From contig JBEKHW010000005.1 in assembly GCA_050012075.1 (NCBI GenBank), positions 1-60,059 on the forward strand: a stretch of DNA of 60,059 bases, given 5' to 3'. This DNA comes from Candidatus Omnitrophota bacterium. Its GTDB lineage: Bacteria > Omnitrophota > Gorgyraeia > Gygaellales > Profunditerraquicolaceae. The notes under the pieces were generated by a model. The model ran no database searches. It was given only the letters and a program-made list of their open reading frames with translations, and had not been told where the DNA came from. The translations under genes were made by a program, and so were the position numbers. This document shows positions 1 to 60,059 of the stretch, in pieces (position 1 is the stretch's first letter; each line of letters begins with the position of its first letter).

Positions 1-1
1 C

Positions 2-145
2 GTGGGAAAAAAGGACGACCTGATTCCTAAAATTGAACATCCCGATCAGCGAACTTATGGATATTACAAGGACAAAGATGCCGATGAATTTCGCAATCCT
101 GAGTACCGGGGCTTCTTGCCGAAAGAGTTTTATTCCCAGAAATAA
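2..145 (+). CDS. 3' end of an unidentified CDS entering from upstream of the window (ends ...PKEFYSQK*)
   Basis: Frame 2 is open from the window edge to TAA at 143-145. No recognisable domain. Confidence 0.3.
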   Translation: MGKKDDLIPKIEHPDQRTYGYYKDKDADEFRNPEYRGFLPKEFYSQK

Positions 146-370
146 GATAAAGAACGGTATGATATAGCTTGACCAGCCAAACAGGAATATTATAACGTTT
201 GCCAGATGCGCCCCGAAAGTGCGGATGAAATTATGCGCTGGAATATTTGGATGGGAGGTATAAAAAGAAAGGTCAAAGGGAGTGAAGGAAATAAGGCTCG
301 CCAGGATGATTAGTCCTGACGCTATTAATATTACCGCACGAATTTCATTAAGCCTTCTTTCTCTCACTTC

Positions 371-2458
371 TTACTTATTTTGGTCTGCTTGTTTCTTGCT
401 CAGATTGATTCTGCCCATTTCGTCTATTCCGATAACTTTAACTTTTATTTCGTCACCCACCTTAGCCACCTCTTCAATATTCTTCACGAAAGTATCGGAA
501 AACTCCGAAATATGCACCAGGCCATCCTTGCGGGGGGCGATTTCACAGATGGCGCCGAAGTTTAAAAGGCGTTTTATCTTTACGGTGTATATGCGGCCTA
601 CCTCAACATCTTCAGTGATTGCCTTAATCATCTTAATTGCTTCTTCTGATTTGGCAGCGTCGTTAGAGCCGACCAGGACGGTGCCGTCGTCTTTTATATC
701 TACGCTGACTCCGGTTGCGGCTATTATTGCTTTAACGGTCTTTCCGCCCGGTCCGATAAGTTCGCCTATTTTCTCGGTATTAATCTTCAGCATCTCAATG
801 CGCGGGGCGTAAGTTGAAAGCTGCTCGCGAGGCTCGACCAGCGCGGTCATCATTCTTTCCAAAACTACCAGCCTTCCTTCCCGTGACTGGTATAGACAAT
901 CTTTTAATAAATCTGGGCTTATTCCGTCTATTTTTAAATCCAATTGCACTGCAGTAATACCTGCCTTTGTCCCTGCCACTTTAAAATCCATATCCCCGAA
1001 ATGGTCTTCCAGTCCCGTTATATCCGTAAGAATCACGGTTTTTGAATCTTCTTTAATAAGGCCAAGCGCCACGCCGCCGACCGAATCCTTTATCGGCACA
1101 CCCGCATCCATGAGAGACAGGCTTGCTGCACAGACAGATGCCATACTTGAAGAACCGTTTGATTCCAGGATCTCCGAGACCACTCTTATAGTATAAGGGA
1201 ATTTATCCTTGGAGGGCATTACCGCTAATAATGCCTTTTCAGCCAGGGCGCCATGGCCGATTTCACGCCTGCCGGGGCCGCGCACAGGCGCGGTTTCTCC
1301 GACGCTAAAAGGCGGAAAACTATAATGCAGCATGAAAGATTTGTATTTTTCTCCTTCAAGCGCCTCGATAAGCTGCTCGTCTTGTCCGGTCCCCAGCGTA
1401 GTAACCGCCAGGCTTTGTGTTTGGCCGCGCGTAAAGAGGCTTGAACCATGCGTGCGGGGGAGAACGGAAACCTCGCATTGGATAGGACGGATATGTTTAA
1501 ATCCCCGTCCGTCAATGCGCACATTTTCACTGAATATATTCTTCCTTACCTGCTCCTTCTCTACTTCCTCTAAGCCAATTTTTATATCGCAGGCCAAGTT
1601 GCCCTCGGGAACAAGCTTTGCCTCTAAATCTTTCAATAATAATGCCACTAATTCTTCGCGTTCTTCTTTTTTAGGAAGCCGGTAAACTTCTTTAAGTTTT
1701 TCTGTAGCTAATTCTTCTATCTTCTCTTTTAATGCCGGTTCTACATTCTTTAGCTCTACTACCGTTTTATCCTTGCCGCAGAGTTTCTGGAACTTCTCCT
1801 GCATCCCCAATATGCACTGCAGGTTTTCAAAACCAAAATTTACCGCGGCCAGAAAATCATCTTCTTTTACCTCTTTTGCTTTGGACTCCAGCATCACAAC
1901 ACCCTTGGTATTGGCAGACACAATTACTTCCATATCCGCCTTCTCAAGCTGCGCATATGTAGGGTTAAGCACAAACTGGTTATCGACACGCGCCACCCGG
2001 CATGCAGCCAGCGGCCCGCCAAAAGGTATATCCGATATAGTCAATGCAGCCGATGCGCCGATAAGGGCAAGGATGTCCGGGTCATTCTCTCCATCACTGG
2101 AAAGAACCATCGCCATAATCTGGACTTCATTAAGCATCCCTTTAGGGAAAAGTGGCCGTATAGGACGGTCAATAAGGCGGGCGGTAAGGATTTCACTTTC
2201 CGAGGGCCTGCCCTCTCTCTTGAAAAATCCGCCGGGAATCCTGCCTGCGGCATAGGTCTTCTCCTGGCATTCCACGGTAAGAGGGAAGAAATCCTGATTC
2301 TCCCTGATATCGCGGGACATGCAGGCGGTAACAAGCACAACCGTTCCGCCGTACTGGACAGTTACAGAACCGTTTGCCTGCTTGGCGATTTTTCCGGTTT
2401 CAAGAACCAGCTCGTTATTGCCAAATTTTTCTTTAAGGTTAGTTATACTTTGCATCAT
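371..2458 (-). CDS. pnp: polyribonucleotide nucleotidyltransferase (PNPase)
   Basis: 695-aa ORF with duplicated RNase PH-like halves and a KH plus S1 C-terminus. Lies directly downstream of rpsO, the usual bacterial arrangement. Confidence 0.97.
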   Translation of the reverse strand: MMQSITNLKEKFGNNELVLETGKIAKQANGSVTVQYGGTVVLVTACMSRDIRENQDFFPLTVECQEKTYAAGRIPGGFFKREGRPSESEILTARLIDRPIRPLFPKGMLNEVQIMAMVLSSDGENDPDILALIGASAALTISDIPFGGPLAACRVARVDNQFVLNPTYAQLEKADMEVIVSANTKGVVMLESKAKEVKEDDFLAAVNFGFENLQCILGMQEKFQKLCGKDKTVVELKNVEPALKEKIEELATEKLKEVYRLPKKEEREELVALLLKDLEAKLVPEGNLACDIKIGLEEVEKEQVRKNIFSENVRIDGRGFKHIRPIQCEVSVLPRTHGSSLFTRGQTQSLAVTTLGTGQDEQLIEALEGEKYKSFMLHYSFPPFSVGETAPVRGPGRREIGHGALAEKALLAVMPSKDKFPYTIRVVSEILESNGSSSMASVCAASLSLMDAGVPIKDSVGGVALGLIKEDSKTVILTDITGLEDHFGDMDFKVAGTKAGITAVQLDLKIDGISPDLLKDCLYQSREGRLVVLERMMTALVEPREQLSTYAPRIEMLKINTEKIGELIGPGGKTVKAIIAATGVSVDIKDDGTVLVGSNDAAKSEEAIKMIKAITEDVEVGRIYTVKIKRLLNFGAICEIAPRKDGLVHISEFSDTFVKNIEEVAKVGDEIKVKVIGIDEMGRINLSKKQADQNK

Positions 2459-2485
2459 AAAAAATTTAGAGGATACAACCTCGGA

Positions 2486-2764
2486 TTATTTTCTCAAGCT
2501 CAATTTTCCCAGGATTGTCTCGTATTTCCTGGCGTCATTCTTCTTGAGGTAATTGAGGAGTCTGCGGCGCCTGCCGACCATCTGGAGCAGGCCGCGGCGA
2601 GAATTAAAATCCTTATTATGGTGCTTAAAGTGATCCCCCAGCGTATTGATCCGTTCCGTAAGAAGCGCAATCTGCACTTCCGCCGAACCCGTATCACGGG
2701 CATGGGCCTTAAACTCATCGATAATCTTTATTTTCTTTTCTTTAACCAAAGCCAAAACCTTCAC
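2486..2764 (-). CDS. rpsO: 30S ribosomal protein S15
   Basis: 92-aa ORF with the S15 pattern [35 protein letters not shown]. Upstream of pnp. Confidence 0.96.
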
Positions 2765-2839
2765 CTCCTTTAATACAGGGATGTTATTATACGTTATCTT
2801 TTATGAGAAGTCAATAATATTTATCTTCTGTAAAATATC

Positions 2840-3274
2840 TTACATTCCAATATCGGCACAAGTAGGGCAGTCAGGAAACGCACCGCACACAACACAGTTG
2901 CAGGTTATTGTACCGTTCTCATCTATATCTAAGGAATAACAGATGTGGCCGTTTTTCTGGCGTATGACACGGGCTAACCAAAATGAGGTAGAAGGAAATG
3001 GTATAGTCGCCACGAAATAGTTAGCCTTGATGTCATCGGGTGTCAGGCCCAGGTCACCCGGCATACTCATACTGCCTGATGCGCCGGGATAAACATCATG
3101 TTCGGCAAAATATCTGCGCTGCGCCGTCCTTAAAGTATTCAGGAGTATTACCCCTTCTGCTACCCTTGCCTTTTCTATCAGCCTGGTAAACCTGGGGAAG
3201 GCAAACATTGCCAGGATTGCGACTATAACGGTAGCTACTATTACTTCCAGAAAGGTATAACCTTTTTTCATCAT
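2840..3274 (-). CDS. prepilin-type N-terminal cleavage/methylation domain protein (type IV pilin or pseudopilin-like)
   Basis: N-terminus MMKKGYTFLEVIVATVIVAILA matches the G/FTLxE prepilin motif followed by a hydrophobic helix. Cys-rich C-terminus. Confidence 0.8.
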   Translation of the reverse strand: MMKKGYTFLEVIVATVIVAILAMFAFPRFTRLIEKARVAEGVILLNTLRTAQRRYFAEHDVYPGASGSMSMPGDLGLTPDDIKANYFVATIPFPSTSFWLARVIRQKNGHICYSLDIDENGTITCNCVVCGAFPDCPTCADIGM

Positions 3275-3324
3275 ACCCCCGGTTATAAACTACAGACAGC
3301 CTGCCGGGCTGTATTGAACTATCG

Positions 3325-3720
3325 CTATAAATATCTCGATATGGCCTTGAGTATCTTATCCGCTGCCTCTTTGTCGCCGACAGCGCCAACCCGCACTTCT
3401 ATCCTGGTAGATGCGGATGTAATCGGGCGGATATCAATCCAGATTTCCCTGCCGTCAGTATAGTTGCTCTTTATCTGGGCAACCTCTTCGGTATGCGTGT
3501 ATTTGGCAACTGACAGCCTGAGTGATTTCAACCCGGACTTTGCGGCATTTATAGTGCGCTCATAAGGGACATTTACCTCTTGAGTCAATTTACCGGAAAG
3601 CCAGGCAGCTGTTCCGGCTCCGCCGGCAGCCCCTGCGAACAAAAGAAAACAACCAGAGGAAGTAATTGAAAAAACAGCAAGCGCAGCCACTATCAGTATT
3701 TTCTTCATCTTCTTCTCCAT
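3325..3720 (-). CDS. lipoprotein, possibly DUF3568-like
   Basis: Signal peptide with lipobox (ITSSGC). The family assignment is from memory only. Confidence 0.5.
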   Translation of the reverse strand: MEKKMKKILIVAALAVFSITSSGCFLLFAGAAGGAGTAAWLSGKLTQEVNVPYERTINAAKSGLKSLRLSVAKYTHTEEVAQIKSNYTDGREIWIDIRPITSASTRIEVRVGAVGDKEAADKILKAISRYL

Positions 3721-3746
3721 TTTAAATGTTGCTGTACTTTGCGGCT

Positions 3747-3971
3747 TTACCCAAGAACAAGATTAAATAAATATCCTGTGAAGATAATGCCTATCCCTAC
3801 GACAGCCGCAAATATACCCAGTAATTTTATTTTCATTGCCTTCCTTAAAATCATAAACTCAGGCAGGGATAAACCGGTAACCGCCATCATAAAAGCAAGT
3901 GCTGTGCCCATACTCACGCCTTTTTCCGTTAATACGCTGACTAAAGGAATAACGCCTGGAAGGCAAACCAA
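3747..3971 (-). pseudogene. C-terminal fragment of a CSCS-motif permease, paralogous to the intact gene at 16439..17389
   Basis: The 74-aa ORF aligns residue for residue with the last ~72 aa of the 316-aa permease (PLVSVLTEKGVSMGTALAFMMAVTGLSLPEFMILRKAMK versus PLISALTEKGVAMGTALSFMMAVTALSLPEFIILRKAMK). There is no upstream coding continuation. Confidence 0.8.
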
Positions 3972-4053
3972 TCAGCAAATATTTTTATGGGGTAAAAAAT
4001 ATCCGTTCCCTGCAAATATACGCGCTAGTCGAACACAAAAACCTTTGGCACTA

Positions 4054-4491
4054 TTATTTGTTCTGCATCATGTAATCGACAACTCTATCGCTTACCTTAT
4101 TTTCCTTAAGGTAGGTGATAATCTCGGAATTAAGCTGGTAAACAGAATGCGTGCGCTGGATCTCGGATATAATCACCGAATCAGGCACTCCGGATTTTGC
4201 CATCTCCACGATCTTAGGGTAAGTTATATAATTAGGATTAACTGCCAGGGCCGCCTTGTCACCCTTATCCATGGCATTACCGATTAATCCGCCGCCTAAG
4301 GCGCCTACCGCGGCACCAATTGCCGCCCCTTCTAACCCGTGGCCGCTCTGATGCCCGATAATCCCGCCTGCTGTGGCACCCAGAAGGCCGCCACCAACTG
4401 CGCCCACCTCAGTTTTTGGACCAGCGCTTTCACAACCAGCCAAAACTAACGCAAACACCAGAAAACATAGGAATAATACCTTCGTCTTCAT
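4054..4491 (-). CDS. glycine-zipper lipoprotein
   Basis: Lipobox LAGC, then a long G/A-rich glycine-zipper stretch (GGGLLGATAGGIIG...GAAVGALGGGLIG). AGGAGG RBS upstream. Confidence 0.7.
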   Translation of the reverse strand: MKTKVLFLCFLVFALVLAGCESAGPKTEVGAVGGGLLGATAGGIIGHQSGHGLEGAAIGAAVGALGGGLIGNAMDKGDKAALAVNPNYITYPKIVEMAKSGVPDSVIISEIQRTHSVYQLNSEIITYLKENKVSDRVVDYMMQNK

Positions 4492-4505
4492 AACTCCTCC
4501 TTTTT

Positions 4506-4680
4506 AAAATTAAAGCTGCCTTGATTTAGGCGTGCCTCTGGCGGTTACGCCGAAATCACACTTTGCTCTGCAAAGTGCTTGGCGCAATTGTTAATTTTAC
4601 GCCGAGCCCTGCGAGACGAAATTAAAGCTGCCTCTGGCGTATTGCTTTAATTTTACTCCGCACTATGTGCGGAGCTTTTT
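4506..4680. repeat. hairpin repeat family 2 (one expanded and one compact unit); third copy at 36121..36177
   Basis: The compact unit at 4618-4675 is the stem AATTAAAGC/GCTTTAATT with loop TGCCTCTGGCGTATT, followed by the hairpin CTCCGCAC-TAT-GTGCGGAG. The copy at 36.1 kb keeps the loop but changes the stem in a compensated way. Confidence 0.7.
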
Positions 4681-4792
4681 ATTATTTTAATATTTTAACT
4701 CTATTCAAATAAAAATGCAAGAACTAAAAGGGCCTATTTATATTGTATAATTTGTTTATTATGTTAAAATTGACTTACGAAGACGGATAAAC

Positions 4793-5314
4793 ATGAAAAA
4801 AAGCATATTAATAATTGCCATACTCTTATTCCTGGCTGCTGGCGCCGCATACGCTGATGATGCGAGCCATGCGTTTGCCGAGGCGCTTACGGCAGCTCAT
4901 AACGACGAAAACAATTTTGCATTCATGCAGTTCCGCACTTTCCTGCAGGAATACCCGGAATCTAAATACGCCCAGCAGGCAATGTTCGCGATAGGAGAAT
5001 ATTACTTTATGTCGGCAAATTATTCGCAGGCAAAAGAAACGTTTTACAAATTCATAGAGAAATATCCGGATGCCGCAAGCAGGATATTTGCCATGGCCTA
5101 CCTCTTAAACATGGCTAGTCGCCTCTCTGATAATAAAGCGAGTCTTGATATACAAAAGAAAATAATAAATTTTACCCGCCTGACTCTCCTTTTCAGGAAA
5201 TCTAAGGAATATAAATATGCCTCTGCCTTTAACAAAAAACTTGTTGCAGTTTATTCAATAGACAGCATAAAGTTTTATGCGCAAGACAAATTATTCGCGG
5301 AAATTTCCTACTAA
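4793..5314 (+). CDS. secreted TPR-like protein (YbgF/BamD-like fold)
   Basis: Signal peptide plus TPR-like helices (YPESKYAQQAMFAIGEYYF, AKETFYKFIEKYPD). Confidence 0.6.
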   Translation: MKKSILIIAILLFLAAGAAYADDASHAFAEALTAAHNDENNFAFMQFRTFLQEYPESKYAQQAMFAIGEYYFMSANYSQAKETFYKFIEKYPDAASRIFAMAYLLNMASRLSDNKASLDIQKKIINFTRLTLLFRKSKEYKYASAFNKKLVAVYSIDSIKFYAQDKLFAEISY

Positions 5315-7304
5315 TATAAAGCTATCCTTATTCGCCCTCCTTATCTTCCTTCTGGGGGCTTTTATAGCGATAAACCTGCTTCTATCCTCCCTGAAACAGG
5401 ATATCAGCGGATTAATAGCGCGCTTTATTCCGGCAACAGTAAAAATAGGAAATATTTTCTACCTCCCCCCTGACTCTATCATCGTAAAAGAAGTTGATTT
5501 CAACGCATCAGCCGGCCAAAAAGATAATACCGTCTTTAGCATACCGGCATTAACGCTTAAATTTTCATTACGCAAGATATTTGCGCAGCATAACTTCATC
5601 GTAGACCGGATAGGGATATACGGCTTCCAGGCGGATTACCACCGTCTTTCCTACTATTGCAGGCAAAACTGGGAAGGTATAAAGAAACTGATTAGCATTA
5701 TTCCCCAAGAAGACATAAAGCTTACTGCCAAGAAAACAAATATCTTCCTGGCGCAAAATAAAAAACTATGGCTGATTGATTCTTCTTTTACCTTTGAAAA
5801 GAAAGGAGACCTCTTAACTTGCGAAGGCTCCAGCTTTATAGACGAAGCTCGCGGGCTTACGAACGGACAACTTTCTAGCCCCCGGACACATAGCTTGCCC
5901 TTCAATTATTCCCTGCAGATTTCATATAAACCGGGCCATCTTTCTTTTACAAACCTGGAATTAAAAAGAGAGAATCTTTACCTAAAACTTTGGGGTGATT
6001 TCGCCGCAAATACCCTGAAGTTAAACGGCTTTGCCTTTATGAAGACCCTTCCTAAAGAAAGCGGCCGGAAAAAGAATTTATCAGTGCCGCTTCGGGTTTT
6101 CTCTGCCGAAAATAAAGAACTGCCTATAAAAGAAGCGGGTTACCTGCCCGGAGCTGATTTATACCTGCTGGATATTAATCTTGCCGCAAGGCTTGCGCTG
6201 CCCCAGGTCACTATCGACCGGTTCAATTTCTCTCTGAATAAAAATCCCGCGGCTCTTAAGGGCAGTATTGTTTTCTCTGCGCCTTTTTCTGTAGACCTGG
6301 AATACTATTATGGGATTAAATCTCCGGCAAGATATACGGCTCATAATATTAAGGATATCAAAGGCCATATAAAGGGGAGTTTCGGCAATGCAATTATAGA
6401 AGCAAGCGGCATCATAAATATAGGGTTAGATTTAAAAAAGAAAGATGGGCTTACGCCGCAGGAATTAGTCCTAAAATACAGTGGTTTAAACGCCTTGATA
6501 GACAGGCAAGTTAGAGTAAAAATAGAAGGGCTGGAAATAAATTATCCTATGGGTAGAGACCTATGTGTTATACCGCTTAAAAATTTCCAGGCTGTCTGCG
6601 AAACCGGTAAAATAAACAACTGCCTGCTTCTTTATCAAGCGCAATACTGGGACGGTTTACTTAAGGGTATGGCTTCGATTGACATGAGATTCCCATTCCC
6701 TATTTCCGCGAAGGCAGAACTAAAGGGAGTAAGCGCAGATAACCTTAAATCGGTATTAATACACTTTGCCAAGGTCCACGGCAAGCTGTCTGCCGAACTG
6801 AATTTTACCAATAAAAACCGCATTTCTACTGACGGCAGCATGCATATTAAAAACGGATTCCTGGAAAATTTTGATTTCTTCAAGTGGCTGGCTGACACTT
6901 TCAGTATCCCCGGATTAAGAAAGATTAATTTCAGCAGTGCAAGCTCTGATTTTTATATAAACGAGCTCAATTGCGGCCTACGTAATATGGACCTGGAAGC
7001 GCCAAAACTAAAGCTGCAGGGCTATTTTGACCTAGACAACAATGACCTGGTACACAGCAAAATCTTACTTTCAATGGATAAACAACTTCTCAGGGAATCC
7101 CCAAAATTTATCCGCTTGCTAAACGTATTGGGAAAACATGCCCCGGATTTCCAGTTTAACTTTCAGCTTTCCGGATACCTGGAAAGGATGAACTTTCTGT
7201 GGCTCAAATCTGATTTTAAAGAAGCGGTCCAGTCCGCTATCCCCGGCTTCGTGCAACGGAACATAGAAAAGGAAGTGGAAAAGACCATACAATCCATACC
7301 TTAA
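5277..7304 (+). CDS. large membrane-anchored hypothetical protein
   Basis: 675-aa ORF with one N-terminal TM helix and no motif I can name. The start overlaps the previous gene and may lie further downstream. Confidence 0.6.
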   Translation: MRKTNYSRKFPTNIKLSLFALLIFLLGAFIAINLLLSSLKQDISGLIARFIPATVKIGNIFYLPPDSIIVKEVDFNASAGQKDNTVFSIPALTLKFSLRKIFAQHNFIVDRIGIYGFQADYHRLSYYCRQNWEGIKKLISIIPQEDIKLTAKKTNIFLAQNKKLWLIDSSFTFEKKGDLLTCEGSSFIDEARGLTNGQLSSPRTHSLPFNYSLQISYKPGHLSFTNLELKRENLYLKLWGDFAANTLKLNGFAFMKTLPKESGRKKNLSVPLRVFSAENKELPIKEAGYLPGADLYLLDINLAARLALPQVTIDRFNFSLNKNPAALKGSIVFSAPFSVDLEYYYGIKSPARYTAHNIKDIKGHIKGSFGNAIIEASGIINIGLDLKKKDGLTPQELVLKYSGLNALIDRQVRVKIEGLEINYPMGRDLCVIPLKNFQAVCETGKINNCLLLYQAQYWDGLLKGMASIDMRFPFPISAKAELKGVSADNLKSVLIHFAKVHGKLSAELNFTNKNRISTDGSMHIKNGFLENFDFFKWLADTFSIPGLRKINFSSASSDFYINELNCGLRNMDLEAPKLKLQGYFDLDNNDLVHSKILLSMDKQLLRESPKFIRLLNVLGKHAPDFQFNFQLSGYLERMNFLWLKSDFKEAVQSAIPGFVQRNIEKEVEKTIQSIP

Positions 7305-7353
7305 GTGAGTAAAGCCGGGTATTTTAGGGGTGGGGTCTCTTATCTAAGATTCT

Positions 7354-7674
7354 CTAGCCGCGATAAGATTCTACTCTAACCCTGTAAAATTCATCAACCA
7401 CCGTAATAAGCAACTGCACATCCTGATTTACCGTTACCAGTGCCTGCTTCTTATCGTTTATGGGGTAGTTGTATGACTGCGAGTTATACTGGTAGGCAAT
7501 TTGTATCTGCAAAGTATTATTCTGGACACCTACGTAAAGCACCTTTACACTGTTATCTTCATAAAGTTCCTGCCCTATTGAAATCGGCTGGGTGGGGTTT
7601 ATACCGGTAAAACACAAACCAATGCCTGTGAAAAGAGCGCTCATCAAAAGAGCTATTAACAATATTTTTTTCAT
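7354..7674 (-). CDS. small secreted hypothetical protein
   Basis: 106-aa ORF with a signal peptide. Confidence 0.5.
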   Translation of the reverse strand: MKKILLIALLMSALFTGIGLCFTGINPTQPISIGQELYEDNSVKVLYVGVQNNTLQIQIAYQYNSQSYNYPINDKKQALVTVNQDVQLLITVVDEFYRVRVESYRG

Positions 7675-7799
7675 TTTTAATCCCCTCCTCTTTTATTTAT
7701 TATACGCTGCGGAAAAACCTTTGAAATATATTTTACCACAGATAACCGGAAAAACAAACGCATATCGCATTATCTTTCCTCTTGTATTTTCTTTCCCGG

Positions 7800-9503
7800 C
7801 TATCTAAAAAAATCGGGATCCGCATTGTAACCTAACTCTTCTGCTTTATGCAAATCAAGCCGCGCCCTGCCGTATTCACGCATATCATAAAAAACAACCC
7901 CCCGGCTATAGTAGGCCTCGGCAAGGTTAGGGTTAATTTGCAGGGTTTTATCAAAATCATGTACAGCTTTAGCAAAGTTTCCTTTATCAGCAAAGCTCAC
8001 CCCGCGGTTATAGTAAGCCCTTGAATAAGTGGGATTAATTTCTATGGCTTTGGTATAGTCATTGATAGCCCGGTCAATTTCACCTTTGCGTGCATAGACA
8101 GTGCCGCGGTTATTATATACCTCGGCAAGGCCAGGAGCGATCTCTATGGTTTTATTAAAATCAGAGATGGCCAGGTCAAGAACTCCTTTATCGGCATAGG
8201 CAGTGCCCCGGTTATAGTATGGCTTTGCTTTCTTGGGTGACTTATGCGCTGTATCGTTCCATAAGGTAATTTCATCTTTCCAGATAAAGTTTCTTCTGTA
8301 GGTAAGGATAGCGTAAGAGCAGGTTATAATAAGCAATATTGCAATTGCCGGTTTGACGGATTTATCGCGGAATATGTAATATACAAGGCCCGGCAGGAAG
8401 AAACTAAACCCTGCCATCGGCAGATAAAGCCGGTGCTCAAAAATTATATCCCTGATCGGTATGATACTTGATTCAGGTAGCAGCGTTAAGAAAAACCAGA
8501 AGGCGCCGAATGAAAGCAGACGGTATTTAGGCAGGAGTTTGAAGGCGCTAGTCAGGATTAAAACCAGGGAAATGATACTGGCTATGGCTGGTAGCTCCAG
8601 CAGACTTTTTGCGATGTGATAATCATAATCCAGGTTTTGGTTAAGCGGCAGGAAAAGAAGCCGCATATAGGTAATGATGACCCTGAATTGTGTCAGGAGA
8701 TAGTGCAAGGAAGAGATAGTCATTGCGGGCTCACCGGCCCTGCGCATACCTATAATATCCACGGTTTTAGTCAAAAGCATGGTAAGTGGGATAACCAGGA
8801 TAAGGAGAAAAAAAGGTAAAAGCCGTTTCCAATTAAGCTTTTTCTTTGTTTTGAGGAAACAGGATTCATAAAGCAAGATTGCAAAAGGCAGGGTTATGGT
8901 CAGCTCTTTCGTAAACATGGCGATGGCTGCCATTATAAGTGAACTGTAATATAGGGCTTTTTGTCTTATCGGGCTTTTCCCCTCCTCTTCCAGGAGCCGT
9001 GATTTAACGTATAGGATTAAAGAGGACAGGTAAAAGAGTGCCGCGAGGAGGCAGGCACGCTGGATAATATACGTCACTGCCTGTGTCTGGATAGGGTGCG
9101 CAAGGAATACGAGCGCACCGAAAAAAGAAATAGAACGGGCCTGTTTTGCAATTTTTTCTCTTTTGACCAGGGGCGTAGAAAAAGTCAGCAGCAGTAGCTG
9201 CCAGACGAGGATTACAGAAGCTATATGGACAGCCAGGTTAAAGAAATGGTAGTTAAATAGTTTAAGACCGCCTAAATGGTAATTAAGCGCTATTGAAACG
9301 TAGGTTATAAAACGCGTGGGCCAGAAATTCCAGATGGCTTTTAGGTTAGAGATATTCCTTATGGCAGGGTTATTTACGATTGAACGGGCGTCATCAAAGT
9401 GGAAGGAGTTATAAAAGGTATTAGAGTATATAAGGGCCCCTGATAAAAGCAACGCAGCTAGGACGAGTAATTTATAATTCCGGTTAGAGATTACGGATTG
9501 CAT
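7800..9503 (-). CDS. polytopic membrane protein with C-terminal TPR repeats (PMT/TMTC-like putative glycosyltransferase)
   Basis: About 10 TM helices, then four or more canonical TPRs (AYYNRG..., AIxDFxKAIEINP). Confidence 0.75.
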   Translation of the reverse strand: MQSVISNRNYKLLVLAALLLSGALIYSNTFYNSFHFDDARSIVNNPAIRNISNLKAIWNFWPTRFITYVSIALNYHLGGLKLFNYHFFNLAVHIASVILVWQLLLLTFSTPLVKREKIAKQARSISFFGALVFLAHPIQTQAVTYIIQRACLLAALFYLSSLILYVKSRLLEEEGKSPIRQKALYYSSLIMAAIAMFTKELTITLPFAILLYESCFLKTKKKLNWKRLLPFFLLILVIPLTMLLTKTVDIIGMRRAGEPAMTISSLHYLLTQFRVIITYMRLLFLPLNQNLDYDYHIAKSLLELPAIASIISLVLILTSAFKLLPKYRLLSFGAFWFFLTLLPESSIIPIRDIIFEHRLYLPMAGFSFFLPGLVYYIFRDKSVKPAIAILLIITCSYAILTYRRNFIWKDEITLWNDTAHKSPKKAKPYYNRGTAYADKGVLDLAISDFNKTIEIAPGLAEVYNNRGTVYARKGEIDRAINDYTKAIEINPTYSRAYYNRGVSFADKGNFAKAVHDFDKTLQINPNLAEAYYSRGVVFYDMREYGRARLDLHKAEELGYNADPDFFR

Positions 9504-9531
9504 AATAAACTTAGATTATATCCTTGCCGAC

Positions 9532-9999
9532 TTAGCTATTTTCTCTTTTTATTTCACCGCGCGGGCTTATTTCAGAACCTTCTTCGATTTTGACCTTGTA
9601 TACCAGAAAGCGTTCAGGGATTTCCACTTCGAATTCTTTATGGGACTTACCGGAATGCACCCCTTTAACAAGGCGCTCCACAGAAAGCTCTATCTCTTTT
9701 TCACGTAATTCTTTCAGGCATTCATCATAGACCCTGCCTTTTTCGATGATTTCTACCTTTCCGTCCAATTTATATCCAAAGAGAGAATTTATATCAATAA
9801 ATGACAGGGAAACTTTCGGGTTGACTTTCAGGTTCGCGGCGGTTTTGCCTATACTGTAATCGATAAAATAGGCGTTCCTCCCGTCTGCCTTTAATAATAA
9901 TTTCGGGGCAGAATTAGGGGTACCTTCTTTGTCCGCCGTAGCCACTCCCACGAATTCCCTTGTTTTCAAGAGCTCCAAAGCTCTTACTATTATACTCAT
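9532..9999 (-). CDS. pyridoxamine 5'-phosphate oxidase family protein
   Basis: 155-aa ORF of typical size with the split-barrel N-terminal pattern (VATADKEGTPNSAPK). Confidence 0.6.
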   Translation of the reverse strand: MSIIVRALELLKTREFVGVATADKEGTPNSAPKLLLKADGRNAYFIDYSIGKTAANLKVNPKVSLSFIDINSLFGYKLDGKVEIIEKGRVYDECLKELREKEIELSVERLVKGVHSGKSHKEFEVEIPERFLVYKVKIEEGSEISPRGEIKRENS

Positions 10000-10188
10000 T
10001 TATGCTCCAGTTATTACCTTCTATGATATATTTTAGCATAGAAGGCCAGGAAAGCAAATGGTCTCTAGACAATGAAGAAATTATCAAGAATTCTTAAGGT
10101 GAAAAAAGTCAATAAATAGAGGAAACTACCTATAAATTATATTTTATTTATATAATACAATATAGTAGTAGCCATGGAGGCAGAATAA

Positions 10189-12264
10189 ATGAAAGAATTT
10201 CTTATGGGTCAATTCGACTACATTTATTTCTTCTACGGGTTCTCTTTCTTTCTTCTCGCGCTTATTTGTTTTACGCTCGATAAAGAGAAACGAAGCAAAT
10301 TCCCCTGGGTTTTATTAGGATTATTCGGGCTAATCCACAGTTTTGCCGAATGGTCTGATATGATTATGATTATCGAGGGGAAAAACTGTCTCATGTCGAT
10401 ATTTAACCTCTCTGCGTTAACCATTTCTTTCCTGTGCCTGTTTGAATTTGCAAGGGTAGGCCTATTCCGCGTTAAAGGAAAAAGAATAAGCAAATGGGTA
10501 TATCTATTTCTCCTGCCATTGTTTTATCTAGCCTCCAGGCTTCCGCTGGATGGATGGTTCATAATGTCGCGGTATTTCATAGGGTTTCCGGCCGGATATT
10601 TGGCTGCCCGCGTTATATACGAATTCTCAAAAAAAGAAGACAGGCGCCCGCTTATAGTGCTTAGTATTATGATCGGTTTATATGCGGCATGCACCGGTTT
10701 AATCGTTCCCAAGGCCGACTTTATACCCGCGAGCATAATAAATTTTGAATCTTTTCATGATCTCTTCGGCATCCCTGTCCAGTTAATCCGCGCGATACTA
10801 GCCCTATGCGCGGCTTTATCAATCTGGTTTTACGCGTCAATGCCTTCTCAGACGGAATATAAACCTCCGATACGCCCCATACGCTTTATGCCGACCAAGT
10901 GGACGATCGCGTTCACATTGATAGTTTTTATCAGCGCCGGATGGGTATTTACCAATTTATTCGACTATGCTGCCATGATGCGGCTGATAAAAGAAAACCC
11001 CTCTCCGAACAGCTCGCCCGTTGATAAATTGACTGAAGAGCTTGACGTGCTGGAAAAGGCGGCTCTCTCCGTAAGCCAAACCCCTCTAATAATAAATGCG
11101 CTTTCTTCCGGTCAGCCTGAGAATATGCAGCAGCTGAATGCGGCTTTAGAGGATTACAAAATAAAGTACGGGGCATTAAATTGCGCGCTTATAGATAAGC
11201 GCGGGTTAGCTATCGCCTCTGTTGGGCATAGCGGATCTGAGATTGAAACGGGAAAATCTTATGCCTCAAGGAACTATTTCAAGGACGCCTTATCAGGTGA
11301 ATACGGATATGGGTTTAGCCTTCAGCCGAAATACAATGACCGCATATACTATGTCGGCTATCCGGTAAAGAATAACGCAGGCAGGATTTTAGGGGCAGCG
11401 GTCATTGCGCAGAGCCTCCATTTTGAACCCACGTTTCAATACCGCCTCTTTAGCATAGCGATAACCTTCCTTATCTCTTGCCTTGCCATAATATTTTTTA
11501 TCGCCTTAAGGAAAAGAGAGGCCTTTATTGTCTTTATTAGAAAGGTGCACGCCCAATTAGAGGAAGTCGACAGGATGAAAACAGATTTCATTTCTGTGAT
11601 TTCACATGAGTTGCGCACGCCGCTGACTGCGATCAGGAATGCCGCCAGCATCCTGATAAGAGGCGGGCCGGCAAGGCGTAAGCTTGATGAGCGGGAAAAA
11701 GAATTGCTTGAAATAATTACCAATAATGTGGACCGCCAGACCAGGATGATCAGCGACCTCCTGGACATATCAAAGATAGAAGCCGGCGTTATGCCGGTAT
11801 CTTTCAGCTCTACGGATATAACCGTGCTTATCAAAGACGTGGTTACCTCTTTACAGACGCTAGCCGATGAGAAAAAGATAAATATAGCGCTGGCTTTAGA
11901 AGCATACGATAAAACAGTGTTTGCCGACCCTGAACTTGTAAGGCGTATCCTGAATAACCTGATTATCAATGCGATTAATTTTACGCCTGAGAACGGAAAA
12001 ATAACTGTAAGGACAGAAGATGCCGGCAAGGAATTAAAGATTACCGTTTCAGATACCGGCATAGGCATATCCGCGGCTAACCAGAAAAATTTATTCAAGA
12101 AATTTTGCCGGATACCGGGCCTGGCGAGCCAGCAAAATAAAGGCTGTGGCCTGGGGCTCGCAATAACCAAGGGCTTGGTAGAAGCCCAGAAAGGAAGAAT
12201 CTGGCTGGATTCAGAACCCGAAAAAGGAAGCTCTTTTTACTTTACGCTTCCTAGGCCAGAGTAA
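10189..12264 (+). CDS. membrane sensor histidine kinase
   Basis: Multi-TM N-terminus and a periplasmic-type sensor segment. H-box SHELRTPLT; N and G boxes (NLIINAINFT, DTGIGI, GLGLAI). Confidence 0.9.
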   Translation: MKEFLMGQFDYIYFFYGFSFFLLALICFTLDKEKRSKFPWVLLGLFGLIHSFAEWSDMIMIIEGKNCLMSIFNLSALTISFLCLFEFARVGLFRVKGKRISKWVYLFLLPLFYLASRLPLDGWFIMSRYFIGFPAGYLAARVIYEFSKKEDRRPLIVLSIMIGLYAACTGLIVPKADFIPASIINFESFHDLFGIPVQLIRAILALCAALSIWFYASMPSQTEYKPPIRPIRFMPTKWTIAFTLIVFISAGWVFTNLFDYAAMMRLIKENPSPNSSPVDKLTEELDVLEKAALSVSQTPLIINALSSGQPENMQQLNAALEDYKIKYGALNCALIDKRGLAIASVGHSGSEIETGKSYASRNYFKDALSGEYGYGFSLQPKYNDRIYYVGYPVKNNAGRILGAAVIAQSLHFEPTFQYRLFSIAITFLISCLAIIFFIALRKREAFIVFIRKVHAQLEEVDRMKTDFISVISHELRTPLTAIRNAASILIRGGPARRKLDEREKELLEIITNNVDRQTRMISDLLDISKIEAGVMPVSFSSTDITVLIKDVVTSLQTLADEKKINIALALEAYDKTVFADPELVRRILNNLIINAINFTPENGKITVRTEDAGKELKITVSDTGIGISAANQKNLFKKFCRIPGLASQQNKGCGLGLAITKGLVEAQKGRIWLDSEPEKGSSFYFTLPRPE

Positions 12265-12271
12265 AATAACA

Positions 12272-12664
12272 ATGAAGAAAAAAATTCTGGTAGTAGATGA
12301 TGAGCCGGATATCGTAAGGACCATTTCGATAATGCTTGAAATGGAAGATTACGAAGTAATAACGGCTGGAAGCGGCGAAGACGCCTTAAAACAGATGCGC
12401 GTTAATACGCCTGACCTTCTCCTCTTAGACGTAATATTGCCGGGGATAAACGGCAAGGAAGTGGCAGCTATATTAAAAAAAGACACCCGCTACCAAAAGG
12501 TGCCGATTATCATTATTACCGCTCAAACGCAAAAAAGCGATCTGGCCACCCTGGAAGAATCAGGCGCCGACTTTTATATGACAAAACCATTCGATTCATC
12601 TGTGCTTAAGGATAAAATAGAAAAACTGCTTAACAGGCAAAATAAGGCAGAACAGGAGGGTTAA
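12272..12664 (+). CDS. single-domain response regulator (REC)
   Basis: KILVVDDEPD, phospho-acceptor context LLLLDVILPG, T/K positions (ITAQ, MTKPF). Confidence 0.9.
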   Translation: MKKKILVVDDEPDIVRTISIMLEMEDYEVITAGSGEDALKQMRVNTPDLLLLDVILPGINGKEVAAILKKDTRYQKVPIIIITAQTQKSDLATLEESGADFYMTKPFDSSVLKDKIEKLLNRQNKAEQEG

Positions 12665-12667
12665 AAT

Positions 12668-13036
12668 ATGCCCAAGAAAATATTGATAGTAGACGACGAG
12701 CCGGATATATTCAGGGGCCTGGATTATTTATTTACGGAAGAGGGTTACGATGTGATAGGCGCATCTAGCGGCAAGGAGGCCTTAAAAAAGGCGCGCGAGG
12801 AAAAGCCGGAGCTGGCACTGTTGGATACAAAATTGTCGGATGATATGGATGGCATCGAGCTCTGTCGCCAGATTAAACAGGTGGAGAAATTGCCTACCAA
12901 GGTGATTGTCTATACCGGTAAAATAGACGCCATTGACGCGGTAAGAGCCAGGGAAAATGGGGCAGATGATTATTACGTAAAAGGAAGCAGCGTTGAAGGC
13001 TTGCTTGAGGCGGTCCGCAAACTTATCGGGGCCTGA
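12668..13036 (+). CDS. single-domain response regulator (REC)
   Basis: KILIVDDEPD...LALLDTKL...VKGS. REC fold with a slightly divergent conserved-Lys region. Confidence 0.85.
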   Translation: MPKKILIVDDEPDIFRGLDYLFTEEGYDVIGASSGKEALKKAREEKPELALLDTKLSDDMDGIELCRQIKQVEKLPTKVIVYTGKIDAIDAVRARENGADDYYVKGSSVEGLLEAVRKLIGA

Positions 13037-13044
13037 AGACGAAA

Positions 13045-14751
13045 ATGAAGAAAAACAAGACAGGCAATGAAACTGGCTCTGTAAGAAACGAGATGCCTGA
13101 GAGCGCCGGACAACTACACGCGCTAATCGAAGCCATGCCCGCAGGCATTACTTTAAGCGATATAGCGGGACATTTTGAATTCTTTAATTCCAGAATGCGC
13201 GAGATTTCCGGCTACAGCATTGATGAAGCAAATCGCTCGAGCGATTTTACCGCTCTCATATATCCTGACCCTGATAAACATACGGAGGCGCTCCAGAGAT
13301 TAGATGCGGTTAAAGAAAAAGGCAAGGCCGAGGAAATCGAAACTGCTATCAGGGCAAAAGACGGCTCCCAGAAGACGCTTCTTGTTTCAAGCATCATCAT
13401 TAAATACAAAAATCAGGATATGTTCCTGACCGTATACCGCGATATTACCCAGCGCAAAGCCCAGGAGGAAGAACTAAAGAAAGCCAAAGAGAAATTGGAA
13501 ACCCAGGCCTGGGGGCTGCAAAAGGCAAATGAGGGGATCAAACTATTATACAAAGAACGGGACGATTTATTAAACACCTTAAAAGACCTCAGTTTAAAAG
13601 ATGCCAATACGGAACTTTATAATTACAGATACCTCATGGAAAGAATGAAATCTGAACTTGAAAGGGCTAAGCGATATGTCTTCCCCCTCTCCCTTATCAT
13701 GCTGGATATAGATTATTTCAAGTCCATTAACGAGGTATATGGACATCAATACGGAGATGTAATATTAAAAGAGCTCGCCAGGTATCTAAAAAGTTTTGTC
13801 AGGGAGATTGATATAGTTGCCAGGTACGGCGGTGAAGAGTTTGTCATCCTCCTACCTGATACTAATAAAGAAGGCGCCGTCATATTGGCAAGGCGGCTGC
13901 TGGAGGAATTGACGGGGCATCTGTTTGACCCTGGAGGCAGGAATATAAAACTTAAAATAAGCATGGGAGTATCAAGCTTCCCGGAAGACGGCAGGGATAC
14001 CGGCACAGAATCAGGGCTTCTGGAGCTGGCTGATAAGGCGTTGCTCAACGCGAAAGAAACGGGTGGAAACAGGCTGTCTCTTTCCGAAAGTATAGCCGCG
14101 GGTATACAAAAGATTAAGGAAAAAGGAACGGAAAAGAACATAGCTGAAGTAAGGGAAAAACTTTCTAAAATGGCAAACCGCGTAGACCATGCGCTGCTGG
14201 AATCCATTTATGCCTTTGCCAAGACGATAGAAGCCAAAGACCTGTATACTTACGAGCATGCTGAAAATACGGTTTCCATAGTTGCCGCTATCGGAGGAAA
14301 GCTTAATCTTCCCGGCAAGCTGATAGAGAACCTGAAACACGCCGCAGTTATACACGACCTGGGGAAAATCGGCATCCCCGATGATATTTTACAAAAAAAA
14401 GGAAAGATTACCGAGCAAGAATACGATATAATAAAAAAACATCCTCAGATTGGAGCCGAAATTATAAGGCCCATTCATTTTCTCGGTGATTTAATCCCTA
14501 TAATCCTTTATCATCATGAAAGGTTTGATGGGCTGGGCTATTCCACGGGTTTAAAAGGCAAGGAAATACCCATCGGTGCGCGGGTTATAGCTATAGCTGA
14601 CGTATACCAGGCGCTGGTTGCGGATAGGCCCTACCGGAATGCCTACAGTAAAGAAGAAGCGCTGACGATAGTAAAAGCCGGCTCCGGCACGCAATTTGAC
14701 CCGGAAATAGTAGAGGCATTTATAGAGACAATGAACGGCAGCGACAAATAA
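13045..14751 (+). CDS. PAS-GGDEF-HD-GYP c-di-GMP turnover protein
   Basis: PAS segment, intact RYGGEEF active site, then HD-GYP motifs (HDLGKIGIPD, HHERFDGLGY). Confidence 0.9.
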   Translation: MKKNKTGNETGSVRNEMPESAGQLHALIEAMPAGITLSDIAGHFEFFNSRMREISGYSIDEANRSSDFTALIYPDPDKHTEALQRLDAVKEKGKAEEIETAIRAKDGSQKTLLVSSIIIKYKNQDMFLTVYRDITQRKAQEEELKKAKEKLETQAWGLQKANEGIKLLYKERDDLLNTLKDLSLKDANTELYNYRYLMERMKSELERAKRYVFPLSLIMLDIDYFKSINEVYGHQYGDVILKELARYLKSFVREIDIVARYGGEEFVILLPDTNKEGAVILARRLLEELTGHLFDPGGRNIKLKISMGVSSFPEDGRDTGTESGLLELADKALLNAKETGGNRLSLSESIAAGIQKIKEKGTEKNIAEVREKLSKMANRVDHALLESIYAFAKTIEAKDLYTYEHAENTVSIVAAIGGKLNLPGKLIENLKHAAVIHDLGKIGIPDDILQKKGKITEQEYDIIKKHPQIGAEIIRPIHFLGDLIPIILYHHERFDGLGYSTGLKGKEIPIGARVIAIADVYQALVADRPYRNAYSKEEALTIVKAGSGTQFDPEIVEAFIETMNGSDK

Positions 14752-14754
14752 ATC

Positions 14755-15126
14755 ATGCGGAAAAATAAAAGAATACTGGTCATAGAGGATGATAAAGATA
14801 TAAGAAGGACCCTTGAATTACGCTTAGAGATGGAAGGATATGAAGTCATCACTGCATCGGAGGGTAAAGACGGGCTTGATAAAGCACGAATGTCGCAAGC
14901 GGCCCTTATCATACTTGATTTGATGCTGCCCGGACTGCCGGGAGAAGAAATCTGCAGGGAATTACGAAAAGAAGAAAAATATGAAAGATTGCCGATTATT
15001 ATGCTTACCGCAAAAGATACGGATGTTGATATGGTAATAGGCAGGGTAATCGGGGCTAACTATTACATCGGCAAGCCCTTTGATATGGAAGGCCTTCTGG
15101 AAAAAATCCGCTCACTGCTTAAATAA
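14755..15126 (+). CDS. single-domain response regulator (REC)
   Basis: RILVIEDDKD...LIILDLMLPG...LTAK...GKPF. Confidence 0.9.
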   Translation: MRKNKRILVIEDDKDIRRTLELRLEMEGYEVITASEGKDGLDKARMSQAALIILDLMLPGLPGEEICRELRKEEKYERLPIIMLTAKDTDVDMVIGRVIGANYYIGKPFDMEGLLEKIRSLLK

Positions 15127-15147
15127 ATAGGAACTTGTAAGATTCTA

Positions 15148-15552
15148 TTATACTGGAGGAATGGGCCTGTCTTCACCGACAGGAGGGTTTTGGTTATAGG
15201 AAGCTACCATCTTCTTAATTTCTTCCTTGTCTTCCGGAGAAATATCGGTGAACTTGACACCGATATCGAATCGCTGCTTGCCTCTCTCACTAGGGACATC
15301 AAAACCTTTGGACCAGACAACCTCGCCCGTGGCCTTAACTATTTTTCCAGACGGCAGTTCAATATTTAAAGTCAACAACTCCCCTTCTTCAAGCTGCCTG
15401 CACCCTATCATGCACAAGCCGCCTTCTGATATGTTCTTTGTAACATTGACATAGTCCTTATATACGGCATAATCCTCGGGAATGACCTTTACCCAAGATA
15501 CCCCGATGCCTATGTCAACCCTGGGAAATTGTCTTCTTTCGTTAATACCCAT
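15148..15552 (-). CDS. PilZ domain protein
   Basis: RRQFPR (RxxxR) and NISEGG (D/NxSxxG) motifs at the spacing expected for PilZ. Confidence 0.8.
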   Translation of the reverse strand: MGINERRQFPRVDIGIGVSWVKVIPEDYAVYKDYVNVTKNISEGGLCMIGCRQLEEGELLTLNIELPSGKIVKATGEVVWSKGFDVPSERGKQRFDIGVKFTDISPEDKEEIKKMVASYNQNPPVGEDRPIPPV

Positions 15553-15679
15553 AATCCTCTAAGTATTTATATAGTAGACTAACCGAATGCTATCATAAAA
15601 TAAGAAGAAAATCAACTCAAAAATTAACCTGCTTTCCTCTTGACTGCGAACTTATTTAAGGTAAAATATTCCCTACAAT

Positions 15680-15986
15680 TCCCCCTTAGCTCAGTCGGTA
15701 GAGCGAGTGGCTGTGCGAGCCCGCCAAAGGCGGGCGAGCAAAAATGCTCAAAGCGCAGCTTCTGCGGGAAACCGTAGTTGAAACTGCAGGAGAATTGCTG
15801 GAAGCCCTGGATTCAGGGTAATCAGCAGCCGAGCCCGCCAAAGATTTAATGACGGGAAGGTTCAGAGACTATGCACCTGCTGCCTAAAAGTGAAAACTCA
15901 CGGCAAAGATATAGTCCGCGTCCGGAAGTAATTCCGGGTCACGTGTAACCACCAGGTCCGAGGTTCGAGTCCTCGAGGGGGAGCCA
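15680..15986 (+). tRNA. tRNA-Asn(GUU) interrupted by a 231-nt group I intron; mature length 76 nt including the encoded CCA
   Basis: Acceptor TCCCCCT/AGGGGGA, G73, CCA. D arm GCTC-AGTCGGTA-GAGC. T arm CGAGG-TTCGAGT-CCTCG. Anticodon stem AGTGG/CCACC. Joining exon 1 (15680-15714) to exon 2 (15946-15986) gives the loop CT-GTT-AA. The alternative junction (CT/TGTAA, Thr) is less consistent with P1 pairing and with the U1/G73 identity elements. Confidence 0.8.
15715..15945 (+). ncRNA. group I (self-splicing type) intron with no ORF
   Basis: GGTTCAGAGACTA (15859-15871) and AAGATATAGTCC (15906-15917) match the conserved P7/P3' and P7' elements of group I introns. P2 is CTGCGG-GAAA-CCGTAG; P3 GCAGG/CCTGC; P5 CCCTG-GATT-CAGGG; P6 CCCG/CGGG; P9 CCGGAA-GTAA-TTCCGG. 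The exon end GGCTGT pairs with GCAGCT (15755-15760), giving a U.G at the 5' splice site. The last intron nucleotide is G. Confidence 0.8.
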
Positions 15987-16023
15987 GTATCCGTAACTTA
16001 TTGTAGATAAATAAGTTACATAA

Positions 16024-16060
16024 AGAGAGTCTGTCGATATATGATGGACTCTCTTTTTAT
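16024..16060 (+). terminator. rho-independent terminator downstream of tRNA-Asn
   Basis: AGAGAGTC...GACTCTCT stem followed by TTTTTATTT. Confidence 0.6.
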
Positions 16061-16112
16061 TTGACATATTCGGATTGTTTGATAAAATAGTTATGAACCG
16101 TTGTTCATAACT
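16061..16112 (+). promoter_or_regulatory. sigma70-type promoter plus 10-bp perfect inverted-repeat operator ahead of the DUF134 operon
   Basis: TTGACA (16061-66), 16-nt spacer, TAAAAT (16083-88), immediately followed by AGTTATGAAC-cgtt-GTTCATAACT (16089-16112). Confidence 0.6.
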
Positions 16113-16125
16113 ATGGAGCCTATTT

Positions 16126-16428
16126 ATGAGACCTAAAAAGACGAGATGGGTAAAATGTGTTCCGGGTGAGAGGTGTTTTAAGCCGCTGTGTAAGCCGATG
16201 AGTAAATGCGAAGGTGTTTATTTGTCTCTTGATGAATTTGAGGCTGTTCGTCTTGCTTGTCTTGAAAAGTTAAAGCAAATCGATGCCGCAAAACTTATGA
16301 AGATATCACATCCGACTTTCTCGCGGATTTTAACCTCGGCTCAACGAAAGATAGCTGATGGTTTGGTGAATATTAAAGCTATTAGAATTGAAGGTGGCTG
16401 TTGTGAAATTATTAAGAAAAGAAAATGA
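16126..16428 (+). CDS. DUF134 family putative DNA-binding protein
   Basis: RPKKTRWV...FKP...LSLDEFEAVRL...HPTFSRILTSAQRKIADGLVNIKAIRIEGG is the DUF134 pattern as I recall it. Confidence 0.75.
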   Translation: MRPKKTRWVKCVPGERCFKPLCKPMSKCEGVYLSLDEFEAVRLACLEKLKQIDAAKLMKISHPTFSRILTSAQRKIADGLVNIKAIRIEGGCCEIIKKRK

Positions 16429-16438
16429 AGGATGAGTC

Positions 16439-17389
16439 ATGATTAAACCGATTATTGATTGGTTGGTATATGATATTTTTAAGATGAGGCAAGGGGCCCT
16501 TTTTTCCGAAGCCCTGAATTTCTTTCTTTACGACACGGTTAAAATCTTCTTCTTATTGACCGTTATTATCTTTGTCGTTGCCATCATAAGGACGTTTTTC
16601 TCACCTGAGAAAACCCGAGCGATTTTAAGCCATAAGCAAGGTTATTGGGGCAATGTACTTGCAGCGCTTTTAGGAATCTTGACGCCTTTTTGCTCATGTA
16701 GTGCGGTTCCCTTATTCTTGGGTTTTTTAGACGCAGGGGTTCCATTGGGAGTGACGTTTTCATTTTTAGTTGCATCACCCATGATTAATGAAGTGGCGCT
16801 GGTTATGTTGTGGGGGCTTTTTGGTTGGAAGATATCTTTTATTTATATTGGGAGCGGACTTGCTATAGCTATTTTTTCGGGGATAGTGATTGGCAGACTT
16901 AAAGTTGAAGAGTTGGTTGAACATTTCGGTCATAAAGAGCAGTCGTGCTGTGCTAAATCATCCAGCATGACATTTGACGATAGGTTCGCTTATGCCAAAG
17001 AGTATACGAGGGATATCTTAAAAAGAATATGGCTGTTTGTTATTCTTGGCATCGGTTTAGGGGCGTGGATTCATGGTTACGTCCCGGCGGATTTTCTTGC
17101 AAAATATGCCGGTAAGGAAAATTGGTTTGCCGTGCCTTTGGTGACACTTATTGGTATTCCTCTTTACTCCAATGCAGCCGGAGTTATTCCTCTAATTAGC
17201 GCATTGACTGAGAAAGGCGTTGCTATGGGAACGGCACTTTCTTTTATGATGGCAGTAACCGCACTTTCTCTACCGGAGTTTATAATACTTCGAAAAGCTA
17301 TGAAGTTGAAGTTACTTATAATTTTTGCTTCGGTCGTGGGTATAGGTATTATATTTACAGGTTATCTGTTTAATCTCATTTTGAAATAA
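16439..17389 (+). CDS. permease with FCSCSAVP motif (PF03773-like, ArsP-type family)
   Basis: 316 aa, polytopic, with the characteristic TPFCSCSAVPLF motif. The family name is from memory. Confidence 0.75.
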   Translation: MIKPIIDWLVYDIFKMRQGALFSEALNFFLYDTVKIFFLLTVIIFVVAIIRTFFSPEKTRAILSHKQGYWGNVLAALLGILTPFCSCSAVPLFLGFLDAGVPLGVTFSFLVASPMINEVALVMLWGLFGWKISFIYIGSGLAIAIFSGIVIGRLKVEELVEHFGHKEQSCCAKSSSMTFDDRFAYAKEYTRDILKRIWLFVILGIGLGAWIHGYVPADFLAKYAGKENWFAVPLVTLIGIPLYSNAAGVIPLISALTEKGVAMGTALSFMMAVTALSLPEFIILRKAMKLKLLIIFASVVGIGIIFTGYLFNLILK

Positions 17390-17395
17390 GGAGAA

Positions 17396-17632
17396 ATGAT
17401 GAAGATAGAAATCATAGGAGTTGGTTGTTCGAAGTGTAAGCAGCTTACTGCCAATGCAGAGGCCGCAGTAAAAGAGCTTAATATAATCGCTGAGATATCC
17501 AAGGTGAGTGATATCGGGAAAATCGTCGAATACGGCGTGATGATGACTCCGGCATTGGCGGTAGATAGTGCTGTGGTATCGGTGGGCAAGGTATTGAGCA
17601 AGGAAGAAATAAAGAAAATCTTAATAAAATAA
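17396..17632 (+). CDS. small thioredoxin-fold protein (redox-active disulfide protein 2 / MTH895-like)
   Basis: 78 aa, MKIEIIGVGCSKC with a CxxC motif near the N-terminus. Commonly sits next to the CSCS permease. Confidence 0.75.
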   Translation: MMKIEIIGVGCSKCKQLTANAEAAVKELNIIAEISKVSDIGKIVEYGVMMTPALAVDSAVVSVGKVLSKEEIKKILIK

Positions 17633-17644
17633 CAGGAGGGAAAG

Positions 17645-18070
17645 TTGAAGAAGTTAATCGTAATACTTCTGACGGCGGTTGCAGTAATTAGCACAGGTTT
17701 TTCAGTCTTTGCCGCAGAGGATAAAACTTCGGGTAAGGTTATCGCCTATTATTTTCATGGAACAATGCGTTGTCCTACCTGCTATAAACTTGAGCAGTAT
17801 TCAAAGGAAGCGATAGAAACTAATTTTAAAGATGCACTCGCATCAGGAAAGCTTGAGTTTAAAGTAGTCAATGTAGAAGATAAAGGCAATGAGCACTATG
17901 GGAACGATTACCAGCTTTATACTAAATCGCTTATTTTGTCTTTGGTCAAAGATGGCAAGGAAATAAAATGGAAAAATATGGATAAGATTTGGGAGTATGT
18001 CGGCAATAAGCAGAGATTTATTGATTATGTAAAGAACGTGGTCGCTGATTTTTTGAAGGAAACCAAATGA
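17645..18070 (+). CDS. membrane-anchored or secreted thioredoxin-fold protein with a CPTC motif
   Basis: TTG start after GGAGGG. Signal/anchor sequence, then YYFHGTMRCPTCYKLEQ (CxxC). Confidence 0.6.
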   Translation: MKKLIVILLTAVAVISTGFSVFAAEDKTSGKVIAYYFHGTMRCPTCYKLEQYSKEAIETNFKDALASGKLEFKVVNVEDKGNEHYGNDYQLYTKSLILSLVKDGKEIKWKNMDKIWEYVGNKQRFIDYVKNVVADFLKETK

Positions 18071-18756
18071 CAGAGATATTTATAGGCTTTGCGTCTGCAT
18101 TGTGGCTGGGGATTTTGACGTCCATCAGCCCATGCCCTTTGGCAAGCAATGTGGCGGCTATTTCCTTTTTATCTAAGAAAATAACACATCCAGCGCTTGT
18201 GTTTATTTCAGGATTGGCGTATACGCTTGGCAGAATGTTTTCTTATGCGATTTTAGGATGGATTATTATTAGTTCTCTTCTAAGTGTTCCTCAAGTGGCC
18301 CAATTCCTGCAGAAATACATGGGTAAGGCTTTGGGGCCACTGCTCATTCTTACCGGGTTGGTTTTACTTGAGATAATTACTGTCCGTCTGCCGGGAATAT
18401 CGCTTTCACAAAAGCATCATAATAAACTTGCAGAGTCCGGAGCTCCGGGGGCCTTTTTGCTTGGTTTCATTTTTGCTCTGGCATTTTGCCCTATTTCTGC
18501 GGCGTTATACTTTGGGAGCCTTATTCCTTTAGCGATTAACAGTAAAAGCGGTATCGTCCTGCCATTCATTTATGGAATTGGTACAGGGTTGCCGGTTCTT
18601 GTATTTGCTGTTGCCATTGCGTTAGGCGTGACATCATTGAGCCGTTGGTTTCATAAAATCACACAGCTTGAATACTATACTCGAAAGATTACCGGAGCCG
18701 TATTTATCCTTGTTGGTTTGTACTATGCAGGAATATATATATTGAGATTATTTTAA
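18067..18756 (+). CDS. CcdA/DsbD-like transmembrane thiol:disulfide electron transporter
   Basis: Six TM helices with the paired motifs SISPCPLA and LAFCPISA, typical of the DsbD/CcdA superfamily. Confidence 0.7.
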   Translation: MTEIFIGFASALWLGILTSISPCPLASNVAAISFLSKKITHPALVFISGLAYTLGRMFSYAILGWIIISSLLSVPQVAQFLQKYMGKALGPLLILTGLVLLEIITVRLPGISLSQKHHNKLAESGAPGAFLLGFIFALAFCPISAALYFGSLIPLAINSKSGIVLPFIYGIGTGLPVLVFAVAIALGVTSLSRWFHKITQLEYYTRKITGAVFILVGLYYAGIYILRLF

Positions 18757-18765
18757 GGTGAGCAA

Positions 18766-19575
18766 TTGGACATAGACAAGAATAAGCAGTATGAGATTAT
18801 CGTTTTTCCAAATCAAGATGAAGGCCTAAAAGCTCAAAGGATTTTGGTTTCTAAGGGCGAGGATTTTAAGCACATTTCTACTTTGGCAGTAGTTGTGTCT
18901 GAAGAGCATAAACATGAAGCGTGCCGGGTAATTATCGATGAGAATGTGCTGATTAGTGGACGTTATCCATTTTTATATCGTGATTATGAAGAGGATTTTT
19001 TTAAAAGAGCCCATGGGTATAAGGCTCCGGAGTCAAACAGCGAGTTTTTAAAAAGTATCACTCTGTGTTATGTGGCTCCTTGTATGGCCGATGAGAAAAA
19101 GATACGGCTCATCGGATATTTCGACAGGGACATAACAGAGATTTTACCGTATATAAACGCCGTCATCAAAGGTGCCTCGTATAATAAGGCCGCTTCGACT
19201 TTGACCTATGCGAAAGAGCGCAGACTTATTAATCTATATAACATTAAGATTACTATAGCCAAAGCAGACGATATCATCGATGCTTGGCATATTTTAGACG
19301 AGGTTAAAGCTCTTATAAATAATACTTATAAGAATAGGGCAGGTATTAAGCCAAGTTATGAGGAGAAAGTAAAAGTAACAGCCCTTCAGATTTACGGCTG
19401 GCTTCCTAAGACTAATTGCCGTGCCTGTGGGGAAGCGACATGTCTTGCTTTTGCTTGTAGGCTTCTGTTGGGAGAACAGAAGCTTTCAAAATGCGCTCCA
19501 TTGTCAACAGAGCAAAAATTTACCGAGAATAAGAAAATTATGCAAGAGATGGCAGAAGCATTAGGTGTTGCGTGA
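18766..19575 (+). CDS. protein with a C-terminal RnfB-type 4Fe-4S (FeS) domain
   Basis: C-terminal CRACGEATCLAFACRLLLGEQKLSKC resembles the CxxCG...C...C putative Fe-S domain. The N-terminal part is unassigned. TTG start. Confidence 0.55.
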   Translation: MDIDKNKQYEIIVFPNQDEGLKAQRILVSKGEDFKHISTLAVVVSEEHKHEACRVIIDENVLISGRYPFLYRDYEEDFFKRAHGYKAPESNSEFLKSITLCYVAPCMADEKKIRLIGYFDRDITEILPYINAVIKGASYNKAASTLTYAKERRLINLYNIKITIAKADDIIDAWHILDEVKALINNTYKNRAGIKPSYEEKVKVTALQIYGWLPKTNCRACGEATCLAFACRLLLGEQKLSKCAPLSTEQKFTENKKIMQEMAEALGVA

Positions 19576-19634
19576 TGAGGAAAAGGAAATAGTTAGTAGT
19601 TCTTTACAGACTCGGTCAGCTTCTTCTGTGACAC

Positions 19635-19998
19635 AATAAGCTTTAAACTCGTCCAAAAAGTTGCGAAAATCGTCCTCTTGGGGGAGTAAAAATAAAAAAG
19701 CCCTGTTATTAAATATAGCGGGGCTTTTTTATTGCCGATTGCCCTCGAGGACGAGAACCGAGGACCTAAAAAAGGGATTATTAAGGGGAAAAGACCGTTT
19801 TCCCCTTAAGGTTCAATTCTTTGATTGCTAAGGAAGGGGTGACAGCGAGCGAATGAAATGAGCGAGCGCCATAGGGGAACCATCTGGGTTCCCCTATGGG
19901 AAGGAGCGAAGGCCAACTTTAGTGCTTTGACCGAGCGACGACAGGTCCGAGGTTCGAGCCTATTGCAAAACTAACCCTCTGTGATAGAATATATTGCA
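19635..19998 (+). repeat. 364-bp repeat, copy 1 (directly upstream of the ZIP gene)
   Basis: Near identical to 20871..21233 except for a ~75-bp central segment. Contains tRNA-Asn-like fragments (19731-19757 inverted, 19932-19948 direct), hairpins at 19773-19797 and 19859-19889, and the promoter TTGCAA-16-TGaTAGAAT (19953-19980) inside the inverted repeat AACCCTCTG/CAGAGGGTT. Confidence 0.9.
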
Positions 19999-20058
19999 GA
20001 GGGTTTTTGGTTAGAGTAGAGTTATAGCTGGCATAATACAAAACAAAAGGACTATATT

Positions 20059-20796
20059 ATGAATTTATTATATGCCCTTATCGCAAGCACTATCGTAAGC
20101 CTCATTTCTTTAATAGGCGTTCTCGCTTTGGTAATAAAAGATAACCTATTAAAAAAACTTCTTATTTTTTTGGTAGCCTTTGCGGCTGGTGGCTTAATGG
20201 GCGGCGCCTTCTTTGATATTATCCCCGAAGCCTCTGAATACGTAAAAGATATTACTCAATTATTTCTTTACGTTATATTGGGTTATACGCTCTTTTTTAT
20301 ATTAGAGAAATATCTTCATTGGCGTCATTGCCACGATGCGGAATGCAAAATCCATAGGCTTACATATTTAAATATTATTGGCGATATTGTGCATAATTTT
20401 AGTGACGGTCTAATTTTAGGAGCAATTTTCTTAATAAATATCAAAGTTGGTATTGCGGCCACTCTCGCAATCGTTTTCCATGAAATTCCGCATGAGCTGG
20501 GAAATTTTACTGTTTTAATATATGGCGGGTTTTCTAAACTCAAAGCCTTGTTATTTAATTTTCTATCTGCTTTGTTTGCTATAGTGGGAACAATAGTTGG
20601 TTATTACTGTGCTACTAAAATCAGCGGTTTTGTCAGTATTTTATTGCCAGCAGCTGCTGGGAGCTTTATTTATATCGCCTCTTGTGATTTGATTCCTGAA
20701 TTACATAAGGAAGAAGATGGCAAGAGGTCAACTCTTATAATGGTAACTTTTATTTTTGGAATTATGCTTATGTATTTTCTGAAAATGGCAGGTTAG
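20059..20796 (+). CDS. ZIP family metal (Zn/Fe) transporter, ZupT-like
   Basis: 245 aa, polytopic, with the HEIPHELGNF signature. Confidence 0.85.
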   Translation: MNLLYALIASTIVSLISLIGVLALVIKDNLLKKLLIFLVAFAAGGLMGGAFFDIIPEASEYVKDITQLFLYVILGYTLFFILEKYLHWRHCHDAECKIHRLTYLNIIGDIVHNFSDGLILGAIFLINIKVGIAATLAIVFHEIPHELGNFTVLIYGGFSKLKALLFNFLSALFAIVGTIVGYYCATKISGFVSILLPAAAGSFIYIASCDLIPELHKEEDGKRSTLIMVTFIFGIMLMYFLKMAG

Positions 20797-20870
20797 GCAG
20801 TTTAAAGAATCGGAGATAATATAAGCTCTTTAGCTAGTTTTCCCGCCTCTTCGCTCATGCACCAGTTGCA

Positions 20871-21233
20871 AAACTCGTCCAAAAAGTTGCGAAAATCGTC
20901 CTCTTGGGGAAGTAAAAATAAAAAAGCCCTGTTATTAAATATAGCGGGGCTTTTTTATTTCCGATTGCCCTCGAGGACGAGAACCGAGGACCTAAAAAGA
21001 GGGGTTTTGGGGAGAAAAGACCGTTTTCTCCCCAAGCAGGTAAATTTAATTTCTGCAAGGAGGGATGACAGCGAGCGATGAAATGAGCGAGCGCCATAGG
21101 GGAACCATCTGGGTTCCCCTATGGGAAGGAGCGAAGGCCAACTTTAGTGCTTTGGCCGAGCGACGACAGGTCCGAGGTTCGAGCCTATTGTAAAACTAAC
21201 CCTCTGTGATAGAATATATTGCAGAGGATTTTT
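20871..21233 (+). repeat. 364-bp repeat, copy 2 (directly upstream of the cupin gene)
   Basis: See copy 1. tRNA-like fragments at 20967-20993 and 21167-21183; hairpin 21008-21034; promoter TTGTAA-16-TGaTAGAAT (21188-21215). Confidence 0.9.
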
Positions 21234-21237
21234 ATGT

Positions 21238-21603
21238 GTGGAGCAAAATAACAAAAAAGTAATTAAGATGGTTTTTACAAAGCAAGGGAATATTAAAGCA
21301 AAGGCATTTAAGTTAGCAGATTTAATATCTTACCAGAGAAGTTCTGTTGTAAGCCGTGAAATCATAAATAAGAAGACAGGGACTGTTACTGTATTTGCTT
21401 TTGATAAAGGCGAGGGTTTAAGCGAACACACGGCACCCTACGATGCTTTAGTCTATATACTTGATGGGGAAGCAAAGATTTCCATATCCGGTAAACCGCA
21501 TCCGGTAAAGAAGGATGAGATAATTATAATGCCGGCAAATAAACCCCATTCATTAAAAGCGGTAGAGCGTTTTAAGATGCTTTTAGTAATGGTGAGGTCT
21601 TAA
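21238..21603 (+). CDS. cupin domain protein
   Basis: 121 aa with a cupin beta-barrel pattern (GEGLSEHTAPYDALVYILDGEAKISI...IIMPANKPHSL). GTG start 9 nt after AGGA; an alternative ATG lies at 21268. Confidence 0.7.
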   Translation: MEQNNKKVIKMVFTKQGNIKAKAFKLADLISYQRSSVVSREIINKKTGTVTVFAFDKGEGLSEHTAPYDALVYILDGEAKISISGKPHPVKKDEIIIMPANKPHSLKAVERFKMLLVMVRS

Positions 21604-21700
21604 ATTCAGGCAATAGCAGCCAGTTCCTTAGTTAGTCTTTCCACCTCCTCCGTCATCAACCAGTTGCGAAACTCCTCTCTTACCCCCCTTCTCTTTCCCA

Positions 21701-21728
21701 TTGCCTTGCCACTTACCGGTGCTATAAT
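21701..21728 (+). promoter_or_regulatory. sigma70-type promoter module (copy 1)
   Basis: TTGCCT, 16-nt spacer, TGcTATAAT. About 70 bp including the leader AAGGTGTTACTTTGG is repeated at 22285-22350. Confidence 0.55.
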
Positions 21729-21773
21729 TGAATTCTGAAAAGGTGTTACTTTGGTAAACTTCCCTATCTCCTA

Positions 21774-22259
21774 ATGGATAAAACCGCAGTTGGGGCTAAA
21801 GAAAAAATAACCAGGGGAATAATAATCTGCGCTATTCTGGTTATTACATATTCGTTCCTGGGAATGCCCTCCGGAAGTTTCAGTTCCTATTATGACAACT
21901 TTCGTCCCTCCCCCCCAAATCTAATCTTTATGAGGTATCTTTTCTCCATAGCCTTGAGATTGGCTATGCTCATTTGCGGCATCGGTATCTTATTCCGTAA
22001 GAATATATTCCGTAAGGCAACCATATTCATTGGCTTTTTTACCATAGCCACTGCTTGCTGGAAGCACCCGCCTATATGTTTTAAAATAATCTTTTTGAAG
22101 GGAATTGGGCAGGGAATGTTTTCCGCAGATATAATCCCGCGAATCAATATCTTGTCATGGATTTGTGTTGCAATCTGCTCTATTATTGATATCAGCATTT
22201 GTCTTTGTTTGATATATTATCTTACCCGCCCCAAAGTAAAAGAACAGTTTAAACAATAA
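21774..22259 (+). CDS. polytopic membrane protein, paralogue of 23872..24345
   Basis: 161 aa with four or five TM helices. Shares the C-terminal tail YLTRPKVKEQF with the 157-aa protein. Confidence 0.6.
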   Translation: MDKTAVGAKEKITRGIIICAILVITYSFLGMPSGSFSSYYDNFRPSPPNLIFMRYLFSIALRLAMLICGIGILFRKNIFRKATIFIGFFTIATACWKHPPICFKIIFLKGIGQGMFSADIIPRINILSWICVAICSIIDISICLCLIYYLTRPKVKEQFKQ

Positions 22260-22297
22260 CAGCAAGCTCATTACACAATCCTCTTCTCTCTTTTCCA

Positions 22298-22325
22298 TTG
22301 CCTAATTCCTGACTGGTGCTATAAT
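22298..22325 (+). promoter_or_regulatory. sigma70-type promoter module (copy 2)
   Basis: TTGCCT, 16-nt spacer, TGcTATAAT. Confidence 0.55.
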
Positions 22326-22405
22326 TAAACCTTTGAAGGGTGTTACTTTGGGGGACGTACCCAGTTTACTGTTTGATTGGAATTAAAATCTAAAAAGGAG
22401 GAATT

Positions 22406-23110
22406 ATGAGGACACTCCTGCTGATTTTGATTTTTGTAGTTTTACTCTCGGCCAATGTTGTCTTTGCCGGAATTGTAATTGATTGCCCCTACCCTAACAC
22501 GAAAAAAATTGATGGCTTGTTGGATGACTGGGACGTTAATAGCTTCACCCATATCCCCCATGACAAAGGGCCGCTAAAAGGTAGGGATGACAGGGATATA
22601 TCCTGTGACTTCGCTACTGCTGCAGATGATAAGTATCTTTATGTAGCCGCAATTATAAGTGATGATAAACTAATTTATGGGAAAATTAATGACTATACCG
22701 AAGACAGTTTAGAAATCTACATAGACGCTAACAATAAGAAAACAAGATACTATGAGAAAGATGACGCACAAATTGGAATTCCGGCCATAAATATAGGGCT
22801 TCACAATATTTCCAACCCAAGGCTATACAGCTTCGGAGGGGGTAAAAATACCGGGACTCGGGTAGCGGCAGTTAGAAGTAAAAACGGCTGGATTGTTGAA
22901 GCGGCTATTCCATTTAGTAATGCAAATTGGAAGATCAAACCTGCGGTAGGAAAATCCATCGGATTTAATCTGCAAGTAAATGATAACGATAGAAACAAAG
23001 GTAGAGATCATCAGCTTGTATGGAGCGACCTTGATACGAATAACGAATCGTGGCAAAGTACGGCTGTATTTGGCAAGTTGGTTTTTACAGAGAAAAAACT
23101 GAAAAAATGA
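22406..23110 (+). CDS. secreted carbohydrate-binding family 9-like (DOMON-like) protein
   Basis: Signal peptide, then LDDWDV...DDKYLYVAA...DSLEIYIDANN...GFNLQVNDND, as in CBM9-type domains. Confidence 0.65.
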   Translation: MRTLLLILIFVVLLSANVVFAGIVIDCPYPNTKKIDGLLDDWDVNSFTHIPHDKGPLKGRDDRDISCDFATAADDKYLYVAAIISDDKLIYGKINDYTEDSLEIYIDANNKKTRYYEKDDAQIGIPAINIGLHNISNPRLYSFGGGKNTGTRVAAVRSKNGWIVEAAIPFSNANWKIKPAVGKSIGFNLQVNDNDRNKGRDHQLVWSDLDTNNESWQSTAVFGKLVFTEKKLKK

Positions 23111-23181
23111 TTGCGGCAGATAAAATATATTGTACGGGGTTTTTGGTTTGCATAAAATAGTGAACAAGTTGGAGGTGGATT

Positions 23182-23418
23182 TTGGGAGGTATCGGGTTAC
23201 CGCAGGCTGGAGATTTCAGCGCGGCAAAAATCTTCGTTTGCATTATTTTTGGCGCGATTGGCTTTGTTGCCTTTGTGTATGGTAAAAAAAATGGATTCTT
23301 TCGTCCCATGATTATCGGGCTTGCCTTAATGGCGTATCCCTATTTTATCTCTGGAACGTTTTTTCTTTATCTTGCCGGTATTGGCCTTACCGCGGCACTG
23401 TATTTCTGGCGGGAATGA
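23182..23418 (+). CDS. small two-TM membrane protein
   Basis: 78-aa hydrophobic ORF with no assigned family. Confidence 0.4.
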   Translation: MGGIGLPQAGDFSAAKIFVCIIFGAIGFVAFVYGKKNGFFRPMIIGLALMAYPYFISGTFFLYLAGIGLTAALYFWRE

Positions 23419-23458
23419 GGGTTTTTGCTAGGTCTAAATTATGGCTCAAATTTAAAAG

Positions 23459-23797
23459 ATGCTTACAAAAGGAATAATTATTCTTATTTTATTCTCCGGA
23501 ATGGCTTTAAGCACTCCGGGTTACTGCCAGAATCCAGCCCAGAAAGAAAAAATAAACCGTGTTACAGGCATAATCTCGAATATTGACTGGGTTGCCGGTA
23601 AATTTACCGTCAGGACAATCAATGAGTCCGGAAATAGCGATGAGATAACGTTTATAATTTCCGGGGATACGCAAATGACCAAAGGCACCTCCAGCATCGG
23701 GTTTGCCGATATTAATTTAACGGATTCGGTTACGGTTGAATATTCCAGCGGCTCCTTCGCCGGCTTAAAAGCAATGCATATTACGGTTAAAGAGTAG
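23459..23797 (+). CDS. small secreted hypothetical protein
   Basis: 112 aa with a signal peptide. Confidence 0.5.
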   Translation: MLTKGIIILILFSGMALSTPGYCQNPAQKEKINRVTGIISNIDWVAGKFTVRTINESGNSDEITFIISGDTQMTKGTSSIGFADINLTDSVTVEYSSGSFAGLKAMHITVKE

Positions 23798-23871
23798 TAA
23801 TATACTAAAAGCAAGGTTTTTTACCTTAACATTTTGGCAGAGAAGCGGTATAATAAAATAAAGGAGGAACC

Positions 23872-24345
23872 ATGGAAAAGAAAAGACCGTTAAGTATAAC
23901 CGAACTTTCCCTATACCTTATTTTACTTCCATTCATCCTGTCTTTCTTGACACAAGCTATTCTCCTGCTCACCGTTCGTCCTTCTCTATATATTGCGCAA
24001 CTATCGAGCGGGTTCTTCGGTAATTGCTTTAAATTTATTTCTACGTGGGAAGGTTCGGTTATGGTAGTTTTATACGGAATACTGGTGATAGGAGTTTTCT
24101 ATCTTAAGAACTTAGCGAGAATAGGAATGATCGTGGTAACGCTAGGGGTAGCAGTCACCGGGCCGGCAGCGGCCATTACCGCTGCTGTAGTAGCCGCTAG
24201 CCCCTTAGTCCGCCAACACTTCTTAAGAGTATACGGCGTGCTTCCTGTAATTATTATCTATCTCATTGTCGCGCTTTTTTCATTGGCGTCGGGAATGGTT
24301 GCATTTTATCTTACCCGCCCAAAAGTAAAAGAACAATTTAGATAA
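23872..24345 (+). CDS. polytopic membrane protein, paralogue of 21774..22259
   Basis: AGGAGG RBS. C-terminal YLTRPKVKEQFR. Confidence 0.6.
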   Translation: MEKKRPLSITELSLYLILLPFILSFLTQAILLLTVRPSLYIAQLSSGFFGNCFKFISTWEGSVMVVLYGILVIGVFYLKNLARIGMIVVTLGVAVTGPAAAITAAVVAASPLVRQHFLRVYGVLPVIIIYLIVALFSLASGMVAFYLTRPKVKEQFR

Positions 24346-24383
24346 GTGGGGATTTTGCCGGCAGTAAAATAAAGGAGCTGAAA

Positions 24384-24686
24384 ATGGAAAGTAATTTAGG
24401 CCTGATTTTATTGGTAGTATTTATTCTAATTACGGCCCCCCTGACCTTGCTTATTGGTATTTTTTTATTATTCAACTTCGAAGCTTACCTGAAAATAGAA
24501 ATCTTTCTTTCAAAAAGTTATTTCCTTCATAAGGATACCTGGCTTAGCTGGCTGCATAAAAGCAGGGATTCATTGCATCTATTCCTGATTGTCCATCGGC
24601 GCCTGTTTGGGATCATATGCATACTAGATGTGATTTGCATGTTATTCTTAGCCAATCTTTACCTGTACCTGTTGAAAAGACTGTAG
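24384..24686 (+). CDS. small membrane hypothetical protein
   Basis: 100-aa hydrophobic ORF with an AGGAG RBS. Confidence 0.45.
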   Translation: MESNLGLILLVVFILITAPLTLLIGIFLLFNFEAYLKIEIFLSKSYFLHKDTWLSWLHKSRDSLHLFLIVHRRLFGIICILDVICMLFLANLYLYLLKRL

Positions 24687-24821
24687 TTGACAAATCTGTG
24701 TGCCTAAAACAGAACCCGGCTATTTCCGGTTGTAGCATTCCATAAGCCAAAAAAAATAAGCTCCTAACCCTCTCCGGGTAAAATACTTGCGGAGAGTTTT
24801 TATTTGACCTAAAATCAACAC

Positions 24822-25313
24822 ATGCCAAACATACTTAACAACCGACATCGGCTTTATCAAACGAAGTTTAGTTTTGGCGCCACCTCTGGCATCATTACTA
24901 ATCTAGGGCTTATTACTGCTTTAGATACCATGGCGCATCCCAGGTTAAGCATAATTGCGGGCATATTGGTCATTGCGCTGGCTGATAACATAGCTGATTC
25001 GCTGGGTATCCATATTTATCAGGAATCAGAAGGCCTAAACGAGAAAGAAGTATGGTTTTCTACATTAACTAATTTTCTTGCGCGCATATTAGTTTCGCTT
25101 ACTTTTATACTTTTAGTAGTTACCTTACCGATAAATCTGGCAGTATACTGTTCAGTCACCTGGGGATTAGTGTTATTAGCCATCTTGAGTTATACAATAG
25201 CAAAAGCCAAAGGAGTAAATCCATTCCGGACCATATCCGAACATATAGCTATCGCTATCGCTGTAATTACCGCCAGCCACTTCATCGGTAAGTGGATTAT
25301 CGGCAGATTTTAG
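24822..25313 (+). CDS. membrane protein of unassigned family
   Basis: 163 aa with four or five TM helices. Confidence 0.5.
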   Translation: MPNILNNRHRLYQTKFSFGATSGIITNLGLITALDTMAHPRLSIIAGILVIALADNIADSLGIHIYQESEGLNEKEVWFSTLTNFLARILVSLTFILLVVTLPINLAVYCSVTWGLVLLAILSYTIAKAKGVNPFRTISEHIAIAIAVITASHFIGKWIIGRF

Positions 25314-25323
25314 CCAAAACAAT

Positions 25324-26505
25324 ATGAAAAATAGCAATGGCCTTTTTATTATCCTGGTTACCGCGATTCTAATAAAGCTTTTCTTTTTCACCTTTATCGC
25401 GATCAATTTACCTGAAAATAAATTTGAGCCTGATACACCGGATTACTTAGGGACTGCGAAAACCTTATATTCGCAAAGCGCGTTCCTGCGGACAAATAAC
25501 GCCGGAGTCACGCGATATGAAACGCTAAGGACCCCCGGCTACCCTGTTTTTCTTGCCATCTTCCACCATCTGTTAAATATCCCCCTGGATGGCATCATAT
25601 TTATCCAAATATTACTGACCATCCTAGTCGGCTTAATCGTTTATAGGACAGCTAACCTGATAGACGGCAGATTAGGCATTTTAAGCGCGGCGTTTGTTTT
25701 ATATGATTTCCCGACCTTAAGGTTCTCATTAATGCTTATGACCGAAACATTATTCCTGCTCTTGTTGGCTATCCTTTTGTTTAGTTTCACCCTGTATTTT
25801 AAGAAAGGCGGGCTTAAATACATCATAATATCGGCCATCATATTAGCCATGGCTACTTATGTCCGCCCTGTCACCTATTACCTGGGAATAGCGGTAGCGA
25901 TTTTTATTGTTTACGCAAAAATCCCAGGGAATTTCAGGAAAGCCTCCGCTCACGCGTTGATATTCCTGGTTATCGTTTATGGCCTTCTGGGCGCCTGGCA
26001 GATACGAAATTACAGGTGCTGCGGGACTACTGCATTTGCTACGATTGCTACTGTCAATTTTCACCAATTCGGCTTAATAAAAAGTTACTCGGCAAATAAT
26101 TATCCTCACGCACAAGGCGCTTCCCCTGTCCCCTATTACGCCAATCTCACCCTGCGTTCTTTCCTTGATCTTATGGCACGCCCGGGCTCCTTAAAATACG
26201 TCAAGTCCTATCCTGCGATAGCTGTTCCCGGAACGGTATTATCTTACCTTGTGATGGTTTTCTGGCTAATAGGCCTTATTGCCGGCATCGCCAAGACAAA
26301 TAAAAATGTCTATTACCAGTTTATGTTATTCGTTATCTTATATTTTATTTCTGCTACGGTTATTAACGTCGGCCTTATATCCAACGAACGGTATAGAATA
26401 CCTATGCTGCCGTTTATAGCGATTATCGCTTCATACGGCTGGGTAAACTTAATTCCGCTGATTAAGAAAAAGAACGGCGCCAAACCATCCGCATATAGAA
26501 ACTGA
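25324..26505 (+). CDS. GT39/ArnT-like polytopic glycosyltransferase
   Basis: 393 aa with more than 8 TM helices and a loop motif (RTPGYPVFLAIF) typical of PMT/ArnT-like enzymes. Followed by a polyprenyl-phosphate sugar synthase-like GT2. Confidence 0.65.
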   Translation: MKNSNGLFIILVTAILIKLFFFTFIAINLPENKFEPDTPDYLGTAKTLYSQSAFLRTNNAGVTRYETLRTPGYPVFLAIFHHLLNIPLDGIIFIQILLTILVGLIVYRTANLIDGRLGILSAAFVLYDFPTLRFSLMLMTETLFLLLLAILLFSFTLYFKKGGLKYIIISAIILAMATYVRPVTYYLGIAVAIFIVYAKIPGNFRKASAHALIFLVIVYGLLGAWQIRNYRCCGTTAFATIATVNFHQFGLIKSYSANNYPHAQGASPVPYYANLTLRSFLDLMARPGSLKYVKSYPAIAVPGTVLSYLVMVFWLIGLIAGIAKTNKNVYYQFMLFVILYFISATVINVGLISNERYRIPMLPFIAIIASYGWVNLIPLIKKKNGAKPSAYRN

Positions 26506-26509
26506 AGCT

Positions 26510-27250
26510 ATGGATACCCCTCCTGCCAGGAAACTGTCCTGTTCAGTCATCATCCCCTGTTATAATGAAAGAGATAATATAGGGAATTGTATCAAGCGCC
26601 TGACCAGGATGGGAGAATTCACCGAGGCCATTGTCGTAGATGACGGCTCTACTGATGATACCGCTGCCAAAGCCGATCCCGGCCTTAATCGCGATATTGA
26701 GGTAAAGGTAATTTCCTATAAGCCGAACAGAGGTAAGGGTTATGCCGTAAAATCGGGGTTCAATAGCGCCAAGGGAGACGTGTTGATGATTTTAGACGCG
26801 GATATGTCGGTTATGCCCGAAGAGCTTCCCGGGTTTTTTAATCTGATTCAAAACGGCTCGGCTGATTTTGTAAACGGCACAAGATTGCTTTATCCCATGG
26901 AGAGAAAAGCTATGCCGTGGCTTAATTACATGGGAAACAGGTTTTTTACCGCGGCCTTAAGCTGGATTACGGGGCAGAAGATAACTGATACGCTTTGTGG
27001 GACAAAGGCGATGCTTAAAAAGGACTACCAGAGAATCCAGATGAAAGATACTTCCTGGGGGGATTTTGATTTATTGTTAGGCGCCGTAAAGCTTGGCCTT
27101 AAGATATCTGAAATACCGGTGCACTATAAAGCCAGGGTTGCCGGAGAATCAAAAATGAAGGCATTTAAGCACGGTTGGATATTGCTTAAAATCTGCCTGA
27201 AAGCCCTATGGGAAATAAAACTGCACCGTAAGTCCGAAAACGCTCCTTAA
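26510..27250 (+). CDS. GT2 glycosyltransferase (polyprenyl-phosphate hexose synthase-like)
   Basis: IIPCYNE, VVDDGSTDDT and LDADMS motifs. Confidence 0.85.
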   Translation: MDTPPARKLSCSVIIPCYNERDNIGNCIKRLTRMGEFTEAIVVDDGSTDDTAAKADPGLNRDIEVKVISYKPNRGKGYAVKSGFNSAKGDVLMILDADMSVMPEELPGFFNLIQNGSADFVNGTRLLYPMERKAMPWLNYMGNRFFTAALSWITGQKITDTLCGTKAMLKKDYQRIQMKDTSWGDFDLLLGAVKLGLKISEIPVHYKARVAGESKMKAFKHGWILLKICLKALWEIKLHRKSENAP

Positions 27251-29175
27251 ATTATCTCATCCTGCAGTTTCGTTATATCGTTATCTATAGTGGAAACCAG
27301 TTTTTCTATCTCTTTAAGTCTGCGGCCATAATCGCGGGCAGTTTCTTCATCGCGGTAAATGCGCGGGTTAGAAAGGGCCCTGGCCTTGGCATAACTCTCA
27401 AGGTTCAATTTTTCCTTTTCTTTCGTAAGGCAGGTAACCTTTTCATTAATAATCTTATTGTGGGCCTTGCGCTTTCTGGTTTCTTCTTTACTCTTCCTCT
27501 CCTCTTCTTTAGCCCTTGCCCTTTCTTCCTGGGCTCTTAATTTCTCGGGGTCAGGTGCCTGCTTTTTTTGCTCGGTAATTTCCTGAAGCGTCTCTCTCTT
27601 TTCAAGATAATAATCGAAGCTCTCCGGGAATTTGCGTATTCTTCCGTTCTTTACCTCATAGACGGTATTGGCAATGGAACGCACAAAATAGATATCGTGG
27701 CTTATGAATACGACCGTGCCCTGGTATTCCCTTAAGGCCTCTACCAGCGCCTCGACAGCATCTACATCAAGATGCGTGGTCGGCTCATCCAGTAAAAGAC
27801 AATTCGGGGGATTTATCAATAACTTTGCCAGGATAAGGCGGCTCTTCTCTCCTCCGGAAAGGACTTTTACCTTTTTGTCGGCATCATCTCCCGTAAATAG
27901 AAATGCCCCGAGGATTGTGCGGATGGTTTCTTCAGGCATATAGCCTGGAGCGGCGGTATATGCCTCTTTTAGAACCGTATTCTCCTGGTTTAATACGTCA
28001 AGCCGAGTCTGGGAAAAATACCCTGTTTCAACATTATGCCCTGCAATACGGCTGCCTTCATCAATTTCAACAACCCCTGCCAGTATTTTTAAAAGAGTGG
28101 ATTTGCCTGCGCCATTTTCACCGGCAAGGACTGCTTTTTCACCCTGCGTTATTTCGAAATTCAAACCTTTATAAACCTGTATTGAGCCGTATGCCTTTGA
28201 AATATTCTCTAATGTAATTACCTTGTGGCCGCTTCTTTTGGCTTGTGGAAAATGGAAATCCCCGATACTCTCCCGCGCTCCAGGAGGTAAAACCACTGAT
28301 TCCTTCTCTAATCTCTCCAGGGCAGTGCGCTTTGCCCTTACTGCTGCCGCCTTATTCGGCTGGGCGTGAAAACGCGACACGAATTTCTCAAGCTGCTCCC
28401 TTTTTTTCTCCTGTTCCTTAAACTGCTTTTCAAGATGGGTGCGCTTCTCCAGCTTAATCCTTTCATACTGTTCATAATTACCGTGCACTTTAAAAATAGA
28501 GCCGTTCTCAAGGACCAGGGTATAATTGGTGACTTCATTCAAAAACGCCTTATCGTGCGAAATCATGATAAATGTCCCGTCAAAAGAAGCAAGGTAATCT
28601 TTAAGCCATAAGGCAGCGCCTAAATCCAGGTAATTTGTCGGCTCATCCAGAAGCAGCAGGTCATAAGGATAAACCAGGAGCTTTGCCAGGAGTGTGCGCA
28701 TCTGCCAGCCGCCGCTTAGTGAACTAATCGGACGGTTAAAATCCTTTTCTTTAAACCCTAATCCCATAAGCACTTTTTCTGCCTTATGCTCCAGCTCAAA
28801 GAAACCCAACGCTTCCAGGGTATGCAGGATTTCTCCATAACGATGAGAGCCTGCCTCCCCTTTCTCCTCAAGTTTCTCTTTCTCTTCTTTAAGCTGCCTT
28901 ATACGGTTATCGCCCTCCGTCAACTCCGCAAGCACGCTACGCTCAGATTTGAAACTTGACTCCTGCGGAAGATGGCCTATATAAATATTCTTTAAGGCCT
29001 GGATACCCCCTGCCGAGGGCTCGGCCTCTCCAAGAATCATGGAAAAAAGCGTAGTTTTACCTGACCCATTAGGCCCGATAAGGCCGATTTTCTCCCCGCG
29101 GTTAATGGTCAAAGAGATATTTTGAAATAAGATTTTACTGCCGTAATTCTTGGAAAGGTTATTTATGGTAATCAT
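27247..29175 (-). CDS. ABC-F family ATPase
   Basis: Two ABC cassettes (GPNGSGKTT/LSGGWQ and GENGAGKST/LSGGEK), no TM domain, charged coiled-coil C-terminal tail. Confidence 0.9.
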   Translation of the reverse strand: MITINNLSKNYGSKILFQNISLTINRGEKIGLIGPNGSGKTTLFSMILGEAEPSAGGIQALKNIYIGHLPQESSFKSERSVLAELTEGDNRIRQLKEEKEKLEEKGEAGSHRYGEILHTLEALGFFELEHKAEKVLMGLGFKEKDFNRPISSLSGGWQMRTLLAKLLVYPYDLLLLDEPTNYLDLGAALWLKDYLASFDGTFIMISHDKAFLNEVTNYTLVLENGSIFKVHGNYEQYERIKLEKRTHLEKQFKEQEKKREQLEKFVSRFHAQPNKAAAVRAKRTALERLEKESVVLPPGARESIGDFHFPQAKRSGHKVITLENISKAYGSIQVYKGLNFEITQGEKAVLAGENGAGKSTLLKILAGVVEIDEGSRIAGHNVETGYFSQTRLDVLNQENTVLKEAYTAAPGYMPEETIRTILGAFLFTGDDADKKVKVLSGGEKSRLILAKLLINPPNCLLLDEPTTHLDVDAVEALVEALREYQGTVVFISHDIYFVRSIANTVYEVKNGRIRKFPESFDYYLEKRETLQEITEQKKQAPDPEKLRAQEERARAKEEERKSKEETRKRKAHNKIINEKVTCLTKEKEKLNLESYAKARALSNPRIYRDEETARDYGRRLKEIEKLVSTIDNDITKLQDEII

Positions 29176-29775
29176 TTAGATATCGCGGCGGGCCTGCATT
29201 GCTTTGGCAAGGGTCGCGGAATCAGCATATTCCAGGTTAGAGCCAACGGGCAGCCCCAGGCCTATGCGGGTCAATTTTATGCCAAGCGGCTTAATTACTT
29301 TTGTAAGGTATAACGCGGTAGTTTCTCCCTCAATGTCGGCATCGGTAGCGATGATAACTTCCGTTATATTATCCTCTTTTATCCTCTTAAGGAGGCTCTC
29401 AATTTTTAGGTCATTCGGTCCTTTGCCTTCAAGCGGAGAAATCGAGCCCATTAAAACATGATAGACACCGTCAAAATATCCTGATTTCTCTATGGCAGTG
29501 ACGTCATTGGGTTTCTCTACCACGCAGATGATATTTTTCTTCCTACGGGTATCCTGGCAGATACGGCAAAGCTCCTGTTCACTTAAATTATGGCATTTCT
29601 GGCAGAGACGCACGTTCTCTTTTACCGAGATTATCGCCTCGGAAAGCGATTTTATCTCTTCTTTCGGAGCGTCAAGAATATAACCTATGATCCTCTCCGC
29701 GCTCCTCCTGCCTATGCCGGGAAGTTTCGTGAGTAATTCGATTAATTTTTCTATTGATTCGGTATAGCTACCCAT
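29176..29775 (-). CDS. recR: recombination protein RecR
   Basis: 199 aa with HhH (LPGIGRRSAERI), a C4 zinc finger (CQKCHNL...CRIC) and a Toprim domain. Confidence 0.95.
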   Translation of the reverse strand: MGSYTESIEKLIELLTKLPGIGRRSAERIIGYILDAPKEEIKSLSEAIISVKENVRLCQKCHNLSEQELCRICQDTRRKKNIICVVEKPNDVTAIEKSGYFDGVYHVLMGSISPLEGKGPNDLKIESLLKRIKEDNITEVIIATDADIEGETTALYLTKVIKPLGIKLTRIGLGLPVGSNLEYADSATLAKAMQARRDI

Positions 29776-31340
29776 TATTCTTCATTGATTATCCTGCCGC
29801 CGAAGGCTTCCAGCGCAGATTTTATGAAAGGGTCATCTTTATTATCTTTTGATGATACTTCATGGGAAAGGATGAAATTGACCCTCAAAGATACCTTGAG
29901 TGTCTCGGCAATAATTTTTTCTATCAATTCCCTGTTTTCTTTTTTCTCAAGGGATTCTCTATGCAGGGAATGATTCTTGGCAAATGAGATAGTGAGGGTA
30001 CTGCCGTGGATCTTAACCGGCTGCCCCTCGGAGAGATAGGTGGAGACGGACATCTTTACTTTAGCCAGCTTATCAATGATAGCAAGCCACACTGCTTTTA
30101 TTTCTTCAAGGGATATGATCTTTACAGGCGGGTCATTCTCTTCCTTACGCTGTTCGGGTTCAGTTTTGTGAGAGTGCCTGGTTACTTCTTCCTTGGGCGC
30201 AGGCGCTAGCTCTCCAGGCGCCGGATTTACTTTTACCGGATGAGCGCTCTCCTCTTTATTGTACGCCAGGCGCGCGAGATTAATCTCTAACGGGATACGC
30301 AGAGATTCCAGCCTCTTTGACATCTCCTGGGTATTGGAAAGGATATTAAAGGCGCTGAAGATTTCTTCCAGCGTAAATGCCTGGCTCTGGTTAAGCAGCC
30401 GCTCGCATAGCTCCTTGGGCAGGTCTATTAATTTCAAATCTGCGCCTGCGATTTTCGCGATCATCAGGTTACGGAAATGCTCAATAAGATTATTCAGGAA
30501 AACAATCGTATCTTTACCCTCATCGATTATCTGGTTAAGCATGGTAAGGGTGCCTAAGGCATCCTTATTGATTATCTTATCCGTTATTTCAAATAAGGCG
30601 TCCTGTTCGACCAGCCCAAGCATTGAAATCACGTCAGGAAGCGATATTTTGCCGCGGGAGAATGATGCCAGCTGGTCCAGGACAGATTCCGCGTCCCTTA
30701 ATGAGCCATCACTGCCTTTGGCTATGGCAAAAAGGACATCCTTATCAATATTGATCTTCTCCGCAGCCGCGATACGCTCAAGCTGCGAGGTGATTTCCAA
30801 AGTAGGTATACGTTTAAAATCAAAGCGCTGGCAGCGGGAAAGGATGGTCGGGATTACTTTGTTGGGCTGGGTAGTGGCAAAAATAAACTTAACGAATTCA
30901 GGAGGCTCCTCCAGCGTCTTAAGAAGCGCGTTAAATGCTTCATTGGTAAGCATGTGCACTTCGTCAATGATGTACATCTTGTATTTTCCCTGGGCAGGCG
31001 CGAATTTGACGTTCTCCCGCAGGACCCTGATTTCATCAATGCCGCGGTTTGAGGCGCCGTCTATTTCAATCACGTCTAAACTGCGGCCCTGGGATATCTC
31101 AAGGCATGAGGGGCACTTCTGGCAGGGCTCAGTTGTCGGGCCGTTAACACAATTAAGGGCCTTGGCCAGAATCCTGGCGGTAGAGGTTTTGCCTACGCCG
31201 CGCGGCCCTGCGAATATATACGCATTGGCAAGCCGGTTATTCTTAATTGCGTTCTTAAGGGTAGTGGCTACGTGGTTCTGGCCGATTATCTCGTCGAAAT
31301 TATTCGGCCTCCATTTTAAGGCAAGGACTGTGTAAGGCAT
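29775..31340 (-). CDS. dnaX: DNA polymerase III subunit gamma/tau
   Basis: Walker A GPRGVGKTS, zinc module CxxCxxC, SRC motif (LSRCQRF). Its stop overlaps the recR start (TAATG). Confidence 0.95.
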   Translation of the reverse strand: MPYTVLALKWRPNNFDEIIGQNHVATTLKNAIKNNRLANAYIFAGPRGVGKTSTARILAKALNCVNGPTTEPCQKCPSCLEISQGRSLDVIEIDGASNRGIDEIRVLRENVKFAPAQGKYKMYIIDEVHMLTNEAFNALLKTLEEPPEFVKFIFATTQPNKVIPTILSRCQRFDFKRIPTLEITSQLERIAAAEKINIDKDVLFAIAKGSDGSLRDAESVLDQLASFSRGKISLPDVISMLGLVEQDALFEITDKIINKDALGTLTMLNQIIDEGKDTIVFLNNLIEHFRNLMIAKIAGADLKLIDLPKELCERLLNQSQAFTLEEIFSAFNILSNTQEMSKRLESLRIPLEINLARLAYNKEESAHPVKVNPAPGELAPAPKEEVTRHSHKTEPEQRKEENDPPVKIISLEEIKAVWLAIIDKLAKVKMSVSTYLSEGQPVKIHGSTLTISFAKNHSLHRESLEKKENRELIEKIIAETLKVSLRVNFILSHEVSSKDNKDDPFIKSALEAFGGRIINEE

Positions 31341-31352
31341 ATTTTATGTTGT

Positions 31353-31470
31353 GGTACGGCGGCGGAGCCAGAGGCTCCGACATCCGCCAGCTTTTTCAAG
31401 AGAAAAATATTTTAAGGTACGGCGTCGGAGCCAGAGGCTCCGACATCCGCCAGCTTTTTCAAGAGAAAAA
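31353..31470. repeat. tandem duplication (2 x 55 nt, period 63) abutting the tRNA-Ser(GCU) 3' end; repeat family 3
   Basis: GGTACGGCGNCGGAGCCAGAGGCTCCGACATCCGCCAGCTTTTTCAAGAGAAAAA occurs twice. A partial, circularly permuted copy is at 36063..36102. Confidence 0.85.
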
Positions 31471-31472
31471 GC

Positions 31473-31566
31473 TGGCGGAGAGGCTGGGATTTGAACCCAG
31501 GAACCCAGTTTTGACCAGGTTAACTCATTAGCAGTGAGTTGCTTTCGACCGCTCAGCCACCTCTCC
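31473..31566 (-). tRNA. tRNA-Ser(GCU)
   Basis: Reverse complement GGAGAGGTGGCTGAGCGGTCGAAAGC...ACTCA-CTGCTAA-TGAGT, long variable arm, T arm CTGGGTTCAAATCCCAG, CTCTCCGCCA. Confidence 0.9.
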
Positions 31567-31835
31567 AAGGTCGTTCACTATAGCTTATACAATATTATCA
31601 AGTAAACAAATAATGCTTGTTGCTGTATTTATTGCTAATCTTGGAGTCCTTTGACGTTCACTCCTTAGGAGGGGGCAAGCCCCCTCCTAACGCTTGCGAG
31701 ATTCCCTAATTTACAGGACGCTGTTCTCCCCCAAACGCGGGGGACATCGCTTTTACCCCGCGCCCCCTTTATGTTTTTGGCAATACGTAAATCTTATGTC
31801 CGCTTTCAGCGGACAATTGCCAAAACCATTCTTCC

Positions 31836-32306
31836 CTACCCCTTCTTAACCCTCTTCTTCCTAAAAAACTCTTTTAGCAAAGAACTGCATTCTTCGGCTA
31901 AGATGCCGTTTTTGACTCTAATTCGATGATTTAATTTTTTATTATTGGTGATATTGATTACCGAACCGCAGGCGCCGGTTTTAGGGTCGCAGGCGCCGAA
32001 ATATAAATGTTTAATACGGCTAAGCACAAGCGCCCCTGCGCACATACTGCATGGTTCAATTGTAACATACATGGAGGCGCCGTTCAACCACTTTGTCCCG
32101 AGGTAATTTGCGGCGGCGGTTAAAGCGAGCATCTCTGCGTGGGCAGTGGGGTCTTTGAGGCACTCTACCTGATTATACCCACGGGCAATAATTCTTCTTT
32201 TATGGACAATAATGCAACCTACCGGGACTTCATCTATATTGGCGGCTTTACCTGCTTCTTTCAAGGCCTCGCGCATATAAATTTCGTCAATCTTGCCCAT
32301 TAGCAT
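31836..32306 (-). CDS. tadA: tRNA adenosine(34) deaminase
   Basis: HAEMLAL and PCSMCAGAL zinc motifs; 156 aa. Confidence 0.9.
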   Translation of the reverse strand: MLMGKIDEIYMREALKEAGKAANIDEVPVGCIIVHKRRIIARGYNQVECLKDPTAHAEMLALTAAANYLGTKWLNGASMYVTIEPCSMCAGALVLSRIKHLYFGACDPKTGACGSVINITNNKKLNHRIRVKNGILAEECSSLLKEFFRKKRVKKG

Positions 32307-32443
32307 AGAACCCTGGATTCCGATAAATTTTCCCCTGGAAGGGCGGAATTAGTGCGCCTGGCTGGATTTTCCCGCCAGGCCATCTACATAGCAGGCGGGA
32401 TCCCGCCCTAATTTCTATTAGCTTGGCGGGAGAACCAGCATAA

Positions 32444-32517
32444 TGCGCCTGGGAGGATTTGAACCTCCAACAACCAGCTCCGTAGGCTGATGCTCTATCC
32501 AGTTGAGCTACAGGCGC
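32444..32517 (-). tRNA. tRNA-Arg(ACG)
   Basis: Reverse complement GCGCCTGTAGCTCAACTGGATAGAGCA-TCAGC-CTACGGA-GCTGG-TTGTT-GGAGGTTCAAATCCTCC-CAGGCGCA. CCA is not encoded. Confidence 0.9.
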
Positions 32518-32637
32518 AAAGTTTATCTGGATGTACCCGCCATGTCCTCTGCGTATAGATTTACGCAGTAAATCTGGAGGGAAAACAGGCGCCATCCAAC
32601 AATGTATTGGAGAATGGCGATGGACTGCGGAATAAAA

Positions 32638-32940
32638 TTACAAGACAATAAAATTAAGAAAACGGATTATATACTGGCAGGCATTAAAATCCATTGCGCA
32701 AAGTATAACCATAACAATACCTGCCCCTACATGATAATGCTTCATAAAATCATCGATTATACTTATATTCTCTTCCAAAATGCCGTACGTGGGGCCCTTA
32801 AACAGCTTGGATTCTGTTTTTGTTTCTATTTTAGTATAAGCGGGTAAAGAGAAAGCAAATATGGCGCTTATAATCATGGAAACCAGATAAATCCCGTAAA
32901 GAGTCAGGTGCAAACATTTATCAATTAAAATAATTATCAT
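32638..32940 (-). CDS. small membrane hypothetical protein
   Basis: 100-aa hydrophobic ORF. Confidence 0.4.
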   Translation of the reverse strand: MIIILIDKCLHLTLYGIYLVSMIISAIFAFSLPAYTKIETKTESKLFKGPTYGILEENISIIDDFMKHYHVGAGIVMVILCAMDFNACQYIIRFLNFIVL

Positions 32941-33026
32941 ATCCTAGCCTCCAACCTATTAAGCAATCCTGTCTTTGCCCCCTATTATACTTTAAAGCCG
33001 GCATACTTCAATGATATTATAGGCCT

Positions 33027-34349
33027 TTATTTAACTTTCAATTCCGCAAGGACAGCTGTAGGGTTTTCCGCGTAATCCTGGCAAATCTTGGTTACTTTCT
33101 CAAACTCGTAAACACCAAGTTCAACGATCTTATCTATTACTTTTGCCCTTATCTTTATTTCCTCCATTATTCCCTTGGGCGTCCTGCCGCTTACGCCGGC
33201 AATCCTGTCCCGGTAAATACTGCTGACCATTGACTCGCGAAACTGCGAGGATGCCAAATCATAATCCCACAGGGAAGAAAGCAGGACGTTTTTCTGTTCC
33301 ATCCCACCTACTTCCACAAGCTCTCCGACAACTCTTTTCAGCTTACCGGAAATGCTCCAGCGCCGCATAATCACAACCACATCTATCAAGCTTACTAGAA
33401 CCGAAGGGACATTCATCGGCTCATTTTCCAGGCGTAATATTGCCTCCCGGGCAGTAGAGGCATGTAGTGTCCCCATGCAGTATTTACCTATGTTCATCGC
33501 GGTCATTAAATCCTGGGCTTCTTTACCCCTTACTTCTCCCACTATTACCCTGTCCGGGCGCATACGCAGTGAATTTTTTACGAGGTCGGCTAAACTTACC
33601 TCCTCATCGCTTTCCAGGCGGGAACAGTTTTCTACCTGGTTTGTATTAAGCTCCAGTGTATCTTCAATCACGACCAGGCGGTCCTTACGCGGAATAAAAC
33701 TTAAAAGCGCGTTTAAAAGCGTGGTCTTGCCTGCGCCCGGGCCACCGGCAATAATGATATTTGCCGGTTTTACTCCAAGCCCCTCAACGTACAGCCAGAA
33801 TTGCGCTGCGATTTCAGGGGGCAGCGTCTGATTTTTAATTAACTCGGTAATACTTATCGGCTTTTCTTTTGCGCGGGTGATGGTTATCTGCGGGCCAAAA
33901 GGAGAATAGGCGATATTTACCCTGCCTTTTATATTGGAAAGCTCCACATTATTGATCTTCTTTATCTCCTGCCTGCCGGAAAATATGATGAGCTTACGTA
34001 TGAATAAATCCAGCTCTTCGCGCGTGGGAAAACTCTTATCGGTCTTAATCAGCCCGCCCTTGGTCTTATGGACGTATATGGGCAGGAGCGAATTGATCAT
34101 TATGTCTTCTACTTCCGGCTCGCTCAGGAAATCCTCGATTATGCCGTATGACATGAATTCATTGAAGAACCCTTCTACTTCAATACCCCTGTTCTTTTTG
34201 ATAAACTTGTTGAAACGGGGGGAATTATAGACGGAAAGGAACGCTTCAAAGATAACGTCGCGCTTACGATCAAAATCCTGCAGCAGGAATATCTTGCCGC
34301 TTAACTTATCCAGGATCTCGTTTTCAAACTCTATTCTCTCTCTATCCAT
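33027..34349 (-). CDS. type II/IV secretion system family ATPase (CpaF/VirB11-like)
   Basis: Walker A GGPGAGKTT, Asp box VIEDTLEL, Walker B RPDRVIVGEVRG, His box GTLHAS. Confidence 0.85.
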   Translation of the reverse strand: MDRERIEFENEILDKLSGKIFLLQDFDRKRDVIFEAFLSVYNSPRFNKFIKKNRGIEVEGFFNEFMSYGIIEDFLSEPEVEDIMINSLLPIYVHKTKGGLIKTDKSFPTREELDLFIRKLIIFSGRQEIKKINNVELSNIKGRVNIAYSPFGPQITITRAKEKPISITELIKNQTLPPEIAAQFWLYVEGLGVKPANIIIAGGPGAGKTTLLNALLSFIPRKDRLVVIEDTLELNTNQVENCSRLESDEEVSLADLVKNSLRMRPDRVIVGEVRGKEAQDLMTAMNIGKYCMGTLHASTAREAILRLENEPMNVPSVLVSLIDVVVIMRRWSISGKLKRVVGELVEVGGMEQKNVLLSSLWDYDLASSQFRESMVSSIYRDRIAGVSGRTPKGIMEEIKIRAKVIDKIVELGVYEFEKVTKICQDYAENPTAVLAELKVK

Positions 34350-34534
34350 AATCTAGCGGCTCCTTTTCTGGCTCAACCGAGATTAGCTGACTCTCTACCC
34401 CGTCACTATTATATTTATATGTTATGGGAGCGGGAAGGAATTGTCAAGATAATATGCTGCGACCGTTTGAAATCAGCTTCCTTTCCAAAACAATTTTACC
34501 ACAGATTATTGATAAAGGTAAGATTATCTTATAC

Positions 34535-35707
34535 CTATCTCTTTCTGCTGCTTGCCCTAAGGATTGAATCAGACCCGAACTTGCTACGGATAATAGCCAC
34601 TGTCTTACTCAATTTCTCTTTTCGGGCATCATTCTTATCCGGAAATAAGCTTATTTCATCAGCGCAGTAAAGATTAGAGGCCCTGACACCCACAAGCCTT
34701 ACCTTTCGTTCCGCGGCGCTGAACTCGGAAAAAAGTTCCCTGACTGTTTTGATCAAGGCTTCCGCAAAGTTAGTCTGCTCATCCAGGGTAAGCGACCTTG
34801 TGTGTGTTTCAAAATTTTCGAACCTTATCTTCAGCGTGACGGTCCTACATTTAAAGCTCTCTGCTCTCAACCTGTCCGATACCTGCTCGCACAAATAGGA
34901 CAATTCAGCCAGAATGAGCTTTGTGTCAGCCGTATCCTTTTCAAAAGTAATCTCATTGCTTATGGATTTGACTTCTCTTTCGGTGCTAACCTCGCTCGTA
35001 TCGATACCCTGGGACATTTCCCAAAGCCATTCCCCGTTTTTCCCTAGAAGCCCTTTTAGCTCTTTCCTGCTTCTTTTCGCCAGATCCCCTATGGTTATAA
35101 TACCAAAGCCGTTTAAGAGTGTTTTGGTTTTTTTGCCCACACCCCAAAGCTTTTCCACATCAAGCGGATGTAAAAAACTAAGCACCTTTTCCTTTTTAAC
35201 CTCAAGCAGTCCGTCGGGCTTGCTTAATCCTGAAGCAATCTTTGCGGCCATTTTTGTGGGCGCAAGGCCCACCGAGGCAGTAAGCCCGGCCTCTTTCTTG
35301 ATACGGTCTTTTATTGCCCGGCAGGCATCCAAAGGCGAACCGAATAATGAATAGGTATCGCTCATATCAAGAAAAGCCTCATCGATACTTACCTGCTCCA
35401 CACAGGGAGTAAAGTATCCGAGGATTTCGAAGATTTGGCTAGAGACGCGGCTGTATTTCTCCATATCCACAGGAAGAAAAATCGCGCTGGGGCATTGCCT
35501 GTACGCGATTGAAATGGGCATTGCCGAATGTACGCCCCATTTCCTAGCTTCATAAGAGCAGGTCGAGACAACACCGCGGCCGTGGCCGCTTTTGGGGTCG
35601 GAGCCGACGATTACCGGCTTTCCCAGGTAAGTAGGATTATCCCTTTGCTCTACCGACGCAAAGAACGCATCCATATCCACATGGACTATATATCTTTCTT
35701 TTTCCAT
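34535..35707 (-). CDS. dinB: DNA polymerase IV
   Basis: IVHVDMDAFFASVEQRD N-terminus and Y-family palm/little-finger layout; 390 aa. Confidence 0.93.
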   Translation of the reverse strand: MEKERYIVHVDMDAFFASVEQRDNPTYLGKPVIVGSDPKSGHGRGVVSTCSYEARKWGVHSAMPISIAYRQCPSAIFLPVDMEKYSRVSSQIFEILGYFTPCVEQVSIDEAFLDMSDTYSLFGSPLDACRAIKDRIKKEAGLTASVGLAPTKMAAKIASGLSKPDGLLEVKKEKVLSFLHPLDVEKLWGVGKKTKTLLNGFGIITIGDLAKRSRKELKGLLGKNGEWLWEMSQGIDTSEVSTEREVKSISNEITFEKDTADTKLILAELSYLCEQVSDRLRAESFKCRTVTLKIRFENFETHTRSLTLDEQTNFAEALIKTVRELFSEFSAAERKVRLVGVRASNLYCADEISLFPDKNDARKEKLSKTVAIIRSKFGSDSILRASSRKR

Positions 35708-35929
35708 AGATAAAAATAGGGGCGGTTCTAATTTTTAGTTTTAGAAACGCCCCTCCTTTCGTAAGGATAGAATGTGCGGGCAGGGATTACGAACCCGTCG
35801 TCGCTTCGCTCCTCTTTCGTTCTGGCTGTTGAACTCTCAGCGAACCATGCACTCCGCTCGCTGCTCGGCTTGGCGCCTCGCTACGCTCGCTTGAGTGCCG
35901 TTTGCTTTCCCCTTGGTGGGAAAAGCAAA

Positions 35930-36014
35930 CGGAGAGGCAGGGATTCGAACCCTGGTACCCTTGCAGGTAACGCGCTCTCCAAGCGCGCGCTTTCAACCGC
36001 TCAGCCACCTCTCC
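35930..36014 (-). tRNA. tRNA-Ser(GGA)
   Basis: Reverse complement GGAGAGGTGGCTGAGCGGTTGAAAGC-G-CGCGC-TTGGAGA-GCGCG, long variable arm, AGGGTTCGAATCCCT, GCCTCTCCG. CCA is not encoded. Confidence 0.9.
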
Positions 36015-36185
36015 AGGACTTTAATTATGATAAGAACAGAAGTAAAGTTTTATGGTGTGGGGCATCCGCCATGTTTTTCAAGAGAAAAACTTATTGTGGT
36101 ACTAGCACCGAAACACATTAAAATAAAAGCTGCCGCTGGCGTATTGCTTTTATTTTACTCCGAGCTATGCGAGGAGCAAGGTGCC

Positions 36186-36229
36186 GCTGTTTTCGAGACA
36201 GCCACATTCAACCGCTCTGCCAACTCTCC
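36186..36229 (-). pseudogene. tRNA-Ser(CGA)-like 5' half (acceptor 5' strand, D arm, complete anticodon arm) with no variable arm, T arm or acceptor 3' strand
   Basis: Reverse complement GGAGAGT-TG-GCA-GAGCGGTTGAA-TGT-G-GCTGT-CTCGAAA-ACAGC, followed by the family 2 hairpins rather than a T arm. Confidence 0.7.
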
Positions 36230-37359
36230 AAATATGTAAGCGCTTTTCCCGCCACTCTACGTAAGAGCTTGCGGGATTCCGCTGACAAAACTAAAAGGAT
36301 ACGGCGGAACGAGGTGCGCGGTCCCCCAAAAATCACGCAAGATAGCTTCTCCTGTCCGTATCTTTCAAAAAACGCGCTTGAAGCATCCCTGGCCATACGT
36401 GAACAGGGAGATTCAATGCATAAATAATAAATCCACCCGGCCAGAAGAACCAAGGCAAAAACGAACAACGAGATCCCGGGAAAAATTATTCTGGCGGCAT
36501 TTATCACAAACCAATGTACCAAATACAAGCTATAACTGATATGCCCGATAAAACGAAAGAGCGGGCTTGCCAATACCTGATGAACAATAGATCTGCACTT
36601 GACGATACTCAATATGCCAAGCGCTACAAGTGGCGCTAATAGCCAGGAGCGGGCCCAAATTCCCGCGTAATCTAAAGACCTGACCCAGAAATAAAATACG
36701 ATCGGAGACACATAGATCGCTATCTTCCAATAAACGGGTTTTACCTTATCCAGCTTACACTTTTTTAATGCTATAGCGGAAAGAGCTCCCGAAAAGAAAT
36801 AAAGAAAACTCCCTTGCGGCAGTAAAAATCCTTTATTTATCGCTACAAAAAATAAACCTGCCCCAAAAACCATCGTGATCGTAAAAGCTATCCGGGTTGA
36901 TAATAAAAAGAAGCCGTAAGCTATCAGAGGATAGACCAGATAGAATTTAATTTCTACGGGGATCGTCCAAAAAACGCCCTTGCTTTCGCATAAGAGCCAA
37001 CTGGGGATAAGGCCGGCTATCCCCCCTTCTCCCTGCGTTAAAGGGAAACCGTGCGGTAAATACCGCTCCAGCAGCAGATATCCGAAGGTTGCGACAAAGA
37101 ACGCCGGGTAAACCCGGATAAAACGGCGGATAAGGAACGCCGTCCAATAAGGCGCCGAGAAACCTTCGAGAAAATAATGGTAGGCCATAAGAAATCCACT
37201 TAAGGTATAGAAGATCATCACGCCGAACGAACCTATTCCGCGTAATAGCGGCACGAAATGCACGTATCCGGCATGACAGAATATCACCAGCAGGCAAGCT
37301 AAGCCGCGCAGCCCGTCAAGGGCGGGAAGGGGATGATATTTTGTAGTCTGAGAATTCAT
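36208..37359 (-). CDS. acyltransferase family 3 (membrane O-acyltransferase)
   Basis: LDGLRGLACLLVIFCH motif and about 10 TM helices. Start moved to Met33 (MNSQTTKY) because the upstream 32 codons lie inside repeat copy C. The last 7 codons run into the tRNA-like head at 36210-36229. Confidence 0.8.
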   Translation of the reverse strand: MNSQTTKYHPLPALDGLRGLACLLVIFCHAGYVHFVPLLRGIGSFGVMIFYTLSGFLMAYHYFLEGFSAPYWTAFLIRRFIRVYPAFFVATFGYLLLERYLPHGFPLTQGEGGIAGLIPSWLLCESKGVFWTIPVEIKFYLVYPLIAYGFFLLSTRIAFTITMVFGAGLFFVAINKGFLLPQGSFLYFFSGALSAIALKKCKLDKVKPVYWKIAIYVSPIVFYFWVRSLDYAGIWARSWLLAPLVALGILSIVKCRSIVHQVLASPLFRFIGHISYSLYLVHWFVINAARIIFPGISLFVFALVLLAGWIYYLCIESPCSRMARDASSAFFERYGQEKLSCVIFGGPRTSFRRILLVLSAESRKLLRRVAGKALTYLESWQSG

Positions 37360-37381
37360 TTTCCAGAGCGGCGGTGCGTTT

Positions 37382-37518
37382 GCCGCCGCATTTTGAGCAC
37401 AAACAAGCGCCGATAGGCGCATATAGCGAAACCCTCCGGAACCCGCGTCATGCAATTATTGCCTATCCGGCAAAGGGCGCAGGAGGGCTAACCGTTCTGC
37501 CAACTCTCCAGAAATTTA
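37382..37518 (-). repeat. tRNA-Ser-5'-half-like element, copy C (flanked by the 12-bp direct repeat GGCGGTGCGTTT at 37370-37381 and 37521-37532)
   Basis: Minus-strand reading: GGAGAGTTGGCAGAACGGTTA, long hairpin CCCTCC...GGAGGG, then the conserved core TTTCGCTATATGCGCCTATCGGCGCTTGTTTGTGCTCAAAATGCGGC. Confidence 0.8.
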
Positions 37519-37865
37519 ATGGCGGTGCGTTTATCGTTGTGTTCGAACGATATTCAACGCACCATAATAATTTTATTTATCTTTTAGGCACCGCGCCTTG
37601 GGGCGCTCCCGTATCTCCCGCGCCCCGCTCGGCTTCTGTGGGCAGAAGCCTCGCTTGGCGTCCGCCTTGGTCGGCTGGCTTCTTGCTAATTTTAATGCGG
37701 GTTCAGCTTTGCTTGTGTTTTGCGGCTGGGTGTGGGCAGCCGCAAAACACAGCGTCCTCACAACAAGTTTTTAATGAGCGAGTTCGTCCGCCGTCTCGCC
37801 TAATACAAATTAAATACTGCTTCGGACGGCGAGACGCAAAGCTTCTCACGCGCAGTGCTTCGAAA

Positions 37866-37917
37866 CCAAAAACTACTAGGGGCGGGCGTGGTCCGCCGCA
37901 GGCGGACGCCCGCCCCT
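37866..37917 (-). terminator. rho-independent terminator ending the kinase/exopolysaccharide operon
   Basis: ~17-bp GC-rich hairpin AGGGGCGGGCGT..CCGCC-GCA-GGCGG-ACGCCCGCCCCT, followed on the minus strand by TAGTAGTTTTT. Confidence 0.7.
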
Positions 37918-38043
37918 ATAAAACCTATCTGGCAAAATTTTGCTGAGAAAAAGAAAAAATAAACTAACCTTTCTCAAAAGGTATTATAAGTTAAAAAGGA
38001 AGTTGCGTCAATTAGAAGTTGCTAATACTGTGTAAATTTCAGA

Positions 38044-39426
38044 TTAGATTTTTTCTAACTCTTCCGGATGGGCGTCAAAATAAGTTTTTATATTTTGCAA
38101 TATCACATCGAGGTCGTCCTGAGGGACTTTACCAATTATTCTCTTTAGCTTTGTTAAATCCGGAACCCTTCTTTTTATATCCTGAAAATGCTCTCCGTAA
38201 TAATTGCTGTAAGGCTCAAAGACTATTTTAGATGAACTCCCGGTAATCTCTTTTATCTTTAAGGCAAGATCCTTTATTGAGGTTTGGTCGTTACAACCCA
38301 GATTTATAATTTCGCCATTTGCCTTTTCTAAAAATGTAAGCTCCATGATTATCTCTATCGCATCATCTACATAGGTAAAACAACGCGCCTGTTCGCCGTC
38401 TCCGTAAACAACTATCGGCTCATTCGTTAAAGCCCGCTTAAAGAAACGCGGTATCACCATCCCATACCTGCCGACTTGGCCCGGGCCGACGACATTAAAC
38501 AATCTTATTACCACTACCGGCAGGCCTCTCTCTCTGTGATAACTTATTGCCAGGAATTCATCTAGTAATTTTGAGCAGGCATAACTCCACCTGTTGATAT
38601 CCGGCGGCCCGATAATCAAATCAGTATCCTCTCTGAACGGCACGGCAGCAGACTTACCGTATACTTCCGAGGTAGAGGTAAGCACAACTTTAATTCCTCT
38701 TGCCGAGGCATATTTTAAGACCAGCTCGGTGCCAAAAGTATCATAGATAAGAGTATCCAAAGGTTTCTCAACCACATTCCTTACCCCCACAGTGGCAGCA
38801 AGATGGTATATCAAATCACTTTGCTCAATAAGTTTGCTTAAGATTGCCTCATCGGTAATTGAGCCTACGACAAACTGAAGGTTCTTATTATCTTTGATAT
38901 CTTCAATGTTTTCTTTTCTTCCGGTTGATAAATCATCCAAAATAAAAATGTTATAATTCTTGGCCAACAGCGCACGGACAAGATGCGAGCCGATAAATCC
39001 TGCGCCTCCGGTAATCAATATATTTTTGATATCTTTGCTGCTCTTCCGGACCTGTGCCCTTCTTAATAAAGCGTTTATCCGGCTGATGAACTCCTCCGGC
39101 TGGTAAGGTTTAGCAACATAATCATCCGCGCCCAGATCCAGTGCCTTGGACTTTTCCTGAGGAGAAAATGCTGCCGAAAGCATCATTACGGGAATATCGG
39201 CGGTTTTATTATCCGAACGCAACTTCTGCAGCGTTTGATAGCCGTCCATAACCGGCATAAATATATCCAGAATAATAATATCCGGGATATCTTTTTTTAT
39301 AGAATACAATGTCTCCTCTCCGTTAGAGGCCGTGCGTACCTTAAATCCGTTACTTTCTAAGCGCAAAGAAACAAGTTTAAGTAATTCGGGATCATCGTCA
39401 ACGAGTAAAACTGTGGGAATCTCCAT
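38044..39426 (-). CDS. receiver (REC) domain fused to an extended-SDR NAD-dependent sugar-nucleotide epimerase/dehydratase (UXS/RmlB-like)
   Basis: The N-terminal 120 aa form a REC domain (VLLVDDDPE, IIILDIFMP, AKPY). Then come the Rossmann motif ITGGAGFIGSHL and the catalytic motif YACSK. Confidence 0.9.
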   Translation of the reverse strand: MEIPTVLLVDDDPELLKLVSLRLESNGFKVRTASNGEETLYSIKKDIPDIIILDIFMPVMDGYQTLQKLRSDNKTADIPVMMLSAAFSPQEKSKALDLGADDYVAKPYQPEEFISRINALLRRAQVRKSSKDIKNILITGGAGFIGSHLVRALLAKNYNIFILDDLSTGRKENIEDIKDNKNLQFVVGSITDEAILSKLIEQSDLIYHLAATVGVRNVVEKPLDTLIYDTFGTELVLKYASARGIKVVLTSTSEVYGKSAAVPFREDTDLIIGPPDINRWSYACSKLLDEFLAISYHRERGLPVVVIRLFNVVGPGQVGRYGMVIPRFFKRALTNEPIVVYGDGEQARCFTYVDDAIEIIMELTFLEKANGEIINLGCNDQTSIKDLALKIKEITGSSSKIVFEPYSNYYGEHFQDIKRRVPDLTKLKRIIGKVPQDDLDVILQNIKTYFDAHPEELEKI

Positions 39427-39547
39427 TTTTCTCCTTACTATCTTTTATCAGAAGATATGATGCGATAGGTATCATCGTCTTTAATATCTTCAGAGAATCT
39501 CTTGTCACCGACTACCAGAATTTTCTTATTCATATTTTTTATGTGTT

Positions 39548-40960
39548 TTAAGTTGAATGCTTTGTTCTAACGTACTGATCGAACTCCCGCATCTTTCTGA
39601 AATAACTGAGCGTCCCGGAGATTTTAGCAACAGAAATTATCCAGCGATAGAAAATAAATTCTACGAGGCTTAAGAATATTAAATAAATAGTGTATCTTTT
39701 CGGAAAAAGTTTCTGCGTCCTGGTAAAAGAAAATATGGAGAGCAGGGAAAAAATCGCTTGTGTCATTATCATAAGGGCAAGAAATGCAAAAAAGATATTA
39801 CTATCTATTAAATGCATCAGCCATCCGGTCAGAACAAAAAAGAGGCTGGCTATTTCAAAAAATACTCCCAGCACCTCATAAAGCACGTAATAAGGAAAGG
39901 TGAAAATCCCGATGCCCCCATATTTTGATTTAAAAAATATCGATCTGTATTCAACAACACTCTCAATTTCTACTCTCTGCCAGCGGTCGCGCTGCTTAAT
40001 GAGGGAACGGATATTCGCAGGGCCGTCTGTCCATGCAACGCAAAAGGGAAGCATTACGACGCGATACGGCTTTTTATTATCAGCAATATATTTATGCACA
40101 CGGAAGGTAAACGGCAGGTCTTCGCAGGTAAATTCCGGGGAATATCCGCCAAGCTCGTATAAAAGATCCCTGCGCCATACTCCAAAACCCCCGGCAATAA
40201 TCGGCACGGCATTAAACCTGCTCCAGCCGACACGGTTTCCGAAAAAGGAACGGATGTATTCCAGCTGCTGATAGGCAATGATAGGTCGGTAAAGAAATCT
40301 TTTTTCTATTATCACTCCGTCTTTTATCTTAAACCCGTTAGAAATCCCGAAATAACTGCCTATGCCTACGATTCTTTCAGGATCCTTCTGGACTTCTGCC
40401 ATTACCCTTAAAAGTGAATCCTGCTCAAGCACCGTATCTGCATCAAAAACGCAGACATAATCATATTTGGCAATATTAAGCCCCGCATTCACTGCCCCTG
40501 CTTTTTTAAACCCTTTGGCTTTGCGTATTACCGATATATTAGGATATTTCTGGCTCTTTAATATATCGTAAGTCTTTCCGTCTTTATAATGCCGTATGTA
40601 AACCATCTCGGTAGGCTTTAAATCCAGCATTTTATTAAGTACATCAAACGTAGAGTCTATTGAGCCGTCATCCACCACAATAAGTTCAAATTTGGGATAG
40701 TTAAGGTTAACAACTGATTTTACGGAATCAGATATCCAATCTTCTTCATTGCAGGCAGGCATTACAATACTTACCGGAATATTAAAAGAGGTGAAATAAG
40801 CCAAGGAATAATCCTCTCCTTCTTTTTTTCTGGCCCATATCTTGCCTTCTATGAATCCTACTGCCCCCAAGAAGAGATAATACAGGACAAGTATAAAAAA
40901 ATATCCAAAAAAAATCAGGAAAGCAACATAGGTAATTTTTGACCACACCAAATAGTTCAT
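39548..40960 (-). CDS. processive GT2 beta-glycan synthase (PgaC/BcsA-class catalytic core)
   Basis: N- and C-terminal TM helices flank VVDDGS, FDADT and the QRDRWQR (QxxRW) motif. Confidence 0.85.
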   Translation of the reverse strand: MNYLVWSKITYVAFLIFFGYFFILVLYYLFLGAVGFIEGKIWARKKEGEDYSLAYFTSFNIPVSIVMPACNEEDWISDSVKSVVNLNYPKFELIVVDDGSIDSTFDVLNKMLDLKPTEMVYIRHYKDGKTYDILKSQKYPNISVIRKAKGFKKAGAVNAGLNIAKYDYVCVFDADTVLEQDSLLRVMAEVQKDPERIVGIGSYFGISNGFKIKDGVIIEKRFLYRPIIAYQQLEYIRSFFGNRVGWSRFNAVPIIAGGFGVWRRDLLYELGGYSPEFTCEDLPFTFRVHKYIADNKKPYRVVMLPFCVAWTDGPANIRSLIKQRDRWQRVEIESVVEYRSIFFKSKYGGIGIFTFPYYVLYEVLGVFFEIASLFFVLTGWLMHLIDSNIFFAFLALMIMTQAIFSLLSIFSFTRTQKLFPKRYTIYLIFLSLVEFIFYRWIISVAKISGTLSYFRKMREFDQYVRTKHST

Positions 40961-40966
40961 ATTTGC

Positions 40967-42067
40967 TTAATCAGAACCCTCTTTTGCCAGTGCCTCTTTA
41001 AAACCTTTCAGAGCGATTCCGGCTGTTGTAAGTACCTCTACAGCCATCTTCCGCGATAATTCGTCCTGGCCATCAAGCATCTTTTTTAAGTACGGGAGAG
41101 AAACATCGATATTCTGAATTAAAATCTCTTTAGCCGCCTCTACCACGTTTAAAGAATTATCGCTTAATAATTCCGCTATATATTTCACGGCGTTTTTGCC
41201 TGTTGCGTTTGCAAGGCCCTGTGCTGCCTGAACCCTGACCAGCCATGATTCGTCTTTTAAACAAGGAATCAATACCTCTTCTGCCTCTTTTCCGCCGATA
41301 TTGCCAAAGCATTCACAGGCAGCGGCGCGCACCTGCGCTAACTTATCCCGGCTTAAGGCTTTGATTTTTTCCGTATATTTTGCAGGTTTAAAACGCGAAA
41401 GTATTTTTGTCGCCCAGAAACGGACTTCAGGATCAGGGTCATCTACCAGTTTTATAATTTCATCCGCAGCAAAAGGCGGAAAATTCTCCAATACCGAAGC
41501 AGTTTTTCTCCGCATCAGGGCATCCTTTTTTAAGAAGGCCAGCAAGATCCGTGTTGAAAGCCCGGTTTTTATCTGCCCTAAGGAAAGGAGGGAAAAATAA
41601 GAGATGTCAGGGTCTTTGTCAAAAAGCCCTTTTTCAAAAATAGCCAGCGCGCTAGAAGCACCCGAAAGCCCGAGGGCAAGTATTGCCTCAATGCGGCGCC
41701 ATTTATTCCTTCCTCTCCTAGCAGTCCGTTCAATCTTAAGTATATTCTTTTGATTAACAAAGGAACTCTTGAAATATTCCTGCTCTTCTTCGTTAAAGAA
41801 TACCGCCCATCTGCTTCTGTTGGTTGCCACATCCAGAAATTCTTTTGGGGTAAATTTTTCGGAAACTGCGAGGCTACCATTTTTGTCCTTTTTTGAAATA
41901 AGTAAATCATAGATATTTCTTTTTATATTCATAAGCCTGCGCTTGCGCCCTGCCAGTAAAAAATCTCCAATAACAAGATAGATAATAATAAAGAAAACCA
42001 AAATAATAAGGATGACCAGTAAGGTTAGATCGACTTTCCAGACTAAATCAGGGTAATAGTTCTGCAT
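40967..42067 (-). CDS. membrane-anchored HEAT-repeat protein
   Basis: One N-terminal TM helix and repeated D.....VR..A...L units (DPEVRFWATKIL, LAQVRAAACECF, SWLVRVQAAQGL). Confidence 0.75.
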   Translation of the reverse strand: MQNYYPDLVWKVDLTLLVILIILVFFIIIYLVIGDFLLAGRKRRLMNIKRNIYDLLISKKDKNGSLAVSEKFTPKEFLDVATNRSRWAVFFNEEEQEYFKSSFVNQKNILKIERTARRGRNKWRRIEAILALGLSGASSALAIFEKGLFDKDPDISYFSLLSLGQIKTGLSTRILLAFLKKDALMRRKTASVLENFPPFAADEIIKLVDDPDPEVRFWATKILSRFKPAKYTEKIKALSRDKLAQVRAAACECFGNIGGKEAEEVLIPCLKDESWLVRVQAAQGLANATGKNAVKYIAELLSDNSLNVVEAAKEILIQNIDVSLPYLKKMLDGQDELSRKMAVEVLTTAGIALKGFKEALAKEGSD

Positions 42068-42078
42068 GGGAATTAAAC

Positions 42079-42936
42079 TTAAAATTTAAAGGATAGACCG
42101 TACATTAGGTTTCTTTTTAAGAATTTGGGTTTTTCAGTTCCGTATGAATATCCGATCCTGGCTGAAACCCATTTATTTATATTGACGGTAAAGCCGGAGT
42201 AAAACAAATACCCGAATTCATCATTTGCAGGCAAGCCGAATATATCATATAGCCATTCGCCGTATGCCCCGCCAAACCACCAATTCAGGTGGTCATTTAC
42301 AGCTAAATTCAGTTTCATCATTCCCATATTTCCCCTGCCGCGGCTTTCAATGATTGTAGCGCCGTAATTTGCACTGATATAGTTGTTACCGAAATAATAA
42401 ATAAAACCGGGATAAATCAGGTGATTGTCACCTGCCGGATAAGCCCGGTAATTATAGCCTAACTGGCCGTAAAGTCCTTTGTAGATTCTATGCGCGTATT
42501 CGATTGTATCCTGCAAACGGTAAATATAAGAGATATCCCATCCGAAACCGGTTTCAAAATGCACATACGAATCCTTTATAGTCAAATATCCGCCGAAGTT
42601 TGCAGTGTAATTGCGCTGGTTAAAGCGCCTCAATTGGGAAACAGAAAAATATCCTCTTAAGTTACCTTTAGCGACGCCTGCTAGATTAGTTACCTCCTTC
42701 CAACTGCCGTTTCTTGAACCCTGAACTATGTCGCTGAATTCATAATAAGAATCAGCAAAAATTTCCATTTTTTCTTCCGTAGGCTTAATTACTGAGATTG
42801 GCGGGGGTATTTGCGAGATAATCCTTGCGGTTTCACCCCCTTCTGCGGCAAAAGAATAAATTGGAATAAAGAAAACAAAAGAAAAAGCTGCAATCAGAAA
42901 GCATCTTAAGGCGGGTTTCTCGGATAAAAGGCTCAT
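42079..42936 (-). CDS. outer-membrane beta-barrel protein (YaiO-like)
   Basis: Signal peptide, alternating aromatic/Gly beta-strand pattern, C-terminal ...YGLSFKF. The YaiO assignment is from memory of the family's size and context. Confidence 0.6.
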   Translation of the reverse strand: MSLLSEKPALRCFLIAAFSFVFFIPIYSFAAEGGETARIISQIPPPISVIKPTEEKMEIFADSYYEFSDIVQGSRNGSWKEVTNLAGVAKGNLRGYFSVSQLRRFNQRNYTANFGGYLTIKDSYVHFETGFGWDISYIYRLQDTIEYAHRIYKGLYGQLGYNYRAYPAGDNHLIYPGFIYYFGNNYISANYGATIIESRGRGNMGMMKLNLAVNDHLNWWFGGAYGEWLYDIFGLPANDEFGYLFYSGFTVNINKWVSARIGYSYGTEKPKFLKRNLMYGLSFKF

Positions 42937-43331
42937 CCTTTGTATTTTTCGGCAAGCGTTATTGCTTCCTTGATATTTACTATTTGATCTTTCAGGTTAT
43001 ACGTTTTTAGAATAAAGCCGGTAGCATTAAGCTTATTTGCCAATTTGAATCTTTCTTCGCTCGAAAAGGCAGTGATAATAAACACCGGGATATGTGTATT
43101 AACTTTGCGTATTTTTTCCAGAACCTCCATTCCGTTGAGGCCCGGCATCAATACATCCAAAAGAATAGCATTTGGTTTTTCTTCAGTAAATTTTTGCAGC
43201 GCCTCTTCTCCGGTAGAAGCAGTAATGACTTCATAATTATTCGCCTCAAGCCTTGTTTTTATCATCTCCTGAAAATCTGGCTCATCATCTACTATCATTA
43301 TCTTTTTTTTCTTCTCCATAGGCCGACTCAT
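42933..43331 (-). CDS. single-domain response regulator (REC5)
   Basis: IMIVDDEPDF...ILLDVLMPG...ITAFS...ILKT. Close paralogue of 44346..44744. Confidence 0.9.
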   Translation of the reverse strand: MSRPMEKKKKIMIVDDEPDFQEMIKTRLEANNYEVITASTGEEALQKFTEEKPNAILLDVLMPGLNGMEVLEKIRKVNTHIPVFIITAFSSEERFKLANKLNATGFILKTYNLKDQIVNIKEAITLAEKYKG

Positions 43332-43432
43332 CCCCCTTCTGATTAAGATTTACTAATTTTCTTATCTGTCCCATTTACCCCGTTAAAGTATACAGTTCTC
43401 TAACGGGGTTTACTCTCAAAAGATTATTTTTT

Positions 43433-43519
43433 TCAGTAAGCGCTGTTTTTTAATCTAATGCTTAAAAACTCCACAAAATCCGGCTCATCGTCAACAACTA
43501 AGATTTTATTAGCTGACAT
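43433..43519 (-). pseudogene. truncated receiver gene 5' fragment (28 codons)
   Basis: Encodes MSANKILVVDDEPDFVEFLSIRLKNSAY then a stop. The first ~25 nt match the start of the gene at 44356. Confidence 0.7.
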
Positions 43520-43523
43520 TTTT

Positions 43524-43892
43524 TTAAATAATCTCTCTTATTGTGGCTAATAATGTACTGGCATCGAAGGGCTTGGCCATTAAAATGTTCCTATTTCTCA
43601 TATGGCTCCTCTCTTTCTCTTCGCTTTTTGTATATAGGCAAGTCAAAAATATAATTGGGATATTTTCCGTCTCAGGATCGAGTTTTAAAGTTTGCGCCAT
43701 AGCAGGACCGTCAACCTTAGGCATTAAAATATCTAGGATGATTAAGGCGGGTTTGTGTTCTTTAACCTTTTCTAATCCCTCTTGCCCATTAGAGGCAGTG
43801 ATTACCACATAATTATTCGCCTCTAACCTTGTCTTTATCATCTCTAAAAAATCCGGTTCATCATCTACTACTAATATCTCCTTCTTATCCAT
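43524..43892 (-). CDS. single-domain response regulator (REC4)
   Basis: Start set at MDKKEILVVDDEPDF (Met19 of the listed ORF). LIILDILMP...LTCL...AKPF. Confidence 0.88.
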   Translation of the reverse strand: MDKKEILVVDDEPDFLEMIKTRLEANNYVVITASNGQEGLEKVKEHKPALIILDILMPKVDGPAMAQTLKLDPETENIPIIFLTCLYTKSEEKERSHMRNRNILMAKPFDASTLLATIREII

Positions 43893-44002
43893 TGCCTCGC
43901 TCCTTTCAGCAACTCGGAGTAACCAGTAAAATCTTACACCGGTCACCGGTCACTTTTTGATAAAGTACTTTTTATCACTCATCGTCAACAACTAAGATTT
44001 TC

Positions 44003-44356
44003 TTAGGCATTCTCAACTATCTCCTTTATGGTATCTAAAGAAAATGGCTTACGTAAGAATATATCTACTCCCAAGTCTTTGGCAAAATCTTCATTGATTA
44101 AATCATAACCAGAAATCATAATCTTCTTAGCTTGAGGGTTCTTTTCCTTTATCACCTTAATGAGCTCAACCCCTGATAATTCTGGCATATTACAATCAAA
44201 AAAAATACAATCGTACTTATTCACATCCAATAAACCTTTCGCCTCCAGGCCATCGTAAGCTGTATCTACAGAGTAACCGCGTTTTGTAAGATACTGCTTA
44301 AAAAATTGACAGCATTCTTTTTCGTCATCAACTACTAAGATTTTCTTAGCTGACAT
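44003..44356 (-). CDS. single-domain response regulator (REC3)
   Basis: KILVVDDEKE...IFFDCNMP...ISGY...RKPF. Confidence 0.88.
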   Translation of the reverse strand: MSAKKILVVDDEKECCQFFKQYLTKRGYSVDTAYDGLEAKGLLDVNKYDCIFFDCNMPELSGVELIKVIKEKNPQAKKIMISGYDLINEDFAKDLGVDIFLRKPFSLDTIKEIVENA

Positions 44357-44744
44357 TATTTTTTACCTTATATTGAGGAGCGATATCCAATATACTATTT
44401 AAGTTATCGACTTCTTGCTGCAAATCGCTGGTTTTAACAATAAACCCTGAGGCCTGTAATTTGTTCGCCACTTTAAATCTTTCTTCATTAGAAAATGCGG
44501 TGATTATAAACACCGGTAAATTTTTATTGTCTCTTCTTATTCTTCTTAATACTCTAAGCCCGTCGAGTTCAGGCATCAATATATCAAGAAGAACCACATC
44601 CGGTTTTTCCTGTTTCACTTTCTCTAATCCCTCTTTGCCATTAAGAGCGGTGATTACCTCATAATTATTTGCCTCTAACCTTATCTTTATCATCTCTAAA
44701 AAACCAGCTTCATCATCTATTACCAATATCTTCTTTTTGTCCAT
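44346..44744 (-). CDS. single-domain response regulator (REC2)
   Basis: KILVIDDEAGF...VLLDILMP...ITAFS...IVKT. Confidence 0.9.
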   Translation of the reverse strand: MDKKKILVIDDEAGFLEMIKIRLEANNYEVITALNGKEGLEKVKQEKPDVVLLDILMPELDGLRVLRRIRRDNKNLPVFIITAFSNEERFKVANKLQASGFIVKTSDLQQEVDNLNSILDIAPQYKVKNNVS

Positions 44745-44764
44745 AGAAATCGCCTCTCTTTCTA

Positions 44765-45136
44765 CTATTTAATTAGTATCATGATTTTCTCAATTAATTC
44801 CTTTGATTCGTATGGTTTAAAAATAATATCGTCCGCGCCGCAAGCACGGCATTTTGCTTCAACCTCTATTGCGCCTCCGGCAGCGGTGATTACAATAATG
44901 GGAATATCTTTAGTTTTGGGATTGGCCTTCATGCGCTTGCAGACTTCGTAACCGTCTATCTTGGGCATAAGAAGATCAAGAAGCACCAAATCGGGAAGCT
45001 CAGAATCAGCTTTTTTTAAGCCTTCCTCACCGTCTATCGCCGAGATACAATCAAAACCGTTTGACTCTAATCGGGTCTTGACAAGCATTACCTGGTCTGA
45101 TTCATCTTCAATAAAAAGAATTTTCTTTTTCTTCAT
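44765..45136 (-). CDS. single-domain response regulator (REC1)
   Basis: ILFIEDESD...VLLDLLMP...ITAAG...FKPY. Confidence 0.9.
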   Translation of the reverse strand: MKKKKILFIEDESDQVMLVKTRLESNGFDCISAIDGEEGLKKADSELPDLVLLDLLMPKIDGYEVCKRMKANPKTKDIPIIVITAAGGAIEVEAKCRACGADDIIFKPYESKELIEKIMILIK

Positions 45137-47882
45137 TATTCTGTGCTCCTTCTCTTGCCTTACGAATTAAATCCTCCCCCGCTGTAGCATCATCCGGTGT
45201 AGCGCAGCCAAAATGCAATTTTATTGGAATAGTGGCCTTTTTGCTTTTCAGGTAACTATAAAGCACTTTCTTTAATCTTTCCTCTACGACATGACAGCCT
45301 TCTTTATTACATTCAGGCAAAATTACTGCGATCTCGCTTGTACCCTCTACCACAATATCGTCTTCACGGCGTACGGTATTCTTAAGAACGCCGCACATCT
45401 CTTTTAAGATTAAACCCAGTTCTTCCTTGGGCATTTGCTTCTTTGCTTCCTTAAAATCAGCCAGAGACACAAAAACCAAAGACATCTTGGAGCCTTTTTT
45501 CGCCGCTAGCTTTATGCCTTTATTGATATATTCTTTAAATAAACTTTCTGCATCATGCCTGAGTAAGGTAAGAGTAAATTTTGTGCCTTTTCCTAACTGG
45601 CTTTCTACTCGGATATCACCTTCATGCATATCGACCAGGCCTTTGACAATAGAAAGCCCAAGACCAGTCCCTTTTTCGCCTGGCCCAATAACTCGGCTAA
45701 ATTGCTGAAACTTGTCAAATACTTTTGGCAGGCTATCTTGCGAAATACCAATTCCGGTATCGGAAACCGCGCATTCAATCTTATCTTCCAGTTTCTTAGC
45801 GGAAATTTTAATGGAACCTTTTTCGGTGAATTTTATAGCGTTATTGACAAGATTTGTAAAAATCTGTACTATTTTATCCGAATCAGCATAAATTTCAATT
45901 TTTGACGCAGAGAAATCAGTCTCTAGTTTAAGATTTTTCTCTTTTGCCTGCCTTTCAAATCCGGAAATAACCTGTTTTATAATTGCCACAATGTCCAATA
46001 ATTTTATCTTCATCTCTGTCTTCCCTGCTTCTATCTTGGAGACATCCAATAATTCATTGATGATGTTGGCAAGCCGATCAATACTACTTTTGGCGGTATT
46101 CAGAATACGAGATTGTTTTTCATTAATCTCACCCGGAATTCTATCCAAAACAAGGCTTAAGGCCTCCTTCGTTATGGAAAGCGGTGTACGTAATTCATGG
46201 GAAACTATGGAAACAAAATCAGATTTTATCTGGTTAAGTCTCTTTAGCACCTCGTTTTCGCGCAGAGCTTCTTCCGCTTTCTTGCGCTCGGTGATATCCC
46301 AGAAGAAGCCCAAGACCCCTCTAACATTGCCTTTTTTGTCTAGAATAGGGGCTTTAATGGTATTAACAAACACCTCTTGAGTGCTTTTAAGAAAATCATT
46401 CGTCACTAAGAACGACTCTTCTATATTCTCGGTCTTCCCCGACTCCATAACTCTCTTATCGTCAGCCCTGTATTTCTCAGCCAGATGTGTTGGAAAAAAA
46501 TCATAGTCTGACTTTCCTACAATTTCTTCCGGCTTGATCTTCAGATCTTTTGCGTAGTTTTCATTACAGGATATGTAAACTGAATTTCTATCTTTTAAAA
46601 ATACCTTTCCGGGAAGATTTTCAACAAGCACCTTAAGTTGGCGCTCCCTCGCCTGTAATAATTCATTCTCCAGCCGTCTGTGTTCGGTGATATCGTGATA
46701 TACGCTTAAAAACATGTCGCTCCCTTTATAGCTCATCAGGGAAGTAGCCACCAGCAATATCTTCTCTGTCCCGTCTTTTGTCCTAATTACAGTCTCTGCC
46801 TCATGGTAACCGGTAACCTTAACCTCATCCAGGGCTGCTAGTGCCTCCTTGCGCGCTTCCGGCTCCGGGTAAATAAGGGCGCTAAAATCGCTGCTTGCAG
46901 CCACCTCGCCAAAGGTATATCCTGTCATCTCCTGCATCTTGGGGCTGAATATCTCAAAACGGCCATTTTTATCGCTTAAGGTTATGCCGTCGCCCACGCT
47001 TGCGATAATCTTCTGCAGCTGCCAGGAGGTCTCTAACACATCTGATTCCGCCTTCTTGCGTTCGGTGATGTCACGGATGTTACATTGGATAACTTTTGCC
47101 TTGTTAACTAAAAAAACCTCTGAATTTATACTCAGGCCTTTTTTGGTTTTTACCGGAGTGTCTTCGTAATGAATTACACCATCTTTTTCCAATCTTGACA
47201 CCATCCCTTGAAAGTCCTTATCATCTTTAACCACGCCGATTTCCCATAATTTCTTTTTCAAAAACTCCTCCGGGGAATAATCCAGTAATTCCCGGGCAGA
47301 TTCATTAGAATTAAGAATATCAGCTTCGGTTTTATGAACAAGCAATAATCCATCCCGCGATGTTTCAAAGGCCCTGCGATAACGCTCCTCAGACGCCTTC
47401 AATTCTTCTTGTAAACGCTTAGGCTCGGTGATATCTTCAATAGCCAGTAGGATTAGCTCTTCTTCTTCTTCTTCTTCTTGTTGTTGTTGTTGTTGTTTGC
47501 TTACCCCTGCCGCTATTATTACTGCTATTTGCTTAGGGACGCGCAACTGAAGGGCATTCAGACACATGACTCGCTGTCCAATTTGCTCAAATTTATGCTC
47601 GACTTCATAATCTTTCACAACTTTCTTTTCTGGTATAATTTCTTTTAATAGTTGAAGCAGCTTAGGAATATTCCATTGCCTATTACCTAAATCAGGGAGT
47701 AGCCGGCCTATTGCATCTTTTTCTGTAACCTTAAAGGTGGTATAGAAAACTCGGTTGGCAGAAATGACTTGTAAGTTCTTATCTAAAACCAAAAATGGCT
47801 CCCTTAGTGTAGCAATGATACTATTGGCATACCCTAAGAGCACTTTGCTCTCTGTTTCACCCCTCTGCTTTTTATCTTCCAT
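45108..47882 (-). CDS. cytoplasmic multi-PAS histidine kinase with a C-terminal degenerate GGDEF-like domain
   Basis: No TM helix and three or more PAS modules. H-box SHELRTPLS and HATPase motifs (NLVNNAIKFT, DTGIGI, GLGLSI). The C-terminal ~150 aa have GGDEF topology, but the active site reads EGTSEI. Confidence 0.88.
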   Translation of the reverse strand: MEDKKQRGETESKVLLGYANSIIATLREPFLVLDKNLQVISANRVFYTTFKVTEKDAIGRLLPDLGNRQWNIPKLLQLLKEIIPEKKVVKDYEVEHKFEQIGQRVMCLNALQLRVPKQIAVIIAAGVSKQQQQQQEEEEEEELILLAIEDITEPKRLQEELKASEERYRRAFETSRDGLLLVHKTEADILNSNESARELLDYSPEEFLKKKLWEIGVVKDDKDFQGMVSRLEKDGVIHYEDTPVKTKKGLSINSEVFLVNKAKVIQCNIRDITERKKAESDVLETSWQLQKIIASVGDGITLSDKNGRFEIFSPKMQEMTGYTFGEVAASSDFSALIYPEPEARKEALAALDEVKVTGYHEAETVIRTKDGTEKILLVATSLMSYKGSDMFLSVYHDITEHRRLENELLQARERQLKVLVENLPGKVFLKDRNSVYISCNENYAKDLKIKPEEIVGKSDYDFFPTHLAEKYRADDKRVMESGKTENIEESFLVTNDFLKSTQEVFVNTIKAPILDKKGNVRGVLGFFWDITERKKAEEALRENEVLKRLNQIKSDFVSIVSHELRTPLSITKEALSLVLDRIPGEINEKQSRILNTAKSSIDRLANIINELLDVSKIEAGKTEMKIKLLDIVAIIKQVISGFERQAKEKNLKLETDFSASKIEIYADSDKIVQIFTNLVNNAIKFTEKGSIKISAKKLEDKIECAVSDTGIGISQDSLPKVFDKFQQFSRVIGPGEKGTGLGLSIVKGLVDMHEGDIRVESQLGKGTKFTLTLLRHDAESLFKEYINKGIKLAAKKGSKMSLVFVSLADFKEAKKQMPKEELGLILKEMCGVLKNTVRREDDIVVEGTSEIAVILPECNKEGCHVVEERLKKVLYSYLKSKKATIPIKLHFGCATPDDATAGEDLIRKAREGAQNNEEKENSFY

Positions 47883-47896
47883 TTTTTAAGCCCTCT

Positions 47897-47946
47897 TTAA
47901 AAACAAAAACCCAAGGTCTGCTAAATTATGCAGAATCCTTGGGTTT
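47897..47946 (-). terminator. rho-independent terminator between the AlpA-like gene and the kinase operon
   Basis: AAACCCAAGG...CCTTGGGTTT stem followed on the minus strand by TTTTGTTTTT. Confidence 0.65.
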
Positions 47947-48157
47947 AATCTAAAAAAATTGCTGAAGCAGTTATTCCTGCTTGATTGCTTGCTTATATGA
48001 GTCATCTTCATCCCATATTGAAGATATCCCTATTTTAGAATAGCAGTATATCATATATTATTATCATAGGCAAAATATATTACGGTGTCCATTACTAAGG
48101 GTATCTCGTCTTGAACGCCAAGAAATACGGCGCGGTAGAAAAAATCTCTGTATATAG

Positions 48158-48355
48158 TTATATTGGAATCTTAAATGAACTTCTACCCCTTCTCAACCTT
48201 TTCCTTAACCAATCGTCTATTTCTCTTTCCTTAAATCTAACCCCATTAGGAAGTTTATAATGTGGTATAAATCCACAATGCGTCCACTCGTAAAGCGTGC
48301 TCCGGCTTATTTGGATTAACTCACTCAATTGATCAACAGTTAGTAGCTTTTCCAC
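48158..48355 (-). CDS. AlpA/excisionase-type helix-turn-helix protein
   Basis: 65 aa. LTVDQLSELIQISRSTLYEWTHCGFIPHYKLPNGVRFKEREIDDWL is the HTH_17 pattern. Confidence 0.8.
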   Translation of the reverse strand: MEKLLTVDQLSELIQISRSTLYEWTHCGFIPHYKLPNGVRFKEREIDDWLRKRLRRGRSSFKIPI

Positions 48356-48418
48356 AGGGTTGGATTACCTCAATCTCCGCCTTTTAGGTAATTTTCCCGA
48401 CATAAACCTCTCATCCCA

Positions 48419-48503
48419 GGTATACACTTAGTATACAGTTTCTACAGAAATATACACGTTTTGTACACTATCAGAAGAAAATCTAGGCAACCAAAAGTAT
48501 ACA
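48419..48503. repeat. five dispersed (G/A)TATACA(C) repeats (iteron or arm-site-like)
   Basis: GTATACAC 48420, GTATACAG 48431, ATATACAC 48450, TGTACAC 48462, GTATACA 48497. They lie between the AlpA-like gene and tRNA-Ser(CGA). Confidence 0.6.
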
Positions 48504-48591
48504 AAAACAAAACGCAACCTACTGATTTACCAATAAGTTGCGTCATAACTTCTTCACTTCTATAAAATTGCGTCTACCGCCTTAAAATGTA

Positions 48592-48679
48592 TGGCGGAAG
48601 GAGCAGGATTCGAACCTGCGAGGCATTGCTGCCTGGACGCTTTCGAGGCGTCTGGAATCGACCACTCTCCCATCCTTCC
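48592..48679 (-). tRNA. tRNA-Ser(CGA)
   Basis: Reverse complement GGAAGGATGGGAGAGTGGTCGATTCCA-GACGC-CTCGAAA-GCGTC, long variable arm, GCAGGTTCGAATCCTGC, TCCTTCCGCCA. Confidence 0.9.
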
Positions 48680-48687
48680 TTACATAA

Positions 48688-48778
48688 GCCGCATTTTGAG
48701 CATAAACAAGCGCCGATAGGCGCATACGGCGAAATCCCGTGAAACGGGAAAACCGCTCTGCCAACTCTCCAGAAATTT
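48688..48778 (-). repeat. tRNA-Ser-5'-half-like element, copy A (91 nt, immediately upstream of tRNA-Ser(CGA))
   Basis: Minus-strand reading: GGAGAGTTGGCAGAGCGGTTT, hairpin TCCCG-TTTCA-CGGGA, core TTTCGCCGTATGCGCCTATCGGCGCTTGTTTATGCTCAAAATGCGGC. Confidence 0.8.
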
Positions 48779-48800
48779 CTAGTGGCGTAATTTACTTATG

Positions 48801-49076
48801 CTACCTGGTCAAAAAGAAAAATATCGTTCCGGTCAATATGCAGAGGACACCGATGAGGTTCTTAACATTAAAAAACAAATCATGCAAAGTCAAAATATTA
48901 GATTCTATCTTCGGAAAGATCCTGATCTTAATCCCGCCTATATCCTTATTAATCTTGTCCTCTACCTTAGCGTAGTTCCTATGAAGAATAATCAATACTC
49001 CCATCAGGATAATAATGGGGCTGCCGATGTGCATGAAATCTTTCATAATCGCATATAATGATACTCCGTCTTCCAT
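48801..49076 (-). CDS. small membrane hypothetical protein
   Basis: 91 aa with two TM helices and a GGAGG RBS. Confidence 0.5.
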   Translation of the reverse strand: MEDGVSLYAIMKDFMHIGSPIIILMGVLIILHRNYAKVEDKINKDIGGIKIRIFPKIESNILTLHDLFFNVKNLIGVLCILTGTIFFFLTR

Positions 49077-49232
49077 TTTAGCCTCCTTTCCCTCTTTTGG
49101 CCTTACGCAACACTCTTCGACTGGCGTCCGTGCTTCGCTCTTTAGTAGACTCGCAATAGCTTTGATGAGCTACGCAGGACTTTCCCACAGTTCTTCGAAG
49201 CTCAAACGTGAAAACATTTGAGCGAAGAAGAA

Positions 49233-49319
49233 CGGTGGGGGTGAGATTTGAACTCACGGAGGACTTACGCCCTCACCTGTTTTCAAGACAGGCCCATTCG
49301 ACCACTCTGGCACCCCACC
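49233..49319 (-). tRNA. tRNA-Ser(UGA)
   Basis: Reverse complement GGTGGGGTGCCAGAGTGGTCGAATGGG-CCTGT-CTTGAAA-ACAGG, long variable arm, GTGAGTTCAAATCTCAC, CCCCACCG. CCA is not encoded. Confidence 0.88.
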
Positions 49320-49385
49320 AGTTTTTCCCGCTAAGCAAGCTTTAGCGCCTGCGGGACTCCCTCGCTGTCGCTCGGTCGCAATACT

Positions 49386-49470
49386 GCCGCTTTTTGAGCA
49401 CCAACAAGCGCCGATAGGCGCATATAGCGAAATCCCACGACAGTGGGACAACCACTCAGCCACCCCACCC
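49386..49470 (-). repeat. tRNA-Ser-5'-half-like element, copy B (85 nt, upstream of tRNA-Ser(UGA))
   Basis: Minus-strand reading: GGTGGGGTGGCTGAGTGGTTG (the head resembles the neighbouring tRNA-Ser(UGA) 5' end), hairpin TCCCAC-TGTC-GTGGGA, core TTTCGCTATATGCGCCTATCGGCGCTTGTTGGTGCTCAAAAAGCGGC. Confidence 0.8.
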
Positions 49471-49481
49471 AACCCGACAAT

Positions 49482-50177
49482 CTATCTTAAAAATAACTGC
49501 TTAAAAACAGCGTAAAATATGCTGCCGGCTGTTTCAAAAGAGCTCCTGCCGAAGCTGACAAAAGAAAAAGCTTTAAAAACCATACTTAGGCCCGCCGCCA
49601 TAATGAAGATATTAACCAGGTAGATAAAAGAAGCCCCGAATATGTAATTTGCCTTCAGGAAATCCTCCTTTTTAGAACGTATGGTCCTGGCGGAGAATAC
49701 AAGGTGCAGGGCAATACTAAAGCCAAAAAGAAACAGCGAAAGATGCAGGAGCCAATCCTCTTTTATCGCAAGCGAAGCAAACGCATAAGCAATGAATAAC
49801 ACAATCGTGTAAACAGGTATGAGATAGGGTGCGACCTTAACCAGCGGCTTAAAGAAACTAAATAACACCTCAAGGAGCTTGTGGCCCTTATTGTATATTA
49901 CAGCGGGCTCCCAGACGAATAAATATATCATAACCAGCGATATGACGCCGCCCCAGAAATAATTCTGTACCGGCGGTAAAACAATCGAGAATTCACGCAG
50001 GAAAGACGTAGTGGAAGAATAAACCAGGGGTAGGAGGCAAACTCCGAGGATAAACTTGATAATGCCGAATACCTTCTGCGAAAAGGCATTTACCTTACGG
50101 GAAAAGCCGCCAGCTTTCTGTTCGGGGGCGCCGGCTGTTTTAGGATTAGCTGTTTTAGGGAATTCTTTCTTTTCCAT
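49482..50177 (-). CDS. polytopic membrane hypothetical protein
   Basis: 231 aa with about six TM helices and no motif I can name. Confidence 0.55.
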   Translation of the reverse strand: MEKKEFPKTANPKTAGAPEQKAGGFSRKVNAFSQKVFGIIKFILGVCLLPLVYSSTTSFLREFSIVLPPVQNYFWGGVISLVMIYLFVWEPAVIYNKGHKLLEVLFSFFKPLVKVAPYLIPVYTIVLFIAYAFASLAIKEDWLLHLSLFLFGFSIALHLVFSARTIRSKKEDFLKANYIFGASFIYLVNIFIMAAGLSMVFKAFSFVSFGRSSFETAGSIFYAVFKQLFLR

Positions 50178-50282
50178 TAAATGAGCGCATAACTTACGGA
50201 GTCCGGAAGGACGACGTAAGTTATTTGCGCGAATTTATCCCGAGTCCGCCACAATCCTTAGCGAACGAGGGATATTGGGTTC

Positions 50283-51560
50283 CTAATTTATCCTCTCTTG
50301 ACCACCTAAATACGGCCTTAAAACTTCCGGTATAATTATTGAGCCGTCTTTTTGCTGGTAATTCTCTAAGATCGCCACTACCGTGCGCGCAAGGGCAATA
50401 CCTGAGCCGTTAAGCGTGTGCACATATTCTGTCTTCTGTTTTCTGTCTTCTGTTTTCTGTCTATACTTTATATTTGCCCGGCGCGCCTGAAAACTTTCGA
50501 AATTGCTGCAGCTTGAAACTTCAAGCCATTTGTCTATCCCCGATGCATATGCCTCCAGGTCATAACATTTGCTTGCCGCGAAACTTAAATCCTGCGTGGA
50601 GAGCATCACGACGCGGTAAGAAAGCCCTAATAGCTGCAAAACTTCTTCTGCGTCACCAACCAGTTTTTCCAGTTCGTCATATGAAGTTTCCGGCTTAACA
50701 AATTTTACCATTTCCACCTTATCAAACTGGTGCACGCGGATAAGGCCTTTGGTATCTTTTCCATAAGAACCTGCCTCCCTGCGGAAACAGGCGGTATAAG
50801 CAGTATAATAAATAGGTAATTTTTCTTCCTCGATAACTTCATCCCTGAAAATATTGGTCACCGGGACTTCTGCCGTAGGAATCAAGAATAAATCATCGTC
50901 TTTTAAGCGGTACATATCTTCTTCTAATTTCGGCAGCTGCCCCGTGCCTGTCATTGAATCGCGGTTAACCAGAAACGGCGGAAACACCTCGGTGTAGCCG
51001 TGCTTCTGGGTATGAAGGTCCAGCATAAAATTAATCAATGCCCGCTCTAATTTAGCGCCCCATCCCTTATAGAGTATCCAGTTTGAGCCGGTGATTTTGG
51101 CGGCCCTGCCGAAATCAATTATATCCAGGTTCTGCGCAAGGTCTATGTGCGTTAAAGGCTTATAATCAAATTTTGGCAGCTCTCCCCATGAACGGACTAT
51201 TTTATTAGAAGAAGCATCGCCCCGAGGAATCGAAGGATGCGGGATATTGGGGATAGTTAAAACCAGCTTATCCAGGCCGGACTGGATTTCTTTTAATTCT
51301 TTTTCCAGGCCGTCTATGCGCTGAGAGGCCTCTTTCATTGAGAGGATTTTCGGCTTAGCGTCCTTCTTCTCTTTTAAGAGGAGGCTAACCTCATCATTTA
51401 TTTTATTCCTCTTTGCCCGTAAATCTTCCAATTCCGCCAGGATTTTGCGGCGGGAATCATCGGATTTGATTAAATCGCCTAAATCTGTTTTCAGGTTGCG
51501 GTCTTTTAGCGATTGCTTCACCAGATCCTGATTTTCGCGGATGAATTTTAGGTCTAACAT
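50283..51560 (-). CDS. serS: seryl-tRNA synthetase
   Basis: Start set at MLDLKFIRENQ (Met20 of the listed ORF). N-terminal coiled coil and class II motifs, including HTLNGSGIALARTVVAILENYQ. Confidence 0.93.
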   Translation of the reverse strand: MLDLKFIRENQDLVKQSLKDRNLKTDLGDLIKSDDSRRKILAELEDLRAKRNKINDEVSLLLKEKKDAKPKILSMKEASQRIDGLEKELKEIQSGLDKLVLTIPNIPHPSIPRGDASSNKIVRSWGELPKFDYKPLTHIDLAQNLDIIDFGRAAKITGSNWILYKGWGAKLERALINFMLDLHTQKHGYTEVFPPFLVNRDSMTGTGQLPKLEEDMYRLKDDDLFLIPTAEVPVTNIFRDEVIEEEKLPIYYTAYTACFRREAGSYGKDTKGLIRVHQFDKVEMVKFVKPETSYDELEKLVGDAEEVLQLLGLSYRVVMLSTQDLSFAASKCYDLEAYASGIDKWLEVSSCSNFESFQARRANIKYRQKTEDRKQKTEYVHTLNGSGIALARTVVAILENYQQKDGSIIIPEVLRPYLGGQERIN

Positions 51561-51580
51561 AATAACCTTTCGGGCCCCCT

Positions 51581-53047
51581 TTAGCCCTTTATTACTCCCA
51601 ATGGCCGCATGCGGCATATACGCTTTGCGATACCTGCGTTATGCACTACATTTACAACGTCGTTGACATCTTTATACGCCTGCGGCGCCTCTTCTACTAT
51701 CGTTGCCTTTCCTGAGGCCTTTACTATTATACCCTTAGATTCCAATTCTTTCAACAATGCGTTTAAGTTTGTGGACTTGGCCGAGGCAGTGCGTGACTTC
51801 ACGCGGCCTGCGCCGTGGCAGGTAGTGCCAAAGGTTTCTTCCATGGCTTTCTGGGTACCTGCCAATAAATAAGAGTTTCTTCCCATATCCCCCGGTATAA
51901 TCACCGGCTGGCCCGTCTCTTTGTATCTATCAGGAAGAGCCGGATGCCCGGGGCCAAAGGCACGGGTTGCGCCTTTACGGTGAACGCATAATTTCTTTTC
52001 TTTCCCGGAAACAAGATGTTTTTCTATCTTGGCGATATTATGTGCCACGTCATAGATAAGGAACATGCCAAGCTTCTGCCATGATACCCCGAAGACTTTC
52101 TCAAAGCTTTTACGGGTAAGGTGCATAAGGCACTGCCGGTTATTCCAGGCGTAATTAGCGGCGCAGCGCATTGCGGCCAGATACGCCTTTCCTTCGGGTG
52201 AATTAACCGGAGCGCAGGAAAGCTGCCTGTCAGGGACATTAATATTATATTTCTGCAGGCAGTGAATCATATTTCTTGTGTAATCATCACAGACCTGATA
52301 ACCGAGGCCGCGTGAACCGGAATGAATCATCACTGTAATCTGTCCCATATCTAATCCAAAGGCATCGCAAAGTTTACTGTCATAAAGCTGCTCAATGACC
52401 TGGATTTCCAGGAAATGATTCCCCGAGCCAAGGGTCCCTGATTGCGCTCTTCCCCGCTCGTACGCCCTATCCGACACGGCATCCGGGTCTGCGCCGGCAA
52501 TTGCCCCGTTTTCTTCAGTGCATTCCAGGTCATCCTGGGTGCCGTATCCTTTCCCTACTGCCCAGCCTGACCCTTTCAGTAAAATCTCTTTTTCCTCTTT
52601 GGAAGTTACCCGTATTTCGCCCTTAGAGCCCAATCCCGCGGGAACATCGTTAAAAAGGGCAAAAACCAGCTTCTCAAGTTTATCCTTTACTTCTTCAATA
52701 CGTAAATCCGTGCGCAGCATCCGCACCCCGCAATTTATGTCGAAACCCACACCTCCGGGAGAAACAACTCCACCTTCTTCAATATCGGTCGCTGCCACTC
52801 CTCCAATAGGAAAACCGTATCCCCAGTGTATATCCGGCATTGCAAGCGAGGCGTTGACTATGCCGGGCAAAAACGCGACATTGGCCACTTGCTCAAGGGC
52901 TTTATCCTGATATATATCCTTTAATAATTTCTCGTCGGCATAGATCAACCCCGGCACGCGCATACCGGCTTTATATGATTTGGGGATGCGCCAGCGGTAA
53001 TCATCGATTTTTTCTAGCTTTACCTGTGTGGCCTCATTAGACATCAA
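51581..53047 (-). CDS. rtcB: RNA 3'-phosphate/5'-OH ligase RtcB
   Basis: 488 aa. DIHWGYGFPIGG, GGVGFDINCG, SGSRGLG and HGAGR are the RtcB metal- and GMP-histidine motifs. Confidence 0.93.
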   Translation of the reverse strand: MMSNEATQVKLEKIDDYRWRIPKSYKAGMRVPGLIYADEKLLKDIYQDKALEQVANVAFLPGIVNASLAMPDIHWGYGFPIGGVAATDIEEGGVVSPGGVGFDINCGVRMLRTDLRIEEVKDKLEKLVFALFNDVPAGLGSKGEIRVTSKEEKEILLKGSGWAVGKGYGTQDDLECTEENGAIAGADPDAVSDRAYERGRAQSGTLGSGNHFLEIQVIEQLYDSKLCDAFGLDMGQITVMIHSGSRGLGYQVCDDYTRNMIHCLQKYNINVPDRQLSCAPVNSPEGKAYLAAMRCAANYAWNNRQCLMHLTRKSFEKVFGVSWQKLGMFLIYDVAHNIAKIEKHLVSGKEKKLCVHRKGATRAFGPGHPALPDRYKETGQPVIIPGDMGRNSYLLAGTQKAMEETFGTTCHGAGRVKSRTASAKSTNLNALLKELESKGIIVKASGKATIVEEAPQAYKDVNDVVNVVHNAGIAKRICRMRPLGVIKG

Positions 53048-53453
53048 AAATCACCTCTGCCTGCCAACCGTGGTCAGTCTTTACTACTTTCAGCATATGA
53101 TAAGTTGCAGCCTTTATCTCGCGGTTTACTTTATAATTTTTCATATCGCTCCCCACTGCCACCGCTTCTACCGAATTCTCGCTAATAGCGCTAACGTGTA
53201 TCTTCTCAAAAATCAATCCTTCTGTGGCAGATAAAGACAGAAGCTCATTGAGCCAGTTGACAAAAAGCTCTTCTATATCATTTGCTCTTTGGTTAACTGT
53301 TATTTCATGTTTTTCGTTGGATACTGCGGAAAGTTTTTCTGCGGATAGCTGAAACAGGGCAAGGCCGGACTTTTCGAAGAGCTCTTTAAGAGTTGCGCCC
53401 TCGACCCTTATGCCGATATCTGCGGTGTGCTCTATGACCTCGTATGTTTTCAA
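53037..53453 (-). CDS. archease (RtcB activator)
   Basis: 138 aa. The N-terminus EHTADIGIRVEGATLKELFE is the archease signature. Overlaps the rtcB start by 11 nt. Confidence 0.85.
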   Translation of the reverse strand: MKTYEVIEHTADIGIRVEGATLKELFEKSGLALFQLSAEKLSAVSNEKHEITVNQRANDIEELFVNWLNELLSLSATEGLIFEKIHVSAISENSVEAVAVGSDMKNYKVNREIKAATYHMLKVVKTDHGWQAEVIFDV

Positions 53454-53607
53454 TTATAACTGTTCCCCTATCGGAAAGGAACTTAATGCACTCCGCTTGC
53501 CGTTCTGTTTAACGCTTAATTCACCCGCTATTTCCTATCGGTGAATTACACCGCGAAGCGGTGCTGCTTGAGTGCACTTAAAATTTCTCTTGACGGAAAA
53601 TTTTAAG

Positions 53608-53680
53608 TGGGCCATGTAGGAGTCGGACCTACGACCTTGACATTAAGAGTGTCCTGCTCTACCAATTGAGCTAATGGCCC
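53608..53680 (-). tRNA. tRNA-Lys(CUU)
   Basis: Reverse complement GGGCCATTAGCTCAATTGGTAGAGCA-GGACA-CTCTTAA-TGTCA-AGGTC-GTAGG-TCCGACT-CCTAC-ATGGCCCA. The T loop reads TCCGACT (C at position 55), which is unusual. CCA is not encoded. Confidence 0.8.
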
Positions 53681-54820
53681 TTAAATTCCAACCTGTTTAT
53701 TATCAATCAGTTCCGATAAAGTAAGAAATCTTTTATTTTCAAAGTTTGAAATTTCCTGCAAATTTCCTGCAGTTTGAGGCTCTGTTTTATGAAGATTCTG
53801 CTCCAAAACATCAACTGCGCGCTTCTTATGATCCGGTGATAAATGACTGTATCTCAATGTCATCTCCAGTGATTTATGCCCCAATAATTCCCTAACAGTG
53901 TTCAGATCAACGCCTGACATGACTAACTGCGATGCAAAAGTATGCCTTAAATCGTGAAAATGGAAGTCAACTATACCAGAATTATTAATGGCTGTAAAGA
54001 AAGATTTTTTAATATCTCCATAAGGCTTGCCATCTTTATTACAGAAGATATACTGCGAATCCGGATGCTTAAGAACCCCAATAATTGTCTTCTGAACAAT
54101 TCTATTCATCGGTACTTCTCTTTTTTCCCCATTCTTGGTAGTTAATAGATGAATTATATTGCGCTTAATGTCTATATCGTGCCATTTAAGCTTAAGAATT
54201 TCGCTCTTACGCATGCCGGTATACAAAGCAACGATAATTATAGGCTTTAGATGTTCGCAACAATTAGATAATAGTCTATCTATTTCCTCTTTTTCAAGAA
54301 AACGCAGCCTCTGGTTATCTTCTTTAAACAACTCAACCCCTTTACAGGGATTTTTTTCAGACTTACCCCATAATATTGCCTTATTAAAAATGGATTTTAA
54401 AACCGCTAAAGCTCTATTGACTGTAGCTGGACTTATTGTTTTTTTAGCTATAGCTCGTTTTATTACCTGTTTAGCCCTTGCAGACTTAAACCTCTCAACA
54501 TCTAGAGATGTTATTTCGTATAGATATTTCCCGCCAAAGAAACTTTTTAATAATCCTACAATCTTCTTATCGGTATTATATGATCTTTTGTGTTTAGAAT
54601 GGAGCTGCAGATATTCATCAGCAAACTCCTCAAATTTAATCTTTTGTTCCTTTCTCACATCAAGATACTTATTCTCAGCGATTTCAGTCAATCTTTTATG
54701 CAAAACAGCCTCAGCTAATTTCTTGTCTTTACCGATATGTTCTGTCTTTCTTCTGCCATTATAAGAATAGACAATATAGTAGATTATCCCCTTTTTACCC
54801 TTGTATTCGTATACCGGCAT
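53681..54820 (-). CDS. tyrosine recombinase / phage-type integrase
   Basis: 379 aa with an N-terminal SAM-like domain and catalytic motifs TGMRKSE, HDLRHTFAS and LGHKSLEMTLRYSH. The stop codon abuts the 5' end of tRNA-Lys. Confidence 0.9.
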   Translation of the reverse strand: MPVYEYKGKKGIIYYIVYSYNGRRKTEHIGKDKKLAEAVLHKRLTEIAENKYLDVRKEQKIKFEEFADEYLQLHSKHKRSYNTDKKIVGLLKSFFGGKYLYEITSLDVERFKSARAKQVIKRAIAKKTISPATVNRALAVLKSIFNKAILWGKSEKNPCKGVELFKEDNQRLRFLEKEEIDRLLSNCCEHLKPIIIVALYTGMRKSEILKLKWHDIDIKRNIIHLLTTKNGEKREVPMNRIVQKTIIGVLKHPDSQYIFCNKDGKPYGDIKKSFFTAINNSGIVDFHFHDLRHTFASQLVMSGVDLNTVRELLGHKSLEMTLRYSHLSPDHKKRAVDVLEQNLHKTEPQTAGNLQEISNFENKRFLTLSELIDNKQVGI

Positions 54821-54832
54821 CTTAATCCTTTT

Positions 54833-55009
54833 TTATCTCTGGGTTATTTTTTTCAATCTTTTGATATCCTTATCCAACCAATACCTGAAATTACTCATGG
54901 GGTCTCTGCGTGCCTTTGGAACCTTGCCGGACTTCTCCCAGTTGTAATAAGTCTTGCGGCAGACTTTTAAGATCTTCTCCAGATCCTTTATCAGGAATTT
55001 TCTTTCCAT
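54833..55009 (-). CDS. small MerR/excisionase-type HTH protein (58 aa; below the ORF-track size cut-off)
   Basis: Hand translation from the sequence: MERKFLIKDLEKILKVCRKTYYNWEKSGKVPKARRDPMSNFRYWLDKDIKRLKKITQR. Lies directly upstream of the integrase. Confidence 0.6.
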   Translation of the reverse strand: MERKFLIKDLEKILKVCRKTYYNWEKSGKVPKARRDPMSNFRYWLDKDIKRLKKITQR

Positions 55010-55071
55010 ATTTAAGATAGTTTACTATATCATTAACTCCGTGTCAACATATTTTTTACAGTAAACTATTG

Positions 55072-55260
55072 TCAATAGCTACAAACACTCCTGACCTCAT
55101 CTTTTTTCAACCATTTGTCTATCTCTTCTTTATCAAATTTCTTCAGGCGGCTTTTTCTAATAAAGGGGATTTTCCTCTGCCGGATCCATAAATAGATAGT
55201 ATAAACACTAAATCCCGTGTATTCTGATAATTCTTTTGGCGATAAGTATCTTTTGTCCAT
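55072..55260 (-). CDS. AlpA/excisionase-type HTH protein
   Basis: YLSPKELSEYTGFSVYTIYLWIRQRKIPFIR...FDKEEIDKWL. Confidence 0.75.
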   Translation of the reverse strand: MDKRYLSPKELSEYTGFSVYTIYLWIRQRKIPFIRKSRLKKFDKEEIDKWLKKDEVRSVCSY

Positions 55261-55507
55261 AAGGTATTATTTTTTTATTAATTTGTTAGTTAACCTAAAA
55301 AAGTCTTTTAACTTTAAGATTACAAAGCGCTCTCTTTCTGACTCTTTACCAAAAAGAATTAAAGGCACGCCAGTAGATAGAATATATTTCTGATGGAAAA
55401 TTCCTGAGTTTTTTCCAAACAACTTTAACGATTTATCCACAGTATTAACAGGCCTTTCTTTGCTACTATTTATTTAATATTTATTTCTTTTATTTTGAGG
55501 GTGCATA

Positions 55508-55924
55508 TTACGCCACTACTTTTGGCGTAAAATCAACCACCTCTTCTGGTGTCATATTTGCCACCACCCCGGTGTCTATTTTGTTATTCGAACCCTGGTT
55601 TATCCACAGCTTCCAGCTGTAATAATTCTTGTTTAAACCTAAGATATTGCCGCGTGGGGATTGTTCTTTAAAAAGTACATTATCCTTAACCAAACGCTTG
55701 ATTAATCTTTTTATGTAGCGCAAGTCAATATGGGTGCACTTGGAGAGCTGGGAAAAGGGAATGACGTCCTTTGTTTTTTTCCAACCGTAAGTATTCCTTA
55801 TAACGGCTAGCAATATCCTTAATTCTGAACCATTAAAAGGATATTTTATAAGGGCATCTAATAATTCATTAGCGATCTTTGTGTATCCATGCTCAGCTTG
55901 CGGATTAGCTTTAAGATTCTCCAT
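55508..55924 (-). CDS. phage replication protein O N-terminal domain-like protein
   Basis: GYTKIANELLDALIKYPFNGSELRILLAVIRNTYGWKK resembles the replisome-organizer N-terminal winged-helix family (from memory). Confidence 0.6.
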   Translation of the reverse strand: MENLKANPQAEHGYTKIANELLDALIKYPFNGSELRILLAVIRNTYGWKKTKDVIPFSQLSKCTHIDLRYIKRLIKRLVKDNVLFKEQSPRGNILGLNKNYYSWKLWINQGSNNKIDTGVVANMTPEEVVDFTPKVVA

Positions 55925-56477
55925 GGCAAATAAAAAAGGCTGGCTTCCTGAAATTGCTTTCAGAAAACCAGCCCTATTTTTCTCCGATCTTGCGACCGAG
56001 TGATAGCGACTGCGTTAAATCTACCTAATTTTCAATTTTAATATTACCCTATAGTCTTATCTTTGTCAAGTTTTTTTTGTAAAATAGTTACTCTAGTCTT
56101 ACTAAGTTAATCTATTATGGGCCACCTTGCCTTCTTTTGCCGGGGTTATCTCTAAATAGAATTGAGTGCCATCTGATTTTAGAATCACATGAATGTAGCC
56201 TTTCTTATGCTGTTTTACTAACCGCCAACCTTCAATTATCTCCAATTCATCGGAACTAAATTCTTTTTGCGCCATAATAAAATCAAGCCTTCTTTATATA
56301 AAAAATAGATTTGGTCTTAAAGGCGCAAATGGGATAATTATCGCCCAAAAATTCGGTTAACATATTCTTTGTCCTTTTGATTTTTATTCTTGAGAACCTA
56401 ATAAGTAACCTGGAAAAAAATATTAATTTCATTTGCTTTCTCCTTTCGGTAATGGGAATATAACACATATTTGGCAG

Positions 56478-56521
56478 TTTGTCAAGTATGCCTTGACAAA
56501 TAACAAATTATAGTGTATACT
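56478..56521 (+). promoter_or_regulatory. promoter with overlapping 9-bp perfect palindrome ahead of the XRE-cupin gene
   Basis: TTTGTCAAG-tatgc-CTTGACAAA (56478-56500). TTGACA (56493-98), 17-nt spacer, TATACT (56516-21). Confidence 0.55.
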
Positions 56522-56544
56522 TTCTCGCAGAAAGGACAAACACC

Positions 56545-57102
56545 ATGGAGACAGGAAAACTTATCAAAGAACTGCGCACTAGCATGAAGATGACCCAGGC
56601 TGAGCTGGCCAGGAAAAGCGGGGTTGACTTTACCACCATAAGCAAGCTTGAAAAAGGCTCCCGACCAGGGAACATCACCACCCATCGTAAGATTGCCAAG
56701 GCCTTAGGGATAACCTTGTCTGAACTCTACAAGGAAATAGAGGAACCATCCCGCCCTGTTTTAGAGGTAAATTCCATTGGAAAACATAAGACCGATATCT
56801 TCTATTATAATAAGAAGGCGGTCTCTCAAATACTTCTTGAGCGAATTTCTTCCCATAAGATGATCCCTGAAATCATGCTCTTAGAGAAAACTGGTGCAAC
56901 CCACATGGAGCAAAAACCGCGTGGCACAGAACAGTTTATTTTTATTTTAGAAGGCAGTTTAGAAATAAAAATCGGGGAGGCTACTCATCAGCTTAAAAAA
57001 GGAGAAAGCATCTACTTTGATGCCTCTATCCCCCATTTGCTTAAGAATATATCTCAAAAAACAACAAGAGCCCTAAGGATAACCACGCCTGCGACTCTCT
57101 AA
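56545..57102 (+). CDS. XRE-family HTH plus cupin domain transcriptional regulator
   Basis: N-terminal LRTSMKMTQAELARKSGVDFTTISKLEKG and a C-terminal cupin barrel (ESIYFDASIPHLLKN). Confidence 0.85.
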   Translation: METGKLIKELRTSMKMTQAELARKSGVDFTTISKLEKGSRPGNITTHRKIAKALGITLSELYKEIEEPSRPVLEVNSIGKHKTDIFYYNKKAVSQILLERISSHKMIPEIMLLEKTGATHMEQKPRGTEQFIFILEGSLEIKIGEATHQLKKGESIYFDASIPHLLKNISQKTTRALRITTPATL

Positions 57103-57117
57103 AGAAAGGAAAACCAA

Positions 57118-57486
57118 ATGCCAAAACAAAAGATACTTGTCTGTGACGACTCGGAAGGAGTGCGCGAATCCCTTAAATTAATCTTGGAAAACGATTATAA
57201 GCTTCTTTTTGCCTGCGATGGTCCAGAAGCATTAAAATTGGTTAAGAGCGCGTCTCCTGATCTGATCCTGCTGGATATTAAGATGCCAAAACTAAACGGC
57301 ATTGAGACCTTAAAAGAAATAAAGCAAATCAGGCCTAAAACAAAAATACTCTTTGTTACCGGATACCAATACACGGATGTGGCTAAAGATGCCATAAAAT
57401 TAGGCGCCTTGGATTACATCATCAAGCCCTTTAGTGAAAAGGACCTGAAAACGGCAGTAAAGAGTGTACTTAAAGGAAAAAGATGA
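57118..57486 (+). CDS. single-domain response regulator (REC)
   Basis: ILVCDDSEG...LILLDIKMP...VTGY...IKPF. Confidence 0.9.
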   Translation: MPKQKILVCDDSEGVRESLKLILENDYKLLFACDGPEALKLVKSASPDLILLDIKMPKLNGIETLKEIKQIRPKTKILFVTGYQYTDVAKDAIKLGALDYIIKPFSEKDLKTAVKSVLKGKR

Positions 57487-59678
57487 ATTGCTATCTTTTA
57501 GCATACCGCCTCTCACTTTACCTTACTACCTTTACCACCTTTGTCCTGGGCTGTTTCATCTTGCTTAAGGCCCAGCGCAACAAAACAAGCCTGATATACG
57601 TGGCCTTTTTGTTTTCGCTGGCCGGATGGAGTCTCCTGCAGGTTAGCCTTAGCGTTGTATCCGGCAGCGAAAAACTCCTTCTTATCAGCAGACTAGCGCA
57701 CGTTTTTATCATCATTCTCCCCTGCTTATTCTTACACTTTACCTATTTGTTTCTGGATATTGAGAAGGAAAACAGGAAAACGCTTATCCTGGCTTACCTC
57801 ATCTCTCTGGGGTTTATCGCCCTCCTGCCGTTTAAGGCGTTTATACCCGGCGTAAGATACCTGGCGAATATCAAATACTTCCCTACCGCGGGACCGATAT
57901 ACCATTTCCATTGCGCTTTCTTTTATATGCTGGTCATATTATGCATCTATGAGTTACACCGGGGATACAGGAATTCCAAGGGACTCAGGGCGACCCAGTT
58001 AAAGTACATGTTTTGGTCAGCGATAATCGGATTTTCCGCCGGAAGTTCAAGTTACCTATATGTCTACAATAAGCCCATGTTTTTTAATCCCTATGCCACG
58101 TTTGGAGTGCCTCTGTATGTATTAACGATCGCCTACATCATCTATAAACACAGGTTCATGGATATAAGCCTGGTGCTTAAGAAAACCGTAATCTACGGGA
58201 TAATCTACAGCCTCTCTCTGGCGGTATTCGGCTCAATTGTCATGCTCCTCGGCCAGCTGGCAATGCCTGCTGTTAATCAAGGCCTTATCGGGCTTTCCAT
58301 GCTGGCGGTATTCGTCATTGTTTCCATGGTAAAGCCACTGGATAAATTCCTAAGCACGCTTACGGATAAATTCCTCTTTAGAGAGAGATACGAATACCAC
58401 AAGACCTTAAGAGAAGCCTCCCAAGGCATGATCCGCATAAGAGAGCTGGATAAGCTCCTTAATCTCATCGTCACAATAATAACCAAACATGTCAGGGTCA
58501 AACAAGCCGCCATATTCATTTATGAGAAGGAAACCAATGCCTACGTGGTTAAGGCATCAAGGGGAAGGCTTAAAATTCCCAAGAATTACCTCAAAGTTAC
58601 CCGGCATAACCCCTTGCTCAAATACCTCTTAAAAACGAAAGATTCTATCGTCTGCGAAGAATTAAAGTTAATTCTCAAACAGGGCCCTTCAATCGCACTG
58701 AAAGAGGTAATTGAAAAACTGGATAACATTGAAGTAAGCATATGCGTGCCGAGTTTCTTAAAAGGTAAACTTATAGGTTTTCTTCTCTTGGGTGAAAAAT
58801 TGTCCGGCGAGATGTATTCGCAGGAAGACCTGAGCCTCTTTAATACCTTGTCTATCCAGGCGGGACTGGCCATTGAAAACGCCCAGGCTTACGAAGAGCT
58901 ATCCAGGACAAAAGACAGGCTGTTCGAAGCAGAAAAATTTGCCTCCATTGGCAGGCTTGCCGGTGGCATTGCGCATGAGATAAAGAATCCCTTGGCTTCT
59001 ATCAAAACCTTTACCGCATACCTAAACAGGAAATTTGACAACCCTGAATTCAGGTCCAAATTCCAGAGGATAGTTGGTTCAGAGGTGGACAGGATTAACC
59101 ACATCGTAGAGCAGCTGGTCACCTATGCGCACCCTAAAAGTTTGCAGCTTGAGAAAACAGATATACATAAAATTATTGAAGAAACCCTGAGCCTCCTTGA
59201 GAATGAACTAAAAAAGGCAAAGGTAGAGGTTAAAACTAACTACTATCCTAAGAATGCAATGCTCTCAGTCGACCCTGAACAATTCAAACAGGTATTCCTT
59301 AACCTTTTCCTAAACAGCATTCAGGCTATGGAACATAATAACGGTGAATTAAAAGAGCTAAAAGTATCCACCTATAGGCAGAACGGCTGCCTAAAAGTTG
59401 TTGTATCTGATAGCGGAGAAGGCATCCATCCTGAAAAGGTTCCCTTGGTATTTGACCCCTTCTTTACTACCAAAGAGAGCGGCTGCGGACTAGGGTTGTC
59501 TATAGTAAAGAGCATAGTGGAAAGCCACAGGGGAAAAATTTCCGTGAAAAGCGAATTAAGCCATGGAGCGGCTTTTTGCATAAGCCTTCCTTTAAAAAAT
59601 AGTCCCGAAAGAAAACTTCTCCTTCGGGACTCTTACCGGATGTTGGCACCGGCTAAAACAGGCAATACCCGTATTTAA
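57483..59678 (+). CDS. membrane sensor histidine kinase (multi-TM N-terminus, GAF-like domain, HisKA, HATPase)
   Basis: About seven TM helices and a GAF-like middle region. H-box AHEIKNPLAS, plus NLFLNSIQAM, DSGEGI and GLGLSI. Confidence 0.88.
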   Translation: MNCYLLAYRLSLYLTTFTTFVLGCFILLKAQRNKTSLIYVAFLFSLAGWSLLQVSLSVVSGSEKLLLISRLAHVFIIILPCLFLHFTYLFLDIEKENRKTLILAYLISLGFIALLPFKAFIPGVRYLANIKYFPTAGPIYHFHCAFFYMLVILCIYELHRGYRNSKGLRATQLKYMFWSAIIGFSAGSSSYLYVYNKPMFFNPYATFGVPLYVLTIAYIIYKHRFMDISLVLKKTVIYGIIYSLSLAVFGSIVMLLGQLAMPAVNQGLIGLSMLAVFVIVSMVKPLDKFLSTLTDKFLFRERYEYHKTLREASQGMIRIRELDKLLNLIVTIITKHVRVKQAAIFIYEKETNAYVVKASRGRLKIPKNYLKVTRHNPLLKYLLKTKDSIVCEELKLILKQGPSIALKEVIEKLDNIEVSICVPSFLKGKLIGFLLLGEKLSGEMYSQEDLSLFNTLSIQAGLAIENAQAYEELSRTKDRLFEAEKFASIGRLAGGIAHEIKNPLASIKTFTAYLNRKFDNPEFRSKFQRIVGSEVDRINHIVEQLVTYAHPKSLQLEKTDIHKIIEETLSLLENELKKAKVEVKTNYYPKNAMLSVDPEQFKQVFLNLFLNSIQAMEHNNGELKELKVSTYRQNGCLKVVVSDSGEGIHPEKVPLVFDPFFTTKESGCGLGLSIVKSIVESHRGKISVKSELSHGAAFCISLPLKNSPERKLLLRDSYRMLAPAKTGNTRI

Positions 59679-60059
59679 TTTTCTCTGCCAGAGTTTTTTC
59701 TTAAGACCTCAATAAATCCTGGGTCAAATTTAATTCCCAATGATTCTGCTTTATGAACATCTTGCCAAGCTTTGTCGTATTCATGTTTGTAATAATAGGC
59801 GAGCCCTAGACCATAGTAGGCGGTTTTAATGTTGGGATTGAGTTTAATTGCCTTGGCGAGGTCATAGATGGCTTGGTCTAACTTGCCTTCGACACCATAA
59901 GCATTCCCCCGGTTGGAGTAGGCTTCTGCAAAGTTAGGATTGAGTTCTATTGCTTTGGCGCAGTCAGATATGCCCTGGTCGTAGTTACCTTTGTAATTAT
60001 AAGCATTACCCCTATTGGAGTAGGCCTCGGCAGAATGAGGATCGAGTTCGATGGCTTTG
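59675..60059 (-). CDS. TPR-repeat protein, C-terminal part (runs out of the window)
   Basis: Hand translation of the reverse strand gives repeated AEAYSNRGNAY...AIxDxxKAIELNP units ending ...LRKNSGREN*. Resembles the TPR region of 7800..9503. Confidence 0.7.
   Translation of the reverse strand, partial: KAIELDPHSAEAYSNRGNAYNYKGNYDQGISDCAKAIELNPNFAEAYSNRGNAYGVEGKLDQAIYDLAKAIKLNPNIKTAYYGLGLAYYYKHEYDKAWQDVHKAESLGIKFDPGFIEVLRKNSGREN

Follow-up and report, generated by a model that had tools for sequence, protein, structure and literature searches.

The classical hosts of IC3 group I introns are tRNA-Leu(UAA) of cyanobacteria and plastids, tRNA-Ile(CAU) of Azoarcus, tRNA-Arg(CCU) of Agrobacterium and tRNA-fMet of cyanobacteria. 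Their insertion sites lie between positions 34 and 35 in tRNA-Leu and between positions 36 and 37 in tRNA-Ile and tRNA-Arg. Williams 2020 (10.1101/2020.01.27.920355) raised the four classical types of bacterial tRNA intron to 21, and the seed alignment of that work holds an entry, Pam37.Asn.4Ug, from a tRNA-Asn gene with the same host and insertion site as the intron described here. The tRNAscan-SE 2.0 paper mentions only the fMet and Ile2 cases, and a literature search for tRNA-Asn together with group I introns returned organelle and phage papers and none on this class. A study of cyanobacterial tRNAs (PMC5733544) was set aside as irrelevant here, the "group I introns" reported in it being 22-49 nt long. 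Group I introns with HNH homing endonucleases have been described from phages, for example those encoding I-HmuI, I-TevIII and I-PfoP3I (PMC3428280).

We analysed a stretch of 60,059 nucleotides from a Candidatus Omnitrophota assembly (hereafter the window). Nine large proteins encoded in it, assigned with NCBIfam (PNPase, DnaX, ABC-F and RtcB among them), are those of an ordinary bacterial chromosome and point to no particular phylum; by its nearest introns and tRNAs the DNA probably belongs to Omnitrophota. Across 13126-19428 the window agrees at every position with the ENA contig ERZ27250059. In the Logan contigs of sample SRR7028477 the sequence breaks at 15704 and restarts at 15946, which suggests an intron-less allele or spliced RNA in that sample, though a drop in coverage would look alike, and the breaks were left out of the evidence for either.

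The region 15680-15986 is very probably a single transcription unit for a tRNA-Asn(GUU) in which a 231-nt group I ribozyme splits the anticodon between U35 and U36 (Table 1). ARAGORN in its default mode found six tRNAs in the window, none of which was tRNA-Asn (0/6), and no tRNA at 15680-15986. The 5' exon reads TCCCCCT TA GCTC AGTCGGTA GAGC G AGTGG CTGT, and after the 231 intervening nucleotides the 3' exon continues with TAA CCACC AGGTC CGAGG TTCGAGT CCTCG AGGGGGA G CCA. When 15715-15945 was deleted, ARAGORN recognized a 76-nt tRNA-Asn(GUU) whose acceptor stem has 7 bp and is followed by G73 and an encoded CCA, and in which the anticodon loop formed by joining 15714 to 15946 is CUGUUAA. Deletion of 15713-15943 gave an equally good 76-nt cloverleaf, that of tRNA-Thr(UGU), and this is the reading that ARAGORN prefers in intron mode. 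The removal of 15715-15945 proposed in an earlier note on this DNA does yield a normal 76-nt tRNA, but it is not the only removal to do so. Since two well-formed cloverleaves are possible, the identity of the host hinges on the position of the splice sites. A promoter-like site lies 12 nt before the start of the tRNA, and a terminator-like hairpin (16022-16056) lies downstream of the gene (both are consensus matches only).

Table 1. Coordinates of the tRNA exons, the intron and its helices, and the flanking signals, in window numbering.
Feature	Position	Strand	Basis
Sigma-70-like promoter match: TTGACT, 16-nt spacer, TAAAAT	15640-15667	+	Consensus scan, 10/12 positions
5' exon of tRNA-Asn(GUU): acceptor 5' strand, D arm, anticodon stem 5' strand, loop C32 U33 G34 U35	15680-15714	+	ARAGORN on the spliced sequence
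P1 5' strand GGCUGU/GC, 5' splice site predicted after U15714	15709-15716	+	Sequence and MFE fold
Group I intron, 231 nt, without ORF	15715-15945	+	Rfam RF00028, family model R1
L1 hairpin 1, GCCCGCC-AAA-GGCGGGC	15719-15735	+	Fold; hairpin with other sequences in L124, L127, L135, L134
L1 hairpin 2, GAGCA-AAAA-UGCUC; its halves flank the HNH-like ORF in relatives	15736-15749	+	Alignment with L134, L144, L140, L099
P1 3' strand, including the internal guide sequence GCAGCU (15755-15760)	15753-15760	+	Fold, family alignment
P2, CUGCGG-GAAA-CCGUAG	15762-15777	+	6/6 pairs change on both sides
P3 5' strand GCAGG, partner CCUGC at 15876-15880	15786-15790	+	4/5 pairs covary, 100% of cells paired
P4 (15796-15801 with 15822-15827) around P5 (15805-15809 with 15814-15818, loop GAUU)	15796-15827	+	3/6 P4 pairs covary
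P6 (GC/GU, 15828-15829 with 15860-15861) and reduced P6a (CCCG, 15-nt loop, CGGG)	15828-15861	+	Alignment
P7 5' strand G-A(bulge)-GACUA, partner UAGUCC at 15912-15917; guanosine-binding helix	15865-15871	+	Invariant; conserved-core motif of the Rfam model
P8, GCC..GUGA-AAAC-UCAC GGC	15882-15904	+	2/3 basal pairs covary
P9.0 (GCG 15918-15920 with CGU 15942-15944) around P9 (15921-15938, loop GUAA)	15918-15944	+	3/3 P9.0 and 5/7 P9 pairs covary
Terminal (omega) G, last nucleotide of the intron	15945	+	Invariant last column of the close-relative alignment A1
3' exon: U36 A37 A38, anticodon stem 3' strand, variable loop, T arm, acceptor 3' strand, G73, CCA	15946-15986	+	ARAGORN on the spliced sequence
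Intrinsic-terminator-like hairpin followed by a T run	16022-16064	+	Consensus match only

The sequence features listed in the earlier note were all found where it had placed them, and the covariance-model search that it proposed was significant: Rfam Intron_gpI (RF00028) matched 15736-15938 on the + strand with 67.6 bits, where 50 bits is the gathering score (E 5.2e-15, over model positions 1-253), as the sole intron match in the window. The arrangement of P4 and P5 agrees with the Rfam consensus structure, and the joining strands J4/5 and J8/7, read by eye in the alignment, agree with those of the relatives. P1 together with its two internal hairpins folds with -35.2 kcal/mol (z = -5.1). The CCCG/CGGG helix that the earlier note called P6 is present and is P6a, P6 proper being the GC/GU helix; P6a measures 4 bp in the window, with its 15-nt loop, and 5-7 bp in the relatives. 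A P10 pairing of the 3' exon with the nucleotides 5' of the guide was sought by eye and none was evident. There is no ORF of 60 or more amino acids within 15715-15945.

To assess the fold by covariation, the core of the window intron, from the guide to the terminal G, was aligned with 21 relatives from genome and metagenome scans, and a structure comprising P2 to P9 was drawn by hand, with P7 written as a pseudoknot. In this close set of 22 sequences, 98.3% of the cells form a standard pair, as opposed to 25-50% in a control in which the partners were slid by 1-3 columns; 28 of the 45 pairs changed on both sides, and none of 500 shuffles reached the observed values. P2, P3, P4, P6a, P8, P9.0 and P9 covary among the 22 close relatives (for P6a 4/4 pairs, with 87.5% of the cells paired), while P7, bulged A included, does not vary and is paired in 22/22. 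A covariance model built from this alignment (R1) matched all of the 99 fetched loci over its full length; in the window it matched once, at 15755-15945, with 197.6 bits, the second best of 100 matches. In the wide set of 100 sequences, whose alignment was fitted to R1 and leans towards the structure, 93.8% of the cells are paired and 36 of the 39 pairs show compensatory change. The core helices P3 to P9, including the P3/P7 pseudoknot, are thus present, with compensatory changes in the core helices other than the invariant P7 and P6, which establishes the fold and the membership of the window intron in the family. The P9.0 helix occurs in the versions GCG/CGU, GAA/UUC, AAG/CUU and ACC/GGU, with all three pairs changing on both sides and an invariant G next to it.

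P1 behaves differently from these helices in that it is conserved only, and no covariation was found in it among the family members, because CUGU is fixed in every tRNA-Asn. GCAG stands opposite CUGU in 83 of the 84 members with a locatable 5' exon, and in the model alignment the guide is GCAGCY regardless of host positions 30-31. An initial scan for the guide sequence was discarded; it was confounded by a conserved GCAGCC in P4'/P6, and its control rate was 53%.

Four independent lines (the P1 wobble, P9.0, the relatives and intron-less alleles) place the predicted junctions at 15714/15715 and 15945/15946. U15714 lies opposite G15755, forming a U.G wobble in an 8-bp P1, as the earlier note had proposed for the pairing of the guide GCAGCU with the exon end, and G15945 directly follows the covarying P9.0. 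A G followed by TAA ends 97 of the 100 family matches, in keeping with the G that the note had given as the last intron nucleotide. Two contigs from IMG/VR (L157 and L159) carry an uninterrupted tRNA-Asn(GUU) that is identical at 76/76 positions to the predicted ligated exons (35/35 in the 5' exon, with the 3' exon also identical), and two further uninterrupted tRNA-Asn genes match them at 75/76 (L158) and 73/76 (L156) positions. Alleles of the same tRNA-Asn gene with and without the intron therefore both exist.

The competing placement has a tRNA-Thr(UGU) as host, with the intron two bases upstream (15713-15943, between U33 and U34). Besides the equally good cloverleaf and the choice made by ARAGORN in intron mode, it can draw on G15943, which could act as a terminal G, and on U15712, which precedes the alternative 5' site. 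However, U15712 pairs with A15757 in P1 and forms no U.G wobble, and G15943 is located inside the covarying P9.0 helix, which makes G15945 the terminal (omega) G. For the many relatives with an intron end of CTTG, TTCG or CATG, moving the site by two bases leaves no terminal G. The uninterrupted genes of otherwise identical sequence read CTGTTAA, which is tRNA-Asn; the best E. coli matches of the spliced sequence are annotated tRNA-Asn, and U1-A72 with G73 fits a bacterial tRNA-Asn. With the junction 15712/15944 excluded by the P1 wobble, P9.0, the relatives and the intron-less alleles, we give the tRNA-Thr reading virtually no credence. The Asn(GUU) identity and the junction between U35 and U36 put forward in the earlier note are upheld by the 76/76 intron-less alleles, P9.0 and the P1 wobble, and its central claim of a group I intron in the anticodon of this tRNA by the Rfam match (67.6 bits), the covarying core and the same alleles.

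We compared the window intron with the described classes. It shares with IC3 introns a compact size (about 200-250 nt), the location in the anticodon loop of a bacterial tRNA, whose stem-loop provides the exon strand of P1, an arrangement from P1 to P9 with P9.0, GNRA-type loops on P2 and P9, and the lack of large peripheral domains. Its host and its site (35/36) are different, and the P7 strands are UCAGAGACUA and AGAUAUAGUCC, where the IC3 seeds of the Williams alignment have GUAGAGACUA and AAGGGAUAGUCC; because of this difference in P7 the window intron was not filed as IC3. In host (tRNA-Asn(GUU)), insertion after the fourth nucleotide of the anticodon loop (U35), U(-1) and terminal G it agrees with the Asn.4Ug seed. 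Unlike the window, the seed carries one more stem-loop between P2 and P3 and one more hairpin between P7 and P3'; its P1 loop is short and its guide is UGUA, whereas the sublineage of the window, with its nearest relatives in Omnitrophota, is more compact and has the guide GCAGCU and a P1 loop with two hairpins. The seed is 93-97% identical to four cyanobacterial loci (L052, L022, L017 and L109), which R1 matches over the full length with 80-88 bits, as expected from a homologous core. The window intron is therefore a further member of the catalogued and widespread Asn.4Ug class, and neither its host nor its site is new.

The distribution of the class was examined by scanning species-representative genomes, one per species, for the two P7 strands followed by a terminal G, TAA and a T arm. 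The scan returned at least 120 loci, of which at least 94 resolve cleanly to tRNA-Asn(GUU) with the arrangement CUGU/intron...G/UAA; most of the remaining loci listed have this arrangement too, with boundaries misplaced by ARAGORN. By the deposited labels, tallied by eye, the matches listed include about 60 loci from Patescibacteria (CPR), 13 from Omnitrophota (two single-cell genomes among them), 5 from Cyanobacteria, 5 from Planctomycetes-labelled bins, 6 from Chloroflexota (Limnocylindria, Chloroflexia and one "Chloroflexi" bin), about 8 from "Gammaproteobacteria" bins and 5 from DPANN-labelled bins, the remainder belonging to other groups. A tblastn search with the proteins flanking the intron in the window revealed no common neighbourhood among all fetched loci. 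With Asn.4Ug listed in Williams 2020 and the arrangement found in at least 94 species-representative genomes, the Asn host and the 35/36 site can no longer be called unusual, as the earlier note had done, and its list of only four classical types of bacterial tRNA intron is outdated by the 21 types of that work.

Among the introns compared, the closest to that of the window, from another Omnitrophota genome (L049; 82% identity over 191 nt), has a P1 loop of 8 nt. Three metagenome introns (L124, L127 and L135) have the L1 layout of the window, namely GCGAG, hairpin 1, GAGCA-AAAA-UGCUC and AAAGC, and in these hairpin 1 has a different sequence with the pairing kept. Four other introns (L134, L144, L140 and L099) contain an ORF with a ribosome-binding site between GAGCAAAA and (C)ATGCTCAAAGC, and in L025 an ORF is likewise enclosed by the same L1 flanks. 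Together with about 20 others, these five make up about 25 fetched introns, from several phyla, in which the ORF was found; it encodes about 107 aa (100-116) and extends across the guide sequence and P2 to its stop codon, the UGA of J2/3. The predicted proteins have invariant C-x2-C, HH and C-x2-C-H motifs. When the ORFs of three relatives were compared with Pfam, one had no match; the HNH profile was matched over positions 1-46 of 47 with 19.5 bits, below the gathering score of 21.4. In the PDB, a profile search returned hits that are weak and consistently of the HNH kind: McrA and, with E 0.005, the HNH domain of 6me0_C, a group II intron maturase. The ORF in the P1 loop of the relatives thus probably encodes an HNH-like homing endonuclease, putative as its Pfam score is below the threshold.

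The 3' end of this ORF, ATGCTCAAAGC, persists in the window, and the two ORF flanks pair with each other as L1 hairpin 2; the ORF-derived nucleotides ATGCT are kept outside the ribozyme core. Because the ORF 3' end is still present, we infer that the window intron is probably an ORF-deleted derivative and not the state before insertion. The two hairpins that the earlier note described in an expanded P1 loop are indeed there, but they are not odd, as they correspond to the scaffold of the homing-endonuclease ORF in the relatives. In the ORF in a peripheral loop (C-x2-C...HH...C-x2-C-H) and in the coexistence of tRNA-Asn alleles with and without the intron, as homing would predict, the relatives of the window resemble HNH-bearing mobile introns; the window copy differs from the latter in lacking the ORF. 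The window intron appears to belong to a mobile lineage, the full-length members of which carry an HNH-like ORF in the P1 loop.

A 14-nt repeat, CGAGCCCGCCAAAG, is located at 15716 and 15830. The earlier note had seen this motif twice in the intron, correctly, and had given it one nucleotide too few (13). A repeat of 13 nt or longer was obtained in none of 5000 mononucleotide shuffles. The upstream copy forms the 5' half of L1 hairpin 1, and the downstream copy (15830-15843) that of P6a. Hairpins copied within one intron were also observed in L040, where the 18-nt P2 hairpin is repeated at P6a, and in L091, where the 15-nt P5 hairpin is repeated at P8.

According to the structural model, the precursor would fold so that G30-U35 of the exon pairs with the guide GCAGCU in P1 and the splice site falls at U15714.G15755. 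P7 would bind a free guanosine, which would attack after U15714; the terminal G15945, set in position by the 3-bp P9.0, would then take the same P7 site, and the freed 3'-OH of U35 would attack after G15945 to give the joined 76-nt tRNA with the loop CUGUUAA. From its intact and strongly covarying core, we infer that the window intron is likely to be self-splicing.

Two further rival explanations were weighed. In one, the 14-nt repeat and the L1 hairpins would have arisen in assembly, for instance by a chimeric join of strain variants, and the real P1 loop would be simpler. The Logan breaks in SRR7028477 at 15704 and 15946, which mark heterogeneity of the assembly graph across the intron, fit such a join, but the ENA contig is identical through the whole locus, the same L1 layout with a covarying hairpin 1 recurs in the independent contigs L124, L127 and L135, and duplicated hairpins of 18 and 15 nt are present within other introns (L040 and L091); we consider an artefact highly improbable. 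The other explanation holds that the intron is a decayed, non-splicing copy and the tRNA-Asn a pseudogene, with a second intact gene elsewhere supplying tRNA-Asn. The loss of the homing endonuclease ORF agrees with decay, as does the shortened P6a, whose 14-nt duplication in common with L1 may reflect a rearrangement, and the search for tRNA-Asn covered 60 kb of the genome only; within these 60 kb there is no other tRNA-Asn gene. A similarly enlarged P6a loop is present in L123, however, and the core is intact in the helices P3 to P8, the invariant P7 with its bulged A, J4/5 and J8/7, and only one of the 100 matches scores above the window against the family model. The exons are 100% identical to uninterrupted genes that look functional, and promoter-like and terminator-like sites are present. 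Decay is accordingly unlikely, and a self-splicing intron in a tRNA-Asn gene is the reading that we retain.

Outside the window, the ORF-bearing intron was also seen on contigs of DPANN archaea, in tRNA-Asn genes whose acceptor is of the archaeal G1-C72 type; L035 (CAYIBB010000024.1) and L057 (JBFYLU010000046.1) are such archaeal-looking loci. The first of these shares its 8.9-kb contig with genes for TBP, an MCM with an archaeal winged helix, aIF-2beta, aIF-1A and a PNO1-type KH protein. The same intron was observed in very large phage-like contigs. Whether a single HNH-mobilised lineage targets U35/U36 of tRNA-Asn across phyla and domains, with the window as an ORF-less member, seems to us evenly balanced. 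In archaea, a survey from 2018 (PMC6125680) reported group I introns in rRNA genes only, and Williams 2020 (10.1101/2020.01.27.920355) dismissed one archaeal tRNA group I case as mis-binning. If the archaeal-looking contigs are not assembly chimeras, they would represent group I introns in archaeal tRNA genes, and a self-splicing intron would then be found in the very loop where archaea normally have protein-spliced bulge-helix-bulge introns. These contigs, the phage-like ones and the copied hairpins may merit a dedicated study.

With the window, a widespread lineage gains one ORF-less copy, and the knowledge of group I introns is left unchanged. Its practical consequence is that standard tRNA finders overlook the gene, or read it as tRNA-Thr if introns are allowed, and intron-bearing genomes can therefore seem to lack tRNA-Asn; the covarying P9.0 and the intron-less allele together provide a clean rule for placing the junction. 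For the family itself, the comparison of the window with its relatives points to the P1 loop as the place where the endonuclease gene resides and from which it is lost.

The locus was also covered by an independent assembly of another sample (SRR7028477), in the form of two Logan contigs, L146 and L002. One of them stops within the 5′ exon of the tRNA-Asn gene, at window position 15704, and the other begins precisely where the 3′ exon does, at 15946. The start of this de Bruijn unitig at 15946 and not at 15945 suggests that in SRR7028477 the 3′ exon is preceded by a base other than G, as it would be in spliced RNA or in an allele that lacks the intron. Alternatively, a drop in coverage may account for the start of the contig at this position.

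Two further elements lie beside the tRNA gene in the window. Imperfect direct repeats, 17 nt long and 82% identical, stand on either side of it, and directly after the CCA end of the tRNA there is a perfect 10-bp hairpin, GTAACTTATT...AATAAGTTAC. These may have arisen by chance, mark the scar of an old integration or act as a signal for processing. Elsewhere in the window, a gene for an RtcB-family RNA ligase lies ~0.5 kb away from tRNA-Lys(CUU); it is probably unconnected with the group I intron, because such an intron does not require a ligase.

Coordinates of the features in the window and in related loci
Feature	Location	Strand
17-nt direct repeat, copy before the tRNA gene	window 15649-15665	
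17-nt direct repeat, copy after the tRNA gene	window 15995-16011	
10-bp hairpin	window 15993-16019	
RtcB-family RNA ligase gene	window 51581-53047	-
tRNA-Lys(CUU)	window 53607-53680	
P2 and P6a copies, L040 intron	intron 138-155 and 218-235	
P5 and P8 copies, L091 intron	intron 157-171 and 247-261	
Second family-model match, L016	L016 4699-4897	+
Region of the 8.9-kb contig with a tRNA-Asn intron (L035)	CAYIBB010000024.1, 1-7560	

Hairpins are duplicated within two related introns. P2 and P6a are identical over 18 nt in the intron of locus L040, and P5 and P8 over 15 nt in that of locus L091. Both cases resemble the 14-nt repeat shared by L1 and P6a in the window intron, suggesting that peripheral hairpins are recurrently copied to a second peripheral position inside one intron.

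Another recurring element was observed in loci L126, L140, L144, L025 and L071, where the first ~25 nt of each intron consist of GCAC, GAG, a hairpin, GAG and UGC. This module, a stem in which GAG faces GAG in a symmetric internal loop, lies immediately 5′ of the ribosome-binding site of the HNH-like endonuclease ORF. It is present in relatives that have the ORF and in some that lack it, and could bind a protein or control translation.

Contig L016 contains a second full-length match to the family covariance model, at a distance of 1.5 kb from its tRNA-Asn intron. This match lies within another split tRNA, called by ARAGORN as Leu(caa) with a 207-nt intron, an isotype that is provisional.

The same tRNA-Asn intron with the HNH ORF is carried by contigs from bins labelled DPANN (L035, L057, L006, L010 and L085). 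The 8.9-kb L035 contig also codes for TBP, MCM with an archaeal winged helix, aIF-2beta, aIF-1A and a PNO1-type KH protein, and the gene for the KH protein adjoins the tRNA on L057; the neighbouring genes on L006 and L010 (FtsZ, MnmA-like, nitroreductase) are uninformative. The tRNAs on the DPANN-labelled contigs have G1-C72 acceptor ends, not U1-A72. A 2018 survey of archaea (PMC6125680) reported group I introns solely in rRNA genes.

Nine contigs of the IMG/VR viral collection (L147-L155) contain an intron-bearing tRNA that fits the tRNA-Asn search pattern, and ARAGORN in intron mode called Asn (gtt) directly for only some of them. On the 436-kb contig L147, the intron-containing gene follows tRNA-Lys, tRNA-Lys and tRNA-Gln in a tRNA array. 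The contigs are putatively viral, and large phages could spread the intron between phyla.

Follow-up and report, generated by a model that had tools for sequence, protein, structure and literature searches.

Organization of the locus

The window, a 60,059-nt stretch of a Candidatus Omnitrophota genome, contains two direct copies of a 364-bp unit, called J1 and J2, that lie 4 kb downstream of a tRNA-Asn(GTT) gene and bracket a gene for a ZIP metal transporter. The genes and repeats are arranged as follows.

15680-15986, plus strand: functional tRNA-Asn(GTT) gene, read directly (exons 15680-15714 and 15946-15986)
16126-19575, plus strand: cargo between tRNA-Asn and ZIP, coding for DUF134, an ArsP-like permease, a thioredoxin, a 141-aa protein, DsbD_2 and an Fe-S protein (Pfam)
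19645-20008, plus strand: repeat copy J1
20059-20796, plus strand: ZIP metal transporter gene, between J1 and J2 (Pfam PF02535, 7.7e-43)
20871-21233, plus strand: repeat copy J2, aligned to J1
21238-21603, plus strand: cupin gene, 3' of J2 (Pfam PF07883)
21649-21678, plus strand: third copy of the junction element described below, after the cupin gene, CAT-CAA-CCAGTTGCGAAACTCCTC (profile search)

J1 and J2 are 92.4% identical over 369 aligned columns. As described in the first-pass annotation, near-identical arms enclose a diverged centre: 124 of 126 positions agree in the left arm (98%) and 167 of 172 in the right arm (97%), vs 70% identity in the 66-nt centre (19771-19836 in J1, 20997-21062 in J2). 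Both repeats reported in that annotation exist, but it had placed the first copy 10 nt too low, the true start being 19645. Homology between the flanks of J1 and J2 is weak (54% on the left, p = 0.05; not significant on the right), and this level of identity does not separate gene conversion from duplication.

The whole unit is present twice in the 60 kb, and no further copy was found in 596 Gb of genomes, JGI metagenomes, viral contigs, plasmids and phages. With two copies only and none elsewhere in the collections searched, the idea that it might be a mobile promoter cassette was not borne out. An independent sample (SRR7028477) yielded a 928-nt contig with an identical ZIP that ends inside both repeats. 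When insertion polymorphism was sought by an exact-protein contig look-up, only the same contig and this 928-nt contig were retrieved.

Each unit is a mosaic of the following parts (coordinates in J1; those in J2 in brackets).

~19596-19656, plus strand: first junction core, more diverged, from the alignment of copies
19657-19690, plus strand: junction-element core AAAGTTGCGAAAATCGTCC...TTGGGGGAG, similar to the tRNA-Asn 3' half, from an nhmmer match at 19659-19690 and the alignment of copies (junction cores at 20862-20880 and 20883-20901)
19694-19730, both strands: T1, predicted bidirectional rho-independent terminator ending the FeS operon, read directly (20920-20956)
19741-19767, minus strand: (a), remnant of the tRNA-Asn T-arm and acceptor in inverted orientation, 10 nt from T1 (20967-20993)
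19781-19809, unstranded: (c), 12-bp palindrome or hairpin in the diverged centre (21007-21035)
19847-19938, plus strand: four same-strand GAGCGA repeats, at 19847, 19860, 19904 and 19933 (repeat counting)
19869-19899, unstranded: (d), perfect 12-bp palindrome CCATAGGGGAAC-N7-GTTCCCCTATGG (21094-21124)
19942-19958, plus strand: (b), displaced tRNA-Asn fragment comprising the variable loop, the 5' strand of the T-stem and the T-loop, 17/17 identical to 15953-15969 (21167-21183)
19963-19990, plus strand: P1, candidate promoter TTGCAA-16-TG-a-TAGAAT, with its -10 element in the loop of hairpin (e), 9/12 + TG (21188-21215)
19973-20005, plus strand: (e), hairpin AACCCTCTG-N15-CAGAGGGTT followed by a T-run, from a terminator scan (21198-21230)
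19994-20022, plus strand: P2, putative ZIP promoter, with TTGCAG as -35 element in the 3' arm of the hairpin, a 17-nt spacer and TAGAGT as -10 element

A tRNA-Asn fragment and its terminator in the right arm

The tRNA-Asn(GTT) gene is split in its anticodon by a group I intron (~15715-15945; Rfam RF00028 at 15736-15938, 67.6 bits), which explains why ARAGORN finds no tRNA-Asn. The 17-mer CAGGTCCGAGGTTCGAG of this gene occurs three times (at 15953, 19942 and 21167), for a chance expectation of 0.02. This exact match had been noticed before, but at coordinates (19932-19948) that are 10 nt too low. In both copies of (b), the next 14 nt of the tRNA are deleted, i.e. its 3' end is absent.

The inverted repeat AACCCTCTG...CAGAGGGTT indeed surrounds the TTGCAA/TTGTAA-16-TGaTAGAAT motif, as first described. 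With the T-run on its 3' side, hairpin (e) scores as an intrinsic terminator in both copies, one pair being broken in copy 2. A CCCTCTG-N15-CRGAGGG-TTTT hairpin is found directly 3' of the intact tRNA-Asn genes of two related loci, L098 and L092. On the strength of this orthology at the sequence level, (e) is the native tRNA-Asn terminator. Since the hairpin trails intact tRNA-Asn genes in these two loci, we interpret (b) and (e) together as a displaced tRNA-Asn 3' fragment with its native terminator. The tRNA-Asn gene of the window now has a different 3' flank and terminator.

Relatives show the ancestral order, tRNA-Asn followed by the terminator and then ZIP, which they have retained. In L008 and L009, whose ZIP is 90% identical, an intact tRNA-Asn and a terminator are located immediately 5' of the orthologous ZIP gene, and this site is uninterrupted, with no insertion. 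These two loci can be aligned with the window over the 50 nt that precede ZIP and over the 3' arm of hairpin (e). The ZIP loci of relatives have in common with the unit only its last ~90 nt, corresponding to hairpin (e) and the 5' UTR; the rest is absent upstream of ZIP orthologues in the relatives with upstream sequence. At the position of (e), L008, L009 and L016 have a different hairpin sequence, indicating that the structure is conserved rather than the sequence.

The context of ZIP varies among relatives. L016 has a separate 4.5-kb DUF134...ArsP insertion between tRNA-Asn and ZIP, and its right junction bears a short remnant of the 3' end of the tRNA. In L014, the 3' half of the tRNA, its flank, an e-type hairpin and the promoter region are found a second time, 3' of ZIP (z = 10.9). 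The cargo at 16126-19575 of the window is an ars-like operon. The DUF134-to-FeS operon sits elsewhere in relatives, with ACR3/ArsC next to its end, and the FeS-protein loci of L003-L007 have neither similarity to the unit nor a tRNA.

P1 scores 9/12 + TG in both copies, and a TTGACT-16-TAAAAT motif occupies the same position in L010; promoter-like matches are not enriched in the region (10 vs 7.7 in shuffles). It is plausible, as predicted from the sequence, that P1 is an outward promoter, especially for the cupin gene, because the promoter scan revealed no other sigma-70-like site between terminator T1 of copy 2 and the cupin start. On the ZIP side, the second candidate promoter, P2, shares its -35 element with the 3' arm of hairpin (e), and it is kept as TTGCRG-17-TAAAAT/TAGAAT in L008, L009, L014, L016, L098 and L111.

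The first-pass annotation had viewed CCCTCTG-N15-CAGAGGG as the operator of a metal-responsive repressor, which would co-regulate ZIP and cupin from the embedded promoter. The location of the -10 element between the two arms fits this view, and both downstream genes could be metal-related. However, in relatives the same hairpin and T-run follow intact tRNA-Asn and precede genes for ACR3, HD-domain, SpoIIAA-like and unknown proteins, and hence are not restricted to metal genes. Its replacement by another hairpin sequence in L008, L009 and L016 is the kind of conservation expected of a terminator. Finally, the pattern has two exact sites in the window, both within the repeats, and is not enriched elsewhere. 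A role as an operator is thus very improbable.

Internal parts of the unit

T1 has a 12-bp stem and a T6 run (A6 on the other strand), and all 12 pairs are present in both copies. Element (a) is an inverted 27-mer in which 22 positions match the tRNA, in both units, in agreement with the earlier description of an inverted copy of the tRNA-Asn 3' end. The two palindromes proposed earlier were also recovered. Between J1 and J2, three of the 12 pairs of (c) are altered on both arms and none is broken, a covariation that rests on two sequences and is attained at the same level by 66 of 500 shuffles. Hairpin (d) is perfect in both copies, and exact scans for it in genome, metagenome and viral collections gave no match.

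GAGCGA is present four times per copy (expected 0.07 per 228 nt), and CGAG eight times on the plus strand (expected 0.45 per 228 nt). The proposed match between GAGCGA and the D-arm of the tRNA is not above chance when compared with shuffles. Similarly, a complete pseudo-tRNA was sought on either strand of the unit and rejected, as alignments to the 5' half were not above those of shuffles (p = 0.22-0.95). None of the relatives has a counterpart of the middle of the unit, namely (a), (c), (d) and the GAGCGA repeats.

The predicted pairing of (a) with (b) was recovered as the outermost helix of the minimum-free-energy fold in both copies. The unit is unusually stable when folded (z = -4.6 and -5.3 on the plus strand, -3.5 on the minus strand). 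A scan with Rfam 15 covariance models at gathering thresholds matched the intron and tRNAs alone. Relaxing the cut-off to E <= 10 added only sub-threshold matches to terminator-bearing families over T1, and thus no Rfam family corresponds to the unit.

These features bear on the possibility, also raised in the first-pass annotation, that the unit encodes an sRNA or a structured RNA acting in cis as a riboswitch or attenuator leader, in which (c), (d) and the a-b helix would sense a signal and (e) would be the expression-platform terminator before ZIP and cupin. The stability of the fold, the maintenance of 12/12 pairs in hairpin (c) despite three double changes in the diverged centre and the presence of a terminator-like hairpin just 5' of both ORFs are in line with this proposal, as are the GA/GA mismatches of the a-b helix, which are tolerable in RNA, on the plus strand only. 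However, the stability stems mainly from the two perfect palindromes, which are also kept by DNA-level processes, and two sequences give weak power to detect covariation. Beyond the lack of an Rfam match, the element is missing upstream of ZIP in the close relatives with upstream sequence, and (e) is orthologous to a tRNA terminator found 5' of unrelated genes. In addition, the plus strand has no sigma-70-like promoter between T1 and the folded domain, which argues against joint transcription with the downstream gene. We therefore consider a regulatory RNA improbable.

Elements (a) and (b) are imperfect inverted repeats (13/18) around ~220 bp and could in principle represent the terminal inverted repeats of a non-autonomous, MITE-like transposable element. 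Nevertheless, the repeated unit continues beyond them, by 95 nt on the left and 50 nt on the right, target-site duplications are absent, and the two copies in the window are the only ones in all the collections searched, making such an element scarcely credible.

A recurrent junction element

A junction element of ~40 nt, similar to the 3' half of tRNA-Asn and with a terminator after it, makes up the left end of the unit. The conserved primary sequence of this element, CAT-N3-CCAGTTGCGAAACTCGTCCA-N4-GGGGAGCCA, together with a terminator, separates varied cargos in ~10 Omnitrophota assemblies. In these arrays, one- or two-gene cargos have the same orientation; they include ZIP, ACR3, CDF, DNA-alkylation repair, HD and rhamnosidase genes, and an antitoxin-like gene identified by eye alone. 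Copies per genome are few and clustered rather than dispersed, with three each in L008, L094 and the window and two each in L098, L105 and L014. The element is found 1-2.6 kb downstream of tRNA-Asn in L092, L098 and L111; several other loci have no tRNA-Asn within the examined sequence, and one copy follows tRNA-Gln. The flank of L092 is identical to that of L008, and hence the non-Omnitrophota taxon labels may be binning errors. No match to the junction core was detected in viral contigs.

Two other identities of the element were rejected. It does not appear to be a structured RNA, as RNAalifold found no consensus fold among 14 elements (-2.6 kcal/mol, no compensated pairs). It might also have been a decayed protein C-terminus on the opposite strand (...WLPxLDEFRNWxMTEE...*), but its divergence by codon position is no more than mildly periodic (0.36/0.28/0.46), two copies have in-frame stops and none is part of a long ORF. 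A WLPxLDEFRNWxMTEE-type motif is absent from 5.8 billion called proteins.

The arrays bring to mind integron-like capture of small cassettes at tRNA-Asn, or occasionally at another tRNA. An unlinked recombinase would use the junction element or fragment (b) as its site, ZIP and one unit would be currently mobile, and the twin units would be compound sites with (c), (d) and GAGCGA as accessory protein-binding sites. The recurrence of the element between diverse cargos in a single orientation, its low and clustered copy number, its lack of a consensus RNA structure, as befits a DNA site, and the differing contexts of ZIP all accord with this scenario. Nevertheless, a recombinase is linked to no locus, neither circular nor empty-site forms were seen, and at several loci no tRNA-Asn is present within the examined sequence. 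The non-Omnitrophota taxon labels may also be binning errors, and decayed ordinary integrase-bearing islands could give the same pattern. We thus regard cassette capture as a tentative and rather unlikely explanation.

Origin of the twin units

We favour the interpretation that each unit is a composite junction scar in a tRNA-Asn-linked island, duplicated or homogenized by recombination, and consider it probable. Displaced tRNA fragments mark the ends of such islands, and successive integrations push older elements outward (PMC4383910; bioRxiv 10.1101/2020.12.28.424599). The presence of tRNA-Asn directly 5' of ZIP in relatives and the identification of (e) as a tRNA terminator support the notion, one of three between which the first-pass annotation did not choose, of a scar left by insertions at tRNA-Asn. 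The absence of any Rfam match and of the element upstream of ZIP orthologues goes against the structured regulatory RNA that it had also envisaged. The twin units appear to be largely an ordinary island scar and not a new regulatory RNA.

In this model, recombination scars and transcription signals would be stacked in each 364-bp unit. The left layer would be the lineage-wide, tRNA-Asn 3'-half-like junction element, tandemly doubled here, followed by T1, which would end the upstream gene. The inverted T-arm relic adjoining T1 would form the second layer. The third would consist of the palindromes (c) and (d) with the four GAGCGA repeats, possibly protein-binding sites of a former attachment-site arm, and the fourth of the 17-nt tRNA-Asn fragment with its internal 14-nt deletion and the native terminator hairpin.

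When the DUF134-to-FeS operon inserted at tRNA-Asn, the tRNA would have been restored with a new 3' flank, and its former 3' fragment and terminator would have been shifted downstream, beside ZIP. The junction might then have come to lie on both sides of ZIP by local duplication, Campbell-type homologous insertion or gene conversion between paralogous junctions. As direct repeats bracket ZIP, the gene could be looped out. Functionally, the unit would stop upstream transcription at T1 and restart it for the downstream gene, with P1 inside the hairpin loop and, for ZIP only, P2 lying across the 3' arm. The tRNA-derived pieces are probably vestigial.

Several observations go against a pure scar. 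Pfam searches identified no integrase or recombinase gene in the 16126-19575 segment or the downstream ORFs, nor did Pfam and phmmer in the related loci. The sole integrase in the window adjoins tRNA-Lys, 33 kb away. Unlike a textbook displaced fragment, (b) lacks the tRNA 3' end; as both copies share the 14-nt deletion, J1 and J2 did not arise from two independent integrations. The scar model leaves the origin of the middle of the unit unexplained, as no relative has a counterpart of it. Finally, the fully compensated hairpin changes in the diverged centre hint at some constraint, which would not be expected from a scar alone.

Comparison with known systems

Islander defines a tDNA island by a regenerated tRNA and a displaced tRNA fragment (PMC4383910), and asn-tDNA genes are hotspots in Klebsiella (PMC4891358). 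Like such islands, the locus has an intact, regenerated tRNA-Asn at one end, and relatives have the uninterrupted site. Part of the 3' half of this gene is repeated directly at the other end, probably as a displaced fragment that has kept the old flank and terminator. In contrast, this island has no tyrosine integrase, the 17/17-nt direct copy lacks the last 14 nt of the tRNA, and the fragment sits in a 364-bp unit duplicated around one gene.

Tandem accretion at tDNA or ssrA is known from the tycheposon islands of Prochlorococcus (bioRxiv 10.1101/2020.12.28.424599), the ssrA islands of Dehalococcoides (PMC3146451) and CIME/ICE elements. As in those, several partial-tRNA-like repeats in one orientation downstream of the tRNA divide small cargo modules, the newer ones being nearest to the tRNA. 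However, no array contains a recombinase or a remnant of one, the site that recurs is a conserved but diverged tRNA-like 40-mer and not a faithful copy of the end of the host tRNA, and each module here has its own terminator and promoter.

Integron arrays (attC, CALINs) also consist of same-orientation, single-gene cassettes divided by a short site, sometimes with no integrase nearby. Unlike attC, the junction element has neither an imperfect palindrome nor an inverted-repeat fold and lacks the R'/R'' consensus; GTTRRRY/RYYYAAC is absent by direct reading. The site is tRNA-linked, the cassettes have promoter-like sequences, and no integrase lies near tRNA-Asn, whereas an integron would have an IntI-type enzyme with attI and Pc next to the array.

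Terminators and promoters overlap in compact intergenic regions, in a manner similar to the hairpin and T-run after a tRNA with -35 and -10 elements in or over it. Both (e) and T1 have the properties of rho-independent terminators. In contrast with a plain overlap, the terminator here no longer has its tRNA, and a copy of it, together with the relic, precedes a second, unrelated gene.

Biological implications

Our analyses explain an odd tRNA-built repeat as the footprint of a gene insertion beside a tRNA, which spares effort on a presumed metal riboswitch or operator. The recurring junction sequence could serve to find other such arrays. If the junction were the recombination site of an unlinked enzyme, as may be hypothesized, it would reveal a new cassette-capture system. 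In the uncultivated phylum Omnitrophota, tRNA-Asn emerges as a hotspot at which accessory genes accumulate, among them ZIP, ACR3, CDF and ars-like genes.

Twin repeats around the ZIP gene

Alignment of the two sequences that flank the ZIP metal transporter gene showed that the twin repeats claimed in the first-pass annotation are real. They are, however, largely an ordinary island-junction scar. The first copy (J1) had been placed 10 nt too low, and the five parts described for the unit are all found in both copies:

19645-20008, J1; 20871-21233, J2 (second copy, upstream of the cupin gene)
19741-19767 and 20967-20993, (a), inverted tRNA-Asn relic
19781-19809 and 21007-21035, (c), hairpin
19869-19899 and 21094-21124, (d), hairpin
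19942-19958 and 21167-21183, (b), 17-nt tRNA-Asn fragment
19973-20005 and 21198-21230, (e), hairpin with T-run

The 369 aligned columns of J1 and J2 show 92.4% identity, distributed as a mosaic: 124/126 positions in the left arm, 70% in the 66-nt centre and 167/172 in the right arm, with 54% and 46% in the left and right flanks. A second sample (SRR7028477) contains an identical 928-nt contig whose ends are broken inside both repeats, consistent with the same repeat structure there.

The tRNA-Asn gene and the operon downstream of it

ARAGORN reported no tRNA-Asn in the window, as it missed an intron-split gene. The tRNA-Asn(GTT) gene is at 15680-15986, its anticodon interrupted by a group I intron at about 15715-15945 (Rfam RF00028, 67.6 bits, 15736-15938). 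Judging by the source names attached to protein hits, the organism belongs to Candidatus Omnitrophota. L111, another Omnitrophota assembly, has a tRNA-Asn interrupted in the same way (about 3440-3790, minus strand, 71 bits), and the counterparts in related loci L008, L009, L016, L092 and L098 are intron-less. A full-text literature search found no paper on group I introns in bacterial tRNA-Asn.

Between tRNA-Asn and J1 lies an operon (16126-19575) coding for DUF134, an ArsP-like permease, thioredoxin, a 141-aa protein, DsbD_2 and an Fe-S protein. The latter is named 'ArsR family metal-binding transcriptional regulator' by JGI. The operon is conserved in Omnitrophota (L003, L006 and L016). In relatives it is located elsewhere and continues into genes for ACR3 (SBF) and a low-molecular-weight, ArsC-like phosphatase. 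This gene content suggests a resistance unit for arsenic or metalloids.

Origin of parts (b) and (e)

We compared the window with ZIP loci from JGI metagenomes. In L008 and L009, whose ZIP is 90% identical, the gene is directly preceded by an intact tRNA-Asn and a terminator hairpin; both loci align with hairpin (e) along its 3' arm and with the last 50 nt ahead of the ZIP start codon. Intact tRNA-Asn genes in L098 and L092 are followed by a 10-nt spacer and CCCTCTG-N15-CRGAGGG-TTTT. At this position L098 reads ...GGTTCGAGTCCTCGAGGGGGAGCCAATAAAACTTAACCCTCTG and the window ...GGTTCGAGCCTATTGCAAAACTAACCCTCTG. From this comparison, (b) and (e) would be the 3' half of a tRNA-Asn gene minus 14 nt, with its native terminator still attached. 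The window contains the 17-mer of (b) exactly three times (0.02 expected). The 3' flank and terminator of the functional tRNA-Asn are now different; a changed 3' flank is a product of integration into a tRNA gene (PMC4383910). L016, with the order tRNA-Asn, a 4.5-kb DUF134/methyltransferase/LGT/TauE/ArsP block, a short tRNA 3'-end relic, terminator and ZIP, shows an independent parallel.

The middle of the unit and the origin of the twins

Part (a) is an inverted copy of the tRNA T-arm and acceptor (22/27), 10 nt from T1, the predicted bidirectional terminator following the FeS operon, on the minus strand. T1 is at the centre of an 85-nt imperfect palindrome (19670-19754). Other parts resemble the tRNA 5' half no more than expected by chance, including the GAGCGA previously matched to the D-arm/anticodon-stem junction. 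Within each copy (19735-19962; 20961-21187), GAGCGA occurs four times (0.07 expected) and CGAG eight times (0.45 expected), on the plus strand only; these could be protein-binding repeats. CTCG occurs once in the same regions. No exact match to hairpin (d) was found in any collection scanned, and blastn against the fetched related loci found nothing similar to the rest of the middle. The region folds stably (z = -4.6 and -5.3 for the two copies), mainly because of the two perfect palindromes.

The 14-nt deletion in (b) is common to J1 and J2; they therefore descend from one sequence rather than from two separate integrations. Three routes would fit: the junction was duplicated locally, a circle bearing ZIP was inserted by homologous recombination (Campbell-type), or gene conversion acted between paralogous junctions. 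The flank identities do not separate these routes. A pure scar does not account for the diverged centre, where, as initially noticed, hairpin (c) has compensated changes: three of its 12 pairs are changed on both sides and none is broken. This could reflect selection acting on a hairpin or palindrome, or else palindrome-templated repair.

A second repeated promoter module, TTGCCT-16-TGcTATAAT (21690-21754 and 22287-22351, 77% identity over 65 nt), lies ahead of two adjoining genes. Two small membrane proteins (21774-22259, after one module copy, and 23872-24345) have a common C-terminal ...YLTRPKVKEQF motif. Together these suggest that other local duplications took place in this island.

Transcription signals

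T1 and (e) have the anatomy of terminators. The promoter described at the right end is present in both copies as candidate P1 (TTGCAA/TTGTAA-16-TGaTAGAAT), the only sigma-70-like plus-strand site between T1', the J2 counterpart of T1, and the cupin start. We infer a second candidate, P2, with a -35 TTGCRG in the hairpin 3' arm and a -10 TAAAAT/TAGAAT 17 nt later, conserved in L008, L009, L014, L016, L098 and L111. In J1 it reads TTGCAG...TAGAGT (19994-20022); J2 has no good -10. Hairpin (e) had been proposed as the operator of a metal-dependent regulator. In relatives it also precedes ACR3, HD-domain, SpoIIAA-like and unknown genes, which argues against a metal-specific operator. In L010 (1-85), the ZIP start codon is 7 nt past a TTGACT-16-TGaTAAAAT promoter overlapping the 5' arm of an e-type hairpin, a distance implying a leaderless ZIP mRNA.

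Junction-element arrays

Two known kinds of system come closest: tDNA genomic islands delimited by displaced tRNA fragments (PMC4383910; PMC4891358), and elements accreting in tandem at a single site (bioRxiv 10.1101/2020.12.28.424599; PMC3146451). In contrast with these, the locus has no integrase, its displaced fragment is truncated, the whole junction is duplicated around one gene, and there is a conserved, diverged tRNA-like junction site. The sole integrase in the window, a tyrosine integrase (53607-54820, minus strand; PF00589, 6e-38), directly abuts tRNA-Lys(CTT) in what is probably a second tRNA-linked island, next to an RtcB RNA ligase gene (51581-53047).

This junction element, at the left end of the unit, is found after three genes of the window and recurs after ZIP and other genes in relatives:

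19596-19690, window, after the FeS gene
20824-20901, window, after the ZIP gene
21622-21678, window, after the cupin gene
998-1042, 2039-2084 and 3117-3136, L008
459/1166/2031, L094
3738-3693 and 2366-2328, L098

Its consensus in tRNA orientation is CAT-N3-CCAGTTGCGAAACTCGTCCA-N4-GGGGAGCCA, matching the tRNA-Asn 3' half at about 24/35 positions in a manual alignment, with a terminator 7-20 nt beyond. In L014, the element plus its flank can be aligned without a break to the tRNA-Asn-terminator-ZIP junction of L008/L009 (z = 10.9). No consensus RNA fold emerged for the element. Its opposite strand resembles a 16-18-aa peptide, M(T/S)EExEKLYKEL..., that has no match among called proteins.

A one-genome-per-species scan gave 26 matches (about 17 expected by chance), 10 of them in Omnitrophota assemblies. 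Some 17 share extended context outside the search pattern; the others look like chance hits within ordinary ORFs. L092 carries a Planctomycetales label that is doubtful, since its flank is identical to that of L008. An nhmmer profile found two to three copies per locus, all pointing the same way and spaced 0.6-1.7 kb apart, in L008, L094, L098, L105, L014 and the window. Three loci, L092, L098 and L111, have the element 1-2.6 kb downstream of a tRNA-Asn that shares its orientation; in L089 it comes after tRNA-Gln. Searches of the loci found no recombinase. In Omnitrophota assemblies, diverse cargo genes are separated by copies of the junction element in same-orientation arrays, often downstream of tRNA-Asn, and these arrays are the part of the finding worth following up.

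What the first reader, a model, noticed from the sequence alone, without database searches (positions are those of the whole stretch)
36186..49470. Repeat family the size of tRNA-Ser that starts with a tRNA-Ser 5' half, clustered with tRNA-Ser genes, serS, rtcB and archease
There are four minus-strand copies. Copy A (48688-48778) lies 8 nt upstream of tRNA-Ser(CGA), and copy B (49386-49470) lies 66 nt upstream of tRNA-Ser(UGA). Copy C (37382-37518) sits directly in front of the acyltransferase start codon, and copy D (36186-36229) lies about 170 nt upstream of tRNA-Ser(GGA). Each begins with an acceptor-5'-strand plus D-loop mimic. This reads GGAGAGTTGGCAGAGCGGTT in A, C and D. In B it reads GGTGGGGTGGCTGAGTGGTT, which copies the neighbouring tRNA-Ser(UGA) 5' end. 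In A, B and C the head is followed by a hairpin that is conserved in position but not in sequence or length: TCCCG/CGGGA, TCCCAC/GTGGGA, CCCTCC...GGAGGG. Then comes a core of about 47 nt that is almost identical in the three copies, containing GCGCC-TATC-GGCGC and ending TGCTCAAAATGCGGC. A and B are 91 and 85 nt, the same size as the real tRNA-Ser genes, yet none has a T arm or an acceptor 3' strand. Copy D instead keeps a perfect anticodon arm, GCTGT-CTCGAAA-ACAGC. Relative to tRNA-Ser(UGA) its closing pair is changed in a compensated way, and it is then truncated by a different repeat. Copy C is bracketed by a perfect 12-bp direct repeat (GGCGGTGCGTTT), like a target-site duplication. The strongly conserved core and covarying hairpin argue against simple decaying pseudogenes. 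Possibilities, all speculative: a tRNA-derived mobile or SINE-like element; a tRNA-like small RNA, decoy or processing signal; or an RNA connected with the RtcB-archease ligase pair encoded a few kb away.
Basis: partly seen in the sequence, partly recalled or inferred. Interest (0 to 1): 0.78.

Follow-up and report, generated by a model that had tools for sequence, protein, structure and literature searches.

The report
Broken tRNA-Ser genes carrying hairpin inserts
The four "tRNA-like repeats" are leftover front parts of serine-tRNA genes, three of them split by an inserted block of hairpins, and they belong to a widespread, apparently undescribed family of small mobile cassettes (a tiny GIY-YIG nuclease gene plus a spare tRNA-Ser) that repeatedly break and replace tRNA-Ser genes in many uncultured bacteria.

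Summary
The reading needs one correction: the "core" is a roughly 55-nt insertion in the D loop. After it, the tRNA-Ser sequence resumes, then breaks off at or before the anticodon loop in A, B and C.

Copy B lies where related Omnitrophota keep an intact tRNA-Ser(UGA). Copies A, C and D carry the 5' end of the relatives' tRNA-Ser(CGA). A different, intact tRNA-Ser follows A and B.

The same design sits upstream of a real tRNA-Ser(UGA) in Omnitrophota, Ignavibacteriales, Bacteroidota, CPR bacteria and others. It consists of a tRNA-Ser 5' fragment with G+C-rich hairpins inserted at GGTT(G)^AA in the D loop or CTTG^AAAA in the anticodon loop.

In 9 of 9 contexts examined, an ~85-aa GIY-YIG nuclease gene lies between the fragment and the real tRNA. 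A pattern scan found about 70 further cases, 43 of them scored with the nuclease gene. The window itself has no GIY-YIG gene.

Best reading: these are nuclease-less relics of nested tRNA-Ser-targeting cassettes. Copies A and C flank an 11-kb low-GC island. The insertion mechanism is inferred, not shown.

They are not a SINE or a known RNA family, and the link to RtcB is only local synteny. No description was found in the literature searched.

The parts
49450..49469 (-). Copy B head: positions 1-20 of the ancestral tRNA-Ser(UGA), GGTGGGGTGGCTGAGTGGTT.
   Evidence: It matches the intact tRNA-Ser(UGA) of L002, L003 and L004 at 19 of 20 positions. It starts about 25 nt after the stop codon of the conserved membrane ORF; in L004 the tRNA starts 8 nt after the homologous stop.
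49395..49449 (-). Copy B D-loop insertion. It comprises a G, hairpin hp1 (TCCCAC-TGTC-GTGGGA), TTTCGC..., the hairpin GCGCC-TATC-GGCGC and TTGTTGGTGCTCA.
   Evidence: Alignment A4 shows a 55-nt gap in the relatives between GGTTG and AAAGC. The core is 94% identical to that of C. The second hairpin plus TTGTT scores as terminator-like.
49379..49394 (-). Copy B resumption of the tRNA: AAAAGCGGCAGTATTG. This covers the end of the D loop, D-stem 3' strand, position 26, anticodon-stem 5' strand and xTTG of the anticodon loop.
   Evidence: It matches AAAGCGGCAGTCTTG of the relatives' tRNA-Ser(UGA).
49321..49378 (-). Copy B second insertion, at CTTG^AAAA of the anticodon loop. It reads CGACCGAGCGACAGCGAGGGAG, then hairpin TCCCGC-N19-GCGGGA (49326-49356), then AAAAC.
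   Evidence: The same insertion type sits at the same site in L102, L106, L108, L110, L127, L133 and L159. In L108 the GIY-YIG ORF follows it. The hairpin was located.
49233..49319 (-). Intact tRNA-Ser(UGA). Its D, anticodon, variable and T stems differ from those of the relic.
   Evidence: ARAGORN and Rfam both call it. A similar tRNA follows the unit in L159.
48688..48770 (-). Copy A. Head 48751-48770; D-loop insertion 48697-48750 (hp1 at 48735-48749, second hairpin at 48710-48723); resumption AAATGCGGC at 48688-48696, after which the tRNA sequence breaks off.
   Evidence: The head matches L004 tRNA-Ser(CGA) at 20 of 20 positions. The core is exact. The fragment ends at the same tRNA position as the units in L237 that precede a GIY-YIG gene.
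48595..48679 (-). Intact tRNA-Ser(CGA), unrelated in its stems to the A, C and D heads.
37533..48591 (-). Roughly 11-kb low-GC island between the new tRNA-Ser(CGA) and copy C. It encodes a PAS histidine kinase/GGDEF protein, five single-domain response regulators, a HEAT-repeat protein, a family-2 glycosyltransferase and a response-regulator/epimerase fusion.
   Evidence: GC is 0.36-0.42 against 0.45-0.49 in the flanks. In L004, L102 and L110 the three tRNA-Ser genes lie within 1-2 kb.
37382..37509 (-). Copy C. Head 37490-37509; a long hp1 (CCCTCC...GGAGGG); core 37385-37434; resumption AAATGCGGCGG. It lies 22 nt upstream of the acyltransferase ATG.
37370..37381 (-). Right copy of the 12-bp direct repeat AAACGCACCGCC. 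The left copy is at 37521-37532.
   Evidence: Two exact matches in the window.
36186..36229 (-). Copy D: tRNA-Ser(CGA) positions 1-43 with no insertion, broken at the start of the variable arm.
   Evidence: It aligns with L004 tRNA-Ser(CGA). The anticodon stem shows a compensated change, G-C to T-A.
36247..36276 (-). Hairpin TCCCGC-N18-GCGGGA followed by AAAGCG, just upstream of D. It looks like the remnant of another unit.
   Evidence: Located. The same 'GGCGGGAAAAGCG' junction occurs in the L007-type units.
32353..32439 (-). Related relic: a 3' pseudo-fragment of tRNA-Arg(ACG) downstream of the real gene. It reads GCTGG-TTC, then [TCCCGCC-N17-GGCGGGA] twice, then AAAT-CCAGC-CAGGCGCA, so the two hairpins sit in the T loop.

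Best explanation
Copies A, B, C and D are non-functional 5' remnants of tRNA-Ser genes. Mobile DNA that targets tRNA-Ser genes disrupted them and brought a replacement tRNA-Ser.

Shown directly:
- In A, B and C a module of two hairpins sits in the D loop, exactly after GGTT(G).
- B has a second hairpin module in the anticodon loop, after xTTG.
- In A, B and C the tRNA sequence stops at position 29-35. In D it stops at position 43.
- An unrelated intact tRNA-Ser of the same anticodon follows A and B.
- A and C flank an 11-kb low-GC island as direct repeats.
- The same architecture recurs across phyla, usually with an ~85-aa GIY-YIG nuclease gene between the fragment and the real tRNA-Ser(UGA), sometimes nested like Russian dolls.

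Inferred mechanism:
- The GIY-YIG protein is a homing-type endonuclease that cuts tRNA-Ser genes in a loop.
- Repair from a cassette-bearing copy uses the tRNA halves as homology arms. It copies in the hairpin module, the nuclease gene and a spare tRNA.
- Repeated cutting and mis-aligned repair give tandem arrays of fragments.
- Later deletions remove the nuclease gene and the 3' halves, leaving relics such as those in this window.
- The near-identical insertion in a UGA-type relic (B) and in CGA-type relics (A, C) shows that the module moved between tRNA-Ser paralogues, by homing or by gene conversion.
- The hairpins probably lock the dead fragment into a long stem. D-loop AGYGG pairs with the UUCGCY that follows hp1. 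This would stop the fragment from mis-pairing with the co-transcribed real tRNA, or from being cut again.
For: Origin of the heads:
- Relative L004 has serS, a membrane ORF, tRNA-Ser(UGA), an ORF, tRNA-Ser(CGA), an ORF and tRNA-Ser(GGA) within 2 kb.
- B aligns to the relatives' tRNA-Ser(UGA) with a 55-nt D-loop insertion, at the same genomic position.
- A, C and D carry the first 20 nt of L004 tRNA-Ser(CGA). The sequence resumes after the insertion in A and C.
- The intact tRNAs in the window differ from the relics.

Homologous units elsewhere:
- They lie upstream of a real tRNA-Ser(UGA) in about 15 other genomes.
- The signature GGGATTTCG...CTCAAAAWGC is found in six other loci, all of which carry a tRNA-Ser head (L106, L108, L127, L133, L159, L193). 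Among the 120 loci from the metagenome scan, it is in only the four with such a head.

GIY-YIG link:
- The ORF lies between unit and tRNA in L108 and L094.
- All 7 homologues looked up (L231-L237) sit directly upstream of tRNA-Ser(UGA), behind a 5' fragment plus a double hairpin.
- A scan for the double hairpin gave 85 matches. By the automatic classification, 43 are followed by GIY-YIG, 14 by a short spacer and then the tRNA, 10 are a double hairpin plus a 3' half, 16 lacked a perfect first palindrome and 2 were unclassified. About 10 of the 85 are plain chance matches. Several of the 16 (L279, L284, L306, L263) also have a GIY-YIG hit.
- Nested structure, with both halves of the outer tRNA retained, is seen in L233 and L231.

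Structure and island:
- hp1 covaries. RNAalifold supports the extended hairpin and hp2.
- The island has low GC.

Precedent:
- Phage SegB is a GIY-YIG homing endonuclease in tRNA clusters and drives segmental amplification (PMC2330249, PMC13096335).
Against: - No GIY-YIG gene is present in the 60-kb window or in the 22-kb locus L087, which extends about 9.6 kb beyond the window's high-coordinate end. The link rests on homology of the units, chiefly to L108.
- No 3' halves of the broken genes are left in the window.
- Nuclease activity and target specificity of this ~85-aa single-domain GIY-YIG protein are untested. It has no match to a solved structure and only a weak match to the group I intron endonuclease model.
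- The intact inner tRNA carries the same loop sequences as the presumed target, so classical homing immunity is not explained.
- Conserved non-tRNA islands (GGGATTTCG, GTGCTCAAAA) from Omnitrophota to Ignavibacteriales hint at a function beyond a scar.
- The origin of the double hairpin on both sides of the cassettes is not explained.
Confidence: 0.62

Rival explanations
1. The units are functional cis-acting RNA elements. In this reading they are structured leaders of tRNA-Ser precursors, or 5' UTRs of the GIY-YIG and acyltransferase genes. Candidate roles are insulators, attenuators or processing signals. The long hairpin formed by the D loop, hp1 and UUCGC, plus the terminator-like second hairpin, would control read-through from serS or folding of the downstream tRNA.
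For: - They always have the same orientation and lie immediately upstream of a gene.
- hp1 covaries.
- RNAalifold pairs D-loop AGYGG with UUCGCY, using G-U pairs.
- GGGATTTCG and CTCAAAAWGC are conserved across phyla while the sequence between them is free.
- The second hairpin plus TTGTTT scores as terminator-like.
- Units precede the start codons of GIY-YIG by 4-35 nt and that of the acyltransferase by 22 nt.
Against: - Folding z-scores are ordinary: -0.95, -2.2 and -1.2.
- The supposed pairing partners decay in close relatives. L133 has AAAAT in place of GAGC, and the D-stem pair is broken in L159 and L127.
- The closest relatives L002, L003 and L004 do without any unit.
- Copies are truncated at different positions (29, 31, 35 and 43).
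- No Rfam family matches.
Confidence: 0.17
2. The hairpin blocks are small non-autonomous mobile elements in their own right. They would resemble REP or IS200/IS605-type palindromic elements, moved in trans, inserting at TT(G/C)^(A/G)A in single-stranded loops of tRNA-like DNA. The GIY-YIG cassettes and the island would then be independent events.
For: - Insertions sit at the same short target in the D loop (GGTTG^AA), the anticodon loop (CTTG^AAAA) and the T loop (TTC^AAAT or TTC^GAAT).
- There is no target duplication.
- Modules consist of one to three hairpins with conserved feet, TCCCG..CGGGA or TCCGCC..GGCGGA.
- hp1 differs completely among A, B and C although the adjoining core is 92-94% identical.
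- A similar hairpin, CCCGCCAAAGGCGGG, lies at the start of the group I intron in this window.
Against: - In the window these hairpins are seen almost only next to tRNA genes. Five of the seven TCCCG..CGGGA hits are tRNA-associated.
- No Y1/HUH transposase is seen among the genes examined (window 30-60 kb and the related loci inspected).
- The hairpin starts 0-1 nt from the junction, unlike IS200/IS605 ends (from my own knowledge of that family).
- No copies were found in ordinary intergenic DNA.
Confidence: 0.12
3. A and C are the attL and attR sites of an island integrated by a tyrosine recombinase, with the tRNA-Ser head as the shared core. B and D would be older att scars.
For: - A and C are direct repeats flanking an 11-kb low-GC island.
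- A phage-type integrase lies 5 kb away, with its stop codon abutting the 5' end of tRNA-Lys.
- tRNA genes are classical integration sites (established knowledge).
Against: - The duplicated part is the 5' end of the tRNA plus an insertion, not the 3' part that integrases normally duplicate.
- There is no integrase inside the island.
- The one integrase belongs to a separate low-GC island at tRNA-Lys. No tRNA-Lys repeat was found within about 16 kb.
- B has only 66 nt between the relic and the tRNA.
- The same units occur in many genomes with no island between them and the tRNA.
Confidence: 0.07

Closest known systems
Free-standing GIY-YIG homing endonuclease genes in phage tRNA clusters (T4/T6 SegB)
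   Same: A GIY-YIG nuclease gene lies next to tRNA genes. Inheritance of flanking tRNA DNA is non-reciprocal. The nuclease drives tandem segmental amplification of tRNA-containing segments (PMC2330249; PMC13096335). This parallels the tandem arrays of fragments in L093, L106, L109 and L237.
   Different: - The elements here are chromosomal. A pattern scan found none in viral contigs.
- The protein is about 85 aa with only the nuclease domain. SegB, from my recollection and not checked here, is roughly 220 aa with an added DNA-binding domain.
- The target is one isoacceptor family, tRNA-Ser, mostly UGA.
- The resident gene is split, and a spare tRNA plus palindromic hairpins come with the cassette.
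- The window itself has no nuclease gene.
Integrative elements that target tRNA genes and carry a replacement tRNA segment
   Same: Insertion is into a tRNA gene. Function is preserved by a tRNA sequence carried on the element. A partial tRNA duplicate is left at the junction. An island lies between direct repeats (A and C).
   Different: - The remnant is the 5' part, upstream of the intact gene, not the 3' part.
- Breakpoints are in the D loop or the anticodon loop.
- No integrase is associated with the units.
- The replacement is a complete tRNA that sometimes differs in sequence (L233).
Group I introns with homing endonuclease genes in bacterial tRNA anticodon loops
   Same: The insertion is in the anticodon loop of a tRNA gene and is associated with a GIY-YIG ORF. 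One genuine example, in a probable tRNA-Asn, lies in this same window.
   Different: There is no group I catalytic core in any unit. The interrupted gene is not restored by splicing. Instead it is replaced by an extra tRNA copy.
REP elements and IS200/IS605-derived palindromic elements
   Same: These are short G+C-rich palindromic hairpins, single or in pairs, inserted without target duplication next to a short conserved sequence.
   Different: The hairpins here appear restricted to loops of tRNA fragments. No Y1 transposase was seen among the genes examined. The hairpin abuts the junction directly.

Membership tests
tRNA (Rfam RF00005 / ARAGORN) | Complete cloverleaf with an acceptor stem closed by a 3' strand, and a T arm | tested here: not met
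   ARAGORN and cmscan call the six real tRNAs but none of A-D, even at E<=10. No T-loop motif lies near the copies. No 3' halves were found by local alignment.
tRNA-derived SINE or MITE | Many dispersed copies at unrelated sites, with defined ends and target-site duplications | tested here: not met
   Copies occur only at tRNA-Ser loci, here and in other genomes. The exact core is absent from the genome, metagenome and viral collections. Only C has a flanking repeat.
GIY-YIG / tRNA-Ser cassette family (defined here) | A 5' fragment of tRNA-Ser with a hairpin module inserted at GGTT(G)^AA or CTTG^AAAA, directly upstream of an intact tRNA-Ser | tested here: met
   A and B meet it fully. C has the fragment and the module but is followed by a protein gene. 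D is a fragment without a module. Homologous units are shown.
GIY-YIG / tRNA-Ser cassette family (defined here) | A GIY-YIG (PF01541) ORF of about 85 aa between the fragment and the intact tRNA | tested here: not met
   tblastn with two of these GIY-YIG proteins finds nothing in the window or in L087. The ORF is present in L094, L108 and L231-L237, and in 43 of the loci classified. Fourteen loci lack it in the same way as the window.
Homing endonuclease element | The nuclease cuts the empty allele, and the element is copied in by repair | not testable with these tools
   This needs an enzyme assay or filled-versus-empty alleles within one population. The only indirect support is nesting (L233) and the same insertion in UGA-type and CGA-type relics.
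Group I intron | Catalytic core P3-P9 detectable by RF00028 | tested here: not met
   RF00028 hits only 15736-15938 in the window. It gives nothing in the units.
Archaeal-type bulge-helix-bulge tRNA intron joined by RtcB | A BHB motif at the exon-intron junctions; the interrupted gene is complete and is the functional copy | tested here: not met
   - No BHB could be drawn by inspection, which is a weak test.
- The window's copies lack 3' exons.
- Among the double-hairpin matches that are not chance hits (about 70), only one complete tRNA carries the hairpins with no intact tRNA-Ser(UGA) beside it in the locus (L248). A second complete one (L261) lies beside another tRNA copy.
Tyrosine-integrase att site in a tRNA gene | A duplicated 3' segment of the tRNA at the far end of the island, and an integrase gene at one end | tested here: not met
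   It is the 5' segments that are duplicated. The island has no integrase. The only integrase sits at tRNA-Lys.
Bacterial Y RNA (tRNA-like module near rtcB) | An adjacent Rsr/Ro60 gene and an RNA with a tRNA-like acceptor and T arm | tested here: not met
   No Y RNA match appeared in the Rfam scans at E<=10. No TROVE-domain match was found among the ORFs scanned between 29.8 and 54.8 kb. The copies lack a T arm.
IS200/IS605-type palindromic element or REP | Subterminal hairpins, insertion 3' of a fixed tetra- or pentanucleotide, and a Y1 transposase in the genome | tested here: inconclusive
   A fixed short target and the lack of target duplication fit this family. No transposase was seen among the genes examined. 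The whole genome is not available.

The most novel reading that the evidence does not exclude
The hairpin modules may not be scars. They could be the working parts of a new kind of selfish element, in one of two ways.

(a) A roughly 400-bp cassette made of a double hairpin, a minimal GIY-YIG nuclease gene and a complete tRNA-Ser moves by a mechanism in which the nuclease recognises the palindromic hairpins or tRNA-gene cruciforms as structures. The retained tRNA halves would serve as homology arms.

(b) The hairpins are a new class of bacterial tRNA intron, cut out of the D, anticodon and T loops and resealed by RtcB-archease. That would make the serS-rtcB-archease neighbourhood meaningful.
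Probability: 0.12. Interest if true: 0.9.

Novelty: new variant of a known kind. Interest (0 to 1): 0.6.

Why it matters
If the family-level reading is right, an essential tRNA gene is a recurrent battlefield across many uncultured bacterial phyla, including CPR, Omnitrophota, Desulfobacterota and Bacteroidota.

- A nuclease gene of only about 250 bp travels with a spare tRNA-Ser. It splits the resident gene and leaves nested, hairpin-plugged fragments.
- This would extend homing-endonuclease biology from phage tRNA clusters and self-splicing introns to intron-free chromosomal cassettes that keep the host alive by gene replacement.
- It would explain odd tRNA-Ser pseudogenes, tandem arrays and contig breaks in metagenome-assembled genomes.
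- It offers a very small nuclease with a possibly structure-guided, highly specific target.
- It shows how such relics can become landing pads for larger islands, such as the 11-kb island here.

For this window alone, the finding is a set of relics.

Tried and rejected
- Exact-core scans. ATGCGCCTATCGGCGCTTGTT and a 19-mer gave 0 hits in genome contigs, metagenome contigs and viral contigs. A degenerate core pattern gave 3 chance hits. The core as such is therefore private to this genome.
- Rfam. Gathering and E<=10 scans of the window regions and of 11 related loci matched no family except real tRNAs, a tmRNA and group I introns. Weak hits to sX4 and Flavobacterium-1 were judged to be chance or tRNA-driven.
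- Sigma-54 and sigma-70 promoter readings of the head and core, by eye and, were rejected. Any -10 element would place the transcription start inside the tRNA.
- T-box, Y RNA, hammerhead and BHB-intron readings had no supporting motif.
- The idea that the integrase at tRNA-Lys explains the units was tested by looking for a far-end tRNA-Lys repeat in the extended contig. None was found.
- A search for displaced 3' halves of the broken tRNA-Ser genes in 35.8-50 kb found none above noise.
- The metagenome scan with GGTTGTCCC..GGGATTTCG returned mostly chance hits, 116 of 120. It served as a negative control.
- Four literature searches found no description of chromosomal GIY-YIG/tRNA-Ser cassettes. 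The library is incomplete, so this is absence of evidence only.
- The similarity of B's hp1 to the variable arm was judged coincidental.

Full report
**1. The observation**

The window comes from a Candidatus Omnitrophota genome. The closest SerRS relatives are 62-78% identical. The source contig is ERZ27250059 k141_193614.

Reading the minus strand, the gene order is:
- integrase (54820-53681), then tRNA-Lys, archease, rtcB, serS and a 231-aa membrane ORF;
- copy B, tRNA-Ser(UGA) and a 91-aa ORF;
- copy A, tRNA-Ser(CGA) and about 11 kb of sensor kinase, response regulator and glycosyltransferase genes;
- copy C, an acyltransferase, copy D and tRNA-Ser(GGA).

This order rests.

- The core 21-mer occurs three times, with none expected by chance.
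- The 50-nt core is 92-94% identical among A, B and C.
- The heads are as described.
- The distances to the tRNAs and to the acyltransferase ATG are right.
- The 12-bp repeat around C is exact.
- No copy has a T arm or a 3' acceptor strand.

One item was not confirmed. D is not visibly cut off by another repeat. The nearest one (family D10) lies about 85 nt further on.

**2.

The 3' end of the 'core' is tRNA sequence again.
- In A and C, ...GCTCA is followed by AAATGCGGC(GG). In B it is followed by AAAAGCGGCAGTATTG.
- These are the end of the D loop, the 3' strand of the D stem, position 26 and the 5' strand of the anticodon stem. In B the anticodon-loop bases xTTG are included too.
- The D-stem partner changes with the head: GCA/TGC in A and C, GCT/AGC in B.
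- Aligned with the intact tRNA-Ser(UGA) genes of relatives L002, L003 and L004, B is that gene with a 55-nt insertion between GGTTG and AAAGC.
- B starts about 25 nt after the stop codon of the conserved membrane ORF. In L004 the tRNA starts 8 nt after the homologous stop.
- A, C and D carry the first 20 nt of L004's tRNA-Ser(CGA), a 20 of 20 match in A and D. D continues without an insertion to position 43.
- In L004 the three tRNA-Ser genes (UGA, CGA, GGA) lie within 2 kb downstream of serS.
- In the window the intact UGA and CGA genes differ in sequence from the relics.
- 11 kb of low-GC DNA separates the CGA and GGA positions. GC is 0.36-0.42 there, against 0.45-0.49 in the flanks.

**3. 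The same design in other genomes**

A scan for 'tRNA-Ser head + TCCC...GGGAT' in species-representative genomes gave 22 loci. About 13 of them are true homologues: nine in Omnitrophota (counting L093 and L095, two stretches of one contig, and L104, which is labelled Planctomycetales), two in Ignavibacteriales, one in Lewinellaceae and one in Candidatus Undivivens. A metagenome scan added four more.

Where a downstream tRNA could be called, each unit lies just upstream of a real tRNA-Ser(UGA). Some are in tandem: three units in L106, repeats with a 150-nt period in L093, and two or three units in L109.

Conserved between genomes are:
- the head, a G, and the foot of hairpin hp1 (TCCC...GGGA);
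- TTTCGC and (G)TGCTCAAAA;
- the resumed tRNA up to CTTG;
- often a second insertion at CTTG^AAAA, ending in a TCCCGC...GCGGGA hairpin followed by AAAAACYG(TTG), which is the rest of the anticodon loop and stem.

The middle of the window's core, including GCGCC-TATC-GGCGC, is not conserved.

The signature GGGATTTCG...CTCAAAAWGC is present in six independent loci, all with a tRNA-Ser head. Among the 120 loci of the metagenome scan it is in only the four with such a head.

hp1 covaries. There are 12 cells changed on both sides, 96% of cells are paired, and 0 of 500 shuffles reach the observed values. The stems were taken by position relative to the anchors GGTTN and T(TTCG/CCCG), not by folding.

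RNAalifold pairs D-loop AGYGG with the UUCGCY after hp1, which gives one long hairpin, and it supports hp2. Single-sequence folds are not unusually stable.

No Rfam family matches.

**4. The associated gene**

- In L108 (Omnitrophota) and L094 (Lewinellaceae), an ORF of about 81-87 aa with a GIY-YIG domain lies between the unit and the real tRNA. The two proteins are 45% identical.
- A database search returned 42 homologues, all carrying PF01541.
- All seven genomic contexts looked up (L231-L237) show the gene directly upstream of tRNA-Ser(UGA), often reading into it. Upstream of the gene is a tRNA-Ser 5' fragment plus two short palindromic hairpins, typically CCCGCC-NNN-GGCGGG and TCCGCC-NNN-GGCGGA.
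- The hairpins sit at CTTG^AAAA in L232-L236 and at GGTT^GAA in L237.
- In L231 the outer tRNA is interrupted in the D loop. Hairpin pairs sit in the anticodon and T loops of its 3' remainder, downstream of the inner tRNA.
- L237's fragments end ...GAACGCGGC, the same tRNA position as copy A.
- L233, from a CPR bacterium, is nested. Its order is fragment a, hairpins, GIY-1, fragment b, hairpins, GIY-2, complete tRNA c, CTTG, hairpins, and then the 3' half of b.

A scan for 'CTTG + hairpins + AAAAAC' in representative genomes gave 85 matches in 79 loci:

| Class (automatic classification) | Matches |
|---|---|
| Fragment, hairpins, GIY-YIG, tRNA-Ser(UGA) | 37 |
| Same, but the contig ends or no tRNA is called | 6 |
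| Fragment, hairpins, short spacer, tRNA-Ser(UGA), no GIY-YIG | 14 |
| Hairpins plus a 3' half | 10 |
| No perfect first palindrome | 16 |
| Unclassified | 2 |

- The 14 loci without GIY-YIG match the state of copy B. In 13 of them the spacer is 17-82 nt; in one it is 336 nt.
- The 10 'hairpins plus 3' half' cases are mostly a duplicate 3' half downstream of the real tRNA.
- About 10 of the 16 matches without a perfect first palindrome are plain chance hits. The others have an imperfect first palindrome, and several of those also have a GIY-YIG hit.
- Only one complete tRNA carries the hairpins with no intact tRNA-Ser(UGA) beside it in the locus (L248). A second complete one (L261) lies beside another tRNA copy.
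- None was found in viral contigs.

The window has no GIY-YIG ORF.

The window does hold a mirror-image relic: a 3' fragment of tRNA-Arg(ACG) with two TCCCGCC...GGCGGGA hairpins in its T loop, downstream of the real gene. A further such hairpin followed by AAAGCG lies just upstream of D.

**5. Interpretation**

Shown:
- A-D are 5' remnants of tRNA-Ser genes.
- A, B and C carry a hairpin module at one exact D-loop site, and B carries another at one exact anticodon-loop site.
- Intact tRNA-Ser genes of the same anticodon follow A and B.
- The near-identical module sits in a UGA-type relic and in CGA-type relics, so it has moved between paralogues.
- A and C are direct repeats around a low-GC island.
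- The architecture is shared with a widespread family in which a minimal GIY-YIG gene and a complete tRNA-Ser are inserted into a resident tRNA-Ser gene, sometimes repeatedly.

Inferred:
- The GIY-YIG protein acts as a homing-type endonuclease on tRNA-Ser genes.
- Repair uses the retained tRNA halves as homology arms.
- Re-cutting with mis-aligned repair makes tandem arrays. Phage SegB does this in tRNA clusters (PMC2330249, PMC13096335).
- Recombination between duplicate halves, together with deletions, removes the 3' halves and the nuclease gene.
- The hairpins neutralise the dead fragment, either against re-cutting or against mis-pairing with the co-transcribed tRNA.

Not explained:
- why the intact inner tRNA would be immune to the nuclease;
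- why the hairpins flank the cassettes on both sides;
- why GGGATTTCG and GTGCTCAAAA are so well kept between phyla;
- the 12-bp repeat around C.

**6. Rivals**

- A functional leader or insulator RNA is the strongest rival. Covariation, orientation and conserved islands speak for it. Against it are ordinary folding energies, decay of the supposed pairings in close relatives (L133, L159, L127), the absence of units in the nearest relatives, and the variable truncation points.
- Autonomous hairpin mini-elements of the REP or IS200/IS605 kind would explain the fixed short target in all three loops and the unrelated hp1 sequences next to a near-identical core. But no transposase was seen, and no copies were found away from tRNA fragments.
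- An integrase att-site reading fits only the A/C island geometry.
- A new intron type sealed by RtcB is not excluded (L248), but it is unlikely. Nearly every hairpin-bearing copy is accompanied by an intact one, the window's copies lack 3' exons, and rtcB is not seen in the non-Omnitrophota loci examined.

**7. Novelty**

Four literature searches found no description of these chromosomal cassettes. The closest known systems are phage SegB-type free-standing GIY-YIG endonucleases, integrative elements that target tRNA genes, and group I introns with endonuclease genes in tRNA anticodon loops.

I rate the family as a new variant of a known kind. The window's own copies are nuclease-less relics of it.

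Noticed in passing
window 15680-15986 (+): A tRNA gene is interrupted by a group I intron (Rfam RF00028, 67.6 bits, 15736-15938), which ARAGORN missed. Joining 15680-15714 to 15946-15986 gives tRNA-Asn(GUU). Another junction that also obeys the U(-1)/terminal-G rule would give Thr(UGU). The start of the intron carries a CCCGCC-AAA-GGCGGG hairpin, the same type as the first hairpin of the GIY-YIG cassettes.
   Followed up: partly
window 53607-56500 (-): The stop codon of a phage-type tyrosine integrase (53681-54820) abuts the first base of tRNA-Lys(CUU). A Phage_rep_O-like ORF and a low-GC stretch (0.33-0.39) lie upstream. Relatives L008 and L029 have no integrase-sized ORF at this position. 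No tRNA-Lys repeat was found within about 16 kb.
   Followed up: partly
window 32353-32439 (-): A 3' pseudo-fragment of tRNA-Arg(ACG) lies between the real tRNA-Arg(ACG) and a tadA-like deaminase gene (31836-32306). It has a self-consistent T stem (GCTGG/CCAGC) and the acceptor 3' strand, with two TCCCGCC-N17-GGCGGGA hairpins inserted in the T loop.
   Followed up: partly
window 31345-31470 and 36063-36102: Two tandem 63-nt repeats lie directly downstream of tRNA-Ser(GCU), each with a terminator-like hairpin CCAGCTTTTTC-TCTT-GAAAAAGCTGG. A third, partial copy lies upstream of tRNA-Ser(GGA).
   Followed up: no
window 59815-60018: Two tandem 102-nt repeats, 73% identical, lie at the edge of the window.
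   Followed up: no
window 42933-45136 (-): Five single-domain response-regulator genes are clustered next to a 924-aa PAS/histidine-kinase/GGDEF protein inside the low-GC island. Three of the regulator genes share repeats of 114-185 nt at 68-78% identity.
   Followed up: no
L248 3355-3480 (+), Omnitrophota MAG QNCG01000033: This is the only complete tRNA-Ser(UGA)-like gene found with the double hairpin in its anticodon loop and no intact tRNA-Ser(UGA) nearby. After the 30-nt insert is deleted in silico, ARAGORN calls it tRNA-Ser(UGA). It is a possible test case for splicing.
   Followed up: partly
L007 7713-7812: A 100-N gap lies inside the tandem array of units upstream of tRNA-Ser(UGA). Several other arrays sit at contig ends (L093, L095, L100, L082). 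These repeats seem to break metagenome assemblies.
   Followed up: no
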